Assembly (NCBI GenBank): GCA_020137815.1
Contig: CM035355.1
Location: 1,798,001 to 1,862,000 of the forward strand
DNA length: 64,000 nt
Reading direction: 5' to 3'
From: Hormiphora californensis
Taxonomy: Eukaryota; Animalia; Ctenophora
Under the pieces are notes generated by a model. That model had not been told where the DNA came from. It saw only the letters and a list, made by a program, of their open reading frames with translations, and ran no database searches. Positions within the stretch are counted from its first letter, which is position 1. Each line of letters starts with the position of its first letter. A program made the position numbers and the translations under genes. Below, in pieces: positions 1 to 64,000 of the stretch.

Positions 1-3000
1 GTAGTAGATCTACCGGATCACTTTCTGAAGTTTTCTCCACCATCCTTCTCTTTAGTGTAACCCGTCCTTTGACAGCTATATCAGGTCGCTTTAGTAACCC
101 TTGTACTACCTGAGAGAAGTCGTTAGTGACTAAGTGGAATTGCCAAAATCCACCAACAAACAGAAGAAAAAACAGGAAAATAAAAACGCCGGGGAAGGGG
201 GGGGTACAAAAACAGCTACTATTATAATACTAGTACAAACCTCAGGTGCAAGTGTGATATTCTGACAAGATGCCTGTGAAGGTGGTGTTCTGTTCTCCTT
301 GTCCTGGTCTGAAGGGATAACTTGTACTGGCATCAACCTTCCTGACTGTAAACTACTGGCGGAGAGAATCACCTGGAGGGAGAGAGATGCTGGTAATGAT
401 CGACAGAGGCACCTAGCACAGAATCAAGAAGCATTGAGTTTTAATCTAGAACTCTAAGTAACTGAGTCTAGTACTCTAGGTACACCGTACCTGCACTGCT
501 TAATTTGGTTGGTATTTCTCACCTGTGTGGGTGGTGATCGTTTGATGATTTTGGCCCCCGGAGGTAGAGCGAACATAACCTTCCCGTCAGGTCCCTCCTT
601 CTTAACAAACCCACCAACCCCCATCGGTATAACTTTCTTCGAGCAGGCAGCAGTACATTGCAGCCTGTTGACCACTTTTGTCAGCCGATTCCCCTTGTTT
701 TCAACACCCTTCTGCTTGTCAGGACTCCCCTTCTCGGATTGAAAAGACCACAGGACCCCAAACTCAGTGCTCTTCTTGGCGGACCCCAGACTCTTCCTCT
801 TAGAGGTTGAGGGGGTATCAGGGAATCTGTCGAGTGCTACAGGTGACTGGTCAGGAGTTACAAAGGGTGGATCCTCCGTCTCAGAGGTGTCCATAGGCTC
901 CTCCACTGAGGTGTCCATTGGGGTCTCTTTACTAGGCGTTCCTTCTTTTTGAGGTGTTCCTTCCTTTTCAGGTGTCCCCTTCTTCTCCTTCTCGGGTGTT
1001 TTGTCTGTTGATTTCTGGGGTGTTTTGTCTGTTGATTTCTGGGGTGTTCCCTCGGGGGTGCTGCTAGGAACCTCTGTAGTCCAATCTGAGAAGTAGGAAG
1101 GGGTTAGTAATACTGTTTATAAACTAAAATATAGTTTATCTTGTTCGACTGTCACAAATACTGTAAAGGAAGGTTAGAAAAAGGTTTAGTTTGACAAACC
1201 CAACTAACACGACGCAGCTCTACCCAATTAGTGGGTCTCAATACCCCAAAACGTACCATTTGTAAAGATGACATGTCTGATGTGAGACTCCAAGAAAGCT
1301 AAACAGGCCGCCAGGTGATGTGCAGATGTGGCTCTCAGAACAGCAGTCTCCCAACTGCTAACCCTCTTAGCCCAGGAGTCGTGCATAAAGTATTTGGGAA
1401 TCTTGCCCGCCATGTTTAGCAGTGTGTTCCTCATTAACTTCAACTGATGAGAGATAGGAATCAGGGGATGCAGGGGAGACGGGGGGTCAGAGTGGTCAGT
1501 GGTCAGAGTGTATATTTGATTGTCGACTAAGTTTTAGAAACCAATATGAACTAACTTAGTTCAACTAAGTGGGACCCTGGCGTTTACAAAAACTGCAGAT
1601 CTACCGTCTACCTGGAATCGTTATCACCACTAGACCAACAAGAGCAATAATAACAGACCTGGGTAATTTCATTACCAAACCTTATACCTGGTCGGGTGAA
1701 GAGGCTTTCCAGACAAGTTGTTCCCTGAGAGATTTGGTTTCCATGGCAACTTGGGTAGCTAGCTCTTCCCCAACTTTATCACATGTCGCTTTCCCTCTGT
1801 ATCTAGATAGAGGGGAGGGTGGTTTAGTATCTAACCGAATCTGTGGGGTGCTGTATAATTCTGAGGTCTGACCAAGCTGCAATGTGAACTACCATCAATT
1901 GTGATATCATCAGATTTGTGACGTCAGAACTTACTTGAGATATAGGCGGTCTGATCCAAAGGCGAACTTCTCCTCTGAAGCGTGTCTGAAGGTTGTGAGA
2001 AGGGATGCCATGGGCATTGCCTCAACATCCTTCCTAAGGACTGTGATTCCACTGTGGTCCCCATACGTGATACCTAGAGATAGGGAGGGTGGGTTAATAC
2101 CCCGTTAATACTAGATTAAGATGATCATGATGTCCCGTGATAGTGTTTCAAACAGACTAAACGATGATCTTAGTTTCCTAAAATATTGGAAACCTGCCAA
2201 GACGTTGTCCACCTACTACAACTATACAGCATCACAGGAACCAATGTGATTGAGAATACACATTAAATCAGCAACTGTACTGCAGAGTGCAGTGATCAAT
2301 GATCATGAACAACTACAGCTGCTGCAGTACCTGAGTATTTGGTAGGTGATTGGAGTGTTTTAGCTTGGGTAGTTCGGTAGGCCCACACTAGGTTTATAAG
2401 CGTCTCATTCATCCCTTCTGCTAACTCAAAATATCGTTCCTTTAGTGCAGCATGAACCTGATAGAGTTGAGATGTGAGTTTGTGAGACAGCACGATTTAA
2501 TTGTCAAGTTACCCTCCACAACTCTGTGTTGTTGTTTTGCCTCCCTCAATCCCTCTCTCTCTCTCCCTCACTCTCTCTCCCTCACTCTCACTCACCCTCA
2601 CCCTCACCCTCACTCTCACTCCCTGCCTGGTTGCTGTTGTATTCCCTATTACCTTCATGTCTAGTTCAATATTAGTGTTCAGGCTACTCAGCAGATCATC
2701 TAGTTTGTCCTTGCTGCTCAGGTACAGACTTCCATCTACTGCGGTGTGAATTAGTAGCCGCTTCTCACAGAACCAATAACTCGCTCCCTCACTATCCACA
2801 CCTATCGACTGGAGGTCGTACAGCGTGGGGGAGGATTTCTGGAATGCTAGACAAGAGAGAAATAAATAATTAGAATTTCTATAAAGGAGTACAGTACTAG
2901 TAATAAAGTAATAGTAACAAAACCTTGAACCTACCATGAACGCCTCGTGTTAAATGCAGTAGAATGTCTATCCGTGTAGCGACATCGAATGTGTAATAAT

Positions 3001-3486
3001 CTCCAAGAAGGGAGTTCTGATTTTCTGACTGAAGTAGTAGGCGGAGTGCAGCGGGCCAAGTTAAATCGTCTAACTTTTCAAGGGTCAATAATTCGTATCT
3101 ACTGAAGCTACCACTCTTGATTTTCTGAAGAAGGAAGGGAACAGAGATGAGATAGGGAGAAAGGAAAAGGGAGAAGATAGAAATAAACATTTTAAATATT
3201 CTAAACAACACACAACTGCAAAGCACTGCAAAAGTCACGTGACATTTACCTCTGATAAAATAGCATCAAGGAGGGTCAAATGAATATCATTCAGGATCCC
3301 ACAATTCTCTTTGTGACTTAGGGCGCAGCAAAAATCTTCAAATGAAAATCCGGCAAGTTTGTAGTAATTCGTTAGAACGTTGTAAATTGATATCGCTGGC
3401 AAGACTGTCGTATTTTCAATGGGTAAATCTGTCGAACTGGCCGGAAGCCGAGTGGCTTTCTCTTCCCCTGGCAGCAACACTTCCAT
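1..3486 (-). CDS. BPTF: BPTF/NURF301-like nucleosome remodelling factor subunit, multi-exon; 5' part only, continues past position 1
   Basis: Exon 3486-3240 encodes a DDT domain (LPASSTDLPI...ISIYNVL...FSFEDFCCAL...IHLTLLDAIL). Later exons give LDDLTWPAALR, YYTFDVATRIDILLHL (WHIM1-like) and IGVDSEGASYWFCEKRLLIH (WSD-like), in BPTF order. Confidence 0.8.
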
Positions 3487-3869
3487 TCTACATTACTCTA
3501 AAACTGATTTTGGGTTTTTAAAAGAGATTTCAAAAACTTTCGATTGCGACGAATAAGCACGCTACGCAACTCAAACTGCAAACACACAAAACGGCCATAT
3601 TGGATTTGCACTCGCGCTTTGTCTTCAGAATGTCCGTATTGCTTGCGGAGGAACATCGCGCGCGTTTCAATAATATTTGCGCGTTACAAAGCCGCGCACG
3701 CGCTCATAAAAACTTCAAATTTCCAGAAATTCAGATTTTTGAATTTCCACAGAGTTCATTTTTTGCCGATTTGATCTTTTTCATTTTTCAGTTCTTTCAG
3801 CACTATTTATCGCCCTCCTGGAACTCCCGTTTGTGCTAGTCTATCAATAAATCCATCCCACGTTTAGCG
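3487..3869. promoter_or_regulatory. Putative bidirectional promoter between BPTF-like (-) and IQCK (+)
   Basis: Head-to-head ATGs only ~380 bp apart; CGCG-rich core flanked by TTTTCAAAA-type AT tracts, similar to the region upstream of PRPF39. Confidence 0.6.
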
Positions 3870-5342
3870 ATGGCGTCGTCGGGGCACTTTCTGCAATCCC
3901 TTCTCGACCAATCGCAAAATGAGTAAGCACTGGCTTAGTAAAATTCGATGAATTTGATTGAACAAATTACTTTAAACTATGTTTTTCAGATCCCCTGTGT
4001 ATTCTGGATATGGGGAAGCAGAGGAAGACAGTTATTCTCAGACACCAATCGCACAAAGTAAGACATTTCAGTAAAACTCGTCTGCAACAGCCAACAAAAA
4101 CATCTTATGTTCATGACAGCAGCTAATAAGATTAATATTTGCAGTGAAACCAATTCATATTTTGAAGAAAGAGCTCCTGCCTACTGTGATGCCCTGTGTC
4201 AATGAACTTCTTAAGATTGTAAAAGCTGATAAAGAATATGAGGTACAGATATATAATCTTACATTCTTCGAAAGTCTTCATCTGCGTAAAGTCGGATTTT
4301 TTGAAACTGTCACCCCCCTGAAATAACAAAATTTGTCATATCTCCGGTTCCTGATAAGATAGCGACTTGAAATTTATAGGTTCGGAAGAACTTAGCAAGA
4401 TCTTCGTAACCTCCAAATTTCAAGTCTCTATCTCATCAGGAACCGGACTTATGGTCATTTAAAGAAATTTGAAAACTCTAAAAAACGACAGTTATTTAAA
4501 ATCAGAGTATATCCAATGTTATTTTATAATCTCACTTTCTTCCAGCGTGAAAAATTAAATTGTATTAACTGGATGGTAGAATTCTTGTACAAAAACAATC
4601 CTCGATACAAAACTGACAGGGAGAATATGGAACTTTTGGATATCCCCTTCGTTCAGAAGATACTTGCTAAAAGGTGCGTAACATCTTGGTAGCATTGATA
4701 CCTCTCTGATTCGCCGCACTAGGTGTCAATGTCATCAACGTAATATCCACTTGCCTAAAAAGCTACTGACTAGCTGCTCATCTCATATATAATCCTCCTA
4801 CAACAGGCCACAGGCTCCCCTACCGCTTCACCTGAGATTGACGAAGAGTGAAGCAGCCACCCTGATTCAGGCTGGTGTGAGAGGTTACATGGCCAGACAG
4901 GCCGATAATGTTCAGGGATTCAGAGAGAAGATCAAACGAAAGGTATGAACCGATTTGTTTAATCCTTGAAATTAGTACATCTCACAGTTTAGAGTTTTGA
5001 TAAAAAATCGACTTTTTTGGTTTGATAGTTGATACTCATTTCAGCAAGCGGCAGCTACAGTGATCCAGAGTGGATGGAGGGGTCACAAAGTCCGTCAAAG
5101 GATCGCAGATGAGGATTTGAATCAACGTGACACGTGCAACGTATATCGAATGGTGCGTGTTTAAATAGTTCACAATGACATTTCAATCTGAATCTCTCCT
5201 TCACACTCTAGCTCTGTCGCCAAGAATATATCACCACCTTCGATTATAGTTCAGTAATGAGACCTGACCAAGAATTCACTTCCACCCACTGTTTCAGAAG
5301 AGTTCAGTGGTAGATGAGGAGGAGGCAGAGCCAGCACCTTGA
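3870..5342 (+). CDS. IQCK: IQ domain-containing protein K-like (about 8 exons)
   Basis: Spliced product contains NCINWMVEFLYKNNPR...LLDIPFVQKIL.KRPQAPLPLHLRLTKSEAATLIQAGVRGY, matching the IQCK pattern. A second IQ motif IQSGWRGHKVR follows. GT-AG junctions are in phase; stop at 5340-5342. Confidence 0.8.
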
Positions 5343-5824
5343 ATATCACCACCCTGTACTGGTCAGATTTCACCGTGATAGAATGGGATCAGAGACTGCA
5401 GTGAGATCTTATTATTATGTGTTGGTTGAGTTGTAAACCTTCTCACTTGTTCTCTTTTACCAAAACCATCTTGTTTATATTTTATTTGAAAGAATAAGAT
5501 GTAAAGGGTATTCGTTCTAGAGTTGTATGTTGTTGTTTCCACTGTTCACACCAGTTGTGCGGGAAGGTTCTAGAGTTGGATTATAATTGTTCAAACATGA
5601 AATTGAACTTATCCTCAACACTGGCTGTGGAATTAGGGTATATATATAACATAGTATGTAGGGACTCAAACCAGGAATAAAACACTTGAGATGCACCGGG
5701 TGATCATCCCATACTCAACCACAGTCATGGTACTCCTGACCAACTGGAGCATTTATATTGGGAAATTTTCCGAAGCTGCCGATGTTTAAGTGATTATCGT
5801 ACACGTGTGCACCCAGCTAAAGCG

Positions 5825-6071
<247 letters not shown>

Positions 6072-6372
6072 AAGGCGTCGGACGAGAACGATGATGTTTC
6101 GCACAATATTGACTTGAAGTTTTAGTTACAGTGTCTTGATTCTCAACTCATCTACATTGTACATTGGTTGACCCAGAACCCGCTCAAGGCTAGCTTGATA
6201 TTTCTCCTTTTCGTCGAAAAATCTTGAGATTTATTATATTTTCGGAGCACTTATAATTAAAATAGTTCTCAAATATCCCACGAGTTAAAAGGTGAGCGGT
6301 TGATTCCTGTAACACTCACTGGCTACTGCACGAATTAGAAAACCACATTCCCTTACATTTTTATAGGTAGAA

Positions 6373-7194
6373 ATGGTAGGCTGGTCGTTTCTTGAGATAT
6401 CCATGTTCACCGTAGGAACACCAGGTTTGATTGGCAACGCCTCTTCGCTATGGTACAACTGTAGAAGAAAAGGGTTCCCGAGGCGACTGTACATCGTCTT
6501 AAACATTATTGACTTCAGTGTTTGCATTTTGGGAATCGTCTCCGTTGTAATTTTGTTCCAAGGCCAAATGAAGGTCAAGGACGCGATAATGACAATCAAT
6601 TATTACGCCATCGCCAACCAATCCTCCGCTCTTTGGACTTGTATAATGAGCGGTACTCGACTTTTAGCAATGTCCCGACCCTTTTATCAAATCAACAAAA
6701 CTTTGTTCTGGACAATATCTACTGCAATTTTAGGTTTTAGTATAATCCCACAAACTGTTATCATGAATTTGAATGACATAGATGATCTGGATATGTTTCA
6801 ATTGAGAAACATCTCGATATATCTTGGCTGTACAAGTGGAAATGTAATGGTTAACTTTGTGATTACTGTTTGGACAGGCGTCCTACTAAACCAAAAATCA
6901 GAAGTCTCGGCAGAAACAGATCGAAATCGCAGGAATGCTGCCGTTACAGTTGTTCTACTCTGTCTAGTATTCCTCCTTACCAACATCAGCGGTTTGGTGG
7001 TATGCATCATATTCATCGAGGGAGGTGATGTTGCTAAAACTGATGGCTGGTTTGATGCTTGGCTTCTCCTCATGGTAATTAATGCGGCATTGAATCCTAT
7101 CGTCATTCTAAGAAGGAAACTAATGGATCTATCATGCTGCAGGGTTCGACACAATCGTATCAACAGGATTTCTACAATTGTTACCACTCATTGA
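6373..7194 (+). CDS. Single-exon divergent rhodopsin-class (7TM) GPCR, 273 aa
   Basis: About seven hydrophobic segments; TM1 GN, TM2 LxxxD (LNIIDF), TM3 end TRLLAMSRPF (DRY variant), TM6 AAVTVVLLCLVFLLTN, TM7 NAALNPIVI (NPxxY variant). Confidence 0.8.
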   Translation: MVGWSFLEISMFTVGTPGLIGNASSLWYNCRRKGFPRRLYIVLNIIDFSVCILGIVSVVILFQGQMKVKDAIMTINYYAIANQSSALWTCIMSGTRLLAMSRPFYQINKTLFWTISTAILGFSIIPQTVIMNLNDIDDLDMFQLRNISIYLGCTSGNVMVNFVITVWTGVLLNQKSEVSAETDRNRRNAAVTVVLLCLVFLLTNISGLVVCIIFIEGGDVAKTDGWFDAWLLLMVINAALNPIVILRRKLMDLSCCRVRHNRINRISTIVTTH

Positions 7195-7627
7195 ACCATG
7201 TTTCACTGACTAGCAAACCACTGTTAGTGGTAATGCTCAGTCGAACTGTCACCTTCAACTCCGAGAAAGACGAGAAACCCGTTTGGTGCCCGAATATTAG
7301 GTCAACATACTTCAACTTGACGCAGATATGCGGTAATTCCTTTCCTAACTCGACAGTCAACCCTGCTTCATATTTACAAATTTAAAGAGGGTTAAAGCAT
7401 AACAATTCCACAGGTGGATTGCCATAAATCGCTCCATAGGGAATAAGTGCTCGAAGACAAAAAATAATGTACCCACGCTGACTTCTTTAGCAACAACTAA
7501 ACAATAATATATTTGCAATTTATTGCTGTAAATGTAAGGACTGCCGGCTGCATTGCAATCAAATAAAAACTTGCCTAACACGATATACAAATTGTAATAT
7601 AAACTTCAATGAAAACATACTATAAAG

Positions 7628-10600
7628 AAGTGAAAAAGTTTCTTAGAGATCAGGTGGGTCAAAGTGAAAAAGTTTCATAGAGATCAGGTGGGTCAAAGTG
7701 GGAAAGTTTCTTAGAGATCAGGTGGGCCAAAGTGTGAAAGTTACTTAGAGATCAGGTGGGTCAATGTGTGAAAGTTTCTTAGAGATCAGGTGGGTCAAAG
7801 TGGAAAATTTTCTTAGAGATTAGGAGGTCAAAGGGGACAAGTTTCTTAGAGATCAGGTGGGTCAAAGTGGGAAAGTTTCTTAGAGATCAGGTGGGTCAAA
7901 GTGAAAAAGTTTCTTAGAGATCAGGTGGGTCAAATTGGGAATTGGGAAAGTTTCTTAGAGATCAGGTGGGTCAAAGTGAAAAAGTTTCTTAGAGATCAGG
8001 TGGGTCAAAGTGTGAAAGTTTCTTAGAGATCAGGTGGGTCAATGTGTGAAAGTTTCTTAGAGATCAGGTGGGTCAAAGTGAAAAAGTTTTTTAGACATCA
8101 GGTGGGTCAAAGTGGGAAAGTTTCTTAGAGATCACGTGGGTCAAATTGTGAAAGTTTCTTAGAGATCAGGTGGGTCAAAGTGAAAAAGTTTCTTAGAGAT
8201 CAGGTGGGTCAAAGTGGGAAAGTTTCTTAGAGATCAGGTGGGTCAATGTGTGAAAGTTTCTTAGAGATCAGGTGGGTCAAAGTGAAAAAGTTTCTTAGAG
8301 ATCAGGTGGGTCAAAGTGGGAAAGTTTCTTAGAGATCAGGTGGGTCAAAGTGAAAAAGTTACTTAGAGATCAGGTGGGTCAAAGTGAAAAAGTTTCTTAG
8401 AGATCAGGTGGGTCAAAGTGGGAAAGTTTCTTAGAGATCAGGTGGGTTAAAGTGGGAAAGTTTCTTAGAGATCAGGTGGGTCAATGTGTGAAAGTTTCTT
8501 AGAGATCAGGTGGGTCAAAGTGAAAAAGTTTCTTAGAGATCAGGTGGGTCAAAGTGAAAAAGTTTCTTAGAGATCAGGTGGGTCAAAGTGGGAAAGTTTC
8601 TTAGAGATCAGGTGGGTCAAAGTGGGAAAGTTTCTTAGAGATCAGGTGGGTCAAAGTGTGAAAGTTTCGTAGAGATCAGGTGGGTCAATGTGTGAAAGTT
8701 TCTTAGAGATCAGGTGGGTCAAAGTGGGAAAGTTTCTTAGAGATCAGGTGGGTCAAAGTTAAAAAGTTTCTTAGAGATCAGGTGGGTCAAAGTGGGAAAG
8801 TTTCTTAGAGATCAGGTGGGTCAAAGTGGGAAAGTTTCTTAGAGATCAGGTGGGTCAAAGTGTGAAAGTTTCGTAGAGATCAGGTGGGTCAATGTGTGAA
8901 AGTTTCTTAGAGATCAGGTGGGTCAAAGTGGGAAAGTTTCTTAGAGATCAGGTGGGTCAAAGTTAAAAAGTTTCTTAGAGATCAGGTGGGTCAAAGTGGG
9001 AAAGTTTCTTAGAGATCAGGTGGGTCAAAGTGGGAAAGTTTCTTAGAGATCAGGTGGGTCAAAGTGGGAAAGTTTCTTAGAGATCAGGTGGGTCAATGTG
9101 TGAAAGTTTCTTAGACATCAGGTGGGTCAAAGTGGGAAAGTTTCTTAGAGATCAGGTGGGTCAAATTGTGGAAGTTTCTTAGAGATCAGGTGGGTCAAAG
9201 TGAAAAAGTTTCTTAGAGATCAGGTGGGTCAAAGTGGGAAAGTTTCTTAGAGATCAGGTGGGTCAAAGTGGGAAAGTTTCTTAGAGATCAGGTGGGTCAA
9301 AGTGGGAAAGTTTCTTAGAGATCAGGTGGGTCAATGTGTGAAAGTTTCTTAGACATCAGGTGGGTCAAAGTGGGAAAGTTTCTTAGAGGTCAGGTGGGTC
9401 AAATTGTGGAAGTTTCTTAGAGATCAGGTGGGTCAAAGTGAAAAAGTTTCTTAGAGATCAGGTGGGTCAAAGTGGGAAAGTTTCTTAGAGATCAGGTGGG
9501 TCAAAGTGGGAAAGTTTCTTAGAGATCAGGTGGGTCAAAGTGTGAAAGTTTCGTAGAGATCAGGTGGGTCAATGTGTGAAAGTTTCTTAGAGATCAGGTG
9601 GGTCAAAGTGGGAAAGTTTCTTAGAGATCAGGTGGGTCAAAGTTAAAAAGTTTCTTAGAGATCAGGTGGGTCAAAGTGGGAAAGTTTCTTAGAGATCAGG
9701 TGGGTCAAAGTGGGAAAGTTTCTTAGAGATCAGGTGGGTCAAAGTGGGAAAGTTTCTTAGAGATCAGGTGGGTCAATGTGTGAAAGTTTCTTAGAGATCA
9801 GGTGGGTCAAAGTGAAAAAGTTTTTTAGACATCAGGTGGGTCAAAGTGGGAAAGTTTCTTAGAGATCAGGTGGGTCAAATTGTGGAAGTTTCTTAGAGAT
9901 CAGGTGGGTCAAAGTGAAAAAGTTTCTTAGAGATCAGGTGGGTCAAAGTGTGAAAGTTTCTTAGAGATCAGGTGGGTCAAAGTGTGAAAGTTTCTTAGAG
10001 ATCAGGTGGGTCAATGTGTGAAAGTTTCTTAGAGATCAGGTGGGTCAAAGTGAAAAAGTTTCTTAGAGATCAGGTGGGTCAAAGTGAGAAAGTTACTTAG
10101 AGATCAGGTGGGTCAAAGTGAAAAAGTTTCTTAGAGATCAGGTGGGTCAAAATGGGAAAGTTTCTTAGAGATCAGGTGGGTCAAAGTGTGAAAGTTTCTT
10201 AGAGATCAGGTGGGTCAATGTGTGAAAGTTTCTTAGAGATCAGGCGGGTCAAAGTAAAAAGTTTCTTAGAGATCAGGTGGGTCAAAGTGAAAAAGTTTCT
10301 TAGAGATCAGGAGGTCAAAGTGGGAAATTTTCTTAGAGATTAGGAGGTCAAAGGAGACAAGTTTCTTAGAGATCAGGTGGGTCAAAGTGGGAAAGTTTCT
10401 TAGAGATCAGGTGGGTCAAAGTGGGAAATTTTCTTAGAGATCAGGTGGGTCAAAGTGTGAAAGTTTCTTAGAGATCAGGTGGGTCAAAGTGAAAAAGTTT
10501 CTTAGAGATCAGGTGGGTCAAAGTAAAAAAGTTTCTTAGAGATCAGGTGGGTCAAAGTAAAAAAGTTTCTTAGAGATCAGGTGGGTCAAAGTGGGAAAGT

Positions 10601-12347
10601 TTCTTAGAGATCAGGTGGGTCAATGTGTGAAAGTTTCTTAGAGATGAGGTGGGTCAAAGTGAAAAAGTTTCTTAGAGATCAGGTGGGTCAAATTGTGAAA
10701 GTTTCTTAGAAATCAGGTGGGTCAAAGTGTGAAAGTTTCTTAGAGATCAGGTGGGTCAAAGTGGGAAAGTTTCTTAGAGATCAGGTGGGTCAAATTGTGA
10801 AAGTTTCTTAGAGATCAGGTGGGTCAATGTGTGAAAGTTTCTTAGAGATCAGGTGGGTCAAAGTGAAAAAGTTTTTTAGACATCAGGTGGGTCAAAGTGG
10901 GAAAGTTTCTTAGAGATCAGGTGGGTCAAAGTTGGAAAGTTTCTTAGAGATCAGGTGGGTCAAAGTGGACAAGTTTCTTAGAGATCAGATGGGTCAAAGT
11001 GGACAAGTTTCTTAGAGATCAGGTGGGTCAAAATGGACAAGTTTCTTAGAGATCAGGTGGGTCAAAATGGACAAGTTTCTTACAGATCAGGTGGGTCAAA
11101 ATGGACAAGTTTCTTAGAGATCAGGTGGGTCAAAATGGACAAGTTTCTTACAGATCAGGTGGGTCAAAGTGTGAAAGTTTCTTAGAGATCAGGTGGGTCA
11201 ATGTGTGAAAGTTCCTTAGAGATCAGGTGGGTCAAAGTGAAAAAGTTTTTTAGACATCAGGTGGGTCAAAGTGGGAAAGTTTCTTAGAGATCACGTGGGT
11301 CAAAGTGAAAAAGTTTCTTAGAGATCAGTTGGGTCAAAGTGGGAAAGTTTCTTAGAGATCAGGTGGGTCAATGTGTGAAAGTTTCTTAGAGATCAGGAGG
11401 GTCTAAGTGAAAAAGTTTCTTAGAGATCAGGTGGGTCAAAGTGGGAAAGTTTCTTAGAGATCAGGTGGGTCAAAGTGAAAAAGTTTCTTAGAGATCAGGT
11501 GGGTCAACATGGGAAAGTTTCTTAGAGATCAGGTGGGTCAAAGTGTGAAAGTTTCTTAGAGATCAGGTGGGTCAAAGTGAAAAAGTTTCTTAGAGATCAG
11601 GAGGTCAAAGTGGGAAATTTTCTTAGAGATTAGGAGGTCAAAGGGGACAAGTTTCTTAGAGATCAGGTGGGTCAAAGTGGGAAAGTTTCTTAGAGATCAG
11701 GTGGGTCAAAGTGGGAAATTTTCTTAGAGATCAGGTGGGTCAATGTGTGAAAGTTTCTTAGAGATCAGGTGGGTCAAAGTGAAAAAGTTTCTTAGAGATC
11801 AGGTGGGTCAAAGTGGGAAAGTTTCTTAGAGATCAGGTGGGTCAAAGTGGGAAAGTTTCTTAGAGATCAGGTGGGTCAAAGTAGGAAAGTTTCTTAGAGA
11901 TCAGGTGGGTCAATGTGTGAAAGTTTCTTAGAGATGAGGCGGGTCAAAGTGAAAAAGTTTCTTAGAGATCAGGTGGGTCAAATTGTGAAAGTTTCTTAGA
12001 GATCAGGTGGGTCAAAGTGTGAAAGTTTCTTAGAGATCAGGTGGGTCAAAGTGGGAAAGTTTCTTAGAGATCAGGTGGGTCAAATTGTGAAAGTTTCTTA
12101 GAGATCACGGGGGTCAAAGTGGGAAAGTTTCTTAGAGATCACGGGGGTCAAAGTGGGAAAGTTTCTTAGATATCAGGTGGGTCAAAGTGGACAAGTTTCT
12201 TAGAGATCAGATGGGTCAAAGTGGACAAGTTTCTTAGAGATCAGGTGGGTCAAAATGGACAAGTTTCTTAGAGATCAGGTGGGTCAAAATGGACAAGTTT
12301 CTGAGAGATCAGGTGGGTCAAAATGGACAAGTTTCTTAGAGATCAGG
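7628..12347. repeat. 34-bp tandem satellite, about 139 copies, unit AAAGTTTCTTAGAGATCAGGTGGGTCAAAGTGGG with variants
   Basis: Period of 34 seen directly (e.g. TGAAAA at 7631 and 7665). Variation is mostly in a short segment (GTGGGA/GTGAAA/GTGTGA/GGACAA). Confidence 0.97.
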
Positions 12348-13052
12348 ATGTGGCATTACCGTATCTCCACTACAAGCACCATTGTGTCTCGCTAGTGGCC
12401 AGACAGTTTATGACTCATAAGTGGTAGGGATTAGCTCAATAGCTCATAACATGAGCCAACCCCTACCCTCTGTTATAGCACTGTTCCACAACAAAGCAGT
12501 AACGCGCGGAGTGTTTTGTATGGATTACATCGCGCGGTTGCCATCAGCGATACACACGTTCACCGCCGCCCCATTTTCAGACCTGGTACAGTTTTCCGGC
12601 GGCGCCGACCCGTGCTGAGGGCACTGGCGGCGCCATGCAGATTCAGTGCGGGTGAACCAGTTGAACTTTTTAGCAAAGAGCTATGTTGGAATGCCACTAA
12701 TTTAACTGCCGCTAATTCACCTGCCTTAAATTTAATGACTTGTGCATACAAACGAAAATATTCCGGTTTATCAAAACAAATCTGAGGAGAATCATTGACA
12801 GATTATCGGTCCTAAAAACAGGTGGGACAGTACAGACGACTCTCTCAGACAAACTCACATAAAATTAAACTATACTTTTCTGTCCCTTTTTCAAAACTAA
12901 ATTATCATCTCTTAGTCTCACTTCGCAATTAAAATGTTTGCGAACTCAGATCTCTCGCAAACGGGCAAAAACAGCGTAAACAGTAAACTGTGATAAATTA
13001 AACTTTCAATTACACCCCATATATATTCCTAAAAAAGTCCCCATCAATTTCC

Positions 13053-15853
13053 CTATCCCCTGTCCTTTTTCCTCTTATGAGATCTGCCATCCCAGGAATT
13101 CCTGTGATCGTGGGGCCTCCTGTTCTTCTCATAACACCTCTGAAAAGCATCCTTATCACTTTTCCGGTAGTGCTTCTGCTTCACTTTCTTGGTCTTGCCC
13201 CGGTCCAAATCCTCATCGTATGTGTCACGTTCTCTTTTGTTGTTACCGTTCCAACTGGAGGATTTATTTTCAAATGTTTTAGAACTACCCCCATCCCAAC
13301 TCTTGATGGTTGACCGAACTGAGAGTTTTTCAAACACATCCTGAACATTCCTTGGCTTCTTCTCTTGTTGTTTAGAGTTCGTAGGAGACTTGATAGAGTC
13401 AAATACGTTTTTAGGCTTACTACTACTACTGCTGCCACCGTCCTTCTTTTTGACAGTAAGGACAGGCTGTGCATTAGGTTTGTGTCCCGACCCGTCACTA
13501 TCTGAATCCTGATAGGTCGATTTAAGAATGTCCAGGGATGATAGAGAGCTGGTACAACTAATAACAGGGCTCTCAGTCTTAGCGCCATTAGTTACACCAT
13601 TAGAATGTCCATTGACTGGCTTTGAGGCTGATTTACCATTGGGTAATAACGGCCCAATAAACTTCTTCTCTTCACTGGGTTGTTTGGGCTGTTTGGATGA
13701 GAGATATGGGTTTTGTATTAATTTGTTGCTGGAACCGTTACTGATGGTGAACTTGAGGCCCGGTCTGCCACTGTTGAGGCCCGGTCTGCCACTGTTTAGA
13801 CCCTTGCTTGTAGAGGGGGAGGAAGAAGAAAAGAAGGGATTTGTTTCCAGCAGCTTGGGCTTGTGTCCTGAAATAGAAATGAGCTATATTATTTGGAGTC
13901 GTCCTACACCTGTCTGGCGCCGCCGACCCAATCTGAGCGCACTGAGAATCAAATGGGGGTATGGCGCCGCCAGACAGTCCAACACTGTGTACGAACAAAT
14001 GCAATTGAAATGTTTTTTGTAGTAGATTCAAAGTCAAAGGAGAGAGATCTCACCGTTCGTTACTCCATTAGTATGTCCATTAGTAGATGAAACTGCATGC
14101 CCATTTGATGGTCCTGGTCCCTTTCCTTCATCCTGTGAAAGTTAGAAAGGTGTTAGCTTCGCGCCACTTTTGCTTTCTACCTCATCTCATTTCACCCACG
14201 TGGTGTGTGTTAGCTTGTAAACGCGCCCCTTCCCCCCTCGCACAAGTGAGTGCCTTGCGGTGTTTGCTTTGTACAGAGTGTGGGAGACCGCGCGTTACAT
14301 ACCTCTCCATTCCTAACGTAAAACAGAAGATACGCTTCTGAGTTGAGGACCCTGTTGAGACCGACTGTGCTGACACTGGTATCGTTCATACAGTGCCACG
14401 CCCCTGGGGGAGAGAGAGAGATTAATTAGGGGCAATTAATTAGTTTATCGAACCAATTAGCTAATTAACGGGTGGCATGTCCCATTTAACAGTTGACACT
14501 TGACAGATGTGTAAATCACGCGATACTAGCGTGTCACTAGATTTAACTGCCAAATGCCAATCCTGCCCTAACCTGTCTAATGACAGTATAATAAGGGGCC
14601 TGCCAGTATACCTGTATGGGACTTGACGTAACAGTAGTAGTGTCCACAGTTGGCAGATGATCCAGAGTGAACCAGTACCCCATACAGTGTGTATCTTGTA
14701 CCACCCTGACCTGCCTGTGTGTGATGGGGGGAGGAATGTTAAATATAGTTTGATTTTAGATTGTAGTCGTATCTTAGAAAGATAGAGAAAGATAAGTCGT
14801 GGGTTATTACTGCAGAGACGAACGAAGGTCCCAGGTGGGAATCTGAGCTAGTTTTGGCTGAGAGCCAATTCGTAAATCCAGGTGGGCAGACCGGAAAGAG
14901 AGCTCTCTCACTCGCACACACACACACACACACTCTCTCAATCTCTCTGTATTTGAGTATCAAACGTTCTCTTATCTCAGCTCTCTCACTCGGCCGCATA
15001 TGAGAGAGACTTGTAATTCTATGTTCCCGCTTTTTCTCACATTTCATCGCACACATATCCCGCCAGGCCAGGTCTCTTACAACATGTTTTCACTGTTCAG
15101 GAGTGGTAGATGTAAACACAGGGATGATATCTCTTACCTTCTGTTTAGTCCATTGTGATATATCAAGTTTGTCAGGATATCTGATAATGTTCTTCAGCTT
15201 GCCAATAAAGTTACCAAACTGGAACCGCTTTAAATGTAACACTAGTACATTGGGCGTGTCTTGTATTCGAAACTGTTTTGTTGCTATCACTGGCCTCTTA
15301 CACCTGAAATTATATAGAAGTCAGTATTTGGTGAGAACTGAGAGATATCTGGCAGCTCTCCCACTCTATTCATTTATCTCTTTTTCAGGGAGAGGGGAAT
15401 AGAGACACTCTCTCACTCTCTCCCTGAAAAGTGATATTTTATGCGATAGATCAATGTGTCACATACAGCATATGCAGCAGCTTTGTATCTTGAGATACTC
15501 ATGTAAAAGAGCGGGAAGAAAAGGGAGGCAAAAAACTACAAATAGAGATCACCAATTAGTGCTAAAATCTTGGTTATATACCACCGATTAATGCTAATCA
15601 CTAATCCGTGTTAAATGTTCCTTACTTTTCACATTTGTAGGAGTTGGCACCGCTCAGGATCTCCTTCTTACAAAGTTTACCGAACGATTGTTGTACACTC
15701 TCGCTGTGCTGAAATAACAACAATGTGTTAGAAAGAGAATGGACTTTGGGAGTCATTTCACTCTTATTATCACTATATAGAATCTCTCTCTTTCTCTCTT
15801 TCTCTCTCTTCCTCTTTCTCTCTTCCTCTCTCTCGCTCTCTATATTATCAATC

Positions 15854-15898
<45 letters not shown>

Positions 15899-18800
15899 GC
15901 CAACTACCAGTCACATACACGGAGTATGTGTTAGCTATTTCCTGATAACCGATAATTTGGCACTCATCCAATACACTTCCTGTACTACACTTGTTCATTC
16001 TATCTCCCCGCTAGTATGAAGTCTTATACACAGTCCTTGCAGTCTCATGTGTGTTCAGGGGCCCGAGGTGATGATGTGTCATGTGTATACATGAAATTGT
16101 ATGAAACTAGAGGCCATGTGTAACATTGCAATTTGATCCCCCACTCCCACCATTCAAACCCAAAAGCCGAAATCCCAACGCTCACTCCCTAATGAAAACA
16201 ACAAATTCTACTGCATCCACACTTGGCTGGTTCACAAACCACACAGACGTGACCACACAACCAGTTGGTGAACCTAGAACTGCAGTGCAAGTATGAACTC
16301 ACCCTGACTGATTGTGGTTTTCGAACCACATCATCAGGTTATTAGGGGGGGGGGGTGGTATTTTAACTCACCCTGACATCGAGACTGAGGGCGAGGAATG
16401 TTTCGGGTGTGTTACTCTGATTACTGCATTGACTGCACGTTACAGTGGAAACTAGTCGGCCACCGAACACTGCGTGAACTGGTGTCGTGTCCTTCCTACA
16501 ATTCTCACTCCTGAAGGGAAGATGTTAATAAGGGTAGTCCTGGAGGGAGGGGTTAGTTACGCTCCAGTTGCAGATTGGAGGCTGGCGCCAGTTTCTGGCG
16601 CAAGCTGGGAGAGTCCCTGTGTGCGCGAAATCTTCGTTGACTAGCAGGGTTTTCGATGTGATTTGCATCTAGAGTGGCGCGCACGGCAGTGTCAGCAGGG
16701 GCCTGCACCATTGTAACTAACTTCGGTCGCAAAATCTCTAACTGGACCCTAATGGTAGTCCTGGAGGGAGGGGGTTAGTAATGGGTAGTCCTGGAGGGAG
16801 GGGGTTAGTAATGGGTAGTCCTGAAGGGAGGGGGTTAGTAATGGGTAGTACTGGATTGGGGGGTCGTACGTGGGACTGGGGAGAGAGGAGAGAAAAAGTC
16901 ATCGAATTGGAATAAGGCCAAAAATAGGATAAGTATCCATTATTCTAGGAAGAAAAGAGGACGCCAGTGGAGAGCAGAGAGATTGAGGAAGAAATAAATA
17001 TATCTGAGAACCAAATATGGTAGCGACTACTAAAGGGATAAAAGACTAAGTGGGTGAATGACGTTGTCGAGAGCGATTACAAAACTACAGAAAATCAAGT
17101 ACAACCTTGCATCGTACGAGACATTCTGAACAAGTCAAGTACTGCCCTTAAAAGAACCGTAATACATACCAATCAACCCTCTAAATTAACAACTCAATTT
17201 CTTACTTACCTTACTCAACCCTCTCTTATAAAGGAGCACAACACAATAACTTACTTGCCAGCTGACTGCAGAAACTGTTGTATCATTCTATCTCTGAGGT
17301 GAACTAAAAACTCGTGTGCATCCTCCTGACGACCAAAGTTGAAATGTTTTGCTATCACTGAAGGGGCAAGTTGTTTAGTCTAGCACCCTGTATTAATTAC
17401 TAATTAATTACTAATTAATTAATGAGTGACAAAACAATATTGGAAATAGTAAAAACCTACTTTTAAGGTTGTGTATAAAAGCAGAGGGTCGACAGGGGCC
17501 CCTGTTAGGTATGTGAACTGTGTCGTAGAGAGAGGAGAGACTGCAAGCAACACAGAAACCATTCGTCCGGCCTGAGGAGAGAGAGAGGGGGGATTAGTTA
17601 TGATGTGATGTGATAAAGAAGATGAATCCAACCATTCAAAACTAAACAACTATTACATTTACATATCCAATTTATCAAAACTAATGTCTAAACAAAAACA
17701 ATTTTCCAATCTAAATGTTAGATTTCTAAATTCCACAGAATGACACTCACAGTGCTTGGCATGGTCCTTCTGCAGGTAGTTAATTAAAGGGGGTGTATAA
17801 AGTAGACACTGTAGTGTGCTGTTTAAATAACATGTGTTAGCTGGGTTAACAAGTCCACAACCAATATTTCTCTTCTGCCTCCATTTCAGTTCAACCTTGT
17901 TCCTGCAGTAATACTCTCCTTGTGTACTACCGTTACTACTGCACCTGTAAACAAGACACAGTGTTGGAAAACTGCCAAAAGATAGTGGCCACTCACTGTG
18001 TCGTGACAATGTGAGAAACAAGGCTTGGTAACATAATCAACACGTACATGAAACTGAGACCCCAGACGCAGCAATCACAAACAAGTTTTTAAGTTTTTAA
18101 GTTTACAAACAAACAAATGAAACTGAACCATATCAACAAGAACTAACCAGGCTAACTTACTTCTGTCCGTTTTGAGTTGAGCTGCTACCGTTAACAGGGG
18201 TATACTTCGTTCTGAGCTGCTCCATAAAATTGTCCTTACACTTTGGTTCTACAAATTCGATCCTGTACGACAACGTGATAGGGGGATCAGATGGTAGAGA
18301 GATATAGGAATGTGTTTAGTAAGAACTAGTAGGCCCGTTCGCCCTACGGGCGAATTTCGGGGAAATGGTAGCTGGATTAGGGAACGCTGACATCACCTGC
18401 ACCATCCGTTCCTAGCCTATCTCTCACTTTCTCCCTATACTACGTTGTTTTACGCTATGTTGTTGTACGCTCTGGGCTTCCTGACAATGTCAAGGTGCGA
18501 ATTTAAGAAATCAATGTCAGGGAGGTACAGTGCTGTTCCAGAAACTCATCACGTGAAAACTTGGCCGCTATGTAGCCAATTCGGAGATTTCTATATTCGA
18601 TTGGAGTAATCACCCTTGGGCGACGTTGGGTAAAGCGGGGGTAAAGCTATCAGTAGTCGTTGATTGGCTCGCTTGAACACGTTGGCGTAATCTGTCATAT
18701 TCTCTAGCCTGCTCCCTGACAGCAGCAGATCTTCCGGACCCAGATGACCGTTGCCGAATAGCGCTTGGGGTTGAAGAGTTAGACACCAGGACAAAAGTAA

Positions 18801-19047
18801 AAGAATCCACGTGCAGAATTGAATTTCCCTTAGTATACCCAAAATTGCAACTGGGAGTGAGGTTTCTAAGTTGCTCTAATAATTGCACGTGCAGGTGTAG
18901 TTGCTAGGTGATGTAGCACTGACAATTTGAATAGTAAGTAGTATGATGGGAGCTAGACCTTTCGCTGAGGAGCCGAGATGGGGCAAACTTCTCGAGGACT
19001 GAGGAGGGTCCAAGAAGGTTGAACAGTGCAGAGTCGATACTCGGCAT
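13053..19047 (-). CDS. USP36: Ubiquitin carboxyl-terminal hydrolase 36/42-like
   Basis: Cys box GCGLVNPANTCYLNSTLQCLLYTPPLINYL, QEDAHEFL, VLVLHLKRF and His box VHSGSSANCGHYYCYV; N-terminal YRIEFVEP; basic C-terminus DTYDEDLDRGKTKKVK typical of USP36. Confidence 0.88.
16560..16749. mobile_element. Possible MITE in a USP36 intron
   Basis: Imperfect terminal inverted repeats (CGCTCCAGTTGCAGATT / AATCTCTAACTGGACCC) flanked by TTA/TAA. Confidence 0.4.
18326..18354 (-). mobile_element. Helitron-type 3' terminus (hairpin + CTAG); extent of the element not determined
   Basis: Minus strand reads TTCGCCC-GTA-GGGCGAA hairpin, 8 nt, then CTAG|T. Confidence 0.45.
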
Positions 19048-19365
19048 CTCAATGAGATCTGTTCATCCTAATAGAAATAGGTTATAGCACTATTCAGTTG
19101 TTAAAATAGAGGGATAAAGTTTTCAGAGGTGGTGGCAGCCGGCCTACACCAAAGTTCGGGCGGTCGAGCCAAGTCTGGCGTCTGCATTTCAAGATGTGAA
19201 TTGATATTGCAAACATATGCCGGCTATGGGCTCTCAAATACAATCCTAGAGCTAGCGGTTAGAGAATTAGCGTCGCGGACACAACGGGTTGAAAAGGCAA
19301 ACACCACGATTTTAAAGTTTTTGAAAAACGTGGCCGAGACCGGTTTTAAAAATGGAAAACGTTAA

Positions 19366-19858
19366 AATCTGGGTGCCTTTCATTGCTAACAATTCGTAGT
19401 TTTAGCGCGCGCGACGGGTTAGGGCTATCCGTTAGGGTCTGGTTAGGGTTTGGTTTGGGGTTATCGGTTAGGGCTATCGATTCTCTATCAGTTACCGTTT
19501 AGTTTACTCAAATTGGCCATGTGGTTGCGTGGCTATAAAGTCCATTTTTTTTCAACTGTTCACCTTGGCCTATGCTACAGGCCTATGCTACAGGCCCTTA
19601 AAGCCGTGGAAAACGCGCGCACTTGGGGTCTGCAGCGCATGCCAACTGTTCACCCAAAAACTGAAATTTAAAAAAAATTAGAATTTTTGTGGCGCGCGCT
19701 ATACGTTAACATGTGATAAACGCGCAAAACAATTCCGCGCACGACTTTGGGGGGTGAACAGTTGAAAAAAAATGGAGTATAGCCGTTTGAAAAAAGTCGG
19801 TCTAAGTATACTCTTTTGGCAGCGCGCACCTGTAAACACGCTGCAAGGCACCCAGATT
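19366..19858. mobile_element. MITE with 14-bp TIRs and degenerate TTAGGG-like repeats, containing a nested MITE at 19531-19784
   Basis: Outer TIR AATCTGGGTGCCTT / AAGGCACCCAGATT; inner TIR GGCTATA..TCCATTTTTTTTCAACTGTTCACC / GGTGAACAGTTGAAAAAAAATGGAGTATAGCC. Confidence 0.7.
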
Positions 19859-20140
19859 ATAATCGCGCCCTTTAAAAATCATGACCAGATTTGAGTTTGA
19901 ATCATCAAACGCGCATAAGTAATGCAGATACTGCGCGGCGTTTTATTTGCGCGTACCTAATTTTGGTCAAATTAATTAAACGTCCTCTTTGGTTTTAAGT
20001 AACAAGAAATCAGAATAAGAACAAGTATCAAACCCACATACACACTGAACCAGCAGGCAAACAGACGAAACAAAAACAGAGATAAACGAAGCTAATAATA
20101 TCGCTCCTTTTTTCAAAATCGAAAATCATTGTCTCTCTTT

Positions 20141-23100
20141 TTACATAATGAAAGGAATCATGGCCTTCCTTCCCTTGGGGTATTTCTCGAACTCCTTTTT
20201 GTAGTTCTTGTGCTTTCCAAGGGCCCACTGCAACATCTGGCCACCACCAACAACAGCAAACAAGGCAGCTGAAACATGATGGAATATTAAAAAACTGACA
20301 TACGATAATTCTGTTTGGCTGTCTGTCTCTCACTTTGTTTCTCACTTTGTCTGTCTGTCTGTCTTTCTCTCTCTACAGCTCTGGACATACCGTAAAATAC
20401 ACATGTGAAGATAGCGAACCCAATCCAACTGATAACTTCATAGGTATAGTTAGGGCAGGATACCAGGTTGAATAGAAGAGTGAAGGGGTTGGAGTTGGGC
20501 ATTGGGATAACCCTGGTCTTAGTGCCGGGTGGTCTCATATTCTTGAAGGCAATGTGACAAGAGAGGTTTCCTAGCTCACCAAACTGTGGAGGGGGAAGAG
20601 GGAGTTAGCATTTAGAGTAGAATTACCTAGCAATAGCTGTGGGGGGAGGAGAGAGTTAGCAATAGCATTTATATAATCAGAATGAGACTTGAGAAACGGT
20701 AAAATACACTGAACAACTTACCAAGTATGTTCCTAGGCCAATGTACAAACACGTGTTGCACCCTGAAATGAGTGTTAGTGTGACTAAGTAAAGACAACAA
20801 CTGACAAAGTAAAGACAACAAACTGACAAAGCAAGGACTCTGCAGAGCGGTATCCGTGGACTGAAAGCGGAATGCTGCGCACTCTCTACTTTCATTACAA
20901 CGTGCAGCGCGCGGGCCGTCCCAGAATGCTGCTCGAGATCTACTGAACTCTGCTCTGAGAAACAACCTGTCAGGAGACAAAGCAGAGACAAGATGACATA
21001 CCAGCTGGGGTGTATAGAGGGTGGTTGACAAAGTAGGAGATAAAAGCAGAGAAACCCCAGTAGTAACTGCAGTTCTTAAACAGATTCCCGATGGGCATCG
21101 TAGCTTTACTGAATCGGTGGATAAATATAGTCTCTAGAACCCTCTTGACATAGTGACCAACATACATGGCACAGGCAATACTGAAATGGGAGGGTTGAAT
21201 TAGAGAGTTTTAGAATGAGCATGACACTATGAAGTAGGCAACTCATTTGTATAATTAACTAATTAATTAATTAATTGTAGTAGGGGGTTGCCTTACTTCT
21301 GAATTTGAGTGGTTGGCTGGGTAGCACCATAGATGGGTCCCCTTGCGAGGTAGAATATCAGATATGTAAAGATGGGTCCGATATACTCAGCTAGGAAGAC
21401 AGTACTCCAACCAATTTGGGTTCCTGGAGAATTAGGGAACAATTAGGGAACAATTAGGGAACAATTAGGGAACAATTCGGGACCAGTTAGGGAACAACTA
21501 TACTAAAGAACACAACTTATATGTTCGCAAAAGGCAAGCTTCCCCTCGTCCGACCCGAAGGCCATCTCTCTCTCAAAATTTGCATGGCTCTAAGTAATTA
21601 ATTAATTAATTTTGACTATTCCCACTTTCTGTAGATTATATGTTTTATGCATGAAGAACATTCCTAGAAAGTTTCAAGTCGATATTTTAAGCAGAACGGA
21701 AAATATAATTTAGTGCAGGCGCAAACAAAATGGTGCAAGGGCACATGTTCAGGGGAAATTTGCACAAATTGTGCAGGGGCAAATTTTAATTAATTTGCCT
21801 ATAATTAATTACCTAATTGATATAGTAATCATACGGCTCTTCTAGTACTCGTAGTTATGCTACTAGAACATGCATAGAAAGTTTCGTGTCAAAATATTAA
21901 ACGGTGTGGACACAGTTCGATCATAAAATTGGTGCAAGGGCTGCCCTTGCACCATTTGCCCTTGCACATTGCCTGCCCTTGCACCAAATTCCATTTTTTG
22001 CACGGCTCTAACTAACTAATTAATTAATTTTGACTATTCCCACTTTTCGAACATCATCTTTTATGATTGAAGAACATTCCTACAAAGTTTCAAGTCGATA
22101 TTTTAAGCAGAACGGAAAATAGAATTTGGTGCAAGGGCGCGGTGCAAGGGACATAACACGCAATGTGCAGGGGCACGGTGCCCTTGCACCATTTTTAATT
22201 ACCTATAATTAATTAATTAATTAAAAATTCAAAAATCCGCCAACGTCATGACACAAAGGAATACTACAAGAACATGCCTACAAAATTTCAAGTCGATATC
22301 TCAAACGGTGTGGCCACAATCGTTGACATGTTTTTTGCCCCCCCCCCCCCCCCCAAAAAAAGACCTTTCTTTGTTCTTAATAGGGCCGGCATTTTTGGGT
22401 TTTTGTGCAGGGGCAAAAAATTTTTTTCCTTTTTTTCGTTTTTTTGCTGTTTTCTTCGGGTCGGAGGTGCCTGCCGGCACCTAAATTAGTTATGAAGGGT
22501 AATGGCAAATGTTAATATATCTTGTCTCGCTTACCAAGATCTTTGAAGTAGAGTACTGAACCATCACAGAAAGTTTCAAAGTCCCCAATTTTAGCATCCT
22601 CAGACAGTGCTTTGTCCTTCAAAGACAATTTGTACATCATTCTTGTTGGGTACAGGTAGGACTCTGTAGGGGGGGGGGGGTTAGAGAGGGAGGTGGGAAG
22701 TTTGTGTTGATGCTCAGTCACAGTTTGCTGTGCACATTTCTGTGACCAAGACTGAATAGTCTGGAAACAGCACTGATAGTAAGAAAAGTTATTATATCCC
22801 AGTGGCCCACACCTACTCTGTTTGATGTGCATCTTCTTGATGTCCATGATGGAGGTATCTTTAGTGACCTCCAGAGAGAGGAGCGTCTTACCCGACCTCC
22901 CATCAGCGATATCAATCTGGGGGGGGGGGGCTTTAGTTAGCATATTATATATCAATCTAGGGGGAGGGGGTTAGTTAGGATACTATTTATCAGAGCTGGG
23001 GGAGGGGGCTTTAGTTAGAATACAAAGAGTACGTAGTACAAACTTTATCACGGCTTAGTGAGGAAATGGGGAGCACGTTTCCAAATAGCGATAGAGCAAA

Positions 23101-23228
23101 TCCCGTTTCAAAACCCAAGGCCAAGAGAGGTAATATTTCCAACCAGCGAGAGGAAATTTAGCAGTAGTGCAAATCCCGTTTCAAATATTTTATAGAGCTA
23201 TATTTTATTGGCAATATCTTACCTTCAT
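20141..23228 (-). CDS. TECR: Very-long-chain enoyl-CoA reductase (trans-2,3-enoyl-CoA reductase)
   Basis: N-terminal ubiquitin-like domain ending LYFKDLG; [15 protein letters not shown]; [33 protein letters not shown]; VSCPNYTYE; C-terminus [23 protein letters not shown]. Confidence 0.93.
21520..22487. mobile_element. Non-autonomous Helentron/DINE-like element in a TECR intron
   Basis: 12-bp subterminal inverted repeats TCCGACCCGAAG (21549) / CTTCGGGTCGGA (22454), an adjacent hairpin GGTGCC-TGCC-GGCACC, and internal tandem/inverted GTGCAAGGGC subrepeats. Confidence 0.55.
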
Positions 23229-23555
23229 AATGTCTGCTGGTTCAGAGAGAGAGAGGGCTACAACAAAAGGGCTAGCTACAAGGAGAGAAAGGGATTAGTG
23301 TACATTGTGTCTCAATATTGCTGCACTGGTATTACACCCCCACGCACCTCAAGTAGTACAATATACTTGTAGTACTTCTGACACACATCCCACCCACGCA
23401 TTGTTTACCTATTACCGACTCCAGTAGTAGTGAAACAGCGGTAATTACTTTTTACAGATCTCGAGAGAGAGGCAATAAGTTACGAAAGGGACATGTGATC
23501 TAGTCGATATACAAAACACAACTCTAAACTCAATATTTGAACATGTAGTGTCTCT

Positions 23556-23941
23556 CTAGGCGATAATCTTCTTCAGCAGAGCGTTTACCTGGAGAAAAGA
23601 GAGATAGGATTAGAGGTGGAATATTATATTAGCATGTATTAAAATGGATCCCTCATACCAACATTAAGATTAAGGTTCAAATCTAAAACCACTAACCACC
23701 CCGACCCTGCGGCCAGCCCCCATCTCCCCGTTCAACTCACGGGCTCAGTTTTGGCGTATTTGGGTGCCCCTCCAGCAGTCTGGTTGACCAGTGTGTCCCT
23801 AATAACGAGCTGAGTCCACTTGTGTCGTGCTGCAAAGGTAGCACCACCAATAGCGGTACACATGACAATGTATCCAAACATGGACTTCTTTTTAAAGTGC
23901 TCCTTAGCCGCATCCTTGTCGCCTCCGCCGTGTCCTCCCAT
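23556..23941 (-). CDS. Small 77-aa single-pass membrane protein of unknown function (exons 23941-23741, 23588-23556)
   Basis: MGGHGGGDKDAAKEHFKKKSMFGYIVMCTAIGGATFAARHKWTQLVIRDTLVNQTAGGAPKYAKTEP|VNALLKKIIA*; clean phase-0 GT-AG intron; one hydrophobic segment. Confidence 0.65.
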
Positions 23942-24212
23942 TATATACTATGAGATGCTATAATGAGATGTGGGGTTAGTGTTGGTATGATATAGTGGGA
24001 TGGGGTTAGTTGGTTGGGGTTAAGGGTAAAGGGAGGTTGCTACATGCTGAGCTGTGATTGGGGAAATGGGGGTCTAAGTGTTTAGTGTTAGGGAGGTTTA
24101 AGGGAAAGCTCGGAAGGACAACAGTAAAACAAAACCTTGTGTTTCTTAAAAAAGCAAGTGGGGAGGTTGAATAAAACAGAATAAAATATTTGAAAATAAG
24201 GGAGGGAGTTGT

Positions 24213-27200
24213 TTAGTAGGATCGGTTATATTGCTGCTGTTGTTGGGGATACCACTGTTGTTGATGTTGGTTGTATCCACCCTGTAAGATAACATGTGTG
24301 TTAGGGGAGCTGGGATATACATACCAATTTACTTTACTATGAAGTAACACTAAACAGGAAAATAAGCACATTTAGCTTAGGTGTAAACTCGCCCCTAATC
24401 ACTAATAATCATGGGAAATTAGGGCTGCTAAATACTCACATGATATCCACCACCTCCTTGGTTGTGTCCACCGTAGTGTTGTTTGTTGTTGTAGTTACCC
24501 CCGTATTGTCTTCCACCTCCCATCTTGTTGTTACCTCCCATCTTCTTGTTGTTGTCCTTCCTGAGAGAGGGAGAGAGGTAGAGTTAGTTAGAGGGGGGGG
24601 GGGGGGGAGTTAGTAACGAATGGAGGTTCAGTAGTAGAGGGCCTAATGGTTAGTATAGAGGAGAAGTTATGAGGAGGATATGATGCGTGTTAGAAACACA
24701 TTCACATCTTACATTGGTTCAATTCGTTTCTTCTCTGCTGGTTTCCAGTTCTTGACGTGATCCTCATATGCAATAATGATGGCCTCAATGCTGTCACTGT
24801 GCTCCTCCAGGAACGTCAATCGACGGTGGGAGAACACTGATTTAACGAGATAATTAATAAGATAATTAACGAGGACACAGCAAATGAAGTGGCTGTCAAC
24901 AGAGGGAAATCCAGGTTTGTAGGGAGCTATGTGACAACTCGTCCCTGTATATAGGGTCCAGGTTTCCGGGACTGAAATGAGTTCTAAAGGGTCCAGGGCG
25001 GGGACTGAAAAGAGTTCTAACCTGCTTTTTCCTCAGCGGAAAGTTTTGATTCCAGTGCCTTTTGGAATATCGTCACAGCAGTTGTTACATCAACATTGCT
25101 CTGTGCTTTGTAGTTCTGCATATCCAACAGTTTAGCGTACAATCTCATGCTATTCTGACTGGCCTCAACCTCTGCCTCTAGCAGCTCCTGACCTAGCTGA
25201 GGTTGGTCAAGTACAAACTGGGTGTAGTTGAGGTACTTCAGGGTCCAGAAATCCCGTGTTGAGCCCTTACTGGCTCCAACCGCCGCTTTGAGAATATCAG
25301 CACCCTGCTGTTTATTACCACACCGCCTGAAAGTGGGGTGTTAGGGAAATAAAATTCACCTGTTACAACGGGTAAAATTAGCAAGATAACCTCCCGCCTA
25401 GCCTGGAGGTTAGTTAACCGAAAAAAAGGGGGGGGGTTCCTTTGTTGACGGGGTTATAAGAAAAGGAGGACAGTTGACCAGCAATAATCCCCCCTCCCCA
25501 ACAATAACATACCTTTCCAGACCTGCCCTCCTCAAGATGACAGCAATTAGACCGGGCATGTTAGTATCAATATGTGCCAGTGCTTCCCGCGCTACAGCTA
25601 CCTGACCTAGTGGAGGAACGTTAGCATGGTAAACACACTGCGTTATCTCTGTGTTATATCTCTGCGCTAACTAAATTATATTGCGTTATATCCCAATTTT
25701 CTGATAATTTGAACCATGTTTCCCAATTATCTACCTCTCTGTTCCTCAAAAGCAGCCCAGTTCAGATGAACCTGGGGTTTCTTGGGTAAATGGGTCATAC
25801 ACGCCCTCCTGTAGATTTTACCAGTCTCTTCCACATCGATATCCCTCATAAACTCAGCGTACTATGGGAGATCTGTTGTTAGAGGACATGTATTGAAACC
25901 GGTCATTGCATTATCAATTCTGATCTAGAATCTAGATACAGCATAAAACAAGTGTGGAGCCGATTGGATGGGGGGGGGGGGGGAGTGATCAACCTGCCGA
26001 TTGGGGGAGGGCGGGGGTGATCACCCTGCCGATTTGGGTGTCATAATTGTTCCTACCTTGATCCAAAAACTCTCATATAGCGCACATGCAATGAGACACC
26101 TCTCAAACAGAGTGACAGTTTTAGCGTTATTCTTCTTTGCCATCACATGATCCAGATAGTTCTTCCAGTTCTTCAACTGAACCCTGAAGAGAGGAGTGTT
26201 GTCAACTTTGTTGCGGCTTTTGGAAACTTTCCAGAGACAGCTAGGAAGTTCCTAAACACTACTACCGGATAGTAGGGATAGGTTAGAGCATGCCGGATAT
26301 ATCCTTACTTCTCAGAGCAACAATTTACCTTTCTAGTTCCTTGACGTGGAAGTATGGCCTCTTGATACCATCCTCAAAGCTCTGTACCTCCTCAATTTCT
26401 CCCAGAACTCTCTCATGTATTGGTGCCATATCCAGCAACATCTGCTCTCTCACCGCTGCCTCCTGTTTAGTTGTCAGATCTTCATAACTCTCGGGTAGGG
26501 GCTCTGTTGGTGGTTTGGGGGCGGGTTCCTCCTCCTCTTTCTCTTCTACAGCTGGAGGTGCTGCCTCCTCTTCACCAGGAGGGGGAGCTTCACTTGTCTC
26601 CATGTTCTCTGCAGGGGTCTCTGTAGTGGTCTCCATACTCTCAGCAGGGGTTTCTGTAGGGGTCTCCTCAACACCAGGGGTAGGGGCCTCAGCAGGGACC
26701 TCACTCTGATCACCCTCACCCATAGTCTCCTCTGTAGGCTGTTCTGTAGGTAACCCAGCTGCTAGAGCTACTGCCTGGGCTGTTGCCGCTGCCTCTGCTG
26801 CTGCAGCTGCTTCTGCCGCTTTCCTCGCTCTTTCCTCGTCCTCTTTCAGCTTCTTTTCTGTCTCAATCCGCCTCTTCTCAGCCTCAGCCTGGTGAATGGT
26901 GAGCAGGTCCTTGATGTCCTCTAGACTCACCATGTCCTTTACAGGGGTAAAGAATATCCACTCACGGAACCTGGGGGAGGGGAATCAGAGTCAGCAAATT
27001 GGCAATATATTCACTATTCAGGTTGAAGTAACACGGAAACAAAAACAACTGTTTCACTCTGCTTACTTGTCAAAGTGATGTTGATGTCTCTGTACGACAC
27101 ACCCCAGGAATGTCTTATACAGTTTGAACACCCTGTACCCATCAGTCTGTTTCTCCCACTCAACATAAGCCTCCCAGATCTTATCTGACCGGAAATCCTC

Positions 27201-28531
27201 GCCGCATGCCTCTACAGCCCGCTGGTAGATGCTGCGTGGTGGGGTGAGGGGTTAGGAGGATCAAGTAGGGAGGGTGGCAGGGGGTAATTAGCTGGTTTGT
27301 CAAGGAGGAATGCAAGGAGACAGGATCTTACCCTCGGTAGCACTTATTTTATCCACTCTCAGGACTCACAGACAGCTGATATGACGTGTTAATAGAGTGT
27401 GTGGGGGAGGGGGTTAGGGGGGAGAGTTGGGGAGAAAATCTGTCACAGTCCGATATAATACACAAATTGCATGAGGGTAAAAAAAACACATGGGATGGCC
27501 CACCCCACTATTATTATAGGAGGGGAAGGACAGGTTAGACTTACGCTCTAATTTCATCTTCACTCCCCTCCTTCCACTCAGCTACAAAGTGGATGTAGTA
27601 TGTCCACAGGTCAACGGAGAGAGGGATCGCTGTTACAGCTTCAACAAATACCTGATTGGAAAAAATGAGATATTATGATAGTAAAGTGATACCAGTGAGA
27701 TAATTTTAGTTTCCACTACAAAACACAATCTTACCTCATTAGCAGCTTCATGAGAGACAAGTTTCTTCAACTGATCAGCGTATTTCTTCCAGTATCCATA
27801 GCAGTACGGGTAGAGTGATAGGAACTGGGAGAAGGCTTTCTTAGTCTGCTTAAGTTTCCCGTTCTTTTCCACAACTTGTAACAGATAGGTCCAGCTTGCA
27901 AAATCACCGGGATTCTCCTCTACTGCTTTCCAGAATCCTCGCTCTTCGGCTGTTGGTACCTCATCTGGGTCTGGGCCATCCTGAAGGTATGGGGTGTAAT
28001 GGGATGTAGTGTGAGCAGGGGAGGGGGGGGGGGTAGAAATTCAGGGGATACATTGTTGATGAAACTTACGTTTTCCATTTCTGTGTCGTCTAATACAATC
28101 ATTTCTGGTTTCTCTTTCTCAGGTGGGGCAACCTCAACAACATCTAGAGGGTGAGGATGTTAGACACGATGTTAAACTTTTTTAGAAATTCATCCGAGTT
28201 TTGACAGCCCTCACCATCTTCAGTGGCTGACTGTTCGGTGGGAACTTCAGCTGCTGCCTCAACTGGTGTGTCAGCTGCCTCAACTGGTGTGTCAGCAGTT
28301 TCAGCTGACTCAGTCACTTCATCTACAGGGGTTTCTGTAGGAGGATCCTGTACAGGTTCCTCGACATCAGATGTCATTTCGACATCTTCCCTCGGTTTTT
28401 TGGCAACTTCATCCTCAGCAGATATTTTCCGTTTCTTTCCCAGTTCCTGTAGATGCATAAGTTAGTCAAACTAGCTTGATTCTAGGGTGTTTAGACTTTA
28501 GTGCTCGGTAACTCACGTTTTCGTCTGACAT
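24213..28531 (-). CDS. PRPF39: Pre-mRNA-processing factor 39 (HAT repeats)
   Basis: FASWTYLLQVVEK...AFSQFLSLYPYCYGYWKKYAD; AIPLSVDLW; FEDGIKRPYFHVKELER; LFERCLIACALYESFWIK. Confidence 0.93.
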
Positions 28532-28720
28532 TTTGAGGGAAAACAAATTAAAAAACGGAAGAAATTTCTGAAAACTTTGGCGACTGAAATTTTCAAAATT
28601 TCAATATTTTTTTATAAATTAAGAATCGTAATACGCGCGCGCGAATACTGCGCGGCTTCATAAATTGTGCCAAATTGGATTTGCGCGTGCAAAATTACGG
28701 TGAAAAAGTTTCCGTCAAAA
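28532..28720 (-). promoter_or_regulatory. Putative PRPF39 promoter
   Basis: CGCGCGCGCG core with AT tracts immediately upstream of the ATG; same signature as 3487-3869. Confidence 0.45.
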
Positions 28721-29345
28721 ATGTTATCAAAAATAGGTCTAATTATCCTATATTGGTAGACAGTTGGTAGACTGAAACTTGAAAGTTGTCTCAATGTAAT
28801 GACAAGCTGAAAGTGAACGTGATTCTGGAAGTGGAATCTGGATTCACTTTCACTTTCAGATTGCAACATTGTATTCAGATTGCAAATGTAAATCAAGACA
28901 ACTTTCATAAATATAATACCATAACACACTGTCTTAAGGAATTTATAAAATCATCAAACCTCAAAATTAATTAATTACATTAGTATTCACAAGGAAATTT
29001 AGTTATTTGCAAAAAACATTCCATAATATCACAACAATAACATTAAATTTAACACTTACAATTACCCAATTGAAAAAAAAGTTTTCATACCAACAGGCAA
29101 AACTATTTTTTAGTCTCTCAGTCTCTGTTCCAACATATAATGATGATTATGGTCACGGGAAATAGTAATAAAACTAGCAAAATGGGATCCTGCCCATTAT
29201 GTCATTTCAATTCTTTATCAGGAATTTGGGGTTCTACCCGTTATCAGTCAATCTAATCTACCCTTTTCATCCTCTCCTACCCTGGAATCCAGAGTTGCAC
29301 TGTCAGGACAATGCTCTGACAGTGACAGGAGTTGTACAACTTTTT

Positions 29346-32300
29346 CTAACCAGATTTAACTTTGGTGATGCCATGTGAAACTGGCACGGCCTGTCCTTCC
29401 GCGTGGATTGCTGAGAAAACAAGTAGTGTGTGTTAGACATGGAGTCAGGGCGTAGGACGAATGTAGTGAAATGTAAGAGAGCAGTTGAATATTGAACAAT
29501 ATTTAGAAAAAGAGAGAAAAAGTGAGAAAAAGAGGGAGAAAAAGAGAGAGTTGAACTTACTCTCGTAGACAATGGTCATTGAACTTCCACTAGAACTTCC
29601 ACTGGTTCGGCTCATACCACCAGAGGTTTGCCTGCAACAGGGATTTACAGTTAGGTAAGCAATACAAGCTGACAGCAGTGAGATACTGCTTCAATAAAGT
29701 CTACTTTCATGATCAAAAGTGATCCTGAGAATCGAAATAAACGGGCATAATGAGTAGTAGGGGGTGAAGAATAAAAAGTTATTATGTTACCTTGGAGTTC
29801 CGCTGGGGTAGACCTTCTGTACAGTTTTGGATGTGTACCCGGTGTACCCTCCACCGTACATGGCGGGGTGTCGGAGTCCGGGGGCACCATCAGGTGGCAG
29901 GGGACCTGGGGAGAAAGGGTGGTGAGGAATTGGGGAAAAATAGGGACAGCTAAAATGGAATAATCATGTTTTGTAAACATGAACTTGTTCAATGATTCAC
30001 TGGTTTAACTTTTGATGCTCCTTTGTGGAAAGTGAAACGATTGTTCAATGTTCATGCAACTCACCCATATTCTCAAAGTGAACATTATCAATGGCAAGAT
30101 CAGTGAATGACCTCTCCTCTCCATGGGGGTTCTTGCACTGGTGACCCCTCACAGCCGATATCTTCAGAGTTAGCTTGGAGGAGGTGGCGATATAGTATCC
30201 CACCCTAACTGTATACCAAGGAGACATACTGGGATACTTGGATGGCAGGGGTATCATGGGAGAGAAGTGGACCTGAGATCCAAGTTGGACTCTGAATTGT
30301 CCACTGCAGTGTCCCCATTTGTAGAGTAGAGCCTGCTCGAATATAGCCACATACATGTAACCCTTTTGGAGGCCGGTGATTGGTGTAGATATCATCTTGA
30401 TGATGATGTTGTTACTGTTTAACCTCACAAAGGTTCCTCCACTCTTACTGTTCTTCAGGATGCTTGCTCCTTGGAGCGTTGTATCAGAGCTGAGAGTATC
30501 CGACCCTGGTCTTTACCAACGTTAGTCCATCCCTTTGGCACCTTGCCATTGTGATCATTGCTTGGTGCACCCGCTGTGAAACCACCGTTGGAAATCTTAG
30601 GAGCATCGTATGTCTCCTTGAGACGCGTCACAAATGTGAAACAGTCTGCCTTGACATTAGTTCCCTTGGTAATCCTCCTGCACTTCTTGGTCTTTTTAAC
30701 CTTGAGACACAGGTTGAAGAGTTTCTTGCCCCACTTGGTCTGGTAGCACTTCTTCCCAACTTCCACCTTCTTGGTCTTCCATTCACCGTACACTGTTTTA
30801 TCAGCTGCCTTGGGCATGGCAACTATCTTGAACTTTCAGGTTCTCTATTAGCAGTAGCGAGACACCTTGTGCTTGCAGTAGGTGTCAGTGGTACCCAGTC
30901 CACTCTCTGAAAGTAGGATGGAGGTAGGGAGGGGTTAGGAAGTGGTAAACACTTATAAAACGAATTGGATATTAGCATTGTATTGTAAAGTGGTAGCATC
31001 TAAATTTGGTGTATAATTGGAGTATGTAGTAAGAACTAAAACTCACTGAATTTGCGACAGAGCTGGAACTCAAATACAGTAATAGTTTCATCACTATCAC
31101 TGGCAGTGTAGAATGTGTTGATGTCCTTGCGGTGCTGGTGGTATGCAAAGTCATCCTTCCACGACTTGATCCACGCGTTATCTGATAGGAGGGGTGTGAA
31201 TTAATGCTGTAGTAGGAGTTTTAGTGGGATGTCAGGTAGATATCAGCCAATAAAACAGTTAGAATAATAACAACTGCTTGAGAAGTGAGAAACAAAAATT
31301 GAAGACAACTTACATTCATTGATGTCAATGTTAGTTTTAGTGATCGTTCCATAGATAAACCAGACAGAGGGATCGTATCTGAAGAGTCCGATCTGGTAGA
31401 AGTACCAACTGTGGGCAATGCTAACATCCATGTACTTGTTGTGCTCGAAACCTGACAGGAGAGGGTGTCAGATATCAGCTGAGGCGAGGAAGGAAATGGA
31501 TCTGGTAGTTTCGGAGAGGGGGGGGGGTTAAGTTCACCCGGTGAACTATCAAAGGGAAGATTATGACGCTCTGTCAGGCCAATGCTCTGACCGCTGTTGA
31601 CGCTGAATGATGGTACTAAATTACCTGATGGGTAGTCCCAGGATTTCCAATCCTTTGATTCCAGAACGTACTTAGTCTCAGATTTCTTGACGAACCGACG
31701 GATTTTGTAGGAGTAAAGTGATTGACAGTACTTCTTCTTTCCTCCATCTACAGGAATGACATGAGTAGAATTAGGGCTGAGTTAAAAATTGAAATTAAAT
31801 TACGCTCTCGAGGTGTTACTTTGTGTAAAAACTAAAGTAAAGACTTAAGACAGCTGGTTGTTAGTTAAAACTAACCGTAAGTCTTTTCCCAACACTTTTG
31901 TAGTCTTGACACATCCTTGTCGACAAACCAGCCCTCTGTCCTATCGGGCAGGGGGTACTCTGCCTCCTTTGTGGAGATGTAGTGGGCAAAGTCCTCTTTT
32001 TGGTAGAACTTCTTATCCAGAATGTAGAAACCTGGTAGATATATGGGTTAACACGCTGTAACCATGGTAACAGGAACTATCAGAAATACATGGTAACCAT
32101 GGTAACACTCACACTGTGGGCTGGTGTAGGCGGTGATCTTGGCACAGTTGAACCCTCCACTAACGATCTGTTTGCAGATCTTGTAGGAGTGAATGGTATG
32201 ACAGTATTTCTTACTCTTCTTCTTGTAGGTTACCTTCTTACACTCCTTCTTCGTGGTTATCTCTGTGGAGAGAGAGAGTTGGGGTTAACGGTGGTTAACG

Positions 32301-35300
32301 ATCGCAAGACTTGTCAAGGTTGCTCTTTAGATTGAACTTCTCGAAACGACAACGTTGTGATGCCAGACATGTGGTTGTGTTGTTCTTTGAAACGTTCATT
32401 GTTATGTTCTAACCCTCGGAGCTCGCGAAAAGGAGGTCGAGCTAGGCTTTCTATGATGTGACAAATAATGTCCCTATAAAACTGATAGTACGTACTATTG
32501 CCGATGAGAGAGAATCCGTAGTACTCATCCAGATCACATGCATCAGGGTATTTCTTACGGAAGTGGGCCACACCCGTCTCCTTGATTCCTGCTTCCCATT
32601 CCTTGTTCACTGGCTTGTGGTCCTAAGAGGGGGAGGTAGGAATGGTTAATGGGGGTGGGGGAGTGGTTAAGGGGGGGGGGGGGTGGTTAATGGGGGGGGG
32701 GGGTTTGAAAGTTGCTGATATTAAAATTGGGATGTTGTAGGTAGGATTTGAGAGGTGGAAAACTACTACGACTTGACCAAGATTATCCAAACTTCATCTC
32801 GACTTACCTTGAAGCAGGTGGGTCGTTTGAGTGTCTCAATTTCCTCACAACTCTTTAGATCAGTGGCCTTGCAAATCTTGGTCTTGTAGGTATCAGTACA
32901 GTAACTAAATTCATAACCTCCCTTGTTGCTGTTGTAGCACTTGGTAGACTTGACACTCATAACTCGTTGCTTGGAAAAGAGAGCGAGTTTTTAATAAACA
33001 AAGTTTCAACCCCGTCTCGACGTATTGCTCTGACCGTGGTTGAGAATAGGGTCAGATCAATGCTCTGACAGATTAAGGCGTTATGGTTACGGTAGTTATT
33101 GGTAACCATGGCAACTTCAGGTACCTGGTCATTGTAGGTGGAGCAACACTTGCTGCAGCAGTGGGTGAGGTTATCATACCCGAATCTGACATAACCCTTC
33201 TTCTTCTTACACGGAACCTGGTTGGGGGGGGGGTAGTTAATTGGGCAATTAATTGGACAATCAATTGAACAATTAAGAAATGTTGGACATGTCTGAGTAG
33301 TGCAAATATTTAGAATACCATGCATATCTTGATCTACCGAACCCTCACAGCAATAAAATGCGGTGTGAGCCAAACCATGCATACCTTGAGTTTTGGTAGT
33401 TCGGTATTCTTGATATCATATGCGAACACTTTGGTGTAGTAATCTTCCTCACTCATGTGTTTCAACTTGGTAGGCTGGTCCCAGGTGGTCAGAGTCTTAC
33501 ACTTGTTCTTTTTAGGCTGCGGAGGGGGGACGGTGTTACCATGGAGGAGGGTGGAGACAATGTGTGTTATCATCGACGAGTTTAGAGAAGATTAAAAACA
33601 ATGTGTTACCATGGAAACACGACTACTCACGTTGTCAAGGTGGAGTTTCTTGCACACTTTGTACACGTTCATGGCGTGACATCGCTTAGCAACCACATTT
33701 CCATATTTCTTGGTGAAACACTTCTCCTTTGTGGTGACGTCACCCAACACAGTCCAGCCTGGAGGGAACATTGCAGGTTAGAACTAATCCAGCAGCTGGA
33801 GGATTATTGTTTGAAAAAGGATAATTGTAGGCAGTAAAGTCGAATTTTTTAATCAAGGGACAGGGGGCTGCACATTCAGAGAGGTCGCACGTGACAATCG
33901 AGATCAAGTTCCTGACAATCTTAAAACTTGAACCTGGAACCGTTTGAAAGATAATTTTAAGACCTTTTCAACGCAACCAAAATCAAGTCTTTATCTTATC
34001 AGGAACAGGAGATATGAGCGAAAACGTTTAGCACACGCAAATCGACTTTTGTAAATGCGCGGCCCCCTGTCCCTTGATTAAAAAATTCGACTTTAGGATG
34101 GGGAGTATATATTCAGAGTATTTTAATCAGCAACAAATGAAAAATAGAAGAATTACCCGGAATAACTTTCCCTCGCTTACCATCGTATTTGTTCTTGTCC
34201 AGGGAGTTAACAGGGATAATCTTGGTCTTGATGAACGCCTCCCACTTGCTCTTCCAGAAAGTTAACTTGATCCTGACCCGTTTGAAACAGGTGGGGTAAC
34301 TCCAACTGGTGACATCCTTACATTTGAGGGCCTTGACCCCGTTATCCTTGGTGATGATCTTGCACACACTGTACTTGTAGAGATTGTGACACTTTTGTAG
34401 GGTAGCTGTACCCACCTGAGTAGAGAGAGAGGGGGAGATAAGGAGGGGTAGACCAGGGGTTTAGACGAGGGAATAGGGAGAAAGGTAGAGTAGTGGGGGG
34501 TTAGTGATGTGAGTTGGAATGATAAAGTAGGGGAGGTAGGTCGTAGGATATAGTAGGTCGTGGGATAGTTGTCGTGGGATAGTTGTCAGTGAAAATACTG
34601 TGCAGCCCAACTCTTTACCTTTTTCTGCCAGCACTTTTTCTCCTTCTTGATATCTCCGTAGACAAACCACTTCTTGTACTGTACACAGGGTGTTTTGTAC
34701 TTGGGTACTACCTTCTTCTGTAGGTACTTGGTGAATATCATCTTCCAGTGGTCTTCCAACTTGAACTGGGGGAACACTGGGAACAAGGGGGAGGGGGTTG
34801 GAGAGGGGGAGGGGAGTAGTGGGGGAACACTGGGAACAAGGGGGATGGGGTTAGAGAGGGGGAACTTGAAAAAAGAGGGATTACTGTCATGTCTTCCCCG
34901 CGAAGAGGGGGTAAACTAAAGTAAGGGACAGTAATGGTTCGCACGTAGAGAATTTAAATATTTTACTGCATCATAATTATGAATTGCAAACTGATTTAAT
35001 TACCCTTTGGCTCGTCCCAGGTGACCCTCTTTGCACAATCACTAGGCATCTCTTCAGCCAAGGTGGGCTTCACGCAGAGATCATACTTGTAGAGCTTGTG
35101 ACAGAGTTTAGCTTCCTTTTTACCGTACTTCTTAGAGAAACACTTCTCAACACGCTGAATTGCTGTGGGAGAGAGACATGTGTAAAACAAGGCTGGATTC
35201 GGTGGAAGAGAAATAAAAAGTCAATAATGGAGAGACATATCATTGGATTTCTTGACTTTCAGAGAGAATTAGAAACTTACATTCGACAATGACAACCCGT

Positions 35301-38300
35301 CCCTTATATTTCTTGGCGTCCATGCTGTACTGTGGTTTGATCTTCTTATCAATATACACAGCAAACTTCTCCTTCCAGAAACTGAGGGCCTTCTTCTGGT
35401 GTTTGCACCCCTTGGGGGCAGTCCAGGTTGTATACTCCTTACACACGATCTTGGGCACCTTGGTCTCTGCGATATGAGTGGGATATTAATGGTACATATC
35501 TCTTAAAAATATAACCTTTTTCTCGATAATAATGAGTCAAATAAACTGTTAAATATACAGATAAACTGTTAAAATGATGAGTAGGGCGTAGGCCAAGAGG
35601 TGATATACTTACTTTTGCTAGTTTTGCAAATCTTGTAGACATAGAGATTCTGACAGTGCTCGAAGGTGTACGTTCCATCCTTCTTGGCAACTGAAAAAAG
35701 GGGGTATTAGGGAACTGGAACATTGATTTGATTCGATAAGAGCGGTTGCCATGGGGACCCTACGCACGAGGGCCAATCACTGAAACATGACAGGGATATT
35801 AGCGAACTAAAACATGACAGGGAAACTAAAACTAACCGTATTCCTTCTTCCAGCACTTCTTCTTCCTGGTAATGGCCTGGTACACATAGTGATCTTTCGT
35901 ACAACTTCCCTTGCTATACGCATACTTTGGTGCCACACCACTCTTGACGTAGTGATCGAAGATCTTCTTCCACAGCGCCTTGGTATTGATTTGGGAGAAT
36001 GCTGGGAGGGAGAGAGAGGGTGTTAGCTAGCGAACCTTGGGTGCACCGGGGAAGAGAAGGTGTTAGTATAACGAACTGGGGGCGCTGTGAGGACTGGAGA
36101 GAGGGCGAGGGATATTATGGTACTGACACTGGCGCACAAACAATACAGTTTACCATAAACTGGTAGATTTGAAACACACACTATGACTCACAAAGAGACA
36201 AACAATCAATGACTCACAAACAGACAAACACTCAATAACTTACTGGTAGGTTTGTTCCAACTGGTAATCTTGACACACTTGTAGGTGACCTTTGTATTGG
36301 TACCAGTAGCCTTACACACCGTGTACACACTCAACTCGTGACACTTCTTGAAGATGTACTTCTTTTCTGTAGGAGGGGGGAGGGGTGTTACTTTATTTCT
36401 GTAGAAGGGGGATCAGTGGGGGGAGGGGTGTTACTTCTTTTCTGTAGGAGGGGGAGGGGTGTTACTTTATTTCTGTAGAAGGGGGATCAGTGGGGGGAGG
36501 GGTGTTACTTTATTTCTGTAGGAGAGGGGAGTGGGGTGTTACTTTATTTCTGTAGAAGGGGGAGTGGGGAGTGTTACTTCTTTTCTGTCGGAGAGGGGAG
36601 TGGGGATTTAGTTCATTTCTGTAGGGGGGAGTGGGGTGTTACTTTATTTCTGTAGGAGAGGGGAGTGGGGTGTTACTTTATTTCTGTAGAAGGGGGAGTG
36701 GGGTGTGTTACTTCTTTTCTGTAGAAGGGGGTTGTTAGGGTTTTTTTCTTCTTTTCTGTAGGAGGGGGTTGTTAGTTCTTTTCTGAAAGGGGGGGGGGTA
36801 TTACTATAGAAGCAGTAGCAAGGAAACACTCTGTTGGGCTAGTAGCGATTGCATGGGAGAGAAAGGGGTTGCTACCAATTAAAATTGATAAGTATGGCCA
36901 CCTTAGTCTGGATACGAATAAGGGATTGGAATGCTCCTTTTCTTTTAGAGCATACATTCAAATGTTCATATAGTTTTGGTAACTTTTTTCCGCCGACTCA
37001 ATAGCCAATTTCTTTCCATTAACTTCCTGTTTCTCTTACTCTCTCTATCCCCTCTCTCTCTATCTAACCCCCACCTCTATCTAACCCCCACCTCTCTCTA
37101 ACCCCTCTCTCTCACTCTCTCGTTTTCTTTCCGTGGTAGGTATCAGGGCTACGAAGGGCAACATGTGTGATGAGTAGTGCTCACTCCTCCTCACCACCGC
37201 CCCACCAACCCTCCTCTGAGAGGAGGTGTGCCTCCTCACTTATTTTGGGTAAAATCATGTTCGTCTTGTATCTCGTCCTTGTCCTGACCGGCGCCTTGGT
37301 TTCTGCCGGAGATACCGAATGTCATTGTCCAAGGGTAAGTTATTAATGTGGCTCCGCTTTGCCCTCAAGAAGAATATTAATTTGATACTGGGCTCCGCTT
37401 TATTTAGATCACTGGGCCGGATCATAGTGTGGTGTTTAACTCCCCTACTAATCTTTCAGGTGAATTCTGACTCGTGTGATATAAACACCGGTAGATTCAC
37501 ACTGCAGTGTCCGACTGGAAAACCGTTCATCAAGAAGGCATACTTCAAGGATTGTAATGATGAGATTCCGAGGATCTATGGTGTTGACTGCGTAGCAAGC
37601 AAGGCCGAGTGGGACAGTACTGCTGAATGCACTGCAACAACTGGACCGTGTAGGAAGGAAAAAGAAGTTCTTACCCACAAAGTACTTTAGAATGCGTGGG
37701 ACTGATATATTGTTGGTTATTTAACTATTAACTATTAAGTTATACAATCTTTTGTTGGACTTTAAATATATACGTGATATTGTGTGAGAATCTGTATTTT
37801 TGTAAAAAACGTGTTACATGATTTATTTCCCCCTAAAGGAAAAACAGTAAAATTGCTCTCCGTTTTTTGTGTACTATTTAGACCCTTCCTCTGTTATCCA
37901 AAAAGCTGCTGCTGTCCAGAAAGCTGCAGCTAGCAGGATTTGGACAAAAATGCTTGGACAGGCATGAAAATTGAAAGGTGACGTGAGAAGTGAGATTGAG
38001 ACTAACCGTAAGTTCTAGTCCAACACTTCTTCTCCTTCTTGATACCATCAGTGGTGAGGCCGTATCCGGCATACTTCTTGGCTGGGACAGGATACTTCGT
38101 GGAAATCTGTTTAATGACCATGTTGAACTTCTTTTGGTAATAAGCCTTTAGGTTGACCTTAGAGTAACCTGATGGAAAAGAAAGGGGTGTTAGGTTTGCG
38201 GGGGGGGGGGGGGGGGGTACCAACCTATTTTTTTGTATTTTTTTGTATTTTTTTGTACGGTCCGTACAAAAAATAACCAAAATTCCCTGCTTTTTCCGTA

Positions 38301-41300
38301 CAAAAAATACAAAAAAATACAAAAAATACAAAAAAATATACTGCTGAAGGGAACTTCTTTAGGGCCCCCTATAAGTCTCTAGAGGTTTGCGGGGTCCTTA
38401 TACTGGCCTGTATAGCCCTCTAGTTTCGTAGTACTCATAATCCCATGCTTTTTCCATGCGAACATTACCATGATTAAGTTATTCTAGACCTGAACTTGCT
38501 CCAAATCCTAGTTGGGTAACAGCAAAATATGTCGGGATAGTGCCCAAGCTTTATTTTCTGATGAAATTTCATTTTTCGGCCGAATATGCCTACTTATTCC
38601 CCCTCATGCCTGGAAAAAGGAGGCATAAGCAGGCCGAAAAACTGAAAAAGCCGAATCGGCCTCTCTCCCCCGGCCAGTTGTGCGCGCGCTACATTATATA
38701 CTCTCAAATCGCAGTCTATTCAGTTCCCCCATGGTGTAGTGGTTATCGCATATACTTGACACGCAGAAGGTCCCGGGTTCGAAACTCGCCTGGATCATTT
38801 TTTTCAAAACTTTTTAAATACTAACACTTGGTATAGCACTAAGTGTAAATCAATTAATTTCAAAAACTCGACCGTTTTTTAGACTATTAAATTAAAGTTC
38901 CACTATCTTGAACTATTATCAAACTAACTTAGACCACTGGAAAAAATCGGCCAAAATGGGGATAAATTTTGGCCATTCTCGGCCAAAAAATATGCTGGGA
39001 CACCGGGTTAGTAAGACTTGTTCTAGTTAGGAGTCGTGGGGACGGGGAATGGTAAAATAAACTAAATAAACACTCTAGAGGCCTTTAAAGGCCAATAGAA
39101 GGACCTCGAGCGCCTCTAGAGACCTGTAGAAGGCACCAAAGAAGTTCCCGACAGCAGTAAACTTTTTTGTATTTTTTTGTATTTTTTTGTATTTTTTGTA
39201 CGGACCGTACAAAAAAATATTGCCTGCTTTTTCCGTACATCCGTACACAAAAATGGTTGATACCCCCCCGGTTTGCGCTGTCTCCTGCACACCTCGAAAG
39301 TCGAAACTTATTTCAGAATGTATAGCGTGAGAACGAGTCTGGTGCACGCAGGGTTTGAGTAACTTTGGGAGGGTTACTCAAGTAAAGTTAGTTACTTCTT
39401 TAAGGTAAACTTACACTTAGGTTTGGTGTAGGAACTGAGTGTTGTGCACTTCATGGTAATCTCAGTTTTACCAGTCGACACCTTACACACAGTGAACTTG
39501 TACATCTTACCACAGAAATTAACAGTATGACCTGAAGTAGAAATATATATATACATGTATATGGTAATATATGGTAAAATCCTGTAAATTTGTAGAGGGG
39601 ACAGGGAAAAGTGGTTAAATCATGTTGTTGAGTAATCAGGAGAAAAAATGTTTTTGAGGGGAGTGTTTAAGTGGTTATATTGGACACGTGGGAAATGATC
39701 AAGAGAGGTGTGGTTAAGAGTGAAATAGTGGGAGGGATGGTAAAGAGGTAATATTGCCTCTTTACTATCCAGTATCCCTCCCACTCATATGAGTTATTGA
39801 GTTACACGGTTGAAGACATGGGAAATCTTTTGGGCTCCCTGGGATTAATGAGAGGAAATAGACACGCTATATTTTATGAAAACATAACCTATCCATTGGG
39901 AGCGCCCCCATAAAAAAGTCGCTTGGCAAATTCCCTCGTCGCTCGGCAATTGGTTCGGCAACAACAGGTGGTTTGCCGAGCCAGTCGCTCGGCTAATCAA
40001 GGAAGTCTCCGTGATTTCACCGCGTTCTTACAGAAAAAGCACATTTTTTTAGCACTTTGTATTTTTCAGCAGGAGATTTTGAAAAAAAGTGCTGAAAAAA
40101 TGTACTTTTTCTGTAAGAACGCGGTGAAAACACGGCGACTTCCTTGATTAGCCGAGCGACTGGCTCGGCAAACCACCTGTTGTTGCCGAACCAATTGCCG
40201 AGCGACGAGGGAATTTGCCAAGCGACTTTTTTATGGGGGCGCCCACATGTGGACAATTGGGACATTCTAAACCCAGATCCCACCTTTACTATAACAGTTT
40301 ACGACTGGTTTGGTAAATCAACTATTGCTATTGATCATAACATAAAACGTACCCATTGGATCCTTCTTCCAACACTTTTTAACAGTTGAAATATCTCCCT
40401 TTAGCTTATATCCCTTGTACTTCTTGCACTGAAATGAAAGGTTAAAGTAGGTCTCATATGGATTGAAGTATTACGCATTTTTGAACGCACGTGTAAACAT
40501 CTACGTACCTGGGGAGTGTACTTCTCGGTGAGATACTTCACAAAGTTCTTAGTATACATGGCCTTTAGGTTTGTCTTTCCGAGGCAGTTCAGCTTAGTAG
40601 AGGTGGTCAGCTTCTTGCACTTCATCACCTGCTTTCCTGTAATTAGGGGTTAGGATGGTATTGGGGGTTCATTAATACTGGGGATCGTTTTAGGATTCGG
40701 AGCAGGAGTGTGGACTGACGAAGCATTTGAAATGAATGCATTTTAGTAAGGGCCACTAAGTCAGTAAGCATGCAAGATATGAGCATGGTAAGATTCGTTA
40801 CTTTATCTAGGAGAGAGAGCAGGTTCACTAGGCCCTTGTTTACCGCAGACTGACTTAGTGGCCTCATTTAGTAGGAATTCTCAAAACATCATTCTGACCT
40901 ACTAAATTCCATATCATATGATTGCTTGCTAAACTAATTTAAAAAGGGCTCTGATTGAAATCACTTACCCTTGACGGTGCTGATAGTACACAGGTTGTAA
41001 GTGTACAAGGTTGACACATTTCTGGAACTTGACCTTGTTTCCATAACTCTTGGCATAGCACTTCTCTTTGGTTTTAACCGCTCCGTTGATCGTGTACTTC
41101 TTTTTCTTCCAGGTAGCACACTGGATGGAATAAATGTGTGTAAATAGGGAGGCAAGGGCTAAATGTGGAATTTCGCTAGCCCATAAAAGGGATGGGAGTA
41201 AAAGCTACGGAGCTAATGAGTACATGGCGATGGTACAGGTTATTGTGTTTGTTACCTTGGTAACAGTTCATGTGTTTGTTTGTTACCTTGGTGATGAACT

Positions 41301-44300
41301 TCTTGGTTGTCTTGGTGAACCAGATGTTAAACTTCTTCTTGAGCCCACTCTTCATATCCAGTTTCTTGAAGCAGCCGGGCTTGTCCCAAGTCGTGGCCTT
41401 GACGCACTTGGTCATCAGTGTATCACCTGTTATAATGGAAGTGGGATAAGTTAATCTACAGATTACAGAGTAAAGAATGCCCGAGCTGTTTGCCGCAGCT
41501 AACTCACACCACAAGGTGACATGATATTGTCTGTTGGTTACTATTGGTTAATGGTTACTTTTGATTACTACTGAACCATGTTCTACATCATGTACCTTTG
41601 TCGATGACCTTGCACACGGTGAAGTTGTGAAGAGCATGACACTTGCTGAAGGAGTACTGCTCACCATAAGCCTTCTTCCAGCACTTATCTTCCTTGGTGA
41701 TAGCCCCCTTACTAAAGGAGAGAGAAATAAGGTTAAGTATTATTAGTCGTTTCCATAGCCATTGGCCACAATGATTTCCATGGTAACAGCAGAAACGGTA
41801 ACCATAGCAATGTATGCACTTACAGCTTGTAGCCCTTGTACTTGGTGCAGACACTGGGATACTTTTTCTTGATGGACGCGTAGTATTTGTTCCAGGCCTT
41901 GGTAAACATGAGTTTCTCGTTGGGCTTGTGTAGACACTTGGGTGCGGTCCAAGAGAAACACTGCTGACACTTCAACTTGTATGCTGTTGAGGAATGAGGG
42001 GGTAGGGGGTGTCGTATTGTGGGGGGGGGGGCAATAGTGATGCTAGACTGTAACAAATTTTATGTAATATTTAGTTTGGAGTTACTAATAAGAAGTTACT
42101 ACTTACTCTTGTCAGGCATGATGTAGGAAATGGTTTTGGGTTTACACCGAACAACCTTCGTGTCCTTGGAATAGTCAGCCTTGTACGCCTTCCTCTTCTT
42201 CTTCTTCCTCCTACGCCTCTTCTTCCTCTTTCCCTTACCACGCCTCCTCCTACGTCGCCTCCTCCTTCGCCTTCTACGTCGCCTCCTTCGGCCCTTTCTC
42301 CGCCTTCTTCGGCCCTTTCTTCGCCTTCTTCGGCCCTTTCTTCCCCTCCTTCGGCCCTTTCTTCCCCTCCTTCGGCCCTTTCTCCGCCTTCTTCGGCCCT
42401 TTCTTCCCCTTCTTCGGCCCTTTCTTCGTCTCCTTCCCTTACCCTTCCTTCTCCTTCTTCCCTTACCCTTTCGTCGTCTTCTTCTTCCCTTACCCTTCCT
42501 TCGTCTCCTTCCCTTACCCTTTCTTCGTCTTCTTCTTCCCTTACCCTTCCTTCGCCTTCCTCGACCCCTCCTTCGCCTTCCTCGACCCCTCCTTCGCCTT
42601 CCTCGACCCCTTCTTCGTCGTCTCCGTCTCTCAACCTCGGCAAGGTCTGCCTCCAGTTCGGAGAGCATCTCAACCTCGCCAGGTGCATCCTCAACGGGAG
42701 AGAAGAGATCTCTCTTTGCCAAGTTAACCATCTGAGAAACTGCCGCTTGCTGCTGCTGCTGCTGCAGGTTACACTTAGTCCACGGGAGCACGGGGAAATA
42801 ACCCTCTGAAGAGAAATATATCGCTCTTAGATTCTTGGAATTTGGATATGAAATCAAGAATTCTATGAAATATTAAAATAATTCCGTTAAATTGAATTTC
42901 GATGATATTACTGTTAGGTATTAACGTACTTGGTCGAGGGCAGATATTATAGGTGTACATTTTGTGGCACACTTGAATTTGGGAGCCTCCGATTTTATTG
43001 GCACAAGTTTTTGTGTAGCACTTTTTCACCTGGGAAGCACCTGGAGCAGAAACAAGAATTAAACATGACTGTTGTAACCATGGTAACACAGGGGTAACAT
43101 AGCAACACACAACTCAACTTACATCCTTGGACAAAGTGAGTCTTGTCCTTCTTGCACAGAGGCTTCAGCTTGTTTTTCACAGATGCAGTACACTTAGCCT
43201 TCAGTTTCTTAGTGAGCTTGAACACAGGTTCCTTGACCACAACGAACTTCTTGTAGCCTGATAATAGAGAATGGATTTGAATCAGCAGAAGTATTCCGCC
43301 ATGGCAAATGTAGAATAAATGAATTTGTCGTCATGGTTACCTGTTGGCTTGTAAGTGGTGTAAACTTCACTACATTTCTCATCAAGATCGCACATAGTGA
43401 CCGTGTAGACGAGCTCAGCAGAACTAGCAATTCCGGAACATTTCTTCTTCTTTTTCCCCTTACTCACAGATTTCACCTAGTAAATAAAGGAATTGTTGGA
43501 AATTGTGTTCTGTACACTGGCCAAAACAAAATGTGATTGTCAAAGACGAATTCAAAACGATTTGGAGAACTTATTAACCTGATATTCATCAGCGGGGCGG
43601 TAGAGTTTCAAATACTTCTGGTCACGTTTCACCATCATAATGGAAATATGCTTGTTCCTTCCTTCAAATGCCAGGGCTGCAAAGAGAAGAAAATGTTTAT
43701 AAAGGAGCACATTTCATCACTTTGCGAAAATTACCTTTAGGGAAGGAAGATGATATGGTTTTGTAACAATCCTCGCTGATCTCCTTTCCCTTCAGTTTGC
43801 AGGTCTCATAACGATACCAACAAACACACTTCTTCTTGCCTCCACATTTCTCCTTGATGGTACTCACAACGACGTACTGTTTGGCATTCAAGTAGGCTGC
43901 AGAAAGAGGGAGGGTTTAGAAAATAAGGAATTTAGAAAACAGGAAATTTAGAAAATAGGGAATTTAGAAAACTGAATTTAGTCACAGTCGTTTTAAAGGA
44001 ATTAATCTACATATATCTCACCCAAATCAGTTCGTTTGCTGTAAACTATCTTAGTGTTTCCACTCTTCTTGTTCACAAAAGTGTGCTTTATGTAGTCTTT
44101 AGCGTTCTTGGCCTTGCAGTCAGCTTTTTCTGAAAAGATGTAACCATGGCCCCTCTTTTGAAGGAAGACTCAATAAATTTCGGCCAGTGAATAGATCGGG
44201 ATAATTGCAACGATAATTATCAGGAAACAAAGACATTCCGTCGTTCCATTGCATACAAACTTGGTCTAATCGATTATCGAGACCCTATAACCATTGCCTT

Positions 44301-47300
44301 AGTCCACAACATATGCAGAGTTTTTTCATAGTCCTTTCAACTTTATTTGAAAAGAATGTCTAGGACTAATAACCGTGACGCCGCCCCATGTGGCCCATGT
44401 TTGTGTACTTACTGGCAGTGGGTTTCTGGTGGCACAGCATGGCGTCCGTTTTGGCCTTTAACTTCCACGACTTGAGCGAGTACTTCTTCGCTAGGAGCTT
44501 CGGCTTCACAATGGTGACATATTTCCTGAAGTAGACAAATATTGGTGAATTCAGGAAGCGGCAAGCATCTCCGACTGAAGAGTCGAGTGGAAGAAAAGAA
44601 GCGTGCCTGCTATTTTACAAAGAAAGGTATCAGTAAGATTAACTTACGCGTAAGGAATCTCATCAGCAGTCATTAGGTTCATGTTGCTGGAGATTATCAT
44701 GGGTTTCTTGATTCCATAAAGACCGACGGGAGTGAATCCAGTCTTCACCTTTTTACATGGTTTCTTTCCTCCCTTGCACACCTTGAACGTGTAGATCTTG
44801 ATGGTTTTCCTGTTCTTGTATTCGCCCACGGCACTACAGTACTTTGTACGGCCCTTGCGAACCCCTGAAACAGAAAAGTGTGATTGTTGAATAGTACCGG
44901 AATGACCCGAGGAAAACTGAGAAGATTAGCAGAGGTTTTTTGGAAAAGGATAGTTAGTTTGATGAATCTCAATGAACTTACATCCGGTTGCTTTCCATTT
45001 TTTCTTGTTGTACTTGGTGGTGATGTAAGATTTCTTACTGTATATCATGATCTCGTTGATCTTTGCAGACTTGCCCTTGTACGCAAAAGCTGAATGGGGG
45101 GTAAATTAGTTTAATTGAAACTTACTATTAAATTGAAATCGTTATTTTAAATGTTGTTTGTATAGGTTTTTCCCATCCGTATCCGTGGAAATCTAACAAG
45201 AACATGTACCTTTAGGGAAAGTACTATCAATGGCCTTGACACAGTATTTTGCACTCTGGCAAGCCTTATATCGGTACCAGCAGACACATTTGTTTTTCTT
45301 GATCTTGCATTTCTTCACCACCTTTCCAGCGATGTACCACTTCTTCGTTGGAGTGAGGTGCGCTGGGAGAATACGAGGTTGTTAGGGAAATCCGTCAAAA
45401 TGGTGGAAATTTCAGCGGAATTACATGAGAGAAAAAGAGATGATATTCTAAAGAATTCAATTTAATGAGTGTGGGTGAGGAAGGGATAAAGTGACGGGGA
45501 AGTCAGGGTGGAGTTAAGTAGCATAATGGTTAGGTGGGGGTTATAATTCATATTATAATGCAACTGTCAACTTTAGAGAAGAGAGATAGATACTAGATAG
45601 TAGAAAGGAGAGTACTTTTAGATGAAGCTTCTTCTTAATTTAGCAATGTGTGTGTCAGCGAAGAACAAATTTTATGATTAGGTGGCAGAAGTAAGTGAAG
45701 CTCGAGAGATAGATGAAGCTTTTCTTCTTAAAAACTGTTAATCTGTCTTAATTTGCTTAATATATGATTGGATTGGATAGTTTTAATAAAATATGATAAT
45801 GTAAAATATGCTTATGTTAATGTACTCACATGATGGAACACGTTTCACGTAGACCGTCGAACATTTCTTGGTGTTTTTGTTGAGGCACATTTTCAGCGAA
45901 TAATAGTCCTGTCTATTTTTATCCTGACACTTTTTCTTCTCTGAAAAGAGGGATGGTTCAATGGTATACTTCTAATTTTAACTTAAACTATATATATTTC
46001 ATCAACTTATTTGGTAGCTTACTTTTTGGGAGCTTTTTGATCTTGCAAATCGTCGCGGGTGATATTTCTGAAACGGTATATTTTTAGAAGCTGCTACGTT
46101 CAACCAACGTAGGTGCTGCCACACCTTTTTGTAGATTATCTTTGTCTCAACCCTTTCAAAGATGTCCTTCCTTCCCTACCCCACCTCCATGTTATGATAC
46201 TTTTGCTAATTACTATTTATAAAGTCAAATTCAACCATTTTGAACTCACTTCCTTTGATAGTGTATTTTGAGAGGGGGTACTTGACAGCCATTTCCTTCG
46301 GAGAGTAGATGTAGTTCTTAACCGCGGGTCGGTAGGGGAATCCTTCCAAACTTGTCTTCATTAGAATCACCTTAACCTTCTTCACCTTGTACGCTAGATT
46401 TGTTCAGGTGTTAGTTTTTGCCTTAACACACTTACTTTTTTCGAAGGTATGATTATTGTTCGTTTTGAGCTCTGGTTTGAGTCGGTTTGCAGGGTTCAAC
46501 ACGGGGCCTGGCTCTGCCAAACAGTGTGTAACTGAGTATATTGCCTTACTTGGTGGTTTGTACTTGGTGACCCAAACTTTGCAGAATTTCCCATTGCTCT
46601 TGCAGATCTTGTATCTCCATTTTCCTTTCTTCGTCTTTCTCAACTCTGTAAATGAGGGCGGTCAAATTCAAAATCTCACCGTGATTCATCTTTTTTAATT
46701 CTCTCCTGCTCTCCTCTCCCTGAATCTCTAAATACAACTCGTAAACCGCACAACGTCACGACAATTTCTTTGTCTCCCTCTCTTTCTTTCACTCTCTCTC
46801 TTTCACTCTCTCTCTCGCCCTCTCGTTGTCTAGCATCTTTTCTCACACAGCCAAGATTGTAATAACCATCATTTGGAATGTAAAACGTCTATAATGATTG
46901 CTTTTTAGTTCCACTATGGTACCTGTCTTTCTGTACTTGACTCTCTCGTTTGGTTTGGATTGATCAAACCAGAGAGAGAGAGAGAGAGAGCAAGAGATAG
47001 AGATTTAAATCACTATACCTATGATATCTCTCATTACATTGTCTCTCTTTATCTCTCTTTATCTATACCTCTCTGTCTCCCTACCCTCCCATCTGTCTAT
47101 CTCCCTCTCATTTTCAGTATACGTACTTCCTTTGCGGACATAGACGTTCTTGTCGTATTTCAGGATCATATACCGAACATGATGACGCACCATTTGGTCC
47201 GTGATCTGCTTTGTAGTTCCCTTGTACTCCAGATCTGCAATCAAAGAAGTTGTTAGGTAGAGGAGTGTTTGAAATGTTGATATAAATTTAACAAAAGTAG

Positions 47301-50300
47301 TCGCGGTTATATTCCCTAAAATTAGGTATAAATTACCGTAGGGGAAAGCACGGGACTTTGTAGTAAAGCAGGAGGAGAGCTTCTTGGCATTGCAAGCGGT
47401 GAACTTCCAGAAGCATCGGCCTCCTCTTCCACCACGTCGTCTTTTACCACCCTTCCTTCGTCTTCCCTTTCTTCTCCTTCGTTTTCCCTTCCTGCGTCGT
47501 CCTTTGCCCCTTCGACGTCTTCCCTTCCTGCGACGTCCTTTGCCCCTTCGACGTCTCCTTCGACGTCCTTTCCTTCCACGTCTCCTTCGACGTCCTTTCC
47601 TTCCACGTCTCCTTCGACGTCGCCCTTTGCCCCTTCCACGTCTCCTTCGACGACCTTTCCTTCCGCGCCTCCTTCGTCGTCCTTTCCTTCCACGTCTCCT
47701 TCGACGACCTTTCCTTCCACGCCTCCTTCGACGTCCTTTCCTTCCACCCCTCCTTCGTCGTCCTTTCCTTCCACGCCTCCTTCGTCGCCCCTTCTTTCCA
47801 CGCCTGCCCTTACCTCTCCTTCCACGCCTACCCTTGCGACACTTCCGTACAATAGCTGAAAATTGGTTGAAACATCATCTCCTGGAAACTACAATTCGAC
47901 ATTAAACAGCAGCTAGATCTATTACCATTACTCGCCCCTTTTACCCCCTTCTACCCTACTCACTCGACTTGACGACATAGCTTTTCCTTGGTTTCATATG
48001 AGAGTAAGGGATAACTCGGGTGTAGACGACAGTGGTTTTCTTCCCCTTCACGAGGGTAACCTTGTAGAACTTCCGGACACGGGCCTTGGCACAATTCTTC
48101 TTTTTGGTGATAGGTTTACCAGCACAGACCTTGGAGTCTTCCATTTCTGGGGAAGGGGAGGGTTACATTAGTTGAAAATATATGGGCGTTGTAATTCTGA
48201 ATGTGTATAATCTAAAGTATCTTTGCTTATAAAGGGATTGCTGGTAAAGCGCTCGACAGGATCAAGATTCTGGAGCTGATTACAAAGTAATACAAGGTTT
48301 TTCAATCGATTGAAAAACCTTGTATTACTTTATAATCTAAAGTATGTAATTAAAAGAATAATATACTTTTGATTGTGTGTGTAGGATATTTCTTGAGGAA
48401 TCGCCTCCATCCAATAATCTTGATGGTAGACCTGTAAATATGAAGTAAAAATATCTAAAACATCTACGACCATCTCATAAATGAACTCGACCGTACTAAT
48501 TTGCCAATGAGATAATAACGCCGGGAATTGAAATCTAATAACCAGCAATGAACTTTCATATCTTCCTCTCAGATATATCCTATTGCTTGAAGTTCATTTG
48601 TCTCAATTACTATCTTTATTTATTGATCTCCCATCTTCTATTTACCGGTATGGAAGTCCATCCAGTGACTTCTTGTAGTAAACCGCCTTGAAGCCCTTGT
48701 AGCCAGTAGGCATGTAGTAAGTTCGGAATTTTCGACAAACCTGTAGGAGATGGGTTAAATTGTTATTATTAGATCTGGAAAAATAAGCGCATTCAAGTGC
48801 GTCATACTATATGTGTCGATGTGGTATTTTATATTGTTGTTACTAATTCCCGTCGCTGTTTCCAATTCCACTCTACTTAATTGATACAAGAAAGTTGGGA
48901 ACATCTAATTATTGGTAACTGTCGTATTATTGGCTGGTAGAACATGTGAACTTGCATTTCTATTGTCACTCAGTTCCACAACTACTACCGGCACTTGCAC
49001 ACAGACACAACTGTCTTACCTTCTTGTTTTTGGCACTGCACAACTTGAAAACCCAGAGCTTTTTGACACGTTTTGGTTTTCCGACCAGGCGCCATTTCAC
49101 AGGATCGTATTTTCTGTGCAGGTACTGGATGTCATATCGGATCATGCGCATTGTGATCGTTTTAGCACCTCCTGAGAATACAGTGATTTTAGAAAGAAAC
49201 ACCAATATTATTGTTAACCCATGAAGGCAAACTAATCCATTGTACAAAATGGCTAGTTATTGAAATTAGTTTTCTTACCAACGAATTTCATTCCCTTGGG
49301 GAACTTTCTGGAGCTAGACCGAGCGCAGTTGGTCCACTTTTTACCCTTCTTCTTGCAAACACGGTACTCGAATCTGATTGAAGGGTTAAAAAACGATTAA
49401 TCAATAAGCCCTTAATCTTTGCATAAAACATAATTTAAACACCATGTATTAATTAATTATTGTTAAAAATAGCTTTGTTACCTGCACTTCTTCTTGCCCC
49501 GCTTCTTTCTGCATCGTGTGCGAATCCTGCCACGGAGCCGGAAGTTCTTTCGAGGTCGGAAGTAACCGAAGGGAATGCCACGAAGGTAGATGGTGACCTT
49601 TTTCTTTGTCTTCGTGTTGAAGAGCACCACTCGGTAGAGCTTGACCACCTTTTTACATTTCGCCTTTTTGGTGCGAGCCTTACCCTTACAAGCCTTGATG
49701 AGTTTCCAGGTTTTGACCCTCCAGATTTTGACCTTGTAGGTACGTCTCGCCTTGGCTTGGGAGAAGATGCGAAGAGTACTTGTGTAGTACAGACCACCAG
49801 CACTCTTTTTGCGAAGCACCTTCTTCTGCCACCTCTTGAAGTCACTAGAGGGAGGGAAACCGATTGAAAATGATCACATTAGGGAGTTTAAAACATAATT
49901 TGCAAATGGCAGTTACACGTATATCAGGTAAGAAAAATACACAACCGCTGATTTACCGATAAAGGCTGAAGCTGTGCCACTTGGCAGCTCCACTAAAGTT
50001 GACATGAGTGATCTTCTTAAATCCAATTCTGTGTCTGTAGGCCGGTTTGGTGACGTGAATTCCGTTCACCACAACGTTAAATCCTCGCTTCAAGTTTCGA
50101 ACAGTGAATGAAAAGTAGGGTTTCTTGGTCTTGAAAGGCCACCTCTTGGGTCTGTACTCCCTTCCCCATCCTCCCTTCTTCGTATTCATCACGATTTGTC
50201 CCCTACCAGCAGGCCTAAAGTCCAGGTGGAACGCAATCTGGAAAATTGACGAACTGTTGGAACTAGCCGGATAACTTAAAAGTAGCATTTCAAAATGTAA

Positions 50301-53300
50301 AAGCACTGAAAGCAGTATGCCAAAGGAAGTTAAACTTACATGTTTTCCCGCCCAAAAGTTCATGGTCCACTTCTTCCTGTTACTGGTACTTTGACCAGTG
50401 ACGACCATGAAATCTTGTAGCCTGATCTTGCCCTTGAAGGCATACTTCTTCCCGATGGTCATGCTCCTCAGACTCATAACGGAGGATCTGAAGTGCCTGA
50501 ACCAGCGAGCACGAGCAGCCTTTCCAAGACCGTTGAACCGATACCCGGTCAACAGCTTGAGAGCGATCTTGTGTTTGAACACGGTATAACGGGCTCCGTT
50601 GATGGTTATGTAGTATCCGATCTTGGCAACTTCAATCAGAATGGCGTATCGGTTACCACGGCCAACAGGGGGATATGGTCCAGTTACCTTGGAAACCATT
50701 TTACCTCCCTTGTAGGCACTAAACAGGACTGTTCCTGACGCTCCCCTTCTGAAATATTAAAGTAAGTAAGTAGCTGCACATTTTCCAATTTCCACATGGA
50801 AATTTGAAGTATTAGGAATTTAAACAGTAAGGAACTCACGCCTTGATTGTGATGCGAAGTCCCTCAACTCCCTTTCCTCGGATGGAGAAGATGAAAGTTC
50901 CAACCATGAAGCGACCAAAGAAGAGGAAGGTATCTCCCTGCTTGATCCCTTCCGCAAACTTGTACACTTTTCCATCGACAGGCTTCTTGTTCACAGGGTC
51001 TATTGGGGTAATTTTAGTTAACGAATGAGTTGGATGCTGTTATACTAGTAGTACTACCTTGGCCTGGTAAGTTTGATAGTAGTGCGGGGTACAGAGCTAA
51101 TCAGTAAGTTTTACTTACACATTCGGTATTTGACGGTGTAAGTGAAGATGTTGGTCAACACCGCCCACTCTTTCTTGGAAATAACTCCATAGGAGACGGT
51201 TGCTTTGAGCCATGAAACTTCACCACTGGGACTCTTCTTGGCCTTCCTTCCCCTTCTAAGGGTGTACTTCCTCCTTCCCCTTCGTTTTGCTTCATATGTA
51301 ACTCCACCGCAATCTATTAAAGTGTTTGAACTGTCTAAATCTTGTCTAAAACCTCATCAAAAGACGAAATTTCGATCATAATAAATGTTGGTCTAATAAC
51401 AAATTTGTGTCTTAAACTTACTAGGTCGGCGATTACAGACTCGAATGGCCTTGTTGAGCCTAACGAAGCCCCGTCTTCCTCGTCTACCATTGTAGCCACC
51501 AAGATACATGCCCTTGTGTAGGGTGTACCCCTTGACGGCCTTGAAGGAAACCTTGGCTGCTGATCGCTTTCCCTTTCCTCCAGCAAGGGGTGACATCCAT
51601 ATAATGTGCTTGCTGTTTCGTCCGTATACCTTCATTCCATTCACATCGATCTGTGCCAAACGTCCAGGAACGTTAACCCACCGTTTACCGGTTGGGAACT
51701 TGCGGCTCACTTGGGTTCGGTAGTAGATCTTGTCAATCTTGTTGACACCAACCACAATACCCCATCCGGAGGCGATCCATTTGAGGGCACCGGGGATTCT
51801 CACCCACTGAAATCATCGGAAATATTTAGATACTGGTATAGCAAAATAATCTGCCTAGCTCTGAAGGGAGCGCTATCTCGTTTGACATGTTCCTTGTCTG
51901 TCAGCTTACGCGAGCCCGAACAGACAGACTGCGTAGCATGGCAACCTAGCGTGGGGCCGTTAAACCAGAAATTAGAAATGGTCGAGGCACACGCCAGACA
52001 GCTCAGAAATAACGGTAACTATTAGGCACTAAAAAGCCTACCTTCTTTCCGCGCCTGTTTTTGTCTCCGTAAGTTCCAACTCGGTAGTAAATGTGGTGAG
52101 CCTTGTTGACAACCCAAACACCAGCACCGCCCACAGAGATCTGAATGGCAGCTCCTCCTACCCTCATCCACTTTCTCTTTTTATGATGCCGTTTGTAAAT
52201 TGCCATACCTTTGTTCACTCCCCAAACTCGGTTAAACTCACTCACTTCAATCTAGGATTAGATCGGGTTCAGTATGTAGAGACTAAAGACCAACTGGACA
52301 CTAAATAATATCTCTTAGCTTTTTCGAAAATTAAAATCTCTCAAACTGTGATTCTTCACTCTACCTACAGGCTACATCACTGATTTACCTTGACGAGTTT
52401 TCCTGCAATCCGTTTCCACTTGTGACCACCTAGCCAGCGGTAAATGTTCATCTGTCGGTTACAACCCCAAACCATGCTACCACCGACAGCGACGTGGGTC
52501 AGCTTGCCCTTGATCCGTTGCCACTTCTTCTTTCCTCTCCAGCGGTAGATGTTGTCGCTCTTGTTGACACCCCATAGACCCATTCCACCGAAGGATACAA
52601 CAACAAGACGACCGGGAAGACGTCTCCATTTGGCGGTAATGCGAAGAGAACCTAGAATGTTGATAGCGATTTAATTAGCTTAGTCTTAGTTTCGGTAATG
52701 TTTTGAAAGTCTACTACTCTACCTCTCCAGTATCGAACTCTGAGCCATGAGTTTTCACCACTTGGACTCTTCTTGGGTTTACGTCCCTTTCGGAGTGTAA
52801 ACTTCCTCTTGCTCTTGCTCTTTCTCTCCCAGGTGATACCTCCACAGTCTGAAAGGCGTGGTAGTTGTGAAATAGTTGTTAAAAGTGTATGATATGTTTG
52901 CATAATGATTATGTTGCATAACATGCAATCAAGTATGCAGTTGTGGGGCGTCAGTTTCACTTCCTGGACCTCTTACCTTTCCTTTTCCGGCAAGCCCGGG
53001 CGGCAGGTCTGAGGCGACGGAAGGCGATTCTTCTCCCTCCGGCGTACCCTCCAAGATACTTTCCTTTGTAGAAGCGGTATCCCCTAACCCACCTCCTCCT
53101 CCTTCGCCTTCTCTTTCGCCTACCCTTCCTACGACGACCCCTCCTTCGCCTTCCTCGACCCCTCCTTCGCCTTCCTCGACCCCTCCTTCGCCTTCCTCGA
53201 CCCCTCCTTCGCCTACCACGACCTCTCCTTCGCCTACCACGACGGCCTCTGCCTCTGGGTGGGCCTGGAGGTCCAGGAGGTCCCGGGGGACCGGGTGGGC

Positions 53301-53931
53301 CAGGAGGTCCCGGTGGGCCTTCGGGTGGGCCTGGAGGTCCAGGAGGTCCTGGGGGACCGGGTGGGCCTTCGGGTGGGCCTGGAGGTCCAGGAGGTTCTGG
53401 GGGACCGGGTGGGCCTGGAGGTCCAGGGGGACCGGGAGGACCACCGGGACCATCATCAGGTGGACCGGGTGGGTGCTCTGATCGCTTAGCTAGCTCGACT
53501 AGCTCTGAAGGGAGCGCTATCTCATTTTCTTCAAATGTAGAATCTGGAGCTGGATTCAAATTGAGAACGTCGGCATCGAACACATCTGGGGAAATACAAG
53601 ACCCATTTGATACAATAAAAACGTTTGGATTTACAGCAATATTTATGAAGGAGCACAAGTTTGTTTATGAAGGAGCACAGTATCTAACTTTCGAACCTTT
53701 GTCAGTGATGGAAATAACTGAACTTTCCGCATAGCCACCGATAAAAAGGCACACGTATCTGGAAATAAATGCCGCAAAGGTTAACACAAATGAGAAAAAT
53801 CAAAATCAACAACCATGCCAGCTACTTCTTTTGTAAAGGAACCGTAGCTCCGACTGAAATCCAAGATTTGTAATCTAATGGTTATACCGCACTTACAATG
53901 TTAAAATAAAAAGTTTATTCCGTTGCCTCAT
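29346..53931 (-). CDS. Giant secreted cationic multidomain precursor (~3,500 aa, ~50 exons): collagen-like, protamine-like, tectonin, galectin, Lys/Cys repeats, CBM-like; carries three frame lesions in the 3' half
   Basis: Hand-spliced exons, in phase at the junctions checked. Exons 53931-53897, 53758-53697 and 53585-52977 give MRQRNKLFILTLYVCLFIGGYAESS...ELVELAKR-SEHPPGPP. The join across 42930/42806 is in phase. The last exon ends HGITKVKSG* at 29346. Confidence 0.75.
33835..34095. mobile_element. MITE with ~40-bp TIRs
   Basis: TAAAGTCGAATTTTTTAATCAAGGGACAGGGGGC ... GCCCCCTGTCCCTTGATTAAAAAATTCGACTTTA; internal segment resembles an element in an IQCK intron (~4285-4500). Confidence 0.8.
36345..36790. 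repeat. Intronic minisatellite (~35-40 bp) built from a duplicated splice acceptor
   Basis: Repeated TTCTGTAGAAGGGGGAGTGGGGTGTTACTTTAT; on the minus strand each unit contains C-rich tract-CTACAG|AAA, copying the true acceptor at ~36367. Confidence 0.8.
37257..37690 (+). CDS. Nested antisense gene: 102-aa secreted protein with 8 Cys (exons 37257-37334, 37460-37690)
   Basis: MFVLYLVLVLTGALVSA signal peptide; AGG|GTAAGT donor and TTTCAG|GTG acceptor in phase 0; lies in an intron of the giant minus-strand gene. Confidence 0.8.
38201..39269. mobile_element. Non-autonomous DNA transposon with G/C-tailed TIRs and 8-bp TSD (GGTTTGCG), carrying a tRNA-like sequence
   Basis: GGTTTGCG at 38193-38200 and 39270-39277; ends GGGGGGGTACCAACC / GGTTGATACCCCCCC; subterminal (TTTTTTGTA)n and GTACGG(T/A)CCGTAC palindromes. 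Confidence 0.8.
38723..38797 (+). pseudogene. Degenerate tRNA-Val(GAC)-like sequence
   Basis: A box TGGTGTAGTGG, B box GGTTCGAAAC, anticodon loop TTGACAC and downstream T7 terminator; anticodon and acceptor stems are mismatched. Confidence 0.65.
39902..40242. mobile_element. Foldback MITE, near-perfect palindrome with ~155-bp arms
   Basis: GCGCCCCCATAAAAAAGTCGCTTGGCAAATTCCCTCG... is mirrored by ...CGAGGGAATTTGCCAAGCGACTTTTTTATGGGGGCGC. Confidence 0.88.
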
Positions 53932-54559
53932 ATTAGTGGCCATGCATTGTTACACACAAAGGGGGGTGCTGGTGGCAAGACTTCTGCTGTATGAAGCTGC
54001 TTTTAGACGAACCCTATAACATGAGAAACAATGTAAGACACAATGTTAGATTAGCGGAAATGACGTCAAATATATCGTGTTCAACAAGACGAAAAGGCCA
54101 TGAAACTACAAAACGGCCAAAGACACACAAGTCCACAAACATATAAAAGATACCCCGCTGTAGCAGCTACAAGCAACAAAGCACACACAATACACGCATC
54201 TAACCTCTAAAGGTCTCCAGCAACCTGGGATTTGATTCACTTCCTTGACGCATAACCAGACACACCCACACAACCAAAACTTCGTGGAAGACATGCTCAC
54301 ATCAATGAACTGGACACCAACCCAAACTTCAAAGGATATGTGCCACCCGGAACTCTTTAGAATGATGGGTGAAGGACTCATTTCGAGCTTTCGGAGGAGC
54401 AGTAGTTATGCCACGCGGCTAAGTGAGAGATGTGTAACCCTCATACGTAAGACTGTCACACGCACAGCTCTCTCTCTCTGTCCACCACCGTACTCTGATA
54501 TATGCAGATACAACCTCAGATACAGCAGACATCATGAGATGTATATAGTTTTGAGAATG

Positions 54560-54724
54560 CAGTCGGACCCCGATTTACAGGAACCGGATGAACTTCCCCC
54601 GATATAGGAAATTAACAGTATTTGACCCAGATATACCGGGCACCCTGATTTACTAGGCAAAACCTTTCTATTTCTTATCCCCCCCCCCGGCCACCGAGCA
54701 TCCTGGTAAATTGGGGTCCGACTG
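54560..54724. mobile_element. Tc1/mariner-type MITE
   Basis: CAGTCGGACCCCGATTTAC ... GTAAATTGGGGTCCGACTG followed by TA. Confidence 0.8.
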
Positions 54725-55185
54725 TAATTGAATTCATTCATCTAGACTTGGTTCAGGATTGTGGAAACTTAATTTTAGTATTTTACACAAGCTTCTCTAT
54801 AACACATATCCACTCTTAAATAACTTATTTAACATTCGATCGGGGTAATATTAATATTAATTTATAAATAATGAATAATACTCTTGTTAACATGTTAAAA
54901 CACGCAATAAATAAATGATCAACAGAAAAGAGGGAATTACACACAGAAATCAAACAAAAATCTCACACGAACATTCCGGAATGTCTTAATTAATTATTTG
55001 AACCACTTGCGTTAAATAGAATTCAATTCAATAGATTCAAAAATCACGTGTATATTTTTCCACAGCAGACAAAAAAAGTTGAAAAAAGGAGGCCAGCTCA
55101 GACAATTGGTTTACAGTTTTCATTTGTTATCCCGACACAGTCTTTGGTAACTTAATTCACCCCACTCCATACCCTACTCGATTTA

Positions 55186-56834
55186 TTACATTTTCTGTAT
55201 CTCGAAGAGTTTTACATTAGTCTCACACCAGATGGGAGGGGAGGTGTTCCGGAGAAATACCAGTCCCCACATGTATCGACGGAACCAGACTGATGTCGCT
55301 GAGTTCGGCTAAAACGGAGGATGGGGAGTCAAAACAGGGATCTGGTTGTCATGAGTCATCAGAAGAACAAACATGCTATCATTATCAGAAGAGCAAACGT
55401 CAAACATGCTATTTGCGGGGATAGAACAAGATGGAAATTCGTGCAGCAGTTGCAATCAGCTCAGCAGTCAGCATATGTTTCGGGCAGTCAGCAAGGTCAT
55501 TCGATCAACACAAAGGCACACAATTTGAAATTGACAAAAGAGTTCCACAAACAACATAAAACTGCAAAAATGTGCTTTTGGGCGCGACTCGCATTGCAAA
55601 TCAACACATTATTGAGCTTTTAAAGATGCTTCATTCAATTAGTGCCCCCATTATAATGATTGCAGCACCCTCCCCCACACTAGAACACAGTATAAATCAC
55701 GTGTCAGTTACCTGGTACTTCCTCATTAGAATCGGATGGGGTACTGGTAACAGGCCGACAAGGGTACCATTTTGTAGAAATGTAATTATCTCACTCTCAT
55801 CAGTCAGGTTTTTATCTATGCAGATCTTCTCAACCTGCAACAATTTGTTCAATATATGTTGTTGGGAATAAGACAAGATTCTAAATAGATGTCACCATGG
55901 CAACCCCTTCGTTACCTGGGGGACGAGCACTTGTAGTAGTCTCATAATCGTCTGTAGGGGCAACTTCTTCCTCCATGTGGCAACCTGAACAGAAAACATA
56001 GCACTTGAGGATGGGCTATCAAATTGCTCTTACTCTACATGAGGGGTATGATTTGATACATTTGTATTACAGAGAGAATTGTCTATAGTATCAGACTTAG
56101 CATAACCAAACTTTAATTTATTCGTCGGATACGATTATATAGACATTTATCTCTTGGTCTCCTTCATAAACAGATATCTGTGGTTCATTATAAGATGAAC
56201 AATATTCATCGCGGCTATATTGCTCGCGATCTATATCATTACTCGTCAATAAACACAGGTCAGGATATATCTCTAATTTATCTTTCTCTCTCTCTCTACT
56301 CTCTCCCTCTCCTCTCCTCTCTCATCTCATCCATTCCCACAAATTGAATATACGTGCTGTGTAAGCGATGAATAATATCCATAGCCTAGAATTGTAACTC
56401 TGCTGTAGACACACACATGGTTTCAGGAGGCCATGCGATCTTACTAAAAAATAATAATTTTGTGGCCCCTCGTAGGCCTGGTAGAGTTTGTGTTTAGCTT
56501 TTGTTTCCCGTAGTAGTAGGGGTATTGTACCAAGGCCAACCCTCTCTCTCTTTCTCTGATCATGCGAGTTCAGGGGAACCAAGATACCAAAATACTTTTG
56601 TTCATATCAATATTTTCGTTGCTTTTGTATTTTGAAAGCAGAGAGAATGAGAGATAGGAGAGAGAAAGAGGAAAAGGAACCGGGTGATCCCCTCTAAGCT
56701 ATGATAGCGCTATCTGCACCAGGTGGAAAGAAAAATAGATCTGGAGCGTGAGAATGGAAGAAAGGAAGATCTGAGATGGAGGGTTGGAGAGAGAGAGAGA
56801 GATAGAGAGAGTGAGAGAGAGAGATATAGAGAGA

Positions 56835-56894
<60 letters not shown>

Positions 56895-56902
56895 GATAGA
56901 GA

Positions 56903-56966
<64 letters not shown>

Positions 56967-59053
56967 AACGTTGATAACAGGTGTTCGAAAAAAGAGCTGC
57001 ACCGGTGAGAGCTCTCCTGCTATATCACATCACGATCACACCACGTTTTCGTTGTGTTCTCCTATCATCGCTACACAACGTATCTTTTTTTTCGTGTACC
57101 AATTAGGGATGATATCAATATAATGTACTTAGCTTTATAGTTTGATCAAGCTACATCAGTCTGCATAGTTATTTAGCATAAATAACACCTTTAACATTTA
57201 CTTTGAAACCATAACATTAACATGTCCATGTTGTTTGATGCAATACAACTTATCCATTGATACTCGAATAGTTTGTGCCGAACTCTAATCGATTTGTGGT
57301 AAACCCACTAAACCCATGTTACCACTCATTGTGATACTATCTCTAGTAGCTACACTAACCCATTCTTTGGTAGGTATCCACTCCCCTACTAACCCATTCT
57401 TTGGTAGGGATCCACTCCCCTACTAACCCATTCTTTGGTAGGGATCCACTCCCCTACTAACCCATTCTTTGGTAGGGATCCACTCCCCTACTAACCCATT
57501 CTTTGGTAGGGATCCACTCCCCTACTAACCCATTCTTTGGTAGGGATCCACTCCCCTACTAACCCATTCTTTGGTAGGGATCCACTCCCCTACTAACCCA
57601 TTCTTTGGTAGGGATCCACTCCCTTGGTAACGAAGTTACCCCTCCCTTGCCGGCGCGCAAAGCGCACCAAACGAAGGCCGCGATGCGGCCTGAGTTAGGG
57701 GTAACAAACCCGCTTTGATTCACTTCAAAAATTAATAGCTCCTCAACCACTCAATGAAAATGCACCAAATTTTGGTATTCCCCACCAAATTGTCTGAAAA
57801 TTATAATTCTGTACTCATATTTGAAAAATTATCCCCGGAACCTTGGTTTTGAAATCAGTTTTAGGTGTTAATGATGAAAAAAATTTTTGAAAAAGTAGGT
57901 CAGGTATGCTTAACATCATATCAAAGATCGTGGCAAAGTTTGAAGTTTCTATCTTCAAAGGTCTGGCCATCAAAATTAAAAAGGTCTTGAAGTTGAACCA
58001 TTTGTACAAAACATGTTGTAACTCAGCTTCTACTTTGCCAAATTAAACCTGGTTTGAAACACTGAACTGCTAATCTATCCCTCCGAATACGGACGAAGTT
58101 TGAAACCGCCAGCTCTATTGGCCGCTCTGCAATACTTGTTTGTGTCAAAGAAATCAGGAAAGTAACGAGATTTGGTCTCGATGTGGCCCTGTGCGCGGCT
58201 CAAACCCCTAAGCTAGAACTATGTAGTGTAGACTACAACTTTTCAGTGCTCAGTATAACGTTTTGGGCGCGTTATAAAAATAGGGCAAGCGCTTCTGATA
58301 CCTCTAAACAGAGTGTGAGGTGTCTTCGATACCAATCCACTCCCCTACTAACCCATTCTTTGGTAGGTATCCACTCCCCTACTAACCCATTCTTTGGTAG
58401 TGATCCACTCCCCTACTAACCCATTCTTTGGTAGGGATCCACTCCCCTACTAACCCATTCTTTGGTAGGGATCCACTCCCCTACTAACCCATTCTTTGGT
58501 AGGGATCCACTCCCCTACTAACCCATTCTTTGGTAGGGATCCACTCCCCTACTAACCCATTCTTTGGTAGGGATCCACTCCCCTACTAACCCATTCTTTG
58601 GTAGGGATCCACTCCCCTACTAACCCATTCTTTGGTAGGTATCCACTCCCCATTCTCAGGTGATGTTGCAACAACAGCTCCCTGCTCCTCCCTCTCCTTC
58701 TTCTTGGGTTTGCTAATGGTGGCCGGGTCCTCTGGTAGGTTGCTCAGCTGGTGAAAGACATGTCCTCTTCCTTATTATACTATACACCAGGTGGGCGTTA
58801 CCTGCAAACAGAATACTACATTGATCCAGTCTCAGTACTTAGTTGTAGCTTAGTAACACCATACGGTAGTTCAAATAGTAGTAAAATTATCTAGCTTGGT
58901 AATAGCTAGTACTGGGTATAAATGATTGACAGTGTGCTGTCTCAGCTTACCGTCAAATTGGTACTGTATTATGTTGTTGAATATCTCCAGAAGGAAGAAC
59001 ACGAGGTGATAGTTGGTCTGGTTGGCCACCAGAAACCAAGGAGTCGAAAATGC
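55186..59053 (-). CDS. HID1: HID1 domain-containing protein, last five exons; upstream exons not found in the window
   Basis: AFSTPWFL...HLVFFLLEIFNNIIQYQFDGNAHLVYSIIRKR; WIPTKEW|VATWRKKLPLQTIMRLLQVLVPQ|VEKICIDKNLTDESEI...GTLVGLLPVPHPILMRKYQ|...PPIWCETNVKLFEIQKM*. Confidence 0.92.
56788..56963. repeat. (GA)n microsatellite
   Basis: Direct inspection; similar tracts at 59385-59460, 60556-60809 and (CT)n at 60947-61080. Confidence 0.95.
57354..58652. repeat. 34-bp minisatellite (ACTAACCCATTCTTTGGTAGGGATCCACTCCCCT, ~17 copies) split by an inserted element
   Basis: Period of 34 (CATTCT at 57361 and 57395); two blocks, 57354-57623 and 58336-58652. Confidence 0.93.
57624..58335. mobile_element. 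712-bp non-autonomous DNA transposon with 9-bp TSD (Mutator-like TSD length)
   Basis: TIR TTGGTAACGAAG / CTTCGATACCAA; TSD TCCACTCCC on both sides. Confidence 0.8.
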
Positions 59054-59384
59054 CTGAAAATATTGGGTCACTTTAGGAATAATATCATGAATGAGATCAG
59101 GATTAAATAGGGAGGAAAGTTAGAAAATATGAGTGATATAGCAGACAAATCTTGCTCTTTGGGTATCTTATTCTTTTGTTTACAATCACCCACGCCTCCC
59201 TCATTAATTTGGAAATATATGTCTTGTGTCTTTCGTATACAATATGAACATATTCATTGAATATAATGCACATTTAAAATGAACTTTTGGGACAAACACA
59301 TGCTGCTACAATATATATCCATCTTGTCTCGGCCCCTCAATATATTAGTGAAGATGGTTTATAGTGCACTTTGTGGTTGTATGG

Positions 59385-59463
<79 letters not shown>

Positions 59464-60615
59464 TGTGAGAGAGGGCGTTTAGCCCATATATTGTCTGTTG
59501 TCACAAACACAATCAATATAAGTTATAACTTAGCTTCTACCATTGTAACTTCCACAAGACAGTCCAATCATCGCCATTTGCCCGATATACCGCACCCTTA
59601 AAAAGATAACCACCTTCTTTCAAACCCAATTGATTCGATGACTATCTAAATCCTCTCTCGATTGATTCGATAACCATTTAAATTCTCTGACTATGTGGCC
59701 CTCCAACTGTCCTGCATGAATGAGGCCCGATCATATTTCATTTACCTCTACAACTATCGTTCTGTCGTTAGCTCTTCTCTCTCTCTGCTGTAGTGCTCCT
59801 ATAATAATGGAAGGAGGAGGAGGAGACAGTCCAGCTACACAGACAATGATATGGTACACTTTGTTATATTCTTGTAGTTGTCTTCTCCTGCAAGGAGTTG
59901 TTCAGACTGTCTCTCTCCTTGTATGTGAGTTAATTTCTGACCGTCTCTTTCTCGTGCGGTGTGTGATTTGAATGGCCATTTACGGAACTTTGGAGGAATT
60001 GGGCAGGTTCTACCTATGACGACATTTTGTTTCCTAATTACAGAAATATTCGAAACCCCGGCTGCCAACTTTCGCCTCTATTTATTAATATCAGGAGTTA
60101 TTTACTCCAATTGTCTACTAATTATCCGGTGTGGCCGCAAGAAATTACCACACTAGAAGTTCTAATATGTCTTCTAGTTGAACACATCCCTGTTACAGAA
60201 CATCAGTTCTTAGTAGCTAACTGCATATAGGCCATCAGAACATCAGTTCTTAGTAGCTAACTGTATATATATGCCATCTGTCAATTCCATTCCTGATTCT
60301 GAAACGTTGTTTGCCATTTGCCACCATATTTGATGGAATATTTAACAGCTGTACTAACTAACTCTCTCCCCCTCCCCTCCCAGATTCTAGAATATTCGTG
60401 GAATGCAGAAAGTGGTTTAAATAGAAATGTATAGCTAAATCTTCTTGTGGCTTACTGGACTAATATTTGTGGGGGTGGGAGGTAATGCAATTGCAGACAG
60501 GATAATATTATGAGACTAAGATTAAGTTTGGGAGAGGAGAGGAGTGATGACAGCAGAGATAGAGAGAGACGCCGAGAGAGCAAAGAGAGAGAGAGAGAGG
60601 AGAGAGAGGAGAGCT

Positions 60616-60646
<31 letters not shown>

Positions 60647-60706
60647 CGAGAGAGGCTGAGAGAGAGATGAGAGAGAAAGAAAGAGGGAGAGAGAGAGGGA
60701 GGAAGA

Positions 60707-60750
<44 letters not shown>

Positions 60751-60751
60751 C

Positions 60752-60805
<54 letters not shown>

Positions 60806-60956
60806 GAGATTCGGGCCGTGGTTGTTTGTTTTTGAATTTTAAGTGCACGGTTGGTCTCATATTAGTACTGGATAGGTGCCGACACCGTGTTTTGCGATTA
60901 TTGTGTGATTTGGCTTGATCACGCTAATGAAGAGCTCAAAGCAGCTGCTCTCTCTG

Positions 60957-61058
<102 letters not shown>

Positions 61059-61323
61059 TCTCTCTCTGTCTCTCGCTCCCTGAACTCCAGTTTTATACAA
61101 CTTCCTCTTCATTTCTCTGAGAGTTTTCTTCCATTCAATCCACTCTGCGCAATCAAATGAGATTGCCCCCCCCCCCTCACAACCAACGCTCTCTCTCTCC
61201 CCGTATCTCTTTTATTCTGAGCCGTTTTCACTTTTATCTTTTTAACAGTTATCTTCTCTTAAATTTTACTTCGTTTGGATTTTAACTAAATTCGATAATA
61301 AACTTGTTGTTATAGCTCCCACT

Positions 61324-62556
61324 ATGACATTGATCGCGTTGAAAGAGTCTGAACAGGGTGGCTCAGAAGAGGCATCCCCCGATGGGGACACAGTGGCTGA
61401 CCTCCTGCCATCTCTGCCCAACAACGCCAATAACAACAAGGGAAACCAGAGACGAAGTAAGGATCATTATGATGCACACTTTTCATTTAGGCAGGAACAA
61501 AGGTCCAAAATGTCACAGTTTTTTCATATTCTATTAGCCAAGTTTATATTGATTCCTCTCCCAACCCTTTCAGATAGTGTGCTAAGACGTATTAGTATCG
61601 GTACTATTGGGTTCTTCCAACCTAAACCCCCGACAGAGGAAGATCCGATAATAACTTTGCGGGATGTCTCCCGGGCTAGGAATAGGATCCAGGACTATCT
61701 TCACCAAACCCAGATCATTCAGTCCAGCAATGTCAACTCTATGCTCAAGGTACATGATCAAGTGTATGATTCACCAGACCAATACCTCTTTTGACTTTTG
61801 TTGAGAGAGGTTCGAGCAAGTCAACAATCACTATCTCTACTTTCTGCAGGTAAAAGTGTTATTCAAGGCGGAGAATTTCCAGAAGAGTGGTAGTTATAAG
61901 GTCAGGGGTATTTTGAACCATATTTTGAACCAGCGGGAACAGAGGCTACAAAAGAGAACCAAGGGGAGGCGAAGCTCCCTACCCCAAACAGTATGTGTAT
62001 GGAAATTTAGAAGTAAATCTGAATGAATCACAGTGGGATCCAACTAAAAGGCCTAACTAATACTGCCTAACTAAACAGTAAACGGCCAACCACATTTCTA
62101 GAGAATCAGTTCATAAATTTTCCATATGTTTCAGTTTTCCGTTATGACATCTCAAGCTGGAGATTTTGCAGAAGCGGCCGCCTGTGCTGCCAGTATGGCG
62201 GGAGTTAGCTGTGCCAGCGTGGTACCCAAATCAACCTGTCGAGCAACGTTAGAGGTAATAACTTTGCGCAGGAGTAAGTTCCCGGGCTTACATAATATGG
62301 GCACAAGTCCCTTGAAATAATGATTATATACTCCCAGACCCGCCCCCACCTCCTAGCCAGCCCAGCTACCCCCTGACCAACCCCTACACAGCAATATTTC
62401 TTCAGATTCTCCATCACTACAAATCCCGTGTGATGGTCCACACTGAGAACTGTCCGGAGAGCGTCAGGGAGAAGGCAGAAGATGAGGCAGAGGAATCTGG
62501 ATACAAGATATTTCCCGAGTTTGATCCTACCATCATTGCTGGATACGGAACCCTAG
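61324..62556 (+). CDS. Serine racemase/threonine dehydratase-like PLP enzyme, 5' exons; continues beyond the window
   Basis: ITLRDVSRARNRIQDYLHQTQI; FKAENFQKSGSYKVRG (PLP lysine motif); ACAASMAGVSCASVVPK; FDPTIIAGYGTLG. Start codon uncertain (possible upstream exons at ~59790-60430). Confidence 0.8.
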
Positions 62557-62822
62557 GTAATGTTTGACACCTTTGAGATAGTAATCGGCCCTCATTACCC
62601 ATTCTAGAGTCTACATTGGGCTATAATGGGTGAAGAGACAGTGTGTAGACAGTATATCAATTAGCCACTAGATGCACATTGAATGATCACGTGGATTTAA
62701 GATTTTACAATTGGCTAAAGACTGGTTTTCTTACACCACTACGAAACCACAAATTACCTGAAATTACTTCAAATTAAAATTACTAAAAGATTTCCAAGCT
62801 CGTTCGTCGTTTCTCGGAATTC

Positions 62823-63944
62823 TTAGCACAATCCACAGGTCTTCCTGCACTCTGTCTTGTAGTTGGGGAAGAAATCACAGTAGAACTCCAAGCATCCCTC
62901 CTTACTATCAATACAGTTAGGGTCCTCAGTAGTGGTGGGAACAGGTGCAGCAGTGGTGGGCTCCACCTCTCCCTCATCAGTCCACTTTAGTGGATCCGCA
63001 ATGGGGTCCACATCTTGTTCACCAGTTGTAGTTAGCTGGGGTAGGAAGTTGTTATCCTTCAAGTGGATCCCACAAGCGTAGTCGTTCCTAGAGAACTTGA
63101 AGAGTCCATGATCACCCCAATCCCCTCCCCAGCTGTTCTTAATCAGGATGTATTGGGGAGTATAGGCTACAGCTGCTACAGCATGGTTAGCCGCCCCGTT
63201 ACACTTATCACTCCTGTAGATACCTGTCTTGTAGTAGTGGATGGATAGGACGGCGTGGAATGCCACTGATAGAGGCCCTGTTGAGAGTCTCTGAATAGTT
63301 CTATCCTCAGTCTCTACATCATTGGTAGTGTAGCCACTAACCACAGCAGCCACCAGTCCGTTATGCTTGCCAGCGCTCCTGCATCTCTTATCGACAGCCT
63401 CATAGGGATAATCCCTCCACAGGGCAAGACGTTTCCTTTTGATAATGAACTGGAAGGCTCTGTGTTCAGTTCCCCCGTGGCAGGCATTGTAGGTGTGAGC
63501 GTCATACACACAATCCAACAACTCTTGGTTGGAAAACTGTTTCAGTCTACCAGTGACACTCTTGTAGGCACCCTCCAGGGCTACAGTTGGTCCAAACGTC
63601 CAACAGGCTCCACAGCCCTCCTGGGATTTCACACTAGTCACGTGACCTTTAGAGATCCAAGAGGTAGCAGCAGGAGGGGCTGAGTAACTTGTGGTATCAG
63701 GGAAGGAAGATCCTAGTTGGGTGGCCGTCCTGTTTAGTCCATGGTACAGGTCCAGTTCAGCGGGGCTCATGTAGGAGAACATGTTAACCTCACTAGTGTA
63801 GGAGAGACCCAAGGAGTTCTGGTGAGCGACATACTGGGCACTGGCCGAGAAGAGCCTGGCTCGGAGGACCCGTTCAGAACGAGGGTAGGACTCCAGAAGG
63901 GACTCTGCTGAGCAGAGGGAGAGAAGCGAGAGGAGGAGGAACAT
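62823..63944 (-). CDS. Intronless secreted papain-family (C1A, cathepsin L-like) protease with C-terminal ShK-like domain, 373 aa
   Basis: Signal peptide; prodomain remnant VNMFSYMS; QEGCGACWTF (catalytic Cys), ANHAV (His), KNSWG (Asn); Thr/Pro linker then CIDSKEGCLEFYCDFFPNYKTECRKTCGLC. Confidence 0.92.
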   Translation of the reverse strand: MFLLLSLLSLCSAESLLESYPRSERVLRARLFSASAQYVAHQNSLGLSYTSEVNMFSYMSPAELDLYHGLNRTATQLGSSFPDTTSYSAPPAATSWISKGHVTSVKSQEGCGACWTFGPTVALEGAYKSVTGRLKQFSNQELLDCVYDAHTYNACHGGTEHRAFQFIIKRKRLALWRDYPYEAVDKRCRSAGKHNGLVAAVVSGYTTNDVETEDRTIQRLSTGPLSVAFHAVLSIHYYKTGIYRSDKCNGAANHAVAAVAYTPQYILIKNSWGGDWGDHGLFKFSRNDYACGIHLKDNNFLPQLTTTGEQDVDPIADPLKWTDEGEVEPTTAAPVPTTTEDPNCIDSKEGCLEFYCDFFPNYKTECRKTCGLC

Positions 63945-64000
63945 TTTGAGAGGTCCCAGCGTGACTGATGTGATTTTAAAAGAAGAAGAATTGAGTTGAC

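Follow-up and report, generated by a model that had tools for sequence, protein, structure and literature searches.

A predicted giant polycationic lectin protein of the ctenophore Hormiphora californensis as a tentative candidate for a granule-stored glue

Several described systems share parts of the design considered here. Cnidarian minicollagens have a signal peptide, a propiece ending in KR and a short collagen tract, mussel foot proteins are rich in Lys and Tyr, and classical galectins are cytosolic and leaderless. In the flatworm Macrostomum lignano, the protein Mlig-ap1 exceeds 3,600 amino acids and combines K/R-rich regions with a lectin domain; it makes up the dense core of the adhesive vesicles and is the cohesive component of the glue, working by charge, so that polyanions interfere and heparin blocks it (PMC6410801). 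The sea star footprint protein Sfp1 (3,853 amino acids) is described as a multi-domain granule protein with lectins, a cohesive scaffold cleaved into subunits before secretion, and lectin domains recur among sea-star footprint proteins (PMC9382459). In ctenophores, the 'colloblast candidate' ML020113a of Mnemiopsis leidyi is annotated with a signal peptide and a TECPR followed by a galectin domain within more than 2,000 amino acids (PMC6278862). The colloblast adhesive itself is called 'an unknown proteinaceous adhesive' in a preprint abstract (10.1101/2020.06.27.175059), and Babonis et al. report no homology to known adhesives (PMC6278862). In listings and abstracts we found no paper on the protein composition of this adhesive.

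In this context, we analyzed a window of 64,000 nucleotides from Hormiphora californensis that holds a candidate for such a protein. The predicted protein shares with Mlig-ap1 its giant, secreted nature, thousands of Lys/Arg-rich residues and a carbohydrate-binding domain, but the C-type lectin, the vWD-C8-TIL and the 17 EGF modules of the flatworm protein are all absent. It carries instead a tectonin, galectins, a GPP tract, near-pure Arg/Gly tracts and Cys-rich folded repeats, and sequence homology between the two was neither found nor expected. Sfp1 is similarly a large multi-domain protein with lectin domains, but it is built around vWD/C8/TIL, absent here, and is not polycationic. With ML020113a the likeness comprises the signal peptide, the order TECPR to galectin, further galactose-binding-like beta-sandwich domains and the size; its two bulb-type lectins, F-type lectin domains, Ca-EGF and Ig domains are absent here, whereas the annotation rows examined for ML020113a include no basic tracts or Lys/Cys repeats (PMC6278862).

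A splice-aware exon-chain search placed a predicted gene of 24.6 kb and about 65 exons on the minus strand. Its 65 GT-AG exons translate into 3,714 amino acids with no internal stop, keeping the frame across all 64 junctions, and the predicted protein has a pI of 10.62, 17% K, 10% R and a net charge of +821. Applied to the opposite strand, to a different 26 kb of the window and to shuffled sequences, this search returned at most 19 exons and 631 amino acids, a control that is circular because the search parameters were trained on the gene model itself. Four micro-exons of 7-21 nt, lying in a tandem repeat at 37.2-36.4 kb, were taken out of the model manually; the junction 38007 -> 36366 is in frame without them. 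Phase-1 introns and 1-1 exons are the usual pattern in modular extracellular proteins, and the phases found here (42 of 64 introns in phase 1; 29 of 63 internal exons of the 1-1 type) were therefore counted for a secreted modular protein. Read from the N-terminus to the C-terminus, the features are as follows.

53897..53943, minus strand: exon 1, with the start codon and, from the predicted signal peptide, the basic n-region and the first part of its hydrophobic core (sequence reading; GTAAGT donor)
53697..53758, minus strand: exon 2, which completes the signal-peptide core and adds a small-residue cleavage motif and the first part of the propiece (polypyrimidine-CAG acceptor; frame runs into exon 3)
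52977..53585, minus strand: exon 3, with the propiece, the GPP tract, Arg/Gly tract 1 and the first half of a basic two-Cys module (sequence; TRF repeats 53098-53442)
To about 53473, minus strand: acidic propiece ending in KR (11 D+E against 3 K+R)
53472-53257, minus strand: GPP tract (20 GPP triplets, longest uninterrupted run 7)
53256-53092, minus strand: Arg/Gly tract 1 (55 aa)
52759..52848, minus strand: exon 4, second half of copy 1 of the basic two-Cys module (internal repeat with residues 501-600)
51594..52651, minus strand: six-blade tectonin beta-propeller in exons 5, 6 and the first part of exon 7 (Pfam PF19193; RNA join 52389|52251)
51119..51593, minus strand: copy 2 of the basic two-Cys module, in the end of exon 7 and exon 8 (internal repeat; X12 contig ends at 51119)
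49957..50999, minus strand: two galectin domains in exons 9-11 (Pfam PF00337; X12 contigs)
42930..49844, minus strand: repeat family A, 21 exons with four copies of a Lys/Cys-rich superrepeat of ~190-200 aa (internal-repeat analysis; exon 12 RNA contig; related-species breaks and indels in introns)
47838-47416, minus strand: Arg/Gly tract 2, inside exon 18 (141 aa)
42107..42805, minus strand: exon 33, with a KR site, a second acidic segment, Arg/Gly/Lys tract 3 and a basic tail (sequence; TRF repeats 42279-42559)
About 42725-42630, minus strand: second acidic segment in exon 33, similar to the N-terminal propiece
42629-42189, minus strand: Arg/Gly/Lys tract 3 (147 aa)
30517..41983, minus strand: repeat family B, about 28 exons with 13 units (11 of them full) of a repeat of ~95 aa, rich in Lys/Cys/Tyr/Trp and with four conserved Cys
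30065..30469, minus strand: exon 62, an all-beta domain that is CBM/DUF642-like by language-model features only (ESM Atlas)
29346..29905, minus strand: three small terminal exons rich in Gly/Ser/Thr/Pro, with the stop codon, at low confidence

The sequence-only reading had proposed a signal peptide with an acidic propeptide, three Arg/Gly tracts, a tectonin propeller, tandem galectins and two families of Lys/Cys(/Tyr)-rich repeats, and all of these were recovered: a hydrophobic start and an acidic stretch up to KR at the place given, tracts of the three lengths listed above, tectonin and galectin profiles above their cut-offs, and both families in the repeat analysis. It had also joined the minus-strand ORF fragments into one gene of ~3,500 amino acids. 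Here the continuous open chain agrees, but an apparent frameshift interrupts it and its RNA support is local, and a single transcript from one gene stays a prediction. Alternatively, adjacent same-strand genes, namely a lectin gene and one or two Lys/Cys-repeat arrays, might have been chained both by the sequence-only reading and by a search constrained to output a single chain, or one gene might have a 3' half that is decaying or alternatively spliced. We regard this as improbable.

RNA contigs of run X12, a seawater sample, match at 96-99% identity and span 49.6-52.6 kb only, a confinement that leaves room for several genes. One of them joins 52389|52251 across a 137-nt GT..AG intron, which confirms one splice, and contig ends coincide with the predicted borders 52042, 51119, 50999/50840 and 50340. 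Exon 9 is matched exactly, with the contigs stopping at 50340, and a further contig lies within the Lys-rich exon 12 (49610-49779). The lectin part and the first Lys-rich exon are transcribed and spliced in the seawater sample. Besides the exon 12 contig, cover below 49.6 kb is faint and falls at 45.8-49.3 kb, in a comparison that began at 41.5 kb. Run X14 (presumed RNA, with the same species label) matched only single exons or stretches of low complexity, always at less than 95%; its contigs are ~86-90% identical to single exons of both repeat families and are read as paralogous family members, not the giant gene itself. The existence of such paralogs again fits separate genes. In a related species of ~90% identity, for which ~54% of the aligned stretch is predicted exon, the 12 alignment breaks among the 15 joints listed (36 more are unlisted) all fall in predicted introns, as do all 12 indels listed (278 more are unlisted); the related species thus appears to conserve exons and to diverge inside predicted introns.

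Near 41013, in unit 3 of family B, there is an apparent 1-nt frameshift with an in-frame stop at the donor, bridged in the model by an implausible 49-nt intron and an 11-nt exon. If it were real and not an assembly error, the protein would be truncated at about residue 2,400. This and the long repeat-filled introns of 821, 1,246 and 1,640 nt at 36-40 kb favor a split or decaying locus, but ~30 exons 3' of the frameshift are still open and all junctions stay in frame. Moreover, a promoter and a first exon would not fit into the introns around the module borders, which are just 112-124 nt long; a scan for other starts brought up nine ATG-plus-hydrophobic candidates, none convincing as the in-frame start of a coding exon, and neither a further signal peptide nor a credible initiator exon was seen; and the second acidic segment and Arg tract 3 lie in an internal exon without a Met start. 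Confidence in the model is low for the exons at 31.5-30.9 kb and 29.9-29.3 kb. The surroundings include exons of PRP39, on the strand of the giant gene and starting at about 28.0 kb, and a protease for which a Bolinopsis protein is among the best named matches, at 38% identity.

At the N-terminus, exon 1 offers a second in-frame ATG at 53931. The layout of signal peptide, KR propiece and short collagen-like tract recalls that of minicollagens; the regular six-Cys pattern of the minicollagen Cys-rich domains has no match in the model. The (GPP)n of the earlier reading is present as triplets, but the run is interrupted by single-residue insertions and scores 21.2 bits against the Pfam Collagen profile (PF01391), below the gathering cut-off of 27.2. 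From its sequence, the tract is collagen-like only, with no Pfam-grade triple helix. The basic two-Cys modules resemble PAN/apple domains by eye only, with 2 Cys per copy against 4-6 in the PAN/apple pattern; each copy is split by an intron, and the halves scanned against Pfam gave no match.

The acidic segments hold no more than about 10-11 negative charges, compared with roughly 42 to 119 positive ones in the adjoining tracts 1 and 3, a point against the glue reading set out below. Dibasic sites are present throughout the protein, and KR processing therefore cannot be judged from sequence. A polyprotein releasing defined peptides was dropped as a candidate on account of these ubiquitous sites and the lack of regular spacers. 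A protamine or nuclear basic protein was dropped because of the signal peptide and the lectins.

In the lectin block, three consecutive exons score 66.3, 44.6 and 48.0 bits against the Tectonin profile PF19193 (cut-off 30), Hyd_WA reaches 27.1 bits against a cut-off of 21, and six blade motifs occupy model residues 278-497. Among PDB sequences the propeller matches Tectonin 2 of Laccaria bicolor (5fsb; E 4.6e-27 with one 87-aa exon alone) and fish-egg lectin (4ruq; 1.1e-08), which share the six-blade tectonin propeller but are stand-alone lectins of ~230 amino acids, whereas the propeller here is a strongly basic module in a giant protein. Gal-bind_lectin (PF00337, cut-off 22.1) is reached by exon 10 with 23.2 bits and by exon 11 with 58.6 bits, and the read-through galectin ORF scores 80.1 bits. 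Two adjacent galectin domains are also found in galectin-8, -9 and -4. In the giant protein, however, domain 1 has lost essentially all canonical sugar-binding residues, the composition is highly basic (K 12.7%, R 10.4% and D+E 2.7% in the lectin part), and the pair belongs to a larger chain with a predicted signal peptide. Aligned with ten CRDs from five database matches, domain 2 retains six of the seven canonical residues (His, Arg, Asn, Trp, Glu, Arg), with Asn replaced by Asp in the seventh, and it matches the CRDs of galectin-8/-9 in the PDB at E about 1e-12.

These lectins also suit a different role. Tectonins and galectins are equally typical of innate immunity. The nearest relatives of the propeller with a solved structure, Tectonin 2 and fish-egg lectin, are both defense lectins. 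Together with the galectin-8/-9-like CRD and the extreme cationic charge, they would fit a humoral or mucosal defense protein in which pattern-recognition lectins are fused to microbicidal Arg/Lys tracts, coating epithelia or mucus and agglutinating or killing microbes, with no part in prey capture. Sequence alone does not separate this role from a glue. However, the size, roughly 2,500 amino acids of disulfide-rich repeats and the collagen-like tract better suit a structural material than a soluble effector, there is no sign of discrete peptide release among dibasic sites found everywhere, and the analogy with Mlig-ap1 fits the whole design better. We consider defense an unlikely explanation.

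The bulk of the chain is made of the two repeat families, which appear to be previously undescribed. Family, structure and sequence searches used single exons, not the spliced protein, and neither family has a match in Pfam, PDB sequences or the Atlas. An AF2 model of family B from an exon alignment shows a beta-hairpin (pLDDT about 86) and a helix, with a mean pLDDT of 64.5; Foldseek found nothing in the PDB at E<=0.001 for this model, the family profile reached a best E of 0.061 against PDB sequences, and the ESM Atlas held no usable match. The composition is Lys/Tyr-rich as in mussel foot proteins, but Lys/Arg lie next to aromatic residues no more often than composition predicts (z -1.1 to +1.9), and no mussel-like signal of Lys-Tyr pairing emerges.

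At the C-terminus, the CBM-like end proposed earlier stands as an all-beta domain whose nearest ESM-Atlas clusters are DUF642/CBM_4_9 (score 0.95, 185 of 256 features shared, the ten best all of one family or clan). This assignment comes from language-model features, and exon 62 has no Pfam match at E<=1 and no PDB sequence match at E<=10; its single-sequence AF2 model has eight strands but, at pLDDT 37, is too poor for a fold search. Alternatively, the protein may stop 7 residues past exon 62. No canonical AATAAA occurs within about 450 nt after the stop, which is uninformative.

The claim that no known protein has the whole combination held up against a search of 1.84 billion representative proteins as well as the repeats' lack of matches. 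The galectin ORF found 133 matches there, with no basic relative among them: just one match is close, a fragment of 151 aa belonging to a near relative, and the giant matches are ordinary, non-basic poly-galectins. Word-based searches with the galectin ORF and exon 12 yielded no proteins of greater length, and metagenome-contig scans with exons 12 and 7 gave no match. Among 62 exon translations, vWD, C8, TIL and EGF are absent at Pfam E<=1, save one EGF_CA hit (E 0.11, 13.2 bits against 27). These domains are typical of known cohesive glue proteins, and their absence counts against a glue.

A matrix role can be weighed on the same translations. The protein could be a structural part of another extracellular material, such as an egg coat or jelly layer or a mesogleal or cuticular matrix, with lectins cross-linking glycans and basic repeats binding sulfated polymers. 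The kinship of the propeller with fish-egg lectin, the collagen-like tract and a polycation able to bind a polyanionic matrix would agree with this, but vWA, EGF, TSP, laminin and ZP domains are missing from the 62 exon translations in Pfam and nothing specific points to it. It seems very improbable to us.

Our preferred reading, held tentatively and at slightly less than an even chance, is a granule-stored polycationic lectin glue or cohesive matrix protein, analogous and not homologous to Mlig-ap1. The glue idea is drawn from composition and domain content, and the architecture of ML020113a, compared by domain annotation and not by sequence, offers circumstantial support for it and for a colloblast role, which is plausible. 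The protein would enter the secretory pathway via the predicted signal peptide, and the short, interrupted GPP tract may help chains associate. Arg tracts 1 and 3 could be partly masked, while the protein is packed, by the homologous acidic segments beside them, which would be cut off at KR. At about +800 net charge, the protein would condense together with a polyanion into dense granules, for which colloblast granules are the obvious site in a ctenophore. After release, the propeller, galectin domain 2 and the CBM-like end might bind glycans and the Lys/Arg surface anionic surfaces, with disulfide-stabilized Lys/Tyr/Trp-rich repeats supplying cohesion. A bolder form of this glue reading, which we think rather unlikely, would make it the principal glue protein of colloblast granules, an independently evolved polycation-plus-lectin adhesive that combines two new Lys/Cys-rich domain families with a trimerizing mini-collagen and with near-pure poly-Arg tracts, the latter masked by acidic propieces.

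Whatever its function, the locus adds two Cys/Lys-rich repeat families without a match in the collections searched, and the giant protein is an unusual case in which lectin folds are themselves polycationic. If expressed in adhesive cells, it would be a concrete and testable candidate for the colloblast adhesive and would indicate convergence with the flatworm design, in which a polycationic cohesive core is joined to lectins; and if it were the principal colloblast glue, it would be the first molecular entry point to a cell type that defines the phylum.

The minus strand between 29.3 and 53.9 kb carries dozens of short open reading frames with a high content of Lys, Arg and Cys. Compared with Pfam, they yield three Tectonin matches and Gal-bind_lectin above the cut-offs, and Collagen below threshold. 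The frames were joined by an exon-chaining search with GT-AG introns of 40-3000 nt, scoring codon log-odds and splice-site weight matrices. The 5' end was placed by direct reading of the sequence, and four micro-exons that the search had put in a tandem repeat were deleted; GT-AG at every junction is given by construction. The resulting model has 65 exons, runs from an ATG at 53943 to a stop at 29346, and encodes 3,714 aa with a pI of 10.62 and a net charge of +821 (K 17.1%, R 10.4%, Y 5.8%, C 3.3%). Introns have a median length of 134.5 nt and 42/64 are in phase 1; 29 exons are symmetric (1-1), which would permit alternative splicing of the cassette type. The control searches below used the same parameters, which had been trained on this model, so they exclude only a chance origin of such chains and do not imply that each exon is correct.

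Exon-chaining searches on the gene and on controls
Real (minus) strand: score 1173, 69 exons, 3,604 aa
Opposite strand: score 12.5, 4 exons, 30 aa
Another 26 kb of the window (best strand): score 81.5, 19 exons, 631 aa
Three shuffles: score at most 8, 1-4 exons, at most 105 aa

Confidence is low for the last three exons and for those at 31.5-30.9 kb. Within family B, the downstream of two Lys/Cys-rich repeat families, unit 3 has a one-base shift near 41013 in the frame that agrees with the remaining units, while the unshifted frame reaches a stop overlapping the donor. To cross this site the model uses an 11-nt exon and a 49-nt intron with weak splice signals, a path that we judged not credible. 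Since about 30 downstream exons are still open, an assembly error or polymorphism appears more likely than decay.

Transcript evidence comes from a seawater RNA-seq run with contigs that are 96-99% identical to the gene. In one of them 52389 is joined to 52251 over a 137-nt GTAAAT...CCTAG intron, and others start or stop precisely at borders that the model predicts (52042, 51119, 50999/50840 and 50340). Another lies inside exon 12 (49610-49779), the first Lys-rich exon and the start of family A; from there down to 41.5 kb, the lower end of the stretch compared with RNA, there is just faint cover at 45.8-49.3 kb. Two DNA runs from a related species cover all of 41.5-54.5 kb at ~90% identity. 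Among the 15 joints listed (36 more exist), three are long-range cross-matches among low-complexity tracts or repeats, and the 12 local alignment breaks all fall in predicted introns, as do all 12 indels listed (278 more exist), in a stretch that is ~54% predicted exon. The lectin part and family A are therefore conserved in their exons, with diverging intron interiors. The sequence-only reading had proposed one spliced gene: the continuous 65-exon frame speaks for it, the frameshift in unit 3 and the concentration of seawater RNA support at 49.6-52.6 kb against it, and we consider a single gene at 29.3-53.9 kb probable.

All features that this reading had named, from the signal-like start, GPP and Arg/Gly tracts to the tectonin, galectins and two repeat families, are present in the sequence. 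Exons 1-2 encode a predicted signal peptide (by eye: basic n-region, hydrophobic core of ~14 residues, small-residue cleavage motif), followed by an acidic stretch (11 D+E vs 3 K+R) ending in KR. The collagen-like region that follows has twenty GPP triplets, no more than seven in a row between single inserted residues, and its Pfam Collagen score is below threshold. The first Arg/Gly tract has 40 Arg in 55 aa. A basic two-Cys module of ~70 aa, by eye similar to PAN/apple, flanks both sides of a six-bladed tectonin propeller, one exon of which matches the Tectonin 2 structure (E 4.6e-27) and fish-egg lectin (1.1e-08). Of two galectin domains, the first no longer has the canonical binding residues; in the second, which is nearest to galectin-8/-9, six of the seven remain and the other is an Asn-to-Asp change.

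Family A is a five-exon superrepeat of ~190-200 aa in four copies, within which lies a second, Arg/Gly/Lys tract of 141 aa. A 699-nt exon carries a KR site, an acidic segment (10 D+E vs 2 K+R) resembling the N-terminal one, and a third tract with 93 Arg in 147 aa. Family B comprises 13 units of ~95 aa, 11 of them complete, in which four Cys are conserved, as are Trp/Tyr positions. An AF2 model from an alignment of 16 of its exons gives a confident beta-hairpin (pLDDT ~86), then a weakly predicted helix; a profile search of PDB sequences (best E 0.061), the Atlas and Foldseek gave no match. The C-terminal exon is all-beta, with DUF642 and CBM_4_9 as nearest ESM-Atlas clusters (score 0.95, 185/256 features); it has no match in Pfam or PDB sequences, and its AF2 model was unusable. 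The protein ends in a tail rich in Gly, Ser and Thr. In a Pfam scan of 62 exon translations, just five, all tectonin or galectin exons, reach the curated cut-off.

A presumed RNA run bearing the same species label has contigs that match individual exons from the two families at ~86-90% identity (41601-41710, 41880-41974, 46551-46640, 48673-48724), and at least two matches end no more than a few bases from a predicted exon border. Expressed paralogues of the repeat families may therefore exist elsewhere in the genome.

A HMMER search of 1.84 billion representative proteins with the galectin frame returned 133 matches. The top giant ones are tandem poly-galectins of 1,900-3,800 aa whose composition is ordinary (K 4-7%, D+E 9-13%). 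Just one match is close, a fragment of 151 aa with 91% identity; as it reads into the intron, it is a genomic open frame of a near relative. Word-based protein searches and metagenome scans for further relatives returned no matches. The earlier claim that no known protein has the whole combination agrees with this galectin-based search, and the architecture as a whole is without known counterpart.

The window is eukaryotic and gene-dense. The neighbouring genes are:

26.0-28.0 kb, minus strand: PRP39
62826-63998, minus strand: papain-family cysteine protease (Peptidase_C1), single-exon, 391 aa, E 2.6e-48
Elsewhere in the window: DDT/WSD protein, UCH-type ubiquitin hydrolase, steroid 5-alpha-reductase, Hid1/dymeclin

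The closest relatives of the protease (59-63% identity) are unnamed proteins on environmental or transcript-size contigs; its best named matches include a Bolinopsis microptera protein (38% identity) and an insect protein, a pairing that fits a ctenophore without indicating one. The RNA contigs were sampled from seawater, hence the host is planktonic.

A period of 34 bp recurs across this genome region. A 4.7-kb satellite at 7628-12347 (34-bp unit, ~139 copies, 92% matches) explains the GC skew of 0.54-0.57 at 8-12 kb. Two arrays ~700 bp apart (57354-57623 and 58335-58651; 98-99% matches) share one 34-bp unit, rotated, that differs from the satellite's. Long (GA)n/(AG)n microsatellites of up to ~125 copies lie at 5829-6072, 56787-56963, 59385-59473 and 60555-60809. 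Within introns of the giant gene we observed a G-rich 34/69/74-bp tandem array (36357-36775, 1,640-nt intron) and a near-perfect hairpin (39897-40247, 821-nt intron; 162-nt arms, 96% complementary, 27-nt loop) that looks like a MITE or foldback element. An open frame of 145 aa on the plus strand within the largest intron (37253-37690) contains several Cys and is a candidate gene with no Pfam family. Two further intronic sites look like high-copy interspersed repeats: many related-species contigs terminate at 53642-53679, where summed depth in those assemblies is ~4,000, and at 51882-51944, where surrounding bins are several hundred deep.

The predicted signal peptide, mass above 400 kDa, charge of ~+800, lectin-type modules (up to three, the third a lead only) and Cys-rich repeats (~2,500 aa) suggest that the protein is secreted as a structural material and would bind glycans and anionic surfaces. 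The main rival is a defence protein, in which the lectins would serve recognition and the cationic surface would be microbicidal. An adhesive function is the best-supported mechanism, if a tentative one. The mussel-type Lys-Tyr pairing signal was not found in the protein. Catechols in colloblasts and cation-pi cohesion are reported in the literature.

Among the analogues, the best characterised is Mlig-ap1, an adhesive protein of the flatworm Macrostomum lignano. It combines >3,600 aa of K/R-rich regions with a lectin domain, makes up the dense core of adhesive vesicles and serves as the cohesive component; attachment is blocked by polyanions such as heparin (PMC6410801). Sea-star footprint proteins likewise have lectin domains and a large cleaved scaffold (PMC9382459). 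Our protein shares its design with these glue proteins but has none of their vWD/C8/TIL/EGF modules, and is therefore an analogue, not a member. In Mnemiopsis, 189 colloblast candidates were defined as genes present in colloblast-bearing species and absent in Beroe and Haeckelia; one, ML020113a (2,242 aa), has a signal peptide and, after its TECPR repeats, two bulb lectins, a galectin, F-type lectins, EGF and Ig (PMC6278862). The tectonin-then-galectin order that both proteins have in common is suggestive. A colloblast role is plausible but less likely than not. We place the protein in a kind already known, the giant polycationic, lectin-bearing secreted proteins.

Follow-up and report, generated by a model that had tools for sequence, protein, structure and literature searches.

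What does a comb jelly make with a gene that carries twelve tandem copies of a lysine-rich cysteine module? The window analyzed here is a stretch of 64,000 nucleotides from Hormiphora californensis (GenBank assembly GCA_020137815.1, contig CM035355.1, positions 1,798,001 to 1,862,000), and the gene occupies 29346..53943 on its minus strand, as do all features described below. We modelled ~63 exons encoding ~3,780 aa—the final two exons being the least certain—for a protein with a net charge of ~+830 and a K+R content of 28%. Our main reading, to which we assign a probability of about 0.48, is that the ~95-residue module is repeated 12 times in a giant, likely secreted polycation serving as a sugar-binding glue or cohesive scaffold, with colloblasts as its likeliest source.

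Is the gene model sound, and is this copy of the gene intact? All 62 introns are GT-AG, a property that the model was built to satisfy. Ends of RNA contigs coincide with modelled exon borders (one contig splices 35281 to 35162), the homolog P0001 aligns without gaps to aa 2827–3149, and the module copies are distributed across many exons. The RNA contigs derive from seawater samples, and the runs X7–X12, with their small word shares, are not counted as evidence of habitat. Three frame breaks interrupt the window sequence (near 41008, at 30865–30836, and at 30515/30501), as would be expected if the window held a broken allele or pseudogene whose repeat currently has no function here. The DNA run X1 could be taken the same way, since numerous differences from the window mark it as another haplotype. 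We nevertheless consider this reading very improbable, because X1 and the RNA run X10 each have one base fewer at 30515 and at 30501, which opens the frame; two RNA contigs cross 30748–30906 with three gaps in each; stops among the 3,738 modelled positions fall only inside the X-masked break at 30865–30836; and the protein is strongly conserved in P0001. Of the three breaks, these runs and contigs cover those at 30865–30836 and 30515/30501. The neighbouring gene is a cathepsin whose best relatives are 59–63% identical, one of their clusters including a Mnemiopsis leidyi protein.

How regular is the repeat? The sequence-only reading had proposed a module of ~88 aa with cores at thirteen positions. 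All 13 cores were found, as twelve tandem copies (R1–R12) and a truncated one near 43020 (R0); the period, however, is longer than proposed, with spacings of 89–115 aa (median 95) over R1–R11 and of 191 aa from R11 to R12. The 13 copies share a mean pairwise identity of 26% and scored 23–80 bits in leave-one-out HMM searches. Each copy was also shuffled 1,000 times; no shuffle equalled the score of the real sequence, and the highest came to 12.6 bits. The second conserved cysteine lies, from R0 to R12, at 43020, 41683, 41060, 40374, 38025, 35855, 35142, 34633, 33720, 32939, 32242, 31894, and 30748. R0 (42768..43162, 28.9 bits leave-one-out) stands apart from the array, which is preceded by a half module comprising the C5-C6-helix part (41856..41981) and matching the module profile at 9.9 bits (E 5e-5). 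There follow R1 (41287..41855, 77.9 bits), R2 (40515..41120, 49.1 bits with X at its frame break near 41008), R3 (38086..40514, 76.6 bits), R4 (35916..38085, 76.2 bits), R5 (35321..35915, 60.7 bits), R6 (34694..35320, 71.5 bits), R7 (34203..34693, 80.2 bits), R8 (33385..34202, 67.8 bits), R9 with a Cys-rich insert that is also present in P0001 (32536..33217, 23.8 bits), R10 (31955..32535, 43.5 bits), R11 (31314..31954, 47.7 bits), and a shortened R12 (30581..30808, 23.2 bits) that comes after ~95 aa without a profile match. The modules are contiguous, with neither spacers nor a recurring processing site between them. The copies had also been said to become less basic toward the C terminus; this holds over R1–R11 (Spearman −0.76, p = 0.007) and fails at R12, which is basic again, leaving a weaker trend over all 12 copies (−0.60, p = 0.04).

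Does the module fold as a disulfide-stabilised domain? The cysteines point that way. In 12 of 12 array copies, C1 and C6 are either both present or both missing (7/0/0/5, p = 0.0013), with R4, R6, and R8 among those that lack both, while the same comparison across neighbouring copies gives p = 0.55. R11 has lost C4 and C5 together and retains C2 and C3 alone. P0001, at 67% identity, retains all 21 Cys along with 8 of 9 Trp; it also keeps 16 of 20 Tyr and 50 of 65 Lys. An AlphaFold model of a single module (the P0001 homolog of R7) has a mean pLDDT of 72.8, with residues 11–70 at 82–93, and, according to its strand ranges, C2/C3 and C4/C5 flank two hairpin turns symmetrically; a single-sequence model of the whole of P0001 (pLDDT 40) was set aside. 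The predicted module is a long three-stranded beta-meander or ribbon plus a helix, with putative disulfides C2-C3, C4-C5, and C1-C6. Covariation, the paired loss in R11, the conserved cysteines of P0001, and strand geometry together support the earlier suggestion of disulfide-stabilised domains in tandem. No fold match of the single-module model was significant (best E 0.14 with Foldseek in pdb and 0.04 in the viral set), and VIA-align (pdb_via_wide) gave a weak match at best (Z 3.1, rmsd 2.4, 47 aligned residues). Matches this weak to the model would be no proof that the fold is new. The 95-aa module appears to be a small extracellular domain of a new kind, one whose disulfide pattern can be inferred.

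HMM and structure checks of the module, which the sequence-only reading had called novel, gave no significant match in Pfam, PDB, or fold searches. Pfam gave no family for the module on 43 exon pieces (~42 of the 63 exons) or on P0001, which covers ~3.5 modules; nor did NCBIfam on five pieces. A PDB sequence search with the module alignment returned 0 matches at E ≤ 1, and queries of the ESM Atlas with one exon and with P0001 yielded no usable feature match and structure neighbours at TM ≤ 0.25. The relatives found amount to four fragments. A profile search of 1.84 billion representatives produced 4,699 matches at E ≤ 0.001; among the 150 listed, P0002 and P0037 are true relatives, and the other 148 reach at most 17 bits per domain. 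True relatives score 46–98 bits against the full module profile. BspA-type leucine-rich repeats (PF13306) were rejected as an artefact of summed weak matches (per-domain median 6, maximum 17 bits): all 6 of the 148 low scorers checked against Pfam are BspA LRR proteins, and PF13306 was not above cut-off on the module exons. P0004 (E 0.0095) was likewise an LRR false positive. These repeats share a similar Cys spacing of 22–23 residues with the module, but they form a solenoid where the module is predicted to be a long beta-meander. The LRR matches may mask distant relatives.

Two circumstances bear on how these absences are read: P0001 was not among the profile matches listed, so absence from that search is weak evidence, and a full-length ortholog could not surface in the word-indexed searches because these took proteins up to 2,000 aa. 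With that scope, no named Mnemiopsis ortholog appeared among the word-indexed (≤2,000 aa) and profile-search matches listed, and two metagenome contig scans gave no relative. A literature search, with most subscription papers outside its scope, found no description of the protein or the module.

What accompanies the array? A signal peptide is predicted by eye from a hydrophobic window in exons 1–2 (53730..53943). When the full protein is scanned in 19-aa windows, hydrophobicity is highest in the one that begins at aa 13 (mean 1.64), and no membrane anchor is seen, because all the top windows are N-terminal; the protein is likely secreted. An acidic propeptide follows (53484..53729; D+E 24%, net −8), ending in LAKR at aa 68–71, a dibasic site at which, judged by eye, the protein may be cleaved. 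Translation and Pfam then place a Gly-Pro-Pro stretch, a first Arg/Gly run, and the start of a short Cys module at 52977..53481. The Gly-Pro-Pro stretch matches Pfam Collagen under the cut-off (E 2.5e-4), and the short Cys module has a second copy after the propeller (alignment score 234). That propeller, of tectonin type, spans 51590..52651, with PF19193 on three exons (E 3.5e-18, 1.5e-11, and 1.4e-12; 66.3, 44.6, and 48.0 bits against a cut-off of 30) and PF06462 (E 3.5e-6). Two galectin domains (49957..51125) match PF00337 at E 4.9e-5 and 5.8e-16 (23.2 and 58.6 bits, cut-off 22.1). The first is degenerate and lacks the sugar-site motif, which in galectins reads H-x-N-x-R..N..W-x-x-E-x-R; the second, with a galectin-8 match at E 7.6e-13, carries H-x-D-x-R..N..W-G-x-E, so that its predicted site retains H, R, N, W, E, and R and has Asp in place of Asn.

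Beyond the lectins lies a second Lys/Cys repeat family. Its first block (47838..49956, units of ~220–230 aa) was recognised by local alignment (score 320 against a shuffle maximum of 102) and had no Pfam match on the exons scanned. Arg/Gly/Lys run 2 (47418..47835; 140 aa, R 59%, G 26%, K 14%, net +103) separates it from block 2 (43170..47415), whose internal alignment scores 221 against a shuffle maximum of 89 and which weakly matches the 95-aa module over its C3-C5 part (E 0.008–0.012). Between R0 and the array lie a Gln run, a second LAKR site (aa 2050–2053) where cleavage may likewise occur, judged by eye, and an acidic spacer (together 42629..42767; D+E 33% after the site), then Arg/Gly/Lys run 3 (42188..42626; 147 aa, R 63%, net +118). 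The protein ends, by translation, in a weakly basic C-terminal domain and a Gly/Ser/Tyr tail (29346..30580); the domain had no match in Pfam, in NCBIfam, or among PDB sequences (PDB at E ≤ 1).

Which known systems does this architecture resemble? Mlig-ap1 of Macrostomum lignano is a cohesive adhesive protein whose core, which contains a lectin, is flanked by Lys/Arg regions that are very basic; RNAi shows that adhesion requires it (PMC6410801). Both proteins are very large, with long Lys/Arg-rich regions and lectin domain(s), Mlig-ap1 being secreted and ours predicted to be. Mlig-ap1 has a C-type lectin, vWD/C8/TIL, and 17 EGF domains, with KR regions at both ends that amount to >3,600 aa (PMC6410801); the Hormiphora protein instead has galectin and tectonin domains, runs 2 and 3 of ~140–150 aa, and a charge carried mostly on folded Lys/Cys modules. 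No C-type lectin, vWD/C8/TIL, or EGF array rose above threshold in Pfam scans of the 43 exon pieces, and the sole EGF trace was EGF_CA on R0 (E 0.11); exon-sized queries may miss split domains but would not miss an array of 17 EGFs. The likeness to Mlig-ap1 would be convergent, and the electrostatic mode of action proposed for that protein would fit the present one by analogy. ML020113a of Mnemiopsis leidyi, a secreted colloblast candidate, shares with our protein a TECPR/tectonin propeller and galectin in the N-terminal half and has a signal peptide, such as is predicted here (PMC6278862). Domain positions suggested it as an ortholog; compared by domains, it was ruled out by its bulb-lectin, FTP, EGF, and Ig domains, which were not found in the present protein, and it has 2,242 aa. 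Galectin-8 and galectin-9 also carry a tandem galectin pair, and tectonin lectins share the Pfam tectonin repeats; here, in contrast, both are embedded in a ~3,780-aa precursor with a signal-like N terminus, and only the second galectin keeps most binding residues. The DOPA/Lys glues—mussel foot and sandcastle-worm cement proteins—are likewise marine, cationic, and provided with Lys and Tyr, but their chains are for the most part disordered and either short or simple in their repeats, and the mussel DOPA proteins are much richer in Tyr, whereas the module is Cys-stapled and predicted to be folded.

Could the protein do something other than stick? Tectonins and galectins are pattern-recognition lectins in other animals, and the cationic beta-hairpin held by disulfides is a design common among antimicrobials. 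Both lectin types are present here alongside polycationic tracts and abundant dibasic sites, so a secreted innate-defence or mucus protein, whole or cleaved, might recognise microbes through its lectins and agglutinate or damage them through its cationic parts. We think this unlikely: the modules are contiguous, and the protein's size and Gly-Pro-Pro stretch would be more in keeping with a material than with a precursor of peptides. Slightly less likely still is a scaffold that would bind sulfated glycans electrostatically in some other extracellular layer, be it the mesoglea, egg coat, statolith, or tentacle core. Tandem folded modules, collagen-like Gly-Pro-Pro, the lack of a visible membrane anchor, and a propeptide ending in KR, as occurs in secreted structural proteins, all accord with it; yet the 43 exon pieces scanned held no matrix-type domain (vWF, laminin, or EGF array), and few bulk matrix proteins would be expected to carry a charge of ~+830.

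The sequence-only reading had favored a catechol glue that relies on hydroxylation of Tyr to DOPA and on cross-links between DOPA and Lys. Lys accounts for 21% of the array, which also holds 83 Tyr, and Townsend and Sweeney (2019) reportedly found catecholic compounds in ctenophore colloblast proteins. The sequence does not bear the idea out: Tyr makes up 7.8% of the array, Lys-adjacent Tyr (35 of 83, 31 expected) shows no excess, conserved Tyr occupy fixed module columns mostly inside predicted strands, and the three Arg/Gly/Lys runs, which are disordered, contain none. We therefore rate catechol cross-linking as improbable, below the defence and scaffold readings.

How, then, might an electrostatic, sugar-binding glue work? 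The whole architecture, together with its ctenophore origin, makes adhesion plausible. Cuts at the two LAKR sites would yield chains of ~1,980 and ~1,730 aa. Its charge is beyond what the two acidic segments (~−8 each) can neutralise, and the protein would therefore be stored together with a polyanion. After release, the Arg runs and Lys-covered modules could bind anionic surfaces and glycocalyx, assisted by cation-pi contacts of Tyr and Trp, and glycans would be held by the propeller and by the second galectin, whose site is mostly preserved; such a mechanism would not need DOPA. A bolder version, which we advance tentatively and with less confidence than the main reading, would make the protein one of the principal constituents of the colloblast adhesive: a processed two-chain polycation that combines a new beta-ribbon module, poly-Arg tracts, and lectins in an ap1-like design reached independently in an animal lineage that branched early.

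The colloblast adhesive itself has been described as an unknown proteinaceous adhesive with pH-robust bonding (10.1101/2020.06.27.175059), and the colloblast candidates of Babonis et al. (2018) are marked by occurrence in most ctenophores, absence from Beroe and Haeckelia, and upregulation in the tentacle bulb. The gene offers one concrete candidate for the colloblast glue of comb jellies. If that is true, it would show tentacle-bulb expression and be lost in Beroe and Haeckelia, which lack colloblasts, and polyanions would block adhesion. Whatever the tissue, wet adhesives could be built from the module as a folded, polycationic unit.

Is the Lys/Tyr/Cys module carried by a single gene? In a six-frame translation the motif falls on the minus strand as short open stretches with splice signals on both sides, and a splice-and-codon search with manual correction joined these into one gene, running from 53943 to ~29346 (-), with ~63 exons, ~3,780 codons, and a median intron of ~130 nt. 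P0001, an unnamed 353-aa fragment in ENA, carries modules R6–R9 as a single open frame; its alignment to the spliced model is gap-free across 323 aa (67% identity) and supports six modelled junctions. Contig ends coincide with modelled exon borders in RNA run X10 and in run X7 (guessed to be RNA), and in one contig two exons are joined at 35281/35162. The window's copy of the gene contains three frame breaks. One DNA run and one RNA run both lack the additional bases at 30515 and 30501, and 30748–30906 is crossed by two RNA contigs with three gaps each; the third break lies near 41008, and the read evidence concerns the other two. Assembly error most likely accounts for the breaks, a broken allele being conceivable. 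Intron positions vary between repeat copies. Six window introns (32808–35050) are read through by P0001, and a related fragment, P0037, starts and ends at window exon borders; set against the window, the two point to intron gain or loss between relatives. Contigs of DNA runs X1 and X8 pile up to very high depth over an intronic element at 33840–34090, likely a dispersed high-copy repeat.

All 13 cores listed in the sequence-only reading are present where it placed them. Each copy scores 23–80 bits against a profile of the other twelve, a score reached by 0 of 1,000 shuffles per copy, and a half copy lies ahead of R1, the first of the array. The period proposed there, ~88 aa, proved too short (89–115 aa, median 95), and its trend toward less basic copies holds from R1 to R11 (rho -0.76) and fails at R12, which is basic again. 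Between R11 and R12, 30809–31313 (-) encodes a less basic, module-length stretch of ~95 aa with no profile match, possibly a decayed copy.

Each module has up to six conserved cysteines (C1–C6). C2 and C3 are kept in 13/13 copies and C4 and C5 in 12/13 (R11 lacks both), while C1 and C6 occur together in seven array copies and are both absent from five (Fisher p=0.0013); C6 shows no pairing pattern with the next copy's C1 (p=0.55). Because cysteines are kept or lost in pairs, and not across neighbours, we infer disulfides C1–C6, C2–C3, and C4–C5 inside one unit. This covariation, together with conservation of 21/21 cysteines in P0001, supports the earlier suggestion of disulfide-stabilised domains. 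Given a single unit and a 19-row alignment, AlphaFold predicted strands at 10–27, 30–48, and 54–63 and a helix at 78–91 (mean pLDDT 72.8; residues 11–70 at 82–93, helix ~50). Judged from these secondary-structure ranges only, Cys22/Cys35 and Cys44/Cys58 are symmetric about two predicted turns, as cross-strand disulfides would be.

How widespread is the module? It had no match in Pfam, NCBIfam, PDB sequence, Atlas, or three fold searches, and searches of libraries and papers turned up neither the module nor the architecture. The true relatives from two protein searches, one limited to ≤2,000 aa and the other crowded by BspA-type matches, are four unnamed fragments (P0001, P0002, P0003, and P0037; 67–93% identity), a provisional range for the family. 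The 148 other listed profile-search matches were rejected as relatives (≤17 bits per domain); 6/6 checked were BspA leucine-rich repeats.

The protein begins with a signal-like stretch and an acidic propeptide ending in LAKR, a putative dibasic cleavage site. There follow a Gly-Pro-Pro stretch, an Arg/Gly run, a tectonin propeller, two galectin domains, and several copies of a separate 220–230-aa Lys/Cys repeat with a second Arg run between them. The truncated module R0, a Gln run, a second LAKR, and an acidic spacer then lead to a third Arg run and the array of 12 modules; the C-terminal domain that follows is weakly basic. Past the first propeptide, K+R make up 28% and D+E 5%, for a net charge of ~+830. 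The second repeat (43170–49956, -; about four to five copies) looks unrelated to the 95-aa module, shares with it a hairpin-like Tyr-x-x-Cys-Lys...Cys motif, and had no Pfam match in the exons scanned. A ~75-aa Cys module that looks PAN/apple-like flanks the propeller at 52750–53100 and 51200–51550 (-; alignment score 234).

Other features of the window were also recorded. An intronless papain-family peptidase (cathepsin; PF00112) at 62826–63944 (-) starts with a signal-like stretch, and its short Cys-rich tail looks ShK-like; five relatives stand at 59–63% identity and the next at 37–38%, and the named proteins in those relatives' clusters are from Mnemiopsis leidyi only. On this basis a ctenophore, probably other than M. 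leidyi, is the most likely source of the window. A 34-bp satellite occupies 7628–12347 (~139 copies, 92% matches), and a different 34-bp tandem repeat lies at 57354–57623 and 58335–58651. The intronless 275-aa ORF at 6367–7194 (+), with several hydrophobic helices, looks GPCR-like by eye and had no Pfam match at E≤0.5. Spliced genes at 13056–28460 (-) appear housekeeping-like by eye: a ubiquitin-specific protease (13056–18036), an enoyl-CoA reductase-like gene (20144–22970), and a PRP39-like gene (~24700–28460; weak HAT_PRP39_C match), all on the minus strand.

What might such a protein do? Galectin domain 2 keeps most sugar-site residues in an alignment to galectin-8; domain 1 does not. Along the whole protein, no hydrophobic segment was found past the N-terminus. 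A defence lectin is an unlikely reading of the whole, and another kind of extracellular scaffold is slightly less likely again. Least probable of the three is a DOPA glue, the chemistry suggested from sequence on the strength of Lys and Tyr: the array holds 7.8% Tyr and 21% Lys, and that suggestion went unsupported, since Tyr-Lys adjacency is not enriched (35/83 Tyr vs. 31 expected). A 2019 paper by Townsend and Sweeney, going by its title, reportedly bears on this reading (catecholic compounds, ctenophore colloblast proteins).

The protein is best filed as a candidate adhesive, alongside polycationic, lectin-bearing secreted adhesives. A secreted precursor would be cut twice, at the LAKR sites, with a polyanion as its partner in storage; after release, attachment to negatively charged surfaces would fall to the Arg runs and the Lys-covered modules, lectin domains would hold glycans, and the modules in tandem would supply length as well as cohesion. 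Among known adhesives, flatworm Mlig-ap1 offers the closest working model: a lectin-containing core lies between Lys/Arg regions, and negatively charged sugars block function (PMC6410801). The comb-jelly protein falls outside that family, because Pfam scans of 43 exon pieces showed neither a C-type lectin nor vWD nor an EGF array. Its tie to colloblasts is circumstantial. One study lists a different propeller + galectin protein among colloblast candidates and sulfotransferases among tentacle candidates; it also saw no low-complexity enrichment among the candidates, which counts against the link (PMC6278862). The colloblast adhesive is described as still unidentified in another report (10.1101/2020.06.27.175059), and with this gene the question of what the colloblast glue is can be put to a direct test.

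Follow-up and report, generated by a model that had tools for sequence, protein, structure and literature searches.

The Gly-Pro-Pro and arginine-rich stretch makes up most of exon 3 of a ctenophore gene with about 63 exons, encoded on the minus strand of the window (the whole 64,000-nucleotide stretch of DNA analysed here), and this exon is included in mRNA. The modelled protein has at least 3,423 residues, 29% Lys plus Arg and a net charge of +803. We propose that it is a giant, cationic multi-lectin that is secreted, cut at LAKR sites and serves as a polyanion-condensing adhesive, most plausibly in tentacle or colloblast granules, and we give this reading a probability of roughly 0.4.

Gene model and transcription of exon 3

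The gene and the features around exon 3 are as follows.

53931 (ATG) to about 29350, minus strand: gene
53897 to 53931, minus strand: exon 1, coding part, with the start codon and the first half of the predicted signal peptide
53697 to 53758, minus strand: exon 2, with the remainder of the predicted signal peptide and the start of an acidic propeptide
52977 to 53585, minus strand: exon 3, 609 nt, phase 1 at both ends, carrying the GPP and poly-Arg stretches
53482 to 53585, minus strand: final part of the acidic propeptide, closing in LAKR
53257 to 53473, minus strand: collagen-like segment without Cys (Pfam Collagen, 21.2 bits, below the cut-off of 27.2)
53092 to 53256, minus strand: poly-Arg tract 1, residues 143 to 197, with a 21-nt repeat unit
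52733 to 53088, minus strand: two-cysteine module of about 75 residues, copy 1, split by an intron

The span first assigned to the feature, 52977 to 53480, does cover most of a single exon, but that exon starts at 53585 and is read from the minus strand. Exon 3 is flanked by AG and GT and contains both the collagen-like and the arginine stretches; its first 104 nt complete the acidic propeptide and its last 112 nt open the two-cysteine module. The reading frame is uninterrupted over 2,426 codons from the ATG, and all modelled introns are GT-AG. A second in-frame ATG of the gene lies at 53943. The spliced introns read CT..AC on the plus strand, so transcription is from the minus strand. Two plus-strand readings of the same bases, as (GGP)n and as a mucin-like Pro/Ser/Thr tract, are excluded by the orientation of splicing and the phase of the exons, and so are the two remaining minus-strand frames of exon 3; free third codon positions cannot tell the strands apart, since both share that register.

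For RNA support, we used contigs from mixed plankton (four runs), which come from related animals, are mostly 90 to 95% identical and singly cover parts of the gene. The comparison covers positions 40300 to 54700, and exons below 40300 stand as gene model only. Inclusion of the exon in mRNA, on which the preliminary description had made its proposal depend, was confirmed in these related animals, whose contigs splice exon 3 to its neighbours: the upstream junction is present in three of the four runs and the downstream junction in one, while the junction between exons 1 and 2 (53897/53758) is present in three. Of the 39 introns modelled from 40300 to 54700, at least 23 have an RNA joint. Among the 80 RNA differences listed, 79 fall inside modelled exons, 61 leave the amino acid unchanged and 59 affect the third codon position (p = 7e-14). 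The GPP segment is about nine triplets shorter in one contig, which may be a real difference or an assembly collapse, and near 41009 the RNA lacks one base of the window, an apparent 1-base assembly error. The exon of a neighbouring PRPF39 gene shows 89% identity to a cluster that includes Mnemiopsis leidyi KAL5254772.1 and 52 to 63% identity to named non-ctenophore matches, which places the window in a ctenophore.

Domains and composition of the encoded chain

From the N-terminus, the protein consists of a predicted signal peptide, an acidic propeptide ending in LAKR, the GPP segment, poly-Arg, a tectonin domain, two galectin domains and Lys/Tyr/Cys repeats, with two longer poly-Arg tracts and a second LAKR further along. 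The features downstream of exon 3 are as follows.

51588 to 52628, minus strand: tectonin domain, six blades, three exons
51204 to 51539, minus strand: two-cysteine module, copy 2
50484 to 50997, minus strand: galectin-fold domain 1, sugar-site motifs degenerate (PF00337, 23.2 bits, cut-off 22.1)
49959 to 50456, minus strand: galectin domain 2 (PF00337, E = 1.6e-22)
42930 to 49844, minus strand: middle Lys/Tyr/Cys-rich region, with at least four diverged repeats (self-comparison) and tract 2 inside
47416 to 47838, minus strand: poly-Arg tract 2, 141 residues of R/G/K, both flanking junctions in RNA
42711 to 42722, minus strand: second LAKR, with poly-Gln ahead and a 25-residue acidic stretch behind
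42189 to 42629, minus strand: poly-Arg tract 3, 147 residues
30640 to 41983, minus strand: about 11 to 12 copies of a Lys/Tyr/Cys repeat of about 95 to 100 residues
29350 to 30640, minus strand: provisional C-terminal domain and last exons (three-frame reading)

Exons 1 and 2 encode the most hydrophobic stretch of the chain in a hydropathy scan, the predicted signal peptide. The acidic propeptide behind it (residues 25 to 67, 43 residues, net charge −7) ends in LAKR at residues 64 to 67, and this motif, at 53482, is likely a convertase site. Net charge is positive in every 100-residue block except the first, and acidic patches are confined to two places, ahead of the first LAKR and behind the second. 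Tract 1 consists of 40 Arg, 13 Gly and 2 Lys (55 residues), and 64 identical bases are common to it and tract 3. In composition it deserves the term "protamine-like" that was first applied to it, but the predicted signal peptide and the two longer tracts do not fit that term. Protamines are small nuclear proteins that lack a signal peptide, whereas tract 1 lies inside a chain that has a hydrophobic N-terminus and at least 3,423 residues.

All three tectonin exons exceed the PF19193 cut-off, six blade motifs are present, and the match to tectonin 2 (5fsb) has an E value of 4.6e-27. The domain is homologous in sequence to tectonin 2, fish-egg lectin and lectin L6; its Lys plus Arg content is 21.5%, compared with 12% in a starfish lectin L6-like protein. 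The galectin domains, 21% identical to each other, are homologous to those of the tandem galectins galectin-8 and -9; here, however, domain 1 is degenerate and both lie behind a signal peptide. In an alignment to galectin-8, the His, Arg, Asn, Trp and Glu are retained in domain 2, and one Asn is changed to Asp. The galectins are internal (about residues 630 to 910 of more than 3,400), about 490 residues past the GPP segment and with more than 2,500 residues behind them. In contrast to known tectonins and galectins, these domains are embedded in a giant chain and are strongly basic. The two copies of the two-cysteine module are 59% identical; its halves had no match in Pfam or PDB, and matches in the ESM Atlas were to unrelated bacterial clusters and were rejected. 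Presumably the module resembles PAN/apple modules.

No matching family was found for the Lys/Tyr/Cys repeats. The core of the 95- to 100-residue repeat is predicted to form three beta-strands; Foldseek gave nothing for it at E ≤ 0.001, and none of its matches to PDB sequences was convincing. Towards the end of the gene there are apparent frame breaks near 30860 and 30510, and Pfam and PDB gave nothing informative for the provisional C-terminal domain. Over the whole chain, Cys accounts for about 3.4% and Tyr for 5.9% of residues, and Tyr is not found next to Lys in excess (72 observed versus 65.6 expected, p = 0.18).

Orthologue searches, limited to proteins of up to 2,000 residues, passed none of 1,011 candidates for the galectin domains and two of 28 for the tectonin domain, both distant tectonins rather than orthologues; a full-length orthologue could not appear, because these searches stop at 2,000 residues. 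The sole metagenome locus obtained from 97 pattern matches was judged by eye to be a bacterial penicillin-binding-protein-like gene and was set aside. Among titles and abstract openings outside subscription journals, we found no publication describing the protein and none joining ctenophores, collagen and Gly-Pro-Pro. The novelty of a giant cationic lectin is provisional.

The collagen-like segment and its nearest parallels

The preliminary description of about 20 GPP triplets with Glu interruptions, directly followed by an Arg tract in one exon, holds closely: there are exactly 20 GPP triplets and no spacer before the arginines. One triplet is isolated, followed by Gly-X-Y runs of 6, 2, 5 and 7 triplets, the first of which consists of one GPG and five GPP; the breaks are one in-register Gly-to-Glu triplet (EPP) and two single-Glu insertions. 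The exon 3 frame holds 22 of the 28 GPP tripeptides in all six frames of the 64-kb window, and GPPGPP occurs 15 times in it versus never in the other five, an enrichment far beyond chance. Only three Gly-X-Y runs of five or more triplets occur in the minus-strand frames of the gene, all within this segment, which represents 2% of the chain of at least 3,423 residues. Matches of the segment in PDB were set aside as compositional and those in the ESM Atlas, at 0.76, as generic collagen.

GPP is a triple-helix-prone triplet, and we consider the chances about even that a putative helix here supports a short, hydroxyproline-dependent trimer. The longest perfect Gly-X-Y run is seven triplets, there is no registration domain, and 42 positive charges per chain come directly after the segment. 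A single interruption lowers the melting temperature of (POG)10 from 64 to 32°C, and the collagen of MBL is comparably short and interrupted (PMC9898670). A single-chain model of exon 3 (pTM 0.28) drew the poly-Arg as one long helix and is uninformative on trimers.

The lectins that had been expected downstream are indeed there, as one tectonin and two galectin domains. The design suggested for them, in which collagen trimerises lectin heads as in collectins, ficolins and nematogalectins, fits poorly. Like MBL and ficolins, the protein has a short, interrupted collagen N-terminal to recognition domains, and the position of the 20 GPP triplets, at the N-terminus of the mature chain and ahead of the lectins, agrees with a trimer whose main role is the multivalent display of lectin heads and poly-Arg. 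We nevertheless regard such a role as quite improbable. Collectins and ficolins have a Cys-rich N-terminus, a neck and a C-type or fibrinogen head; here there is no N-terminal Cys-rich region and no coiled-coil neck after the collagen, residues 25 to 199 contain no Cys (none within 80 residues on either side of the GPP segment), and scans covering each of exons 3 to 12 and part of the later exons revealed neither a C-type lectin nor a fibrinogen domain, exons 3 to 12 holding tectonin and galectin domains only. Between the end of the GPP segment and the first lectin lie about 145 residues, of which 55 are poly-Arg, and more than 3,200 residues follow beyond that stretch.

The lectin of nematogalectins belongs to another family, of SUEL type. 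As far as the available part of PMC4619090 describes them, cnidarian nematogalectins share a signal peptide, Gly-X-Y repeats, a sugar-binding domain and occurrence in a gelatinous predator, but their lectin is C-terminal and follows the collagen, whereas in the ctenophore protein poly-Arg, a Cys module and tectonin intervene and the galectins are internal. Cnidarian minicollagens, according to the accessible portion of PMC7981951, also combine a signal peptide, a propeptide ending in KR and a short Gly-X-Y core; their propeptide has 4 to 20 residues compared with 43 here, Cys-rich domains surround their collagen whereas the interrupted GPP core lacks them, and our chain is about 20 times longer. 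Unlike collagen IV and spongin, the protein has no long collagenous domain, and no NC1 was present in the exons scanned.

Candidate functions of a probably secreted polycation

The adhesive reading proposed above would work as follows. The predicted signal peptide would direct the chain to secretory granules, where a convertase may remove the acidic propeptide and split the remainder into residues 68 to 2049 and 2050 onward, so that each product would start with a short leader, acidic or rich in proline, and continue into poly-Arg. Electrostatic attraction could then hold the Arg tracts and the Lys-rich repeats to surfaces and to sulfated or acidic polymers, with tectonin and galectin 2 adding glycan recognition. 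If hydroxylated and screened by polyanions, the GPP segment would, at even odds, form a short kinked triple helix that joins three chains at their tips; alternatively, it may act as a stiff polyproline-II spacer. Cys and Tyr could permit disulfide or catechol cross-links. Mussel foot proteins and sandcastle-worm cement proteins are likewise secreted, repetitive and rich in Lys/Arg and Tyr, although the giant size, the folded lectin domains and the absence of a Tyr-Lys excess set the present protein apart.

Signal peptides and lectin domains are over-represented among colloblast candidates; low-complexity sequence is not, and the supplement carries no collagen annotation (PMC6278862). One of these candidates, Mnemiopsis ML020113a (2,242 residues, with a signal peptide), resembles our protein by annotation in having a TECPR propeller near residues 400 to 520 and then a galectin domain, but past the propeller it carries bulb lectin, fucolectin, EGF and Ig domains and no collagen annotation; it shares one large cross-phylum orthogroup with other colloblast candidates (PMC6278862). 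Ctenophores make sulfated galactans and mannans, according to the accessible part of a preprint (bioRxiv 10.64898/2026.02.02.702917), and these would be suitable polyanion partners. The same polymers raise a different possibility, that the protein cross-links mesoglea or mucus: it would bridge the animal's own sulfated galactans or mannans through counter-ion bonds, and galectin 2 would serve as an anchor on galactose. In the part of that preprint available, mesoglea consists of mucins and sulfated polysaccharides held by non-covalent counter-ionic bonds, and a protein of net charge +803 with a galectin domain would suit such a matrix; however, mesoglea is also described there as a liquid-like gel with weak bonds, and the main text, to the extent accessible, contains neither "lectin", "lysine" or "arginine" nor such a protein, and we find this role unlikely.

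A function in innate defence appears similarly doubtful. Lectins would bind microbial glycans, convertases would free Arg-rich, membrane-permeabilising peptides, and a GPP trimer would act as in defence collagens. The homology of the tectonin to fungal tectonin 2, fish-egg lectin and lectin L6-like proteins points this way, as do the R-x-[KR]-R motifs, of which 79 of 83 lie inside Arg tracts, and the layout of defensins and cathelicidins, with an acidic propeptide ahead of a cationic product. Against this, R-x-R-R is unavoidable in poly-Arg, there is neither a neck nor a Cys-rich oligomerisation domain, and the Lys/Tyr/Cys repeats, which extend over more than 2,000 residues, resemble bulk material rather than a peptide precursor. 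The kinship with fish-egg lectin would also agree with an egg envelope, jelly coat or cortical granule protein, and egg coats often hold secreted, Cys/Tyr-rich proteins of variable repeat length; the exons scanned lack a ZP or similar domain, and we judge a reproductive structure very unlikely.

A more specific and rather speculative form of the adhesive reading makes the protein the core polyprotein of the colloblast glue, with about 3,800 residues, cut, trimerised through a hydroxylated mini-collagen and set by sulfated polysaccharide. If true, this would place a collagen helix other than type IV in a phylum from which collagen IV alone has been reported, and would represent convergence on the signal-propeptide-KR-short-collagen layout of the cnidarian nematocyst. 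Collagen IV is the sole collagen identified in ctenophores in the available portions of PMC5395295 and bioRxiv 10.64898/2026.02.02.702917, and the colloblast adhesive has been described as unidentified (PMC6278862). The transcribed gene described here, whose product would be a giant polycationic multi-lectin carrying a short GPP segment, is a concrete candidate for that adhesive. Should the GPP segment prove not to be triple-helical, the protein would still be an unusual secreted polycation with two types of Cys repeat that lack a family match; should it be triple-helical, ctenophores would have put collagen to use a second time, apparently independently, in parallel to the minicollagens of nematocysts.

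Exon 3 and its gene model

The span singled out in the preliminary description lies in an open frame at 53664-52957 on the minus strand. Its account of some 20 GPP triplets with Glu interruptions, followed by an arginine-rich tract, was borne out: there are exactly 20 GPP triplets, one isolated and the rest in Gly-X-Y runs of 6, 2, 5, and 7, between which stand one EPP triplet and two insertions of a single Glu. This GPP segment is directly abutted, without a spacer, by the first of three arginine tracts, poly-Arg 1, whose 55 residues comprise 40 Arg, 13 Gly, and 2 Lys. A frame scan of the 64 kb found GPPGPP absent from all other frames of the window. Separately, a stretch of about 20 bases is present twice, at 53495-53520 (propeptide-coding part of exon 3) and 51855-51880 (intron 6).

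Exon 3, which carries the span (53585-52977, minus strand, phase 1 at both ends), is a real exon. We compared the region 40300-54700 with RNA contigs from four public runs (five listed) of mixed plankton; the contigs were mostly 90 to 95% identical to the window, and the RNA therefore comes from other individuals or close relatives. The preliminary description had allowed that the exon might be missing from mRNA; its upstream junction was seen in three of the four runs and its downstream junction in one, and loose letters of a second run match its end. One contig of run X3 spans 53177-53346, and RNA therefore bridges the boundary between the GPP segment and poly-Arg 1, while run X1 gave zero cover across the repeat. 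All four repeat-length differences of known size in exon 3 (−81, −39, +3, and −3 nt) keep the frame; they may reflect polymorphism or assembly collapse.

Exons were joined from the ATG at 53931, with GT-AG at every intron. The frame stays open for 2,426 codons and breaks near 41009; the RNA contigs are one base shorter there, and the assembly is apparently in error by that base. By ~30860 the model counts 3,423 residues, and the gene appears to run on past two more frame breaks (~30860 and ~30510) to ~29350, which would make about 63 exons in all and a chain of roughly 3,800 residues. Small indel errors at these three minus-strand positions apparently interrupt the frame, and automated annotation of the assembly would split the gene there. 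RNA joints are listed for at least 23 of the 39 introns modelled in 40300-54700, and none of the contigs from the four runs spans the whole gene. Of 188 and 153 base differences in two comparisons, 40 each were examined; of these 80, 79 are exonic, 59 fall at third positions, and 61 are synonymous, and exon 3 contains only one of them.

The best matches to an exon of the neighbouring PRPF39 gene are 80 to 89% identical, one 89% cluster including Mnemiopsis leidyi KAL5254772.1, against 52 to 63% for named bilaterians; the window is therefore ctenophore DNA.

Other features of the window
130-3500, minus: chromatin gene with DDT domain (PF02791), BPTF/BAZ-like
6367-7194, plus: 275-aa intronless frame, seven-transmembrane receptor look by eye; Pfam scan negative, no exact database match
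8000-12000: ~4 kb nearly CpG-free (4 and 3 per 2 kb versus ~50 elsewhere)
13000-18050, minus: ubiquitin C-terminal hydrolase gene (PF00443), USP36/42-like by eye
20000-23000, minus: TECR-like enoyl-CoA reductase gene (weak PF21696 match)
23730-23950, minus: separate short open frame, hydrophobic stretch, zero Pfam matches
25000-28500, minus: PRPF39; near 26500-26900 it carries an acidic insertion rich in Pro, Thr, and Glu
54530-54700, upstream of the gene: short interspersed repeat, probably a small mobile element; many RNA contigs match, with unlike flanks
61246-64000, plus: PLP-dependent enzyme gene (weak PF00291), serine/threonine dehydratase-like by eye

Architecture and charge of the protein

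Order of features in the predicted protein (minus strand)
Residues 1-24: predicted signal peptide, strongest hydrophobic stretch of the chain
Residues 25-67: acidic propeptide ending in LAKR, a candidate convertase site
Then: GPP segment, poly-Arg 1, two-Cys module
Between the two Cys modules: six-bladed tectonin domain
Second Cys module: 59% identical to the first
Galectin pair: one degenerate, then one near-canonical
Lys/Tyr/Cys repeats on either side of poly-Arg 2 (141 aa)
Poly-Gln, second LAKR, acidic stretch, poly-Arg 3 (147 aa)
C-terminal side of poly-Arg 3: a ~100-aa Lys/Tyr/Cys repeat in about 11-12 copies

The two-Cys module presumably resembles PAN/apple. The core of the ~100-aa repeat is predicted to form three strands (pLDDT 83), and a structural search with it gave zero matches at E ≤ 0.001. 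Poly-Arg 1 (53205) and poly-Arg 3 (42611), 10 kb apart on the minus strand, share 64 identical bases made of three 21-nt units, which suggests recent duplication or gene conversion.

Charge, not collagen, is the dominant property of the protein. The chain contains 17.8% Lys, 11.1% Arg, 5.4% Asp plus Glu, 5.9% Tyr, and 3.4% Cys, with a computed net charge of +803 and a pI of 10.7; beyond the N-terminus, a hydropathy scan found no 19-residue window above 1.3. Acidic patches are confined to the surroundings of the two LAKR sites, suggesting a precursor that would be processed in secretory granules.

The collagen-like segment as a possible trimer

We consider the odds that the GPP segment forms a putative three-chain helix to be about even. 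It would occupy the free mature N-terminus, and GPP is a helix-prone triplet. In the available text of PMC9898670, (PPG)10 and (POG)10 melt at 33 and 64 C and peptides carrying one interruption still fold, at 21 to 32 C; that of PMC12862961 gives 41 and 61 C. Against a trimer, the segment has three interruptions and a longest run of 7, a register-setting cysteine knot or neck is absent, and 42 positive charges per chain lie directly downstream. For a triple helix to form, hydroxylation would likely be required, as would a polyanion acting as counter-ion.

The preliminary description had proposed a collectin-, ficolin-, or nematogalectin-like stalk. The collagen-plus-lectin combination is indeed common to the protein and to MBL and nematogalectins (accessible part of PMC4619090), and minicollagens share the signal-propeptide-KR-short-collagen opening (accessible part of PMC7981951). 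However, each of these, like ficolins, protamines, and collagen IV, has a defining feature that the protein lacks; the stalk design is not supported, and the protamine-like label fits the composition only. Collectin-like display is improbable.

Function and affinities

A polycation bearing glycan-binding domains would both adhere to anionic surfaces and condense with polymers that are acidic or sulfated. Ctenophore products include sulfated galactans and mannans, according to the available part of bioRxiv 10.64898/2026.02.02.702917. The protein might be a mesoglea or mucus cross-linker or an innate defence protein, both unlikely, or an egg-coat protein, which is more doubtful still. Our leading reading, at a probability of roughly 0.4, is a colloblast or tentacle glue. 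A likeness to marine adhesive proteins is presumed, and catechols are reported in colloblasts. The accessible text of PMC6278862 describes the ctenophore colloblast glue as unidentified and its candidate genes as enriched in signal peptides and lectin domains, but low-complexity sequence as not enriched among them, which counts against the glue reading. Within 60 of the 75 supplement rows for the colloblast candidate ML020113a, that candidate has a propeller followed by a galectin, as here, but differs from the protein elsewhere.

The literature searched contained no description of the protein, and protein searches returned no orthologue; because they took in sequences of up to 2,000 residues, an unannotated orthologue likely exists in public ctenophore proteomes. 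We rate the protein as belonging, as a variant, with secreted collagen/lectin and cationic matrix proteins.
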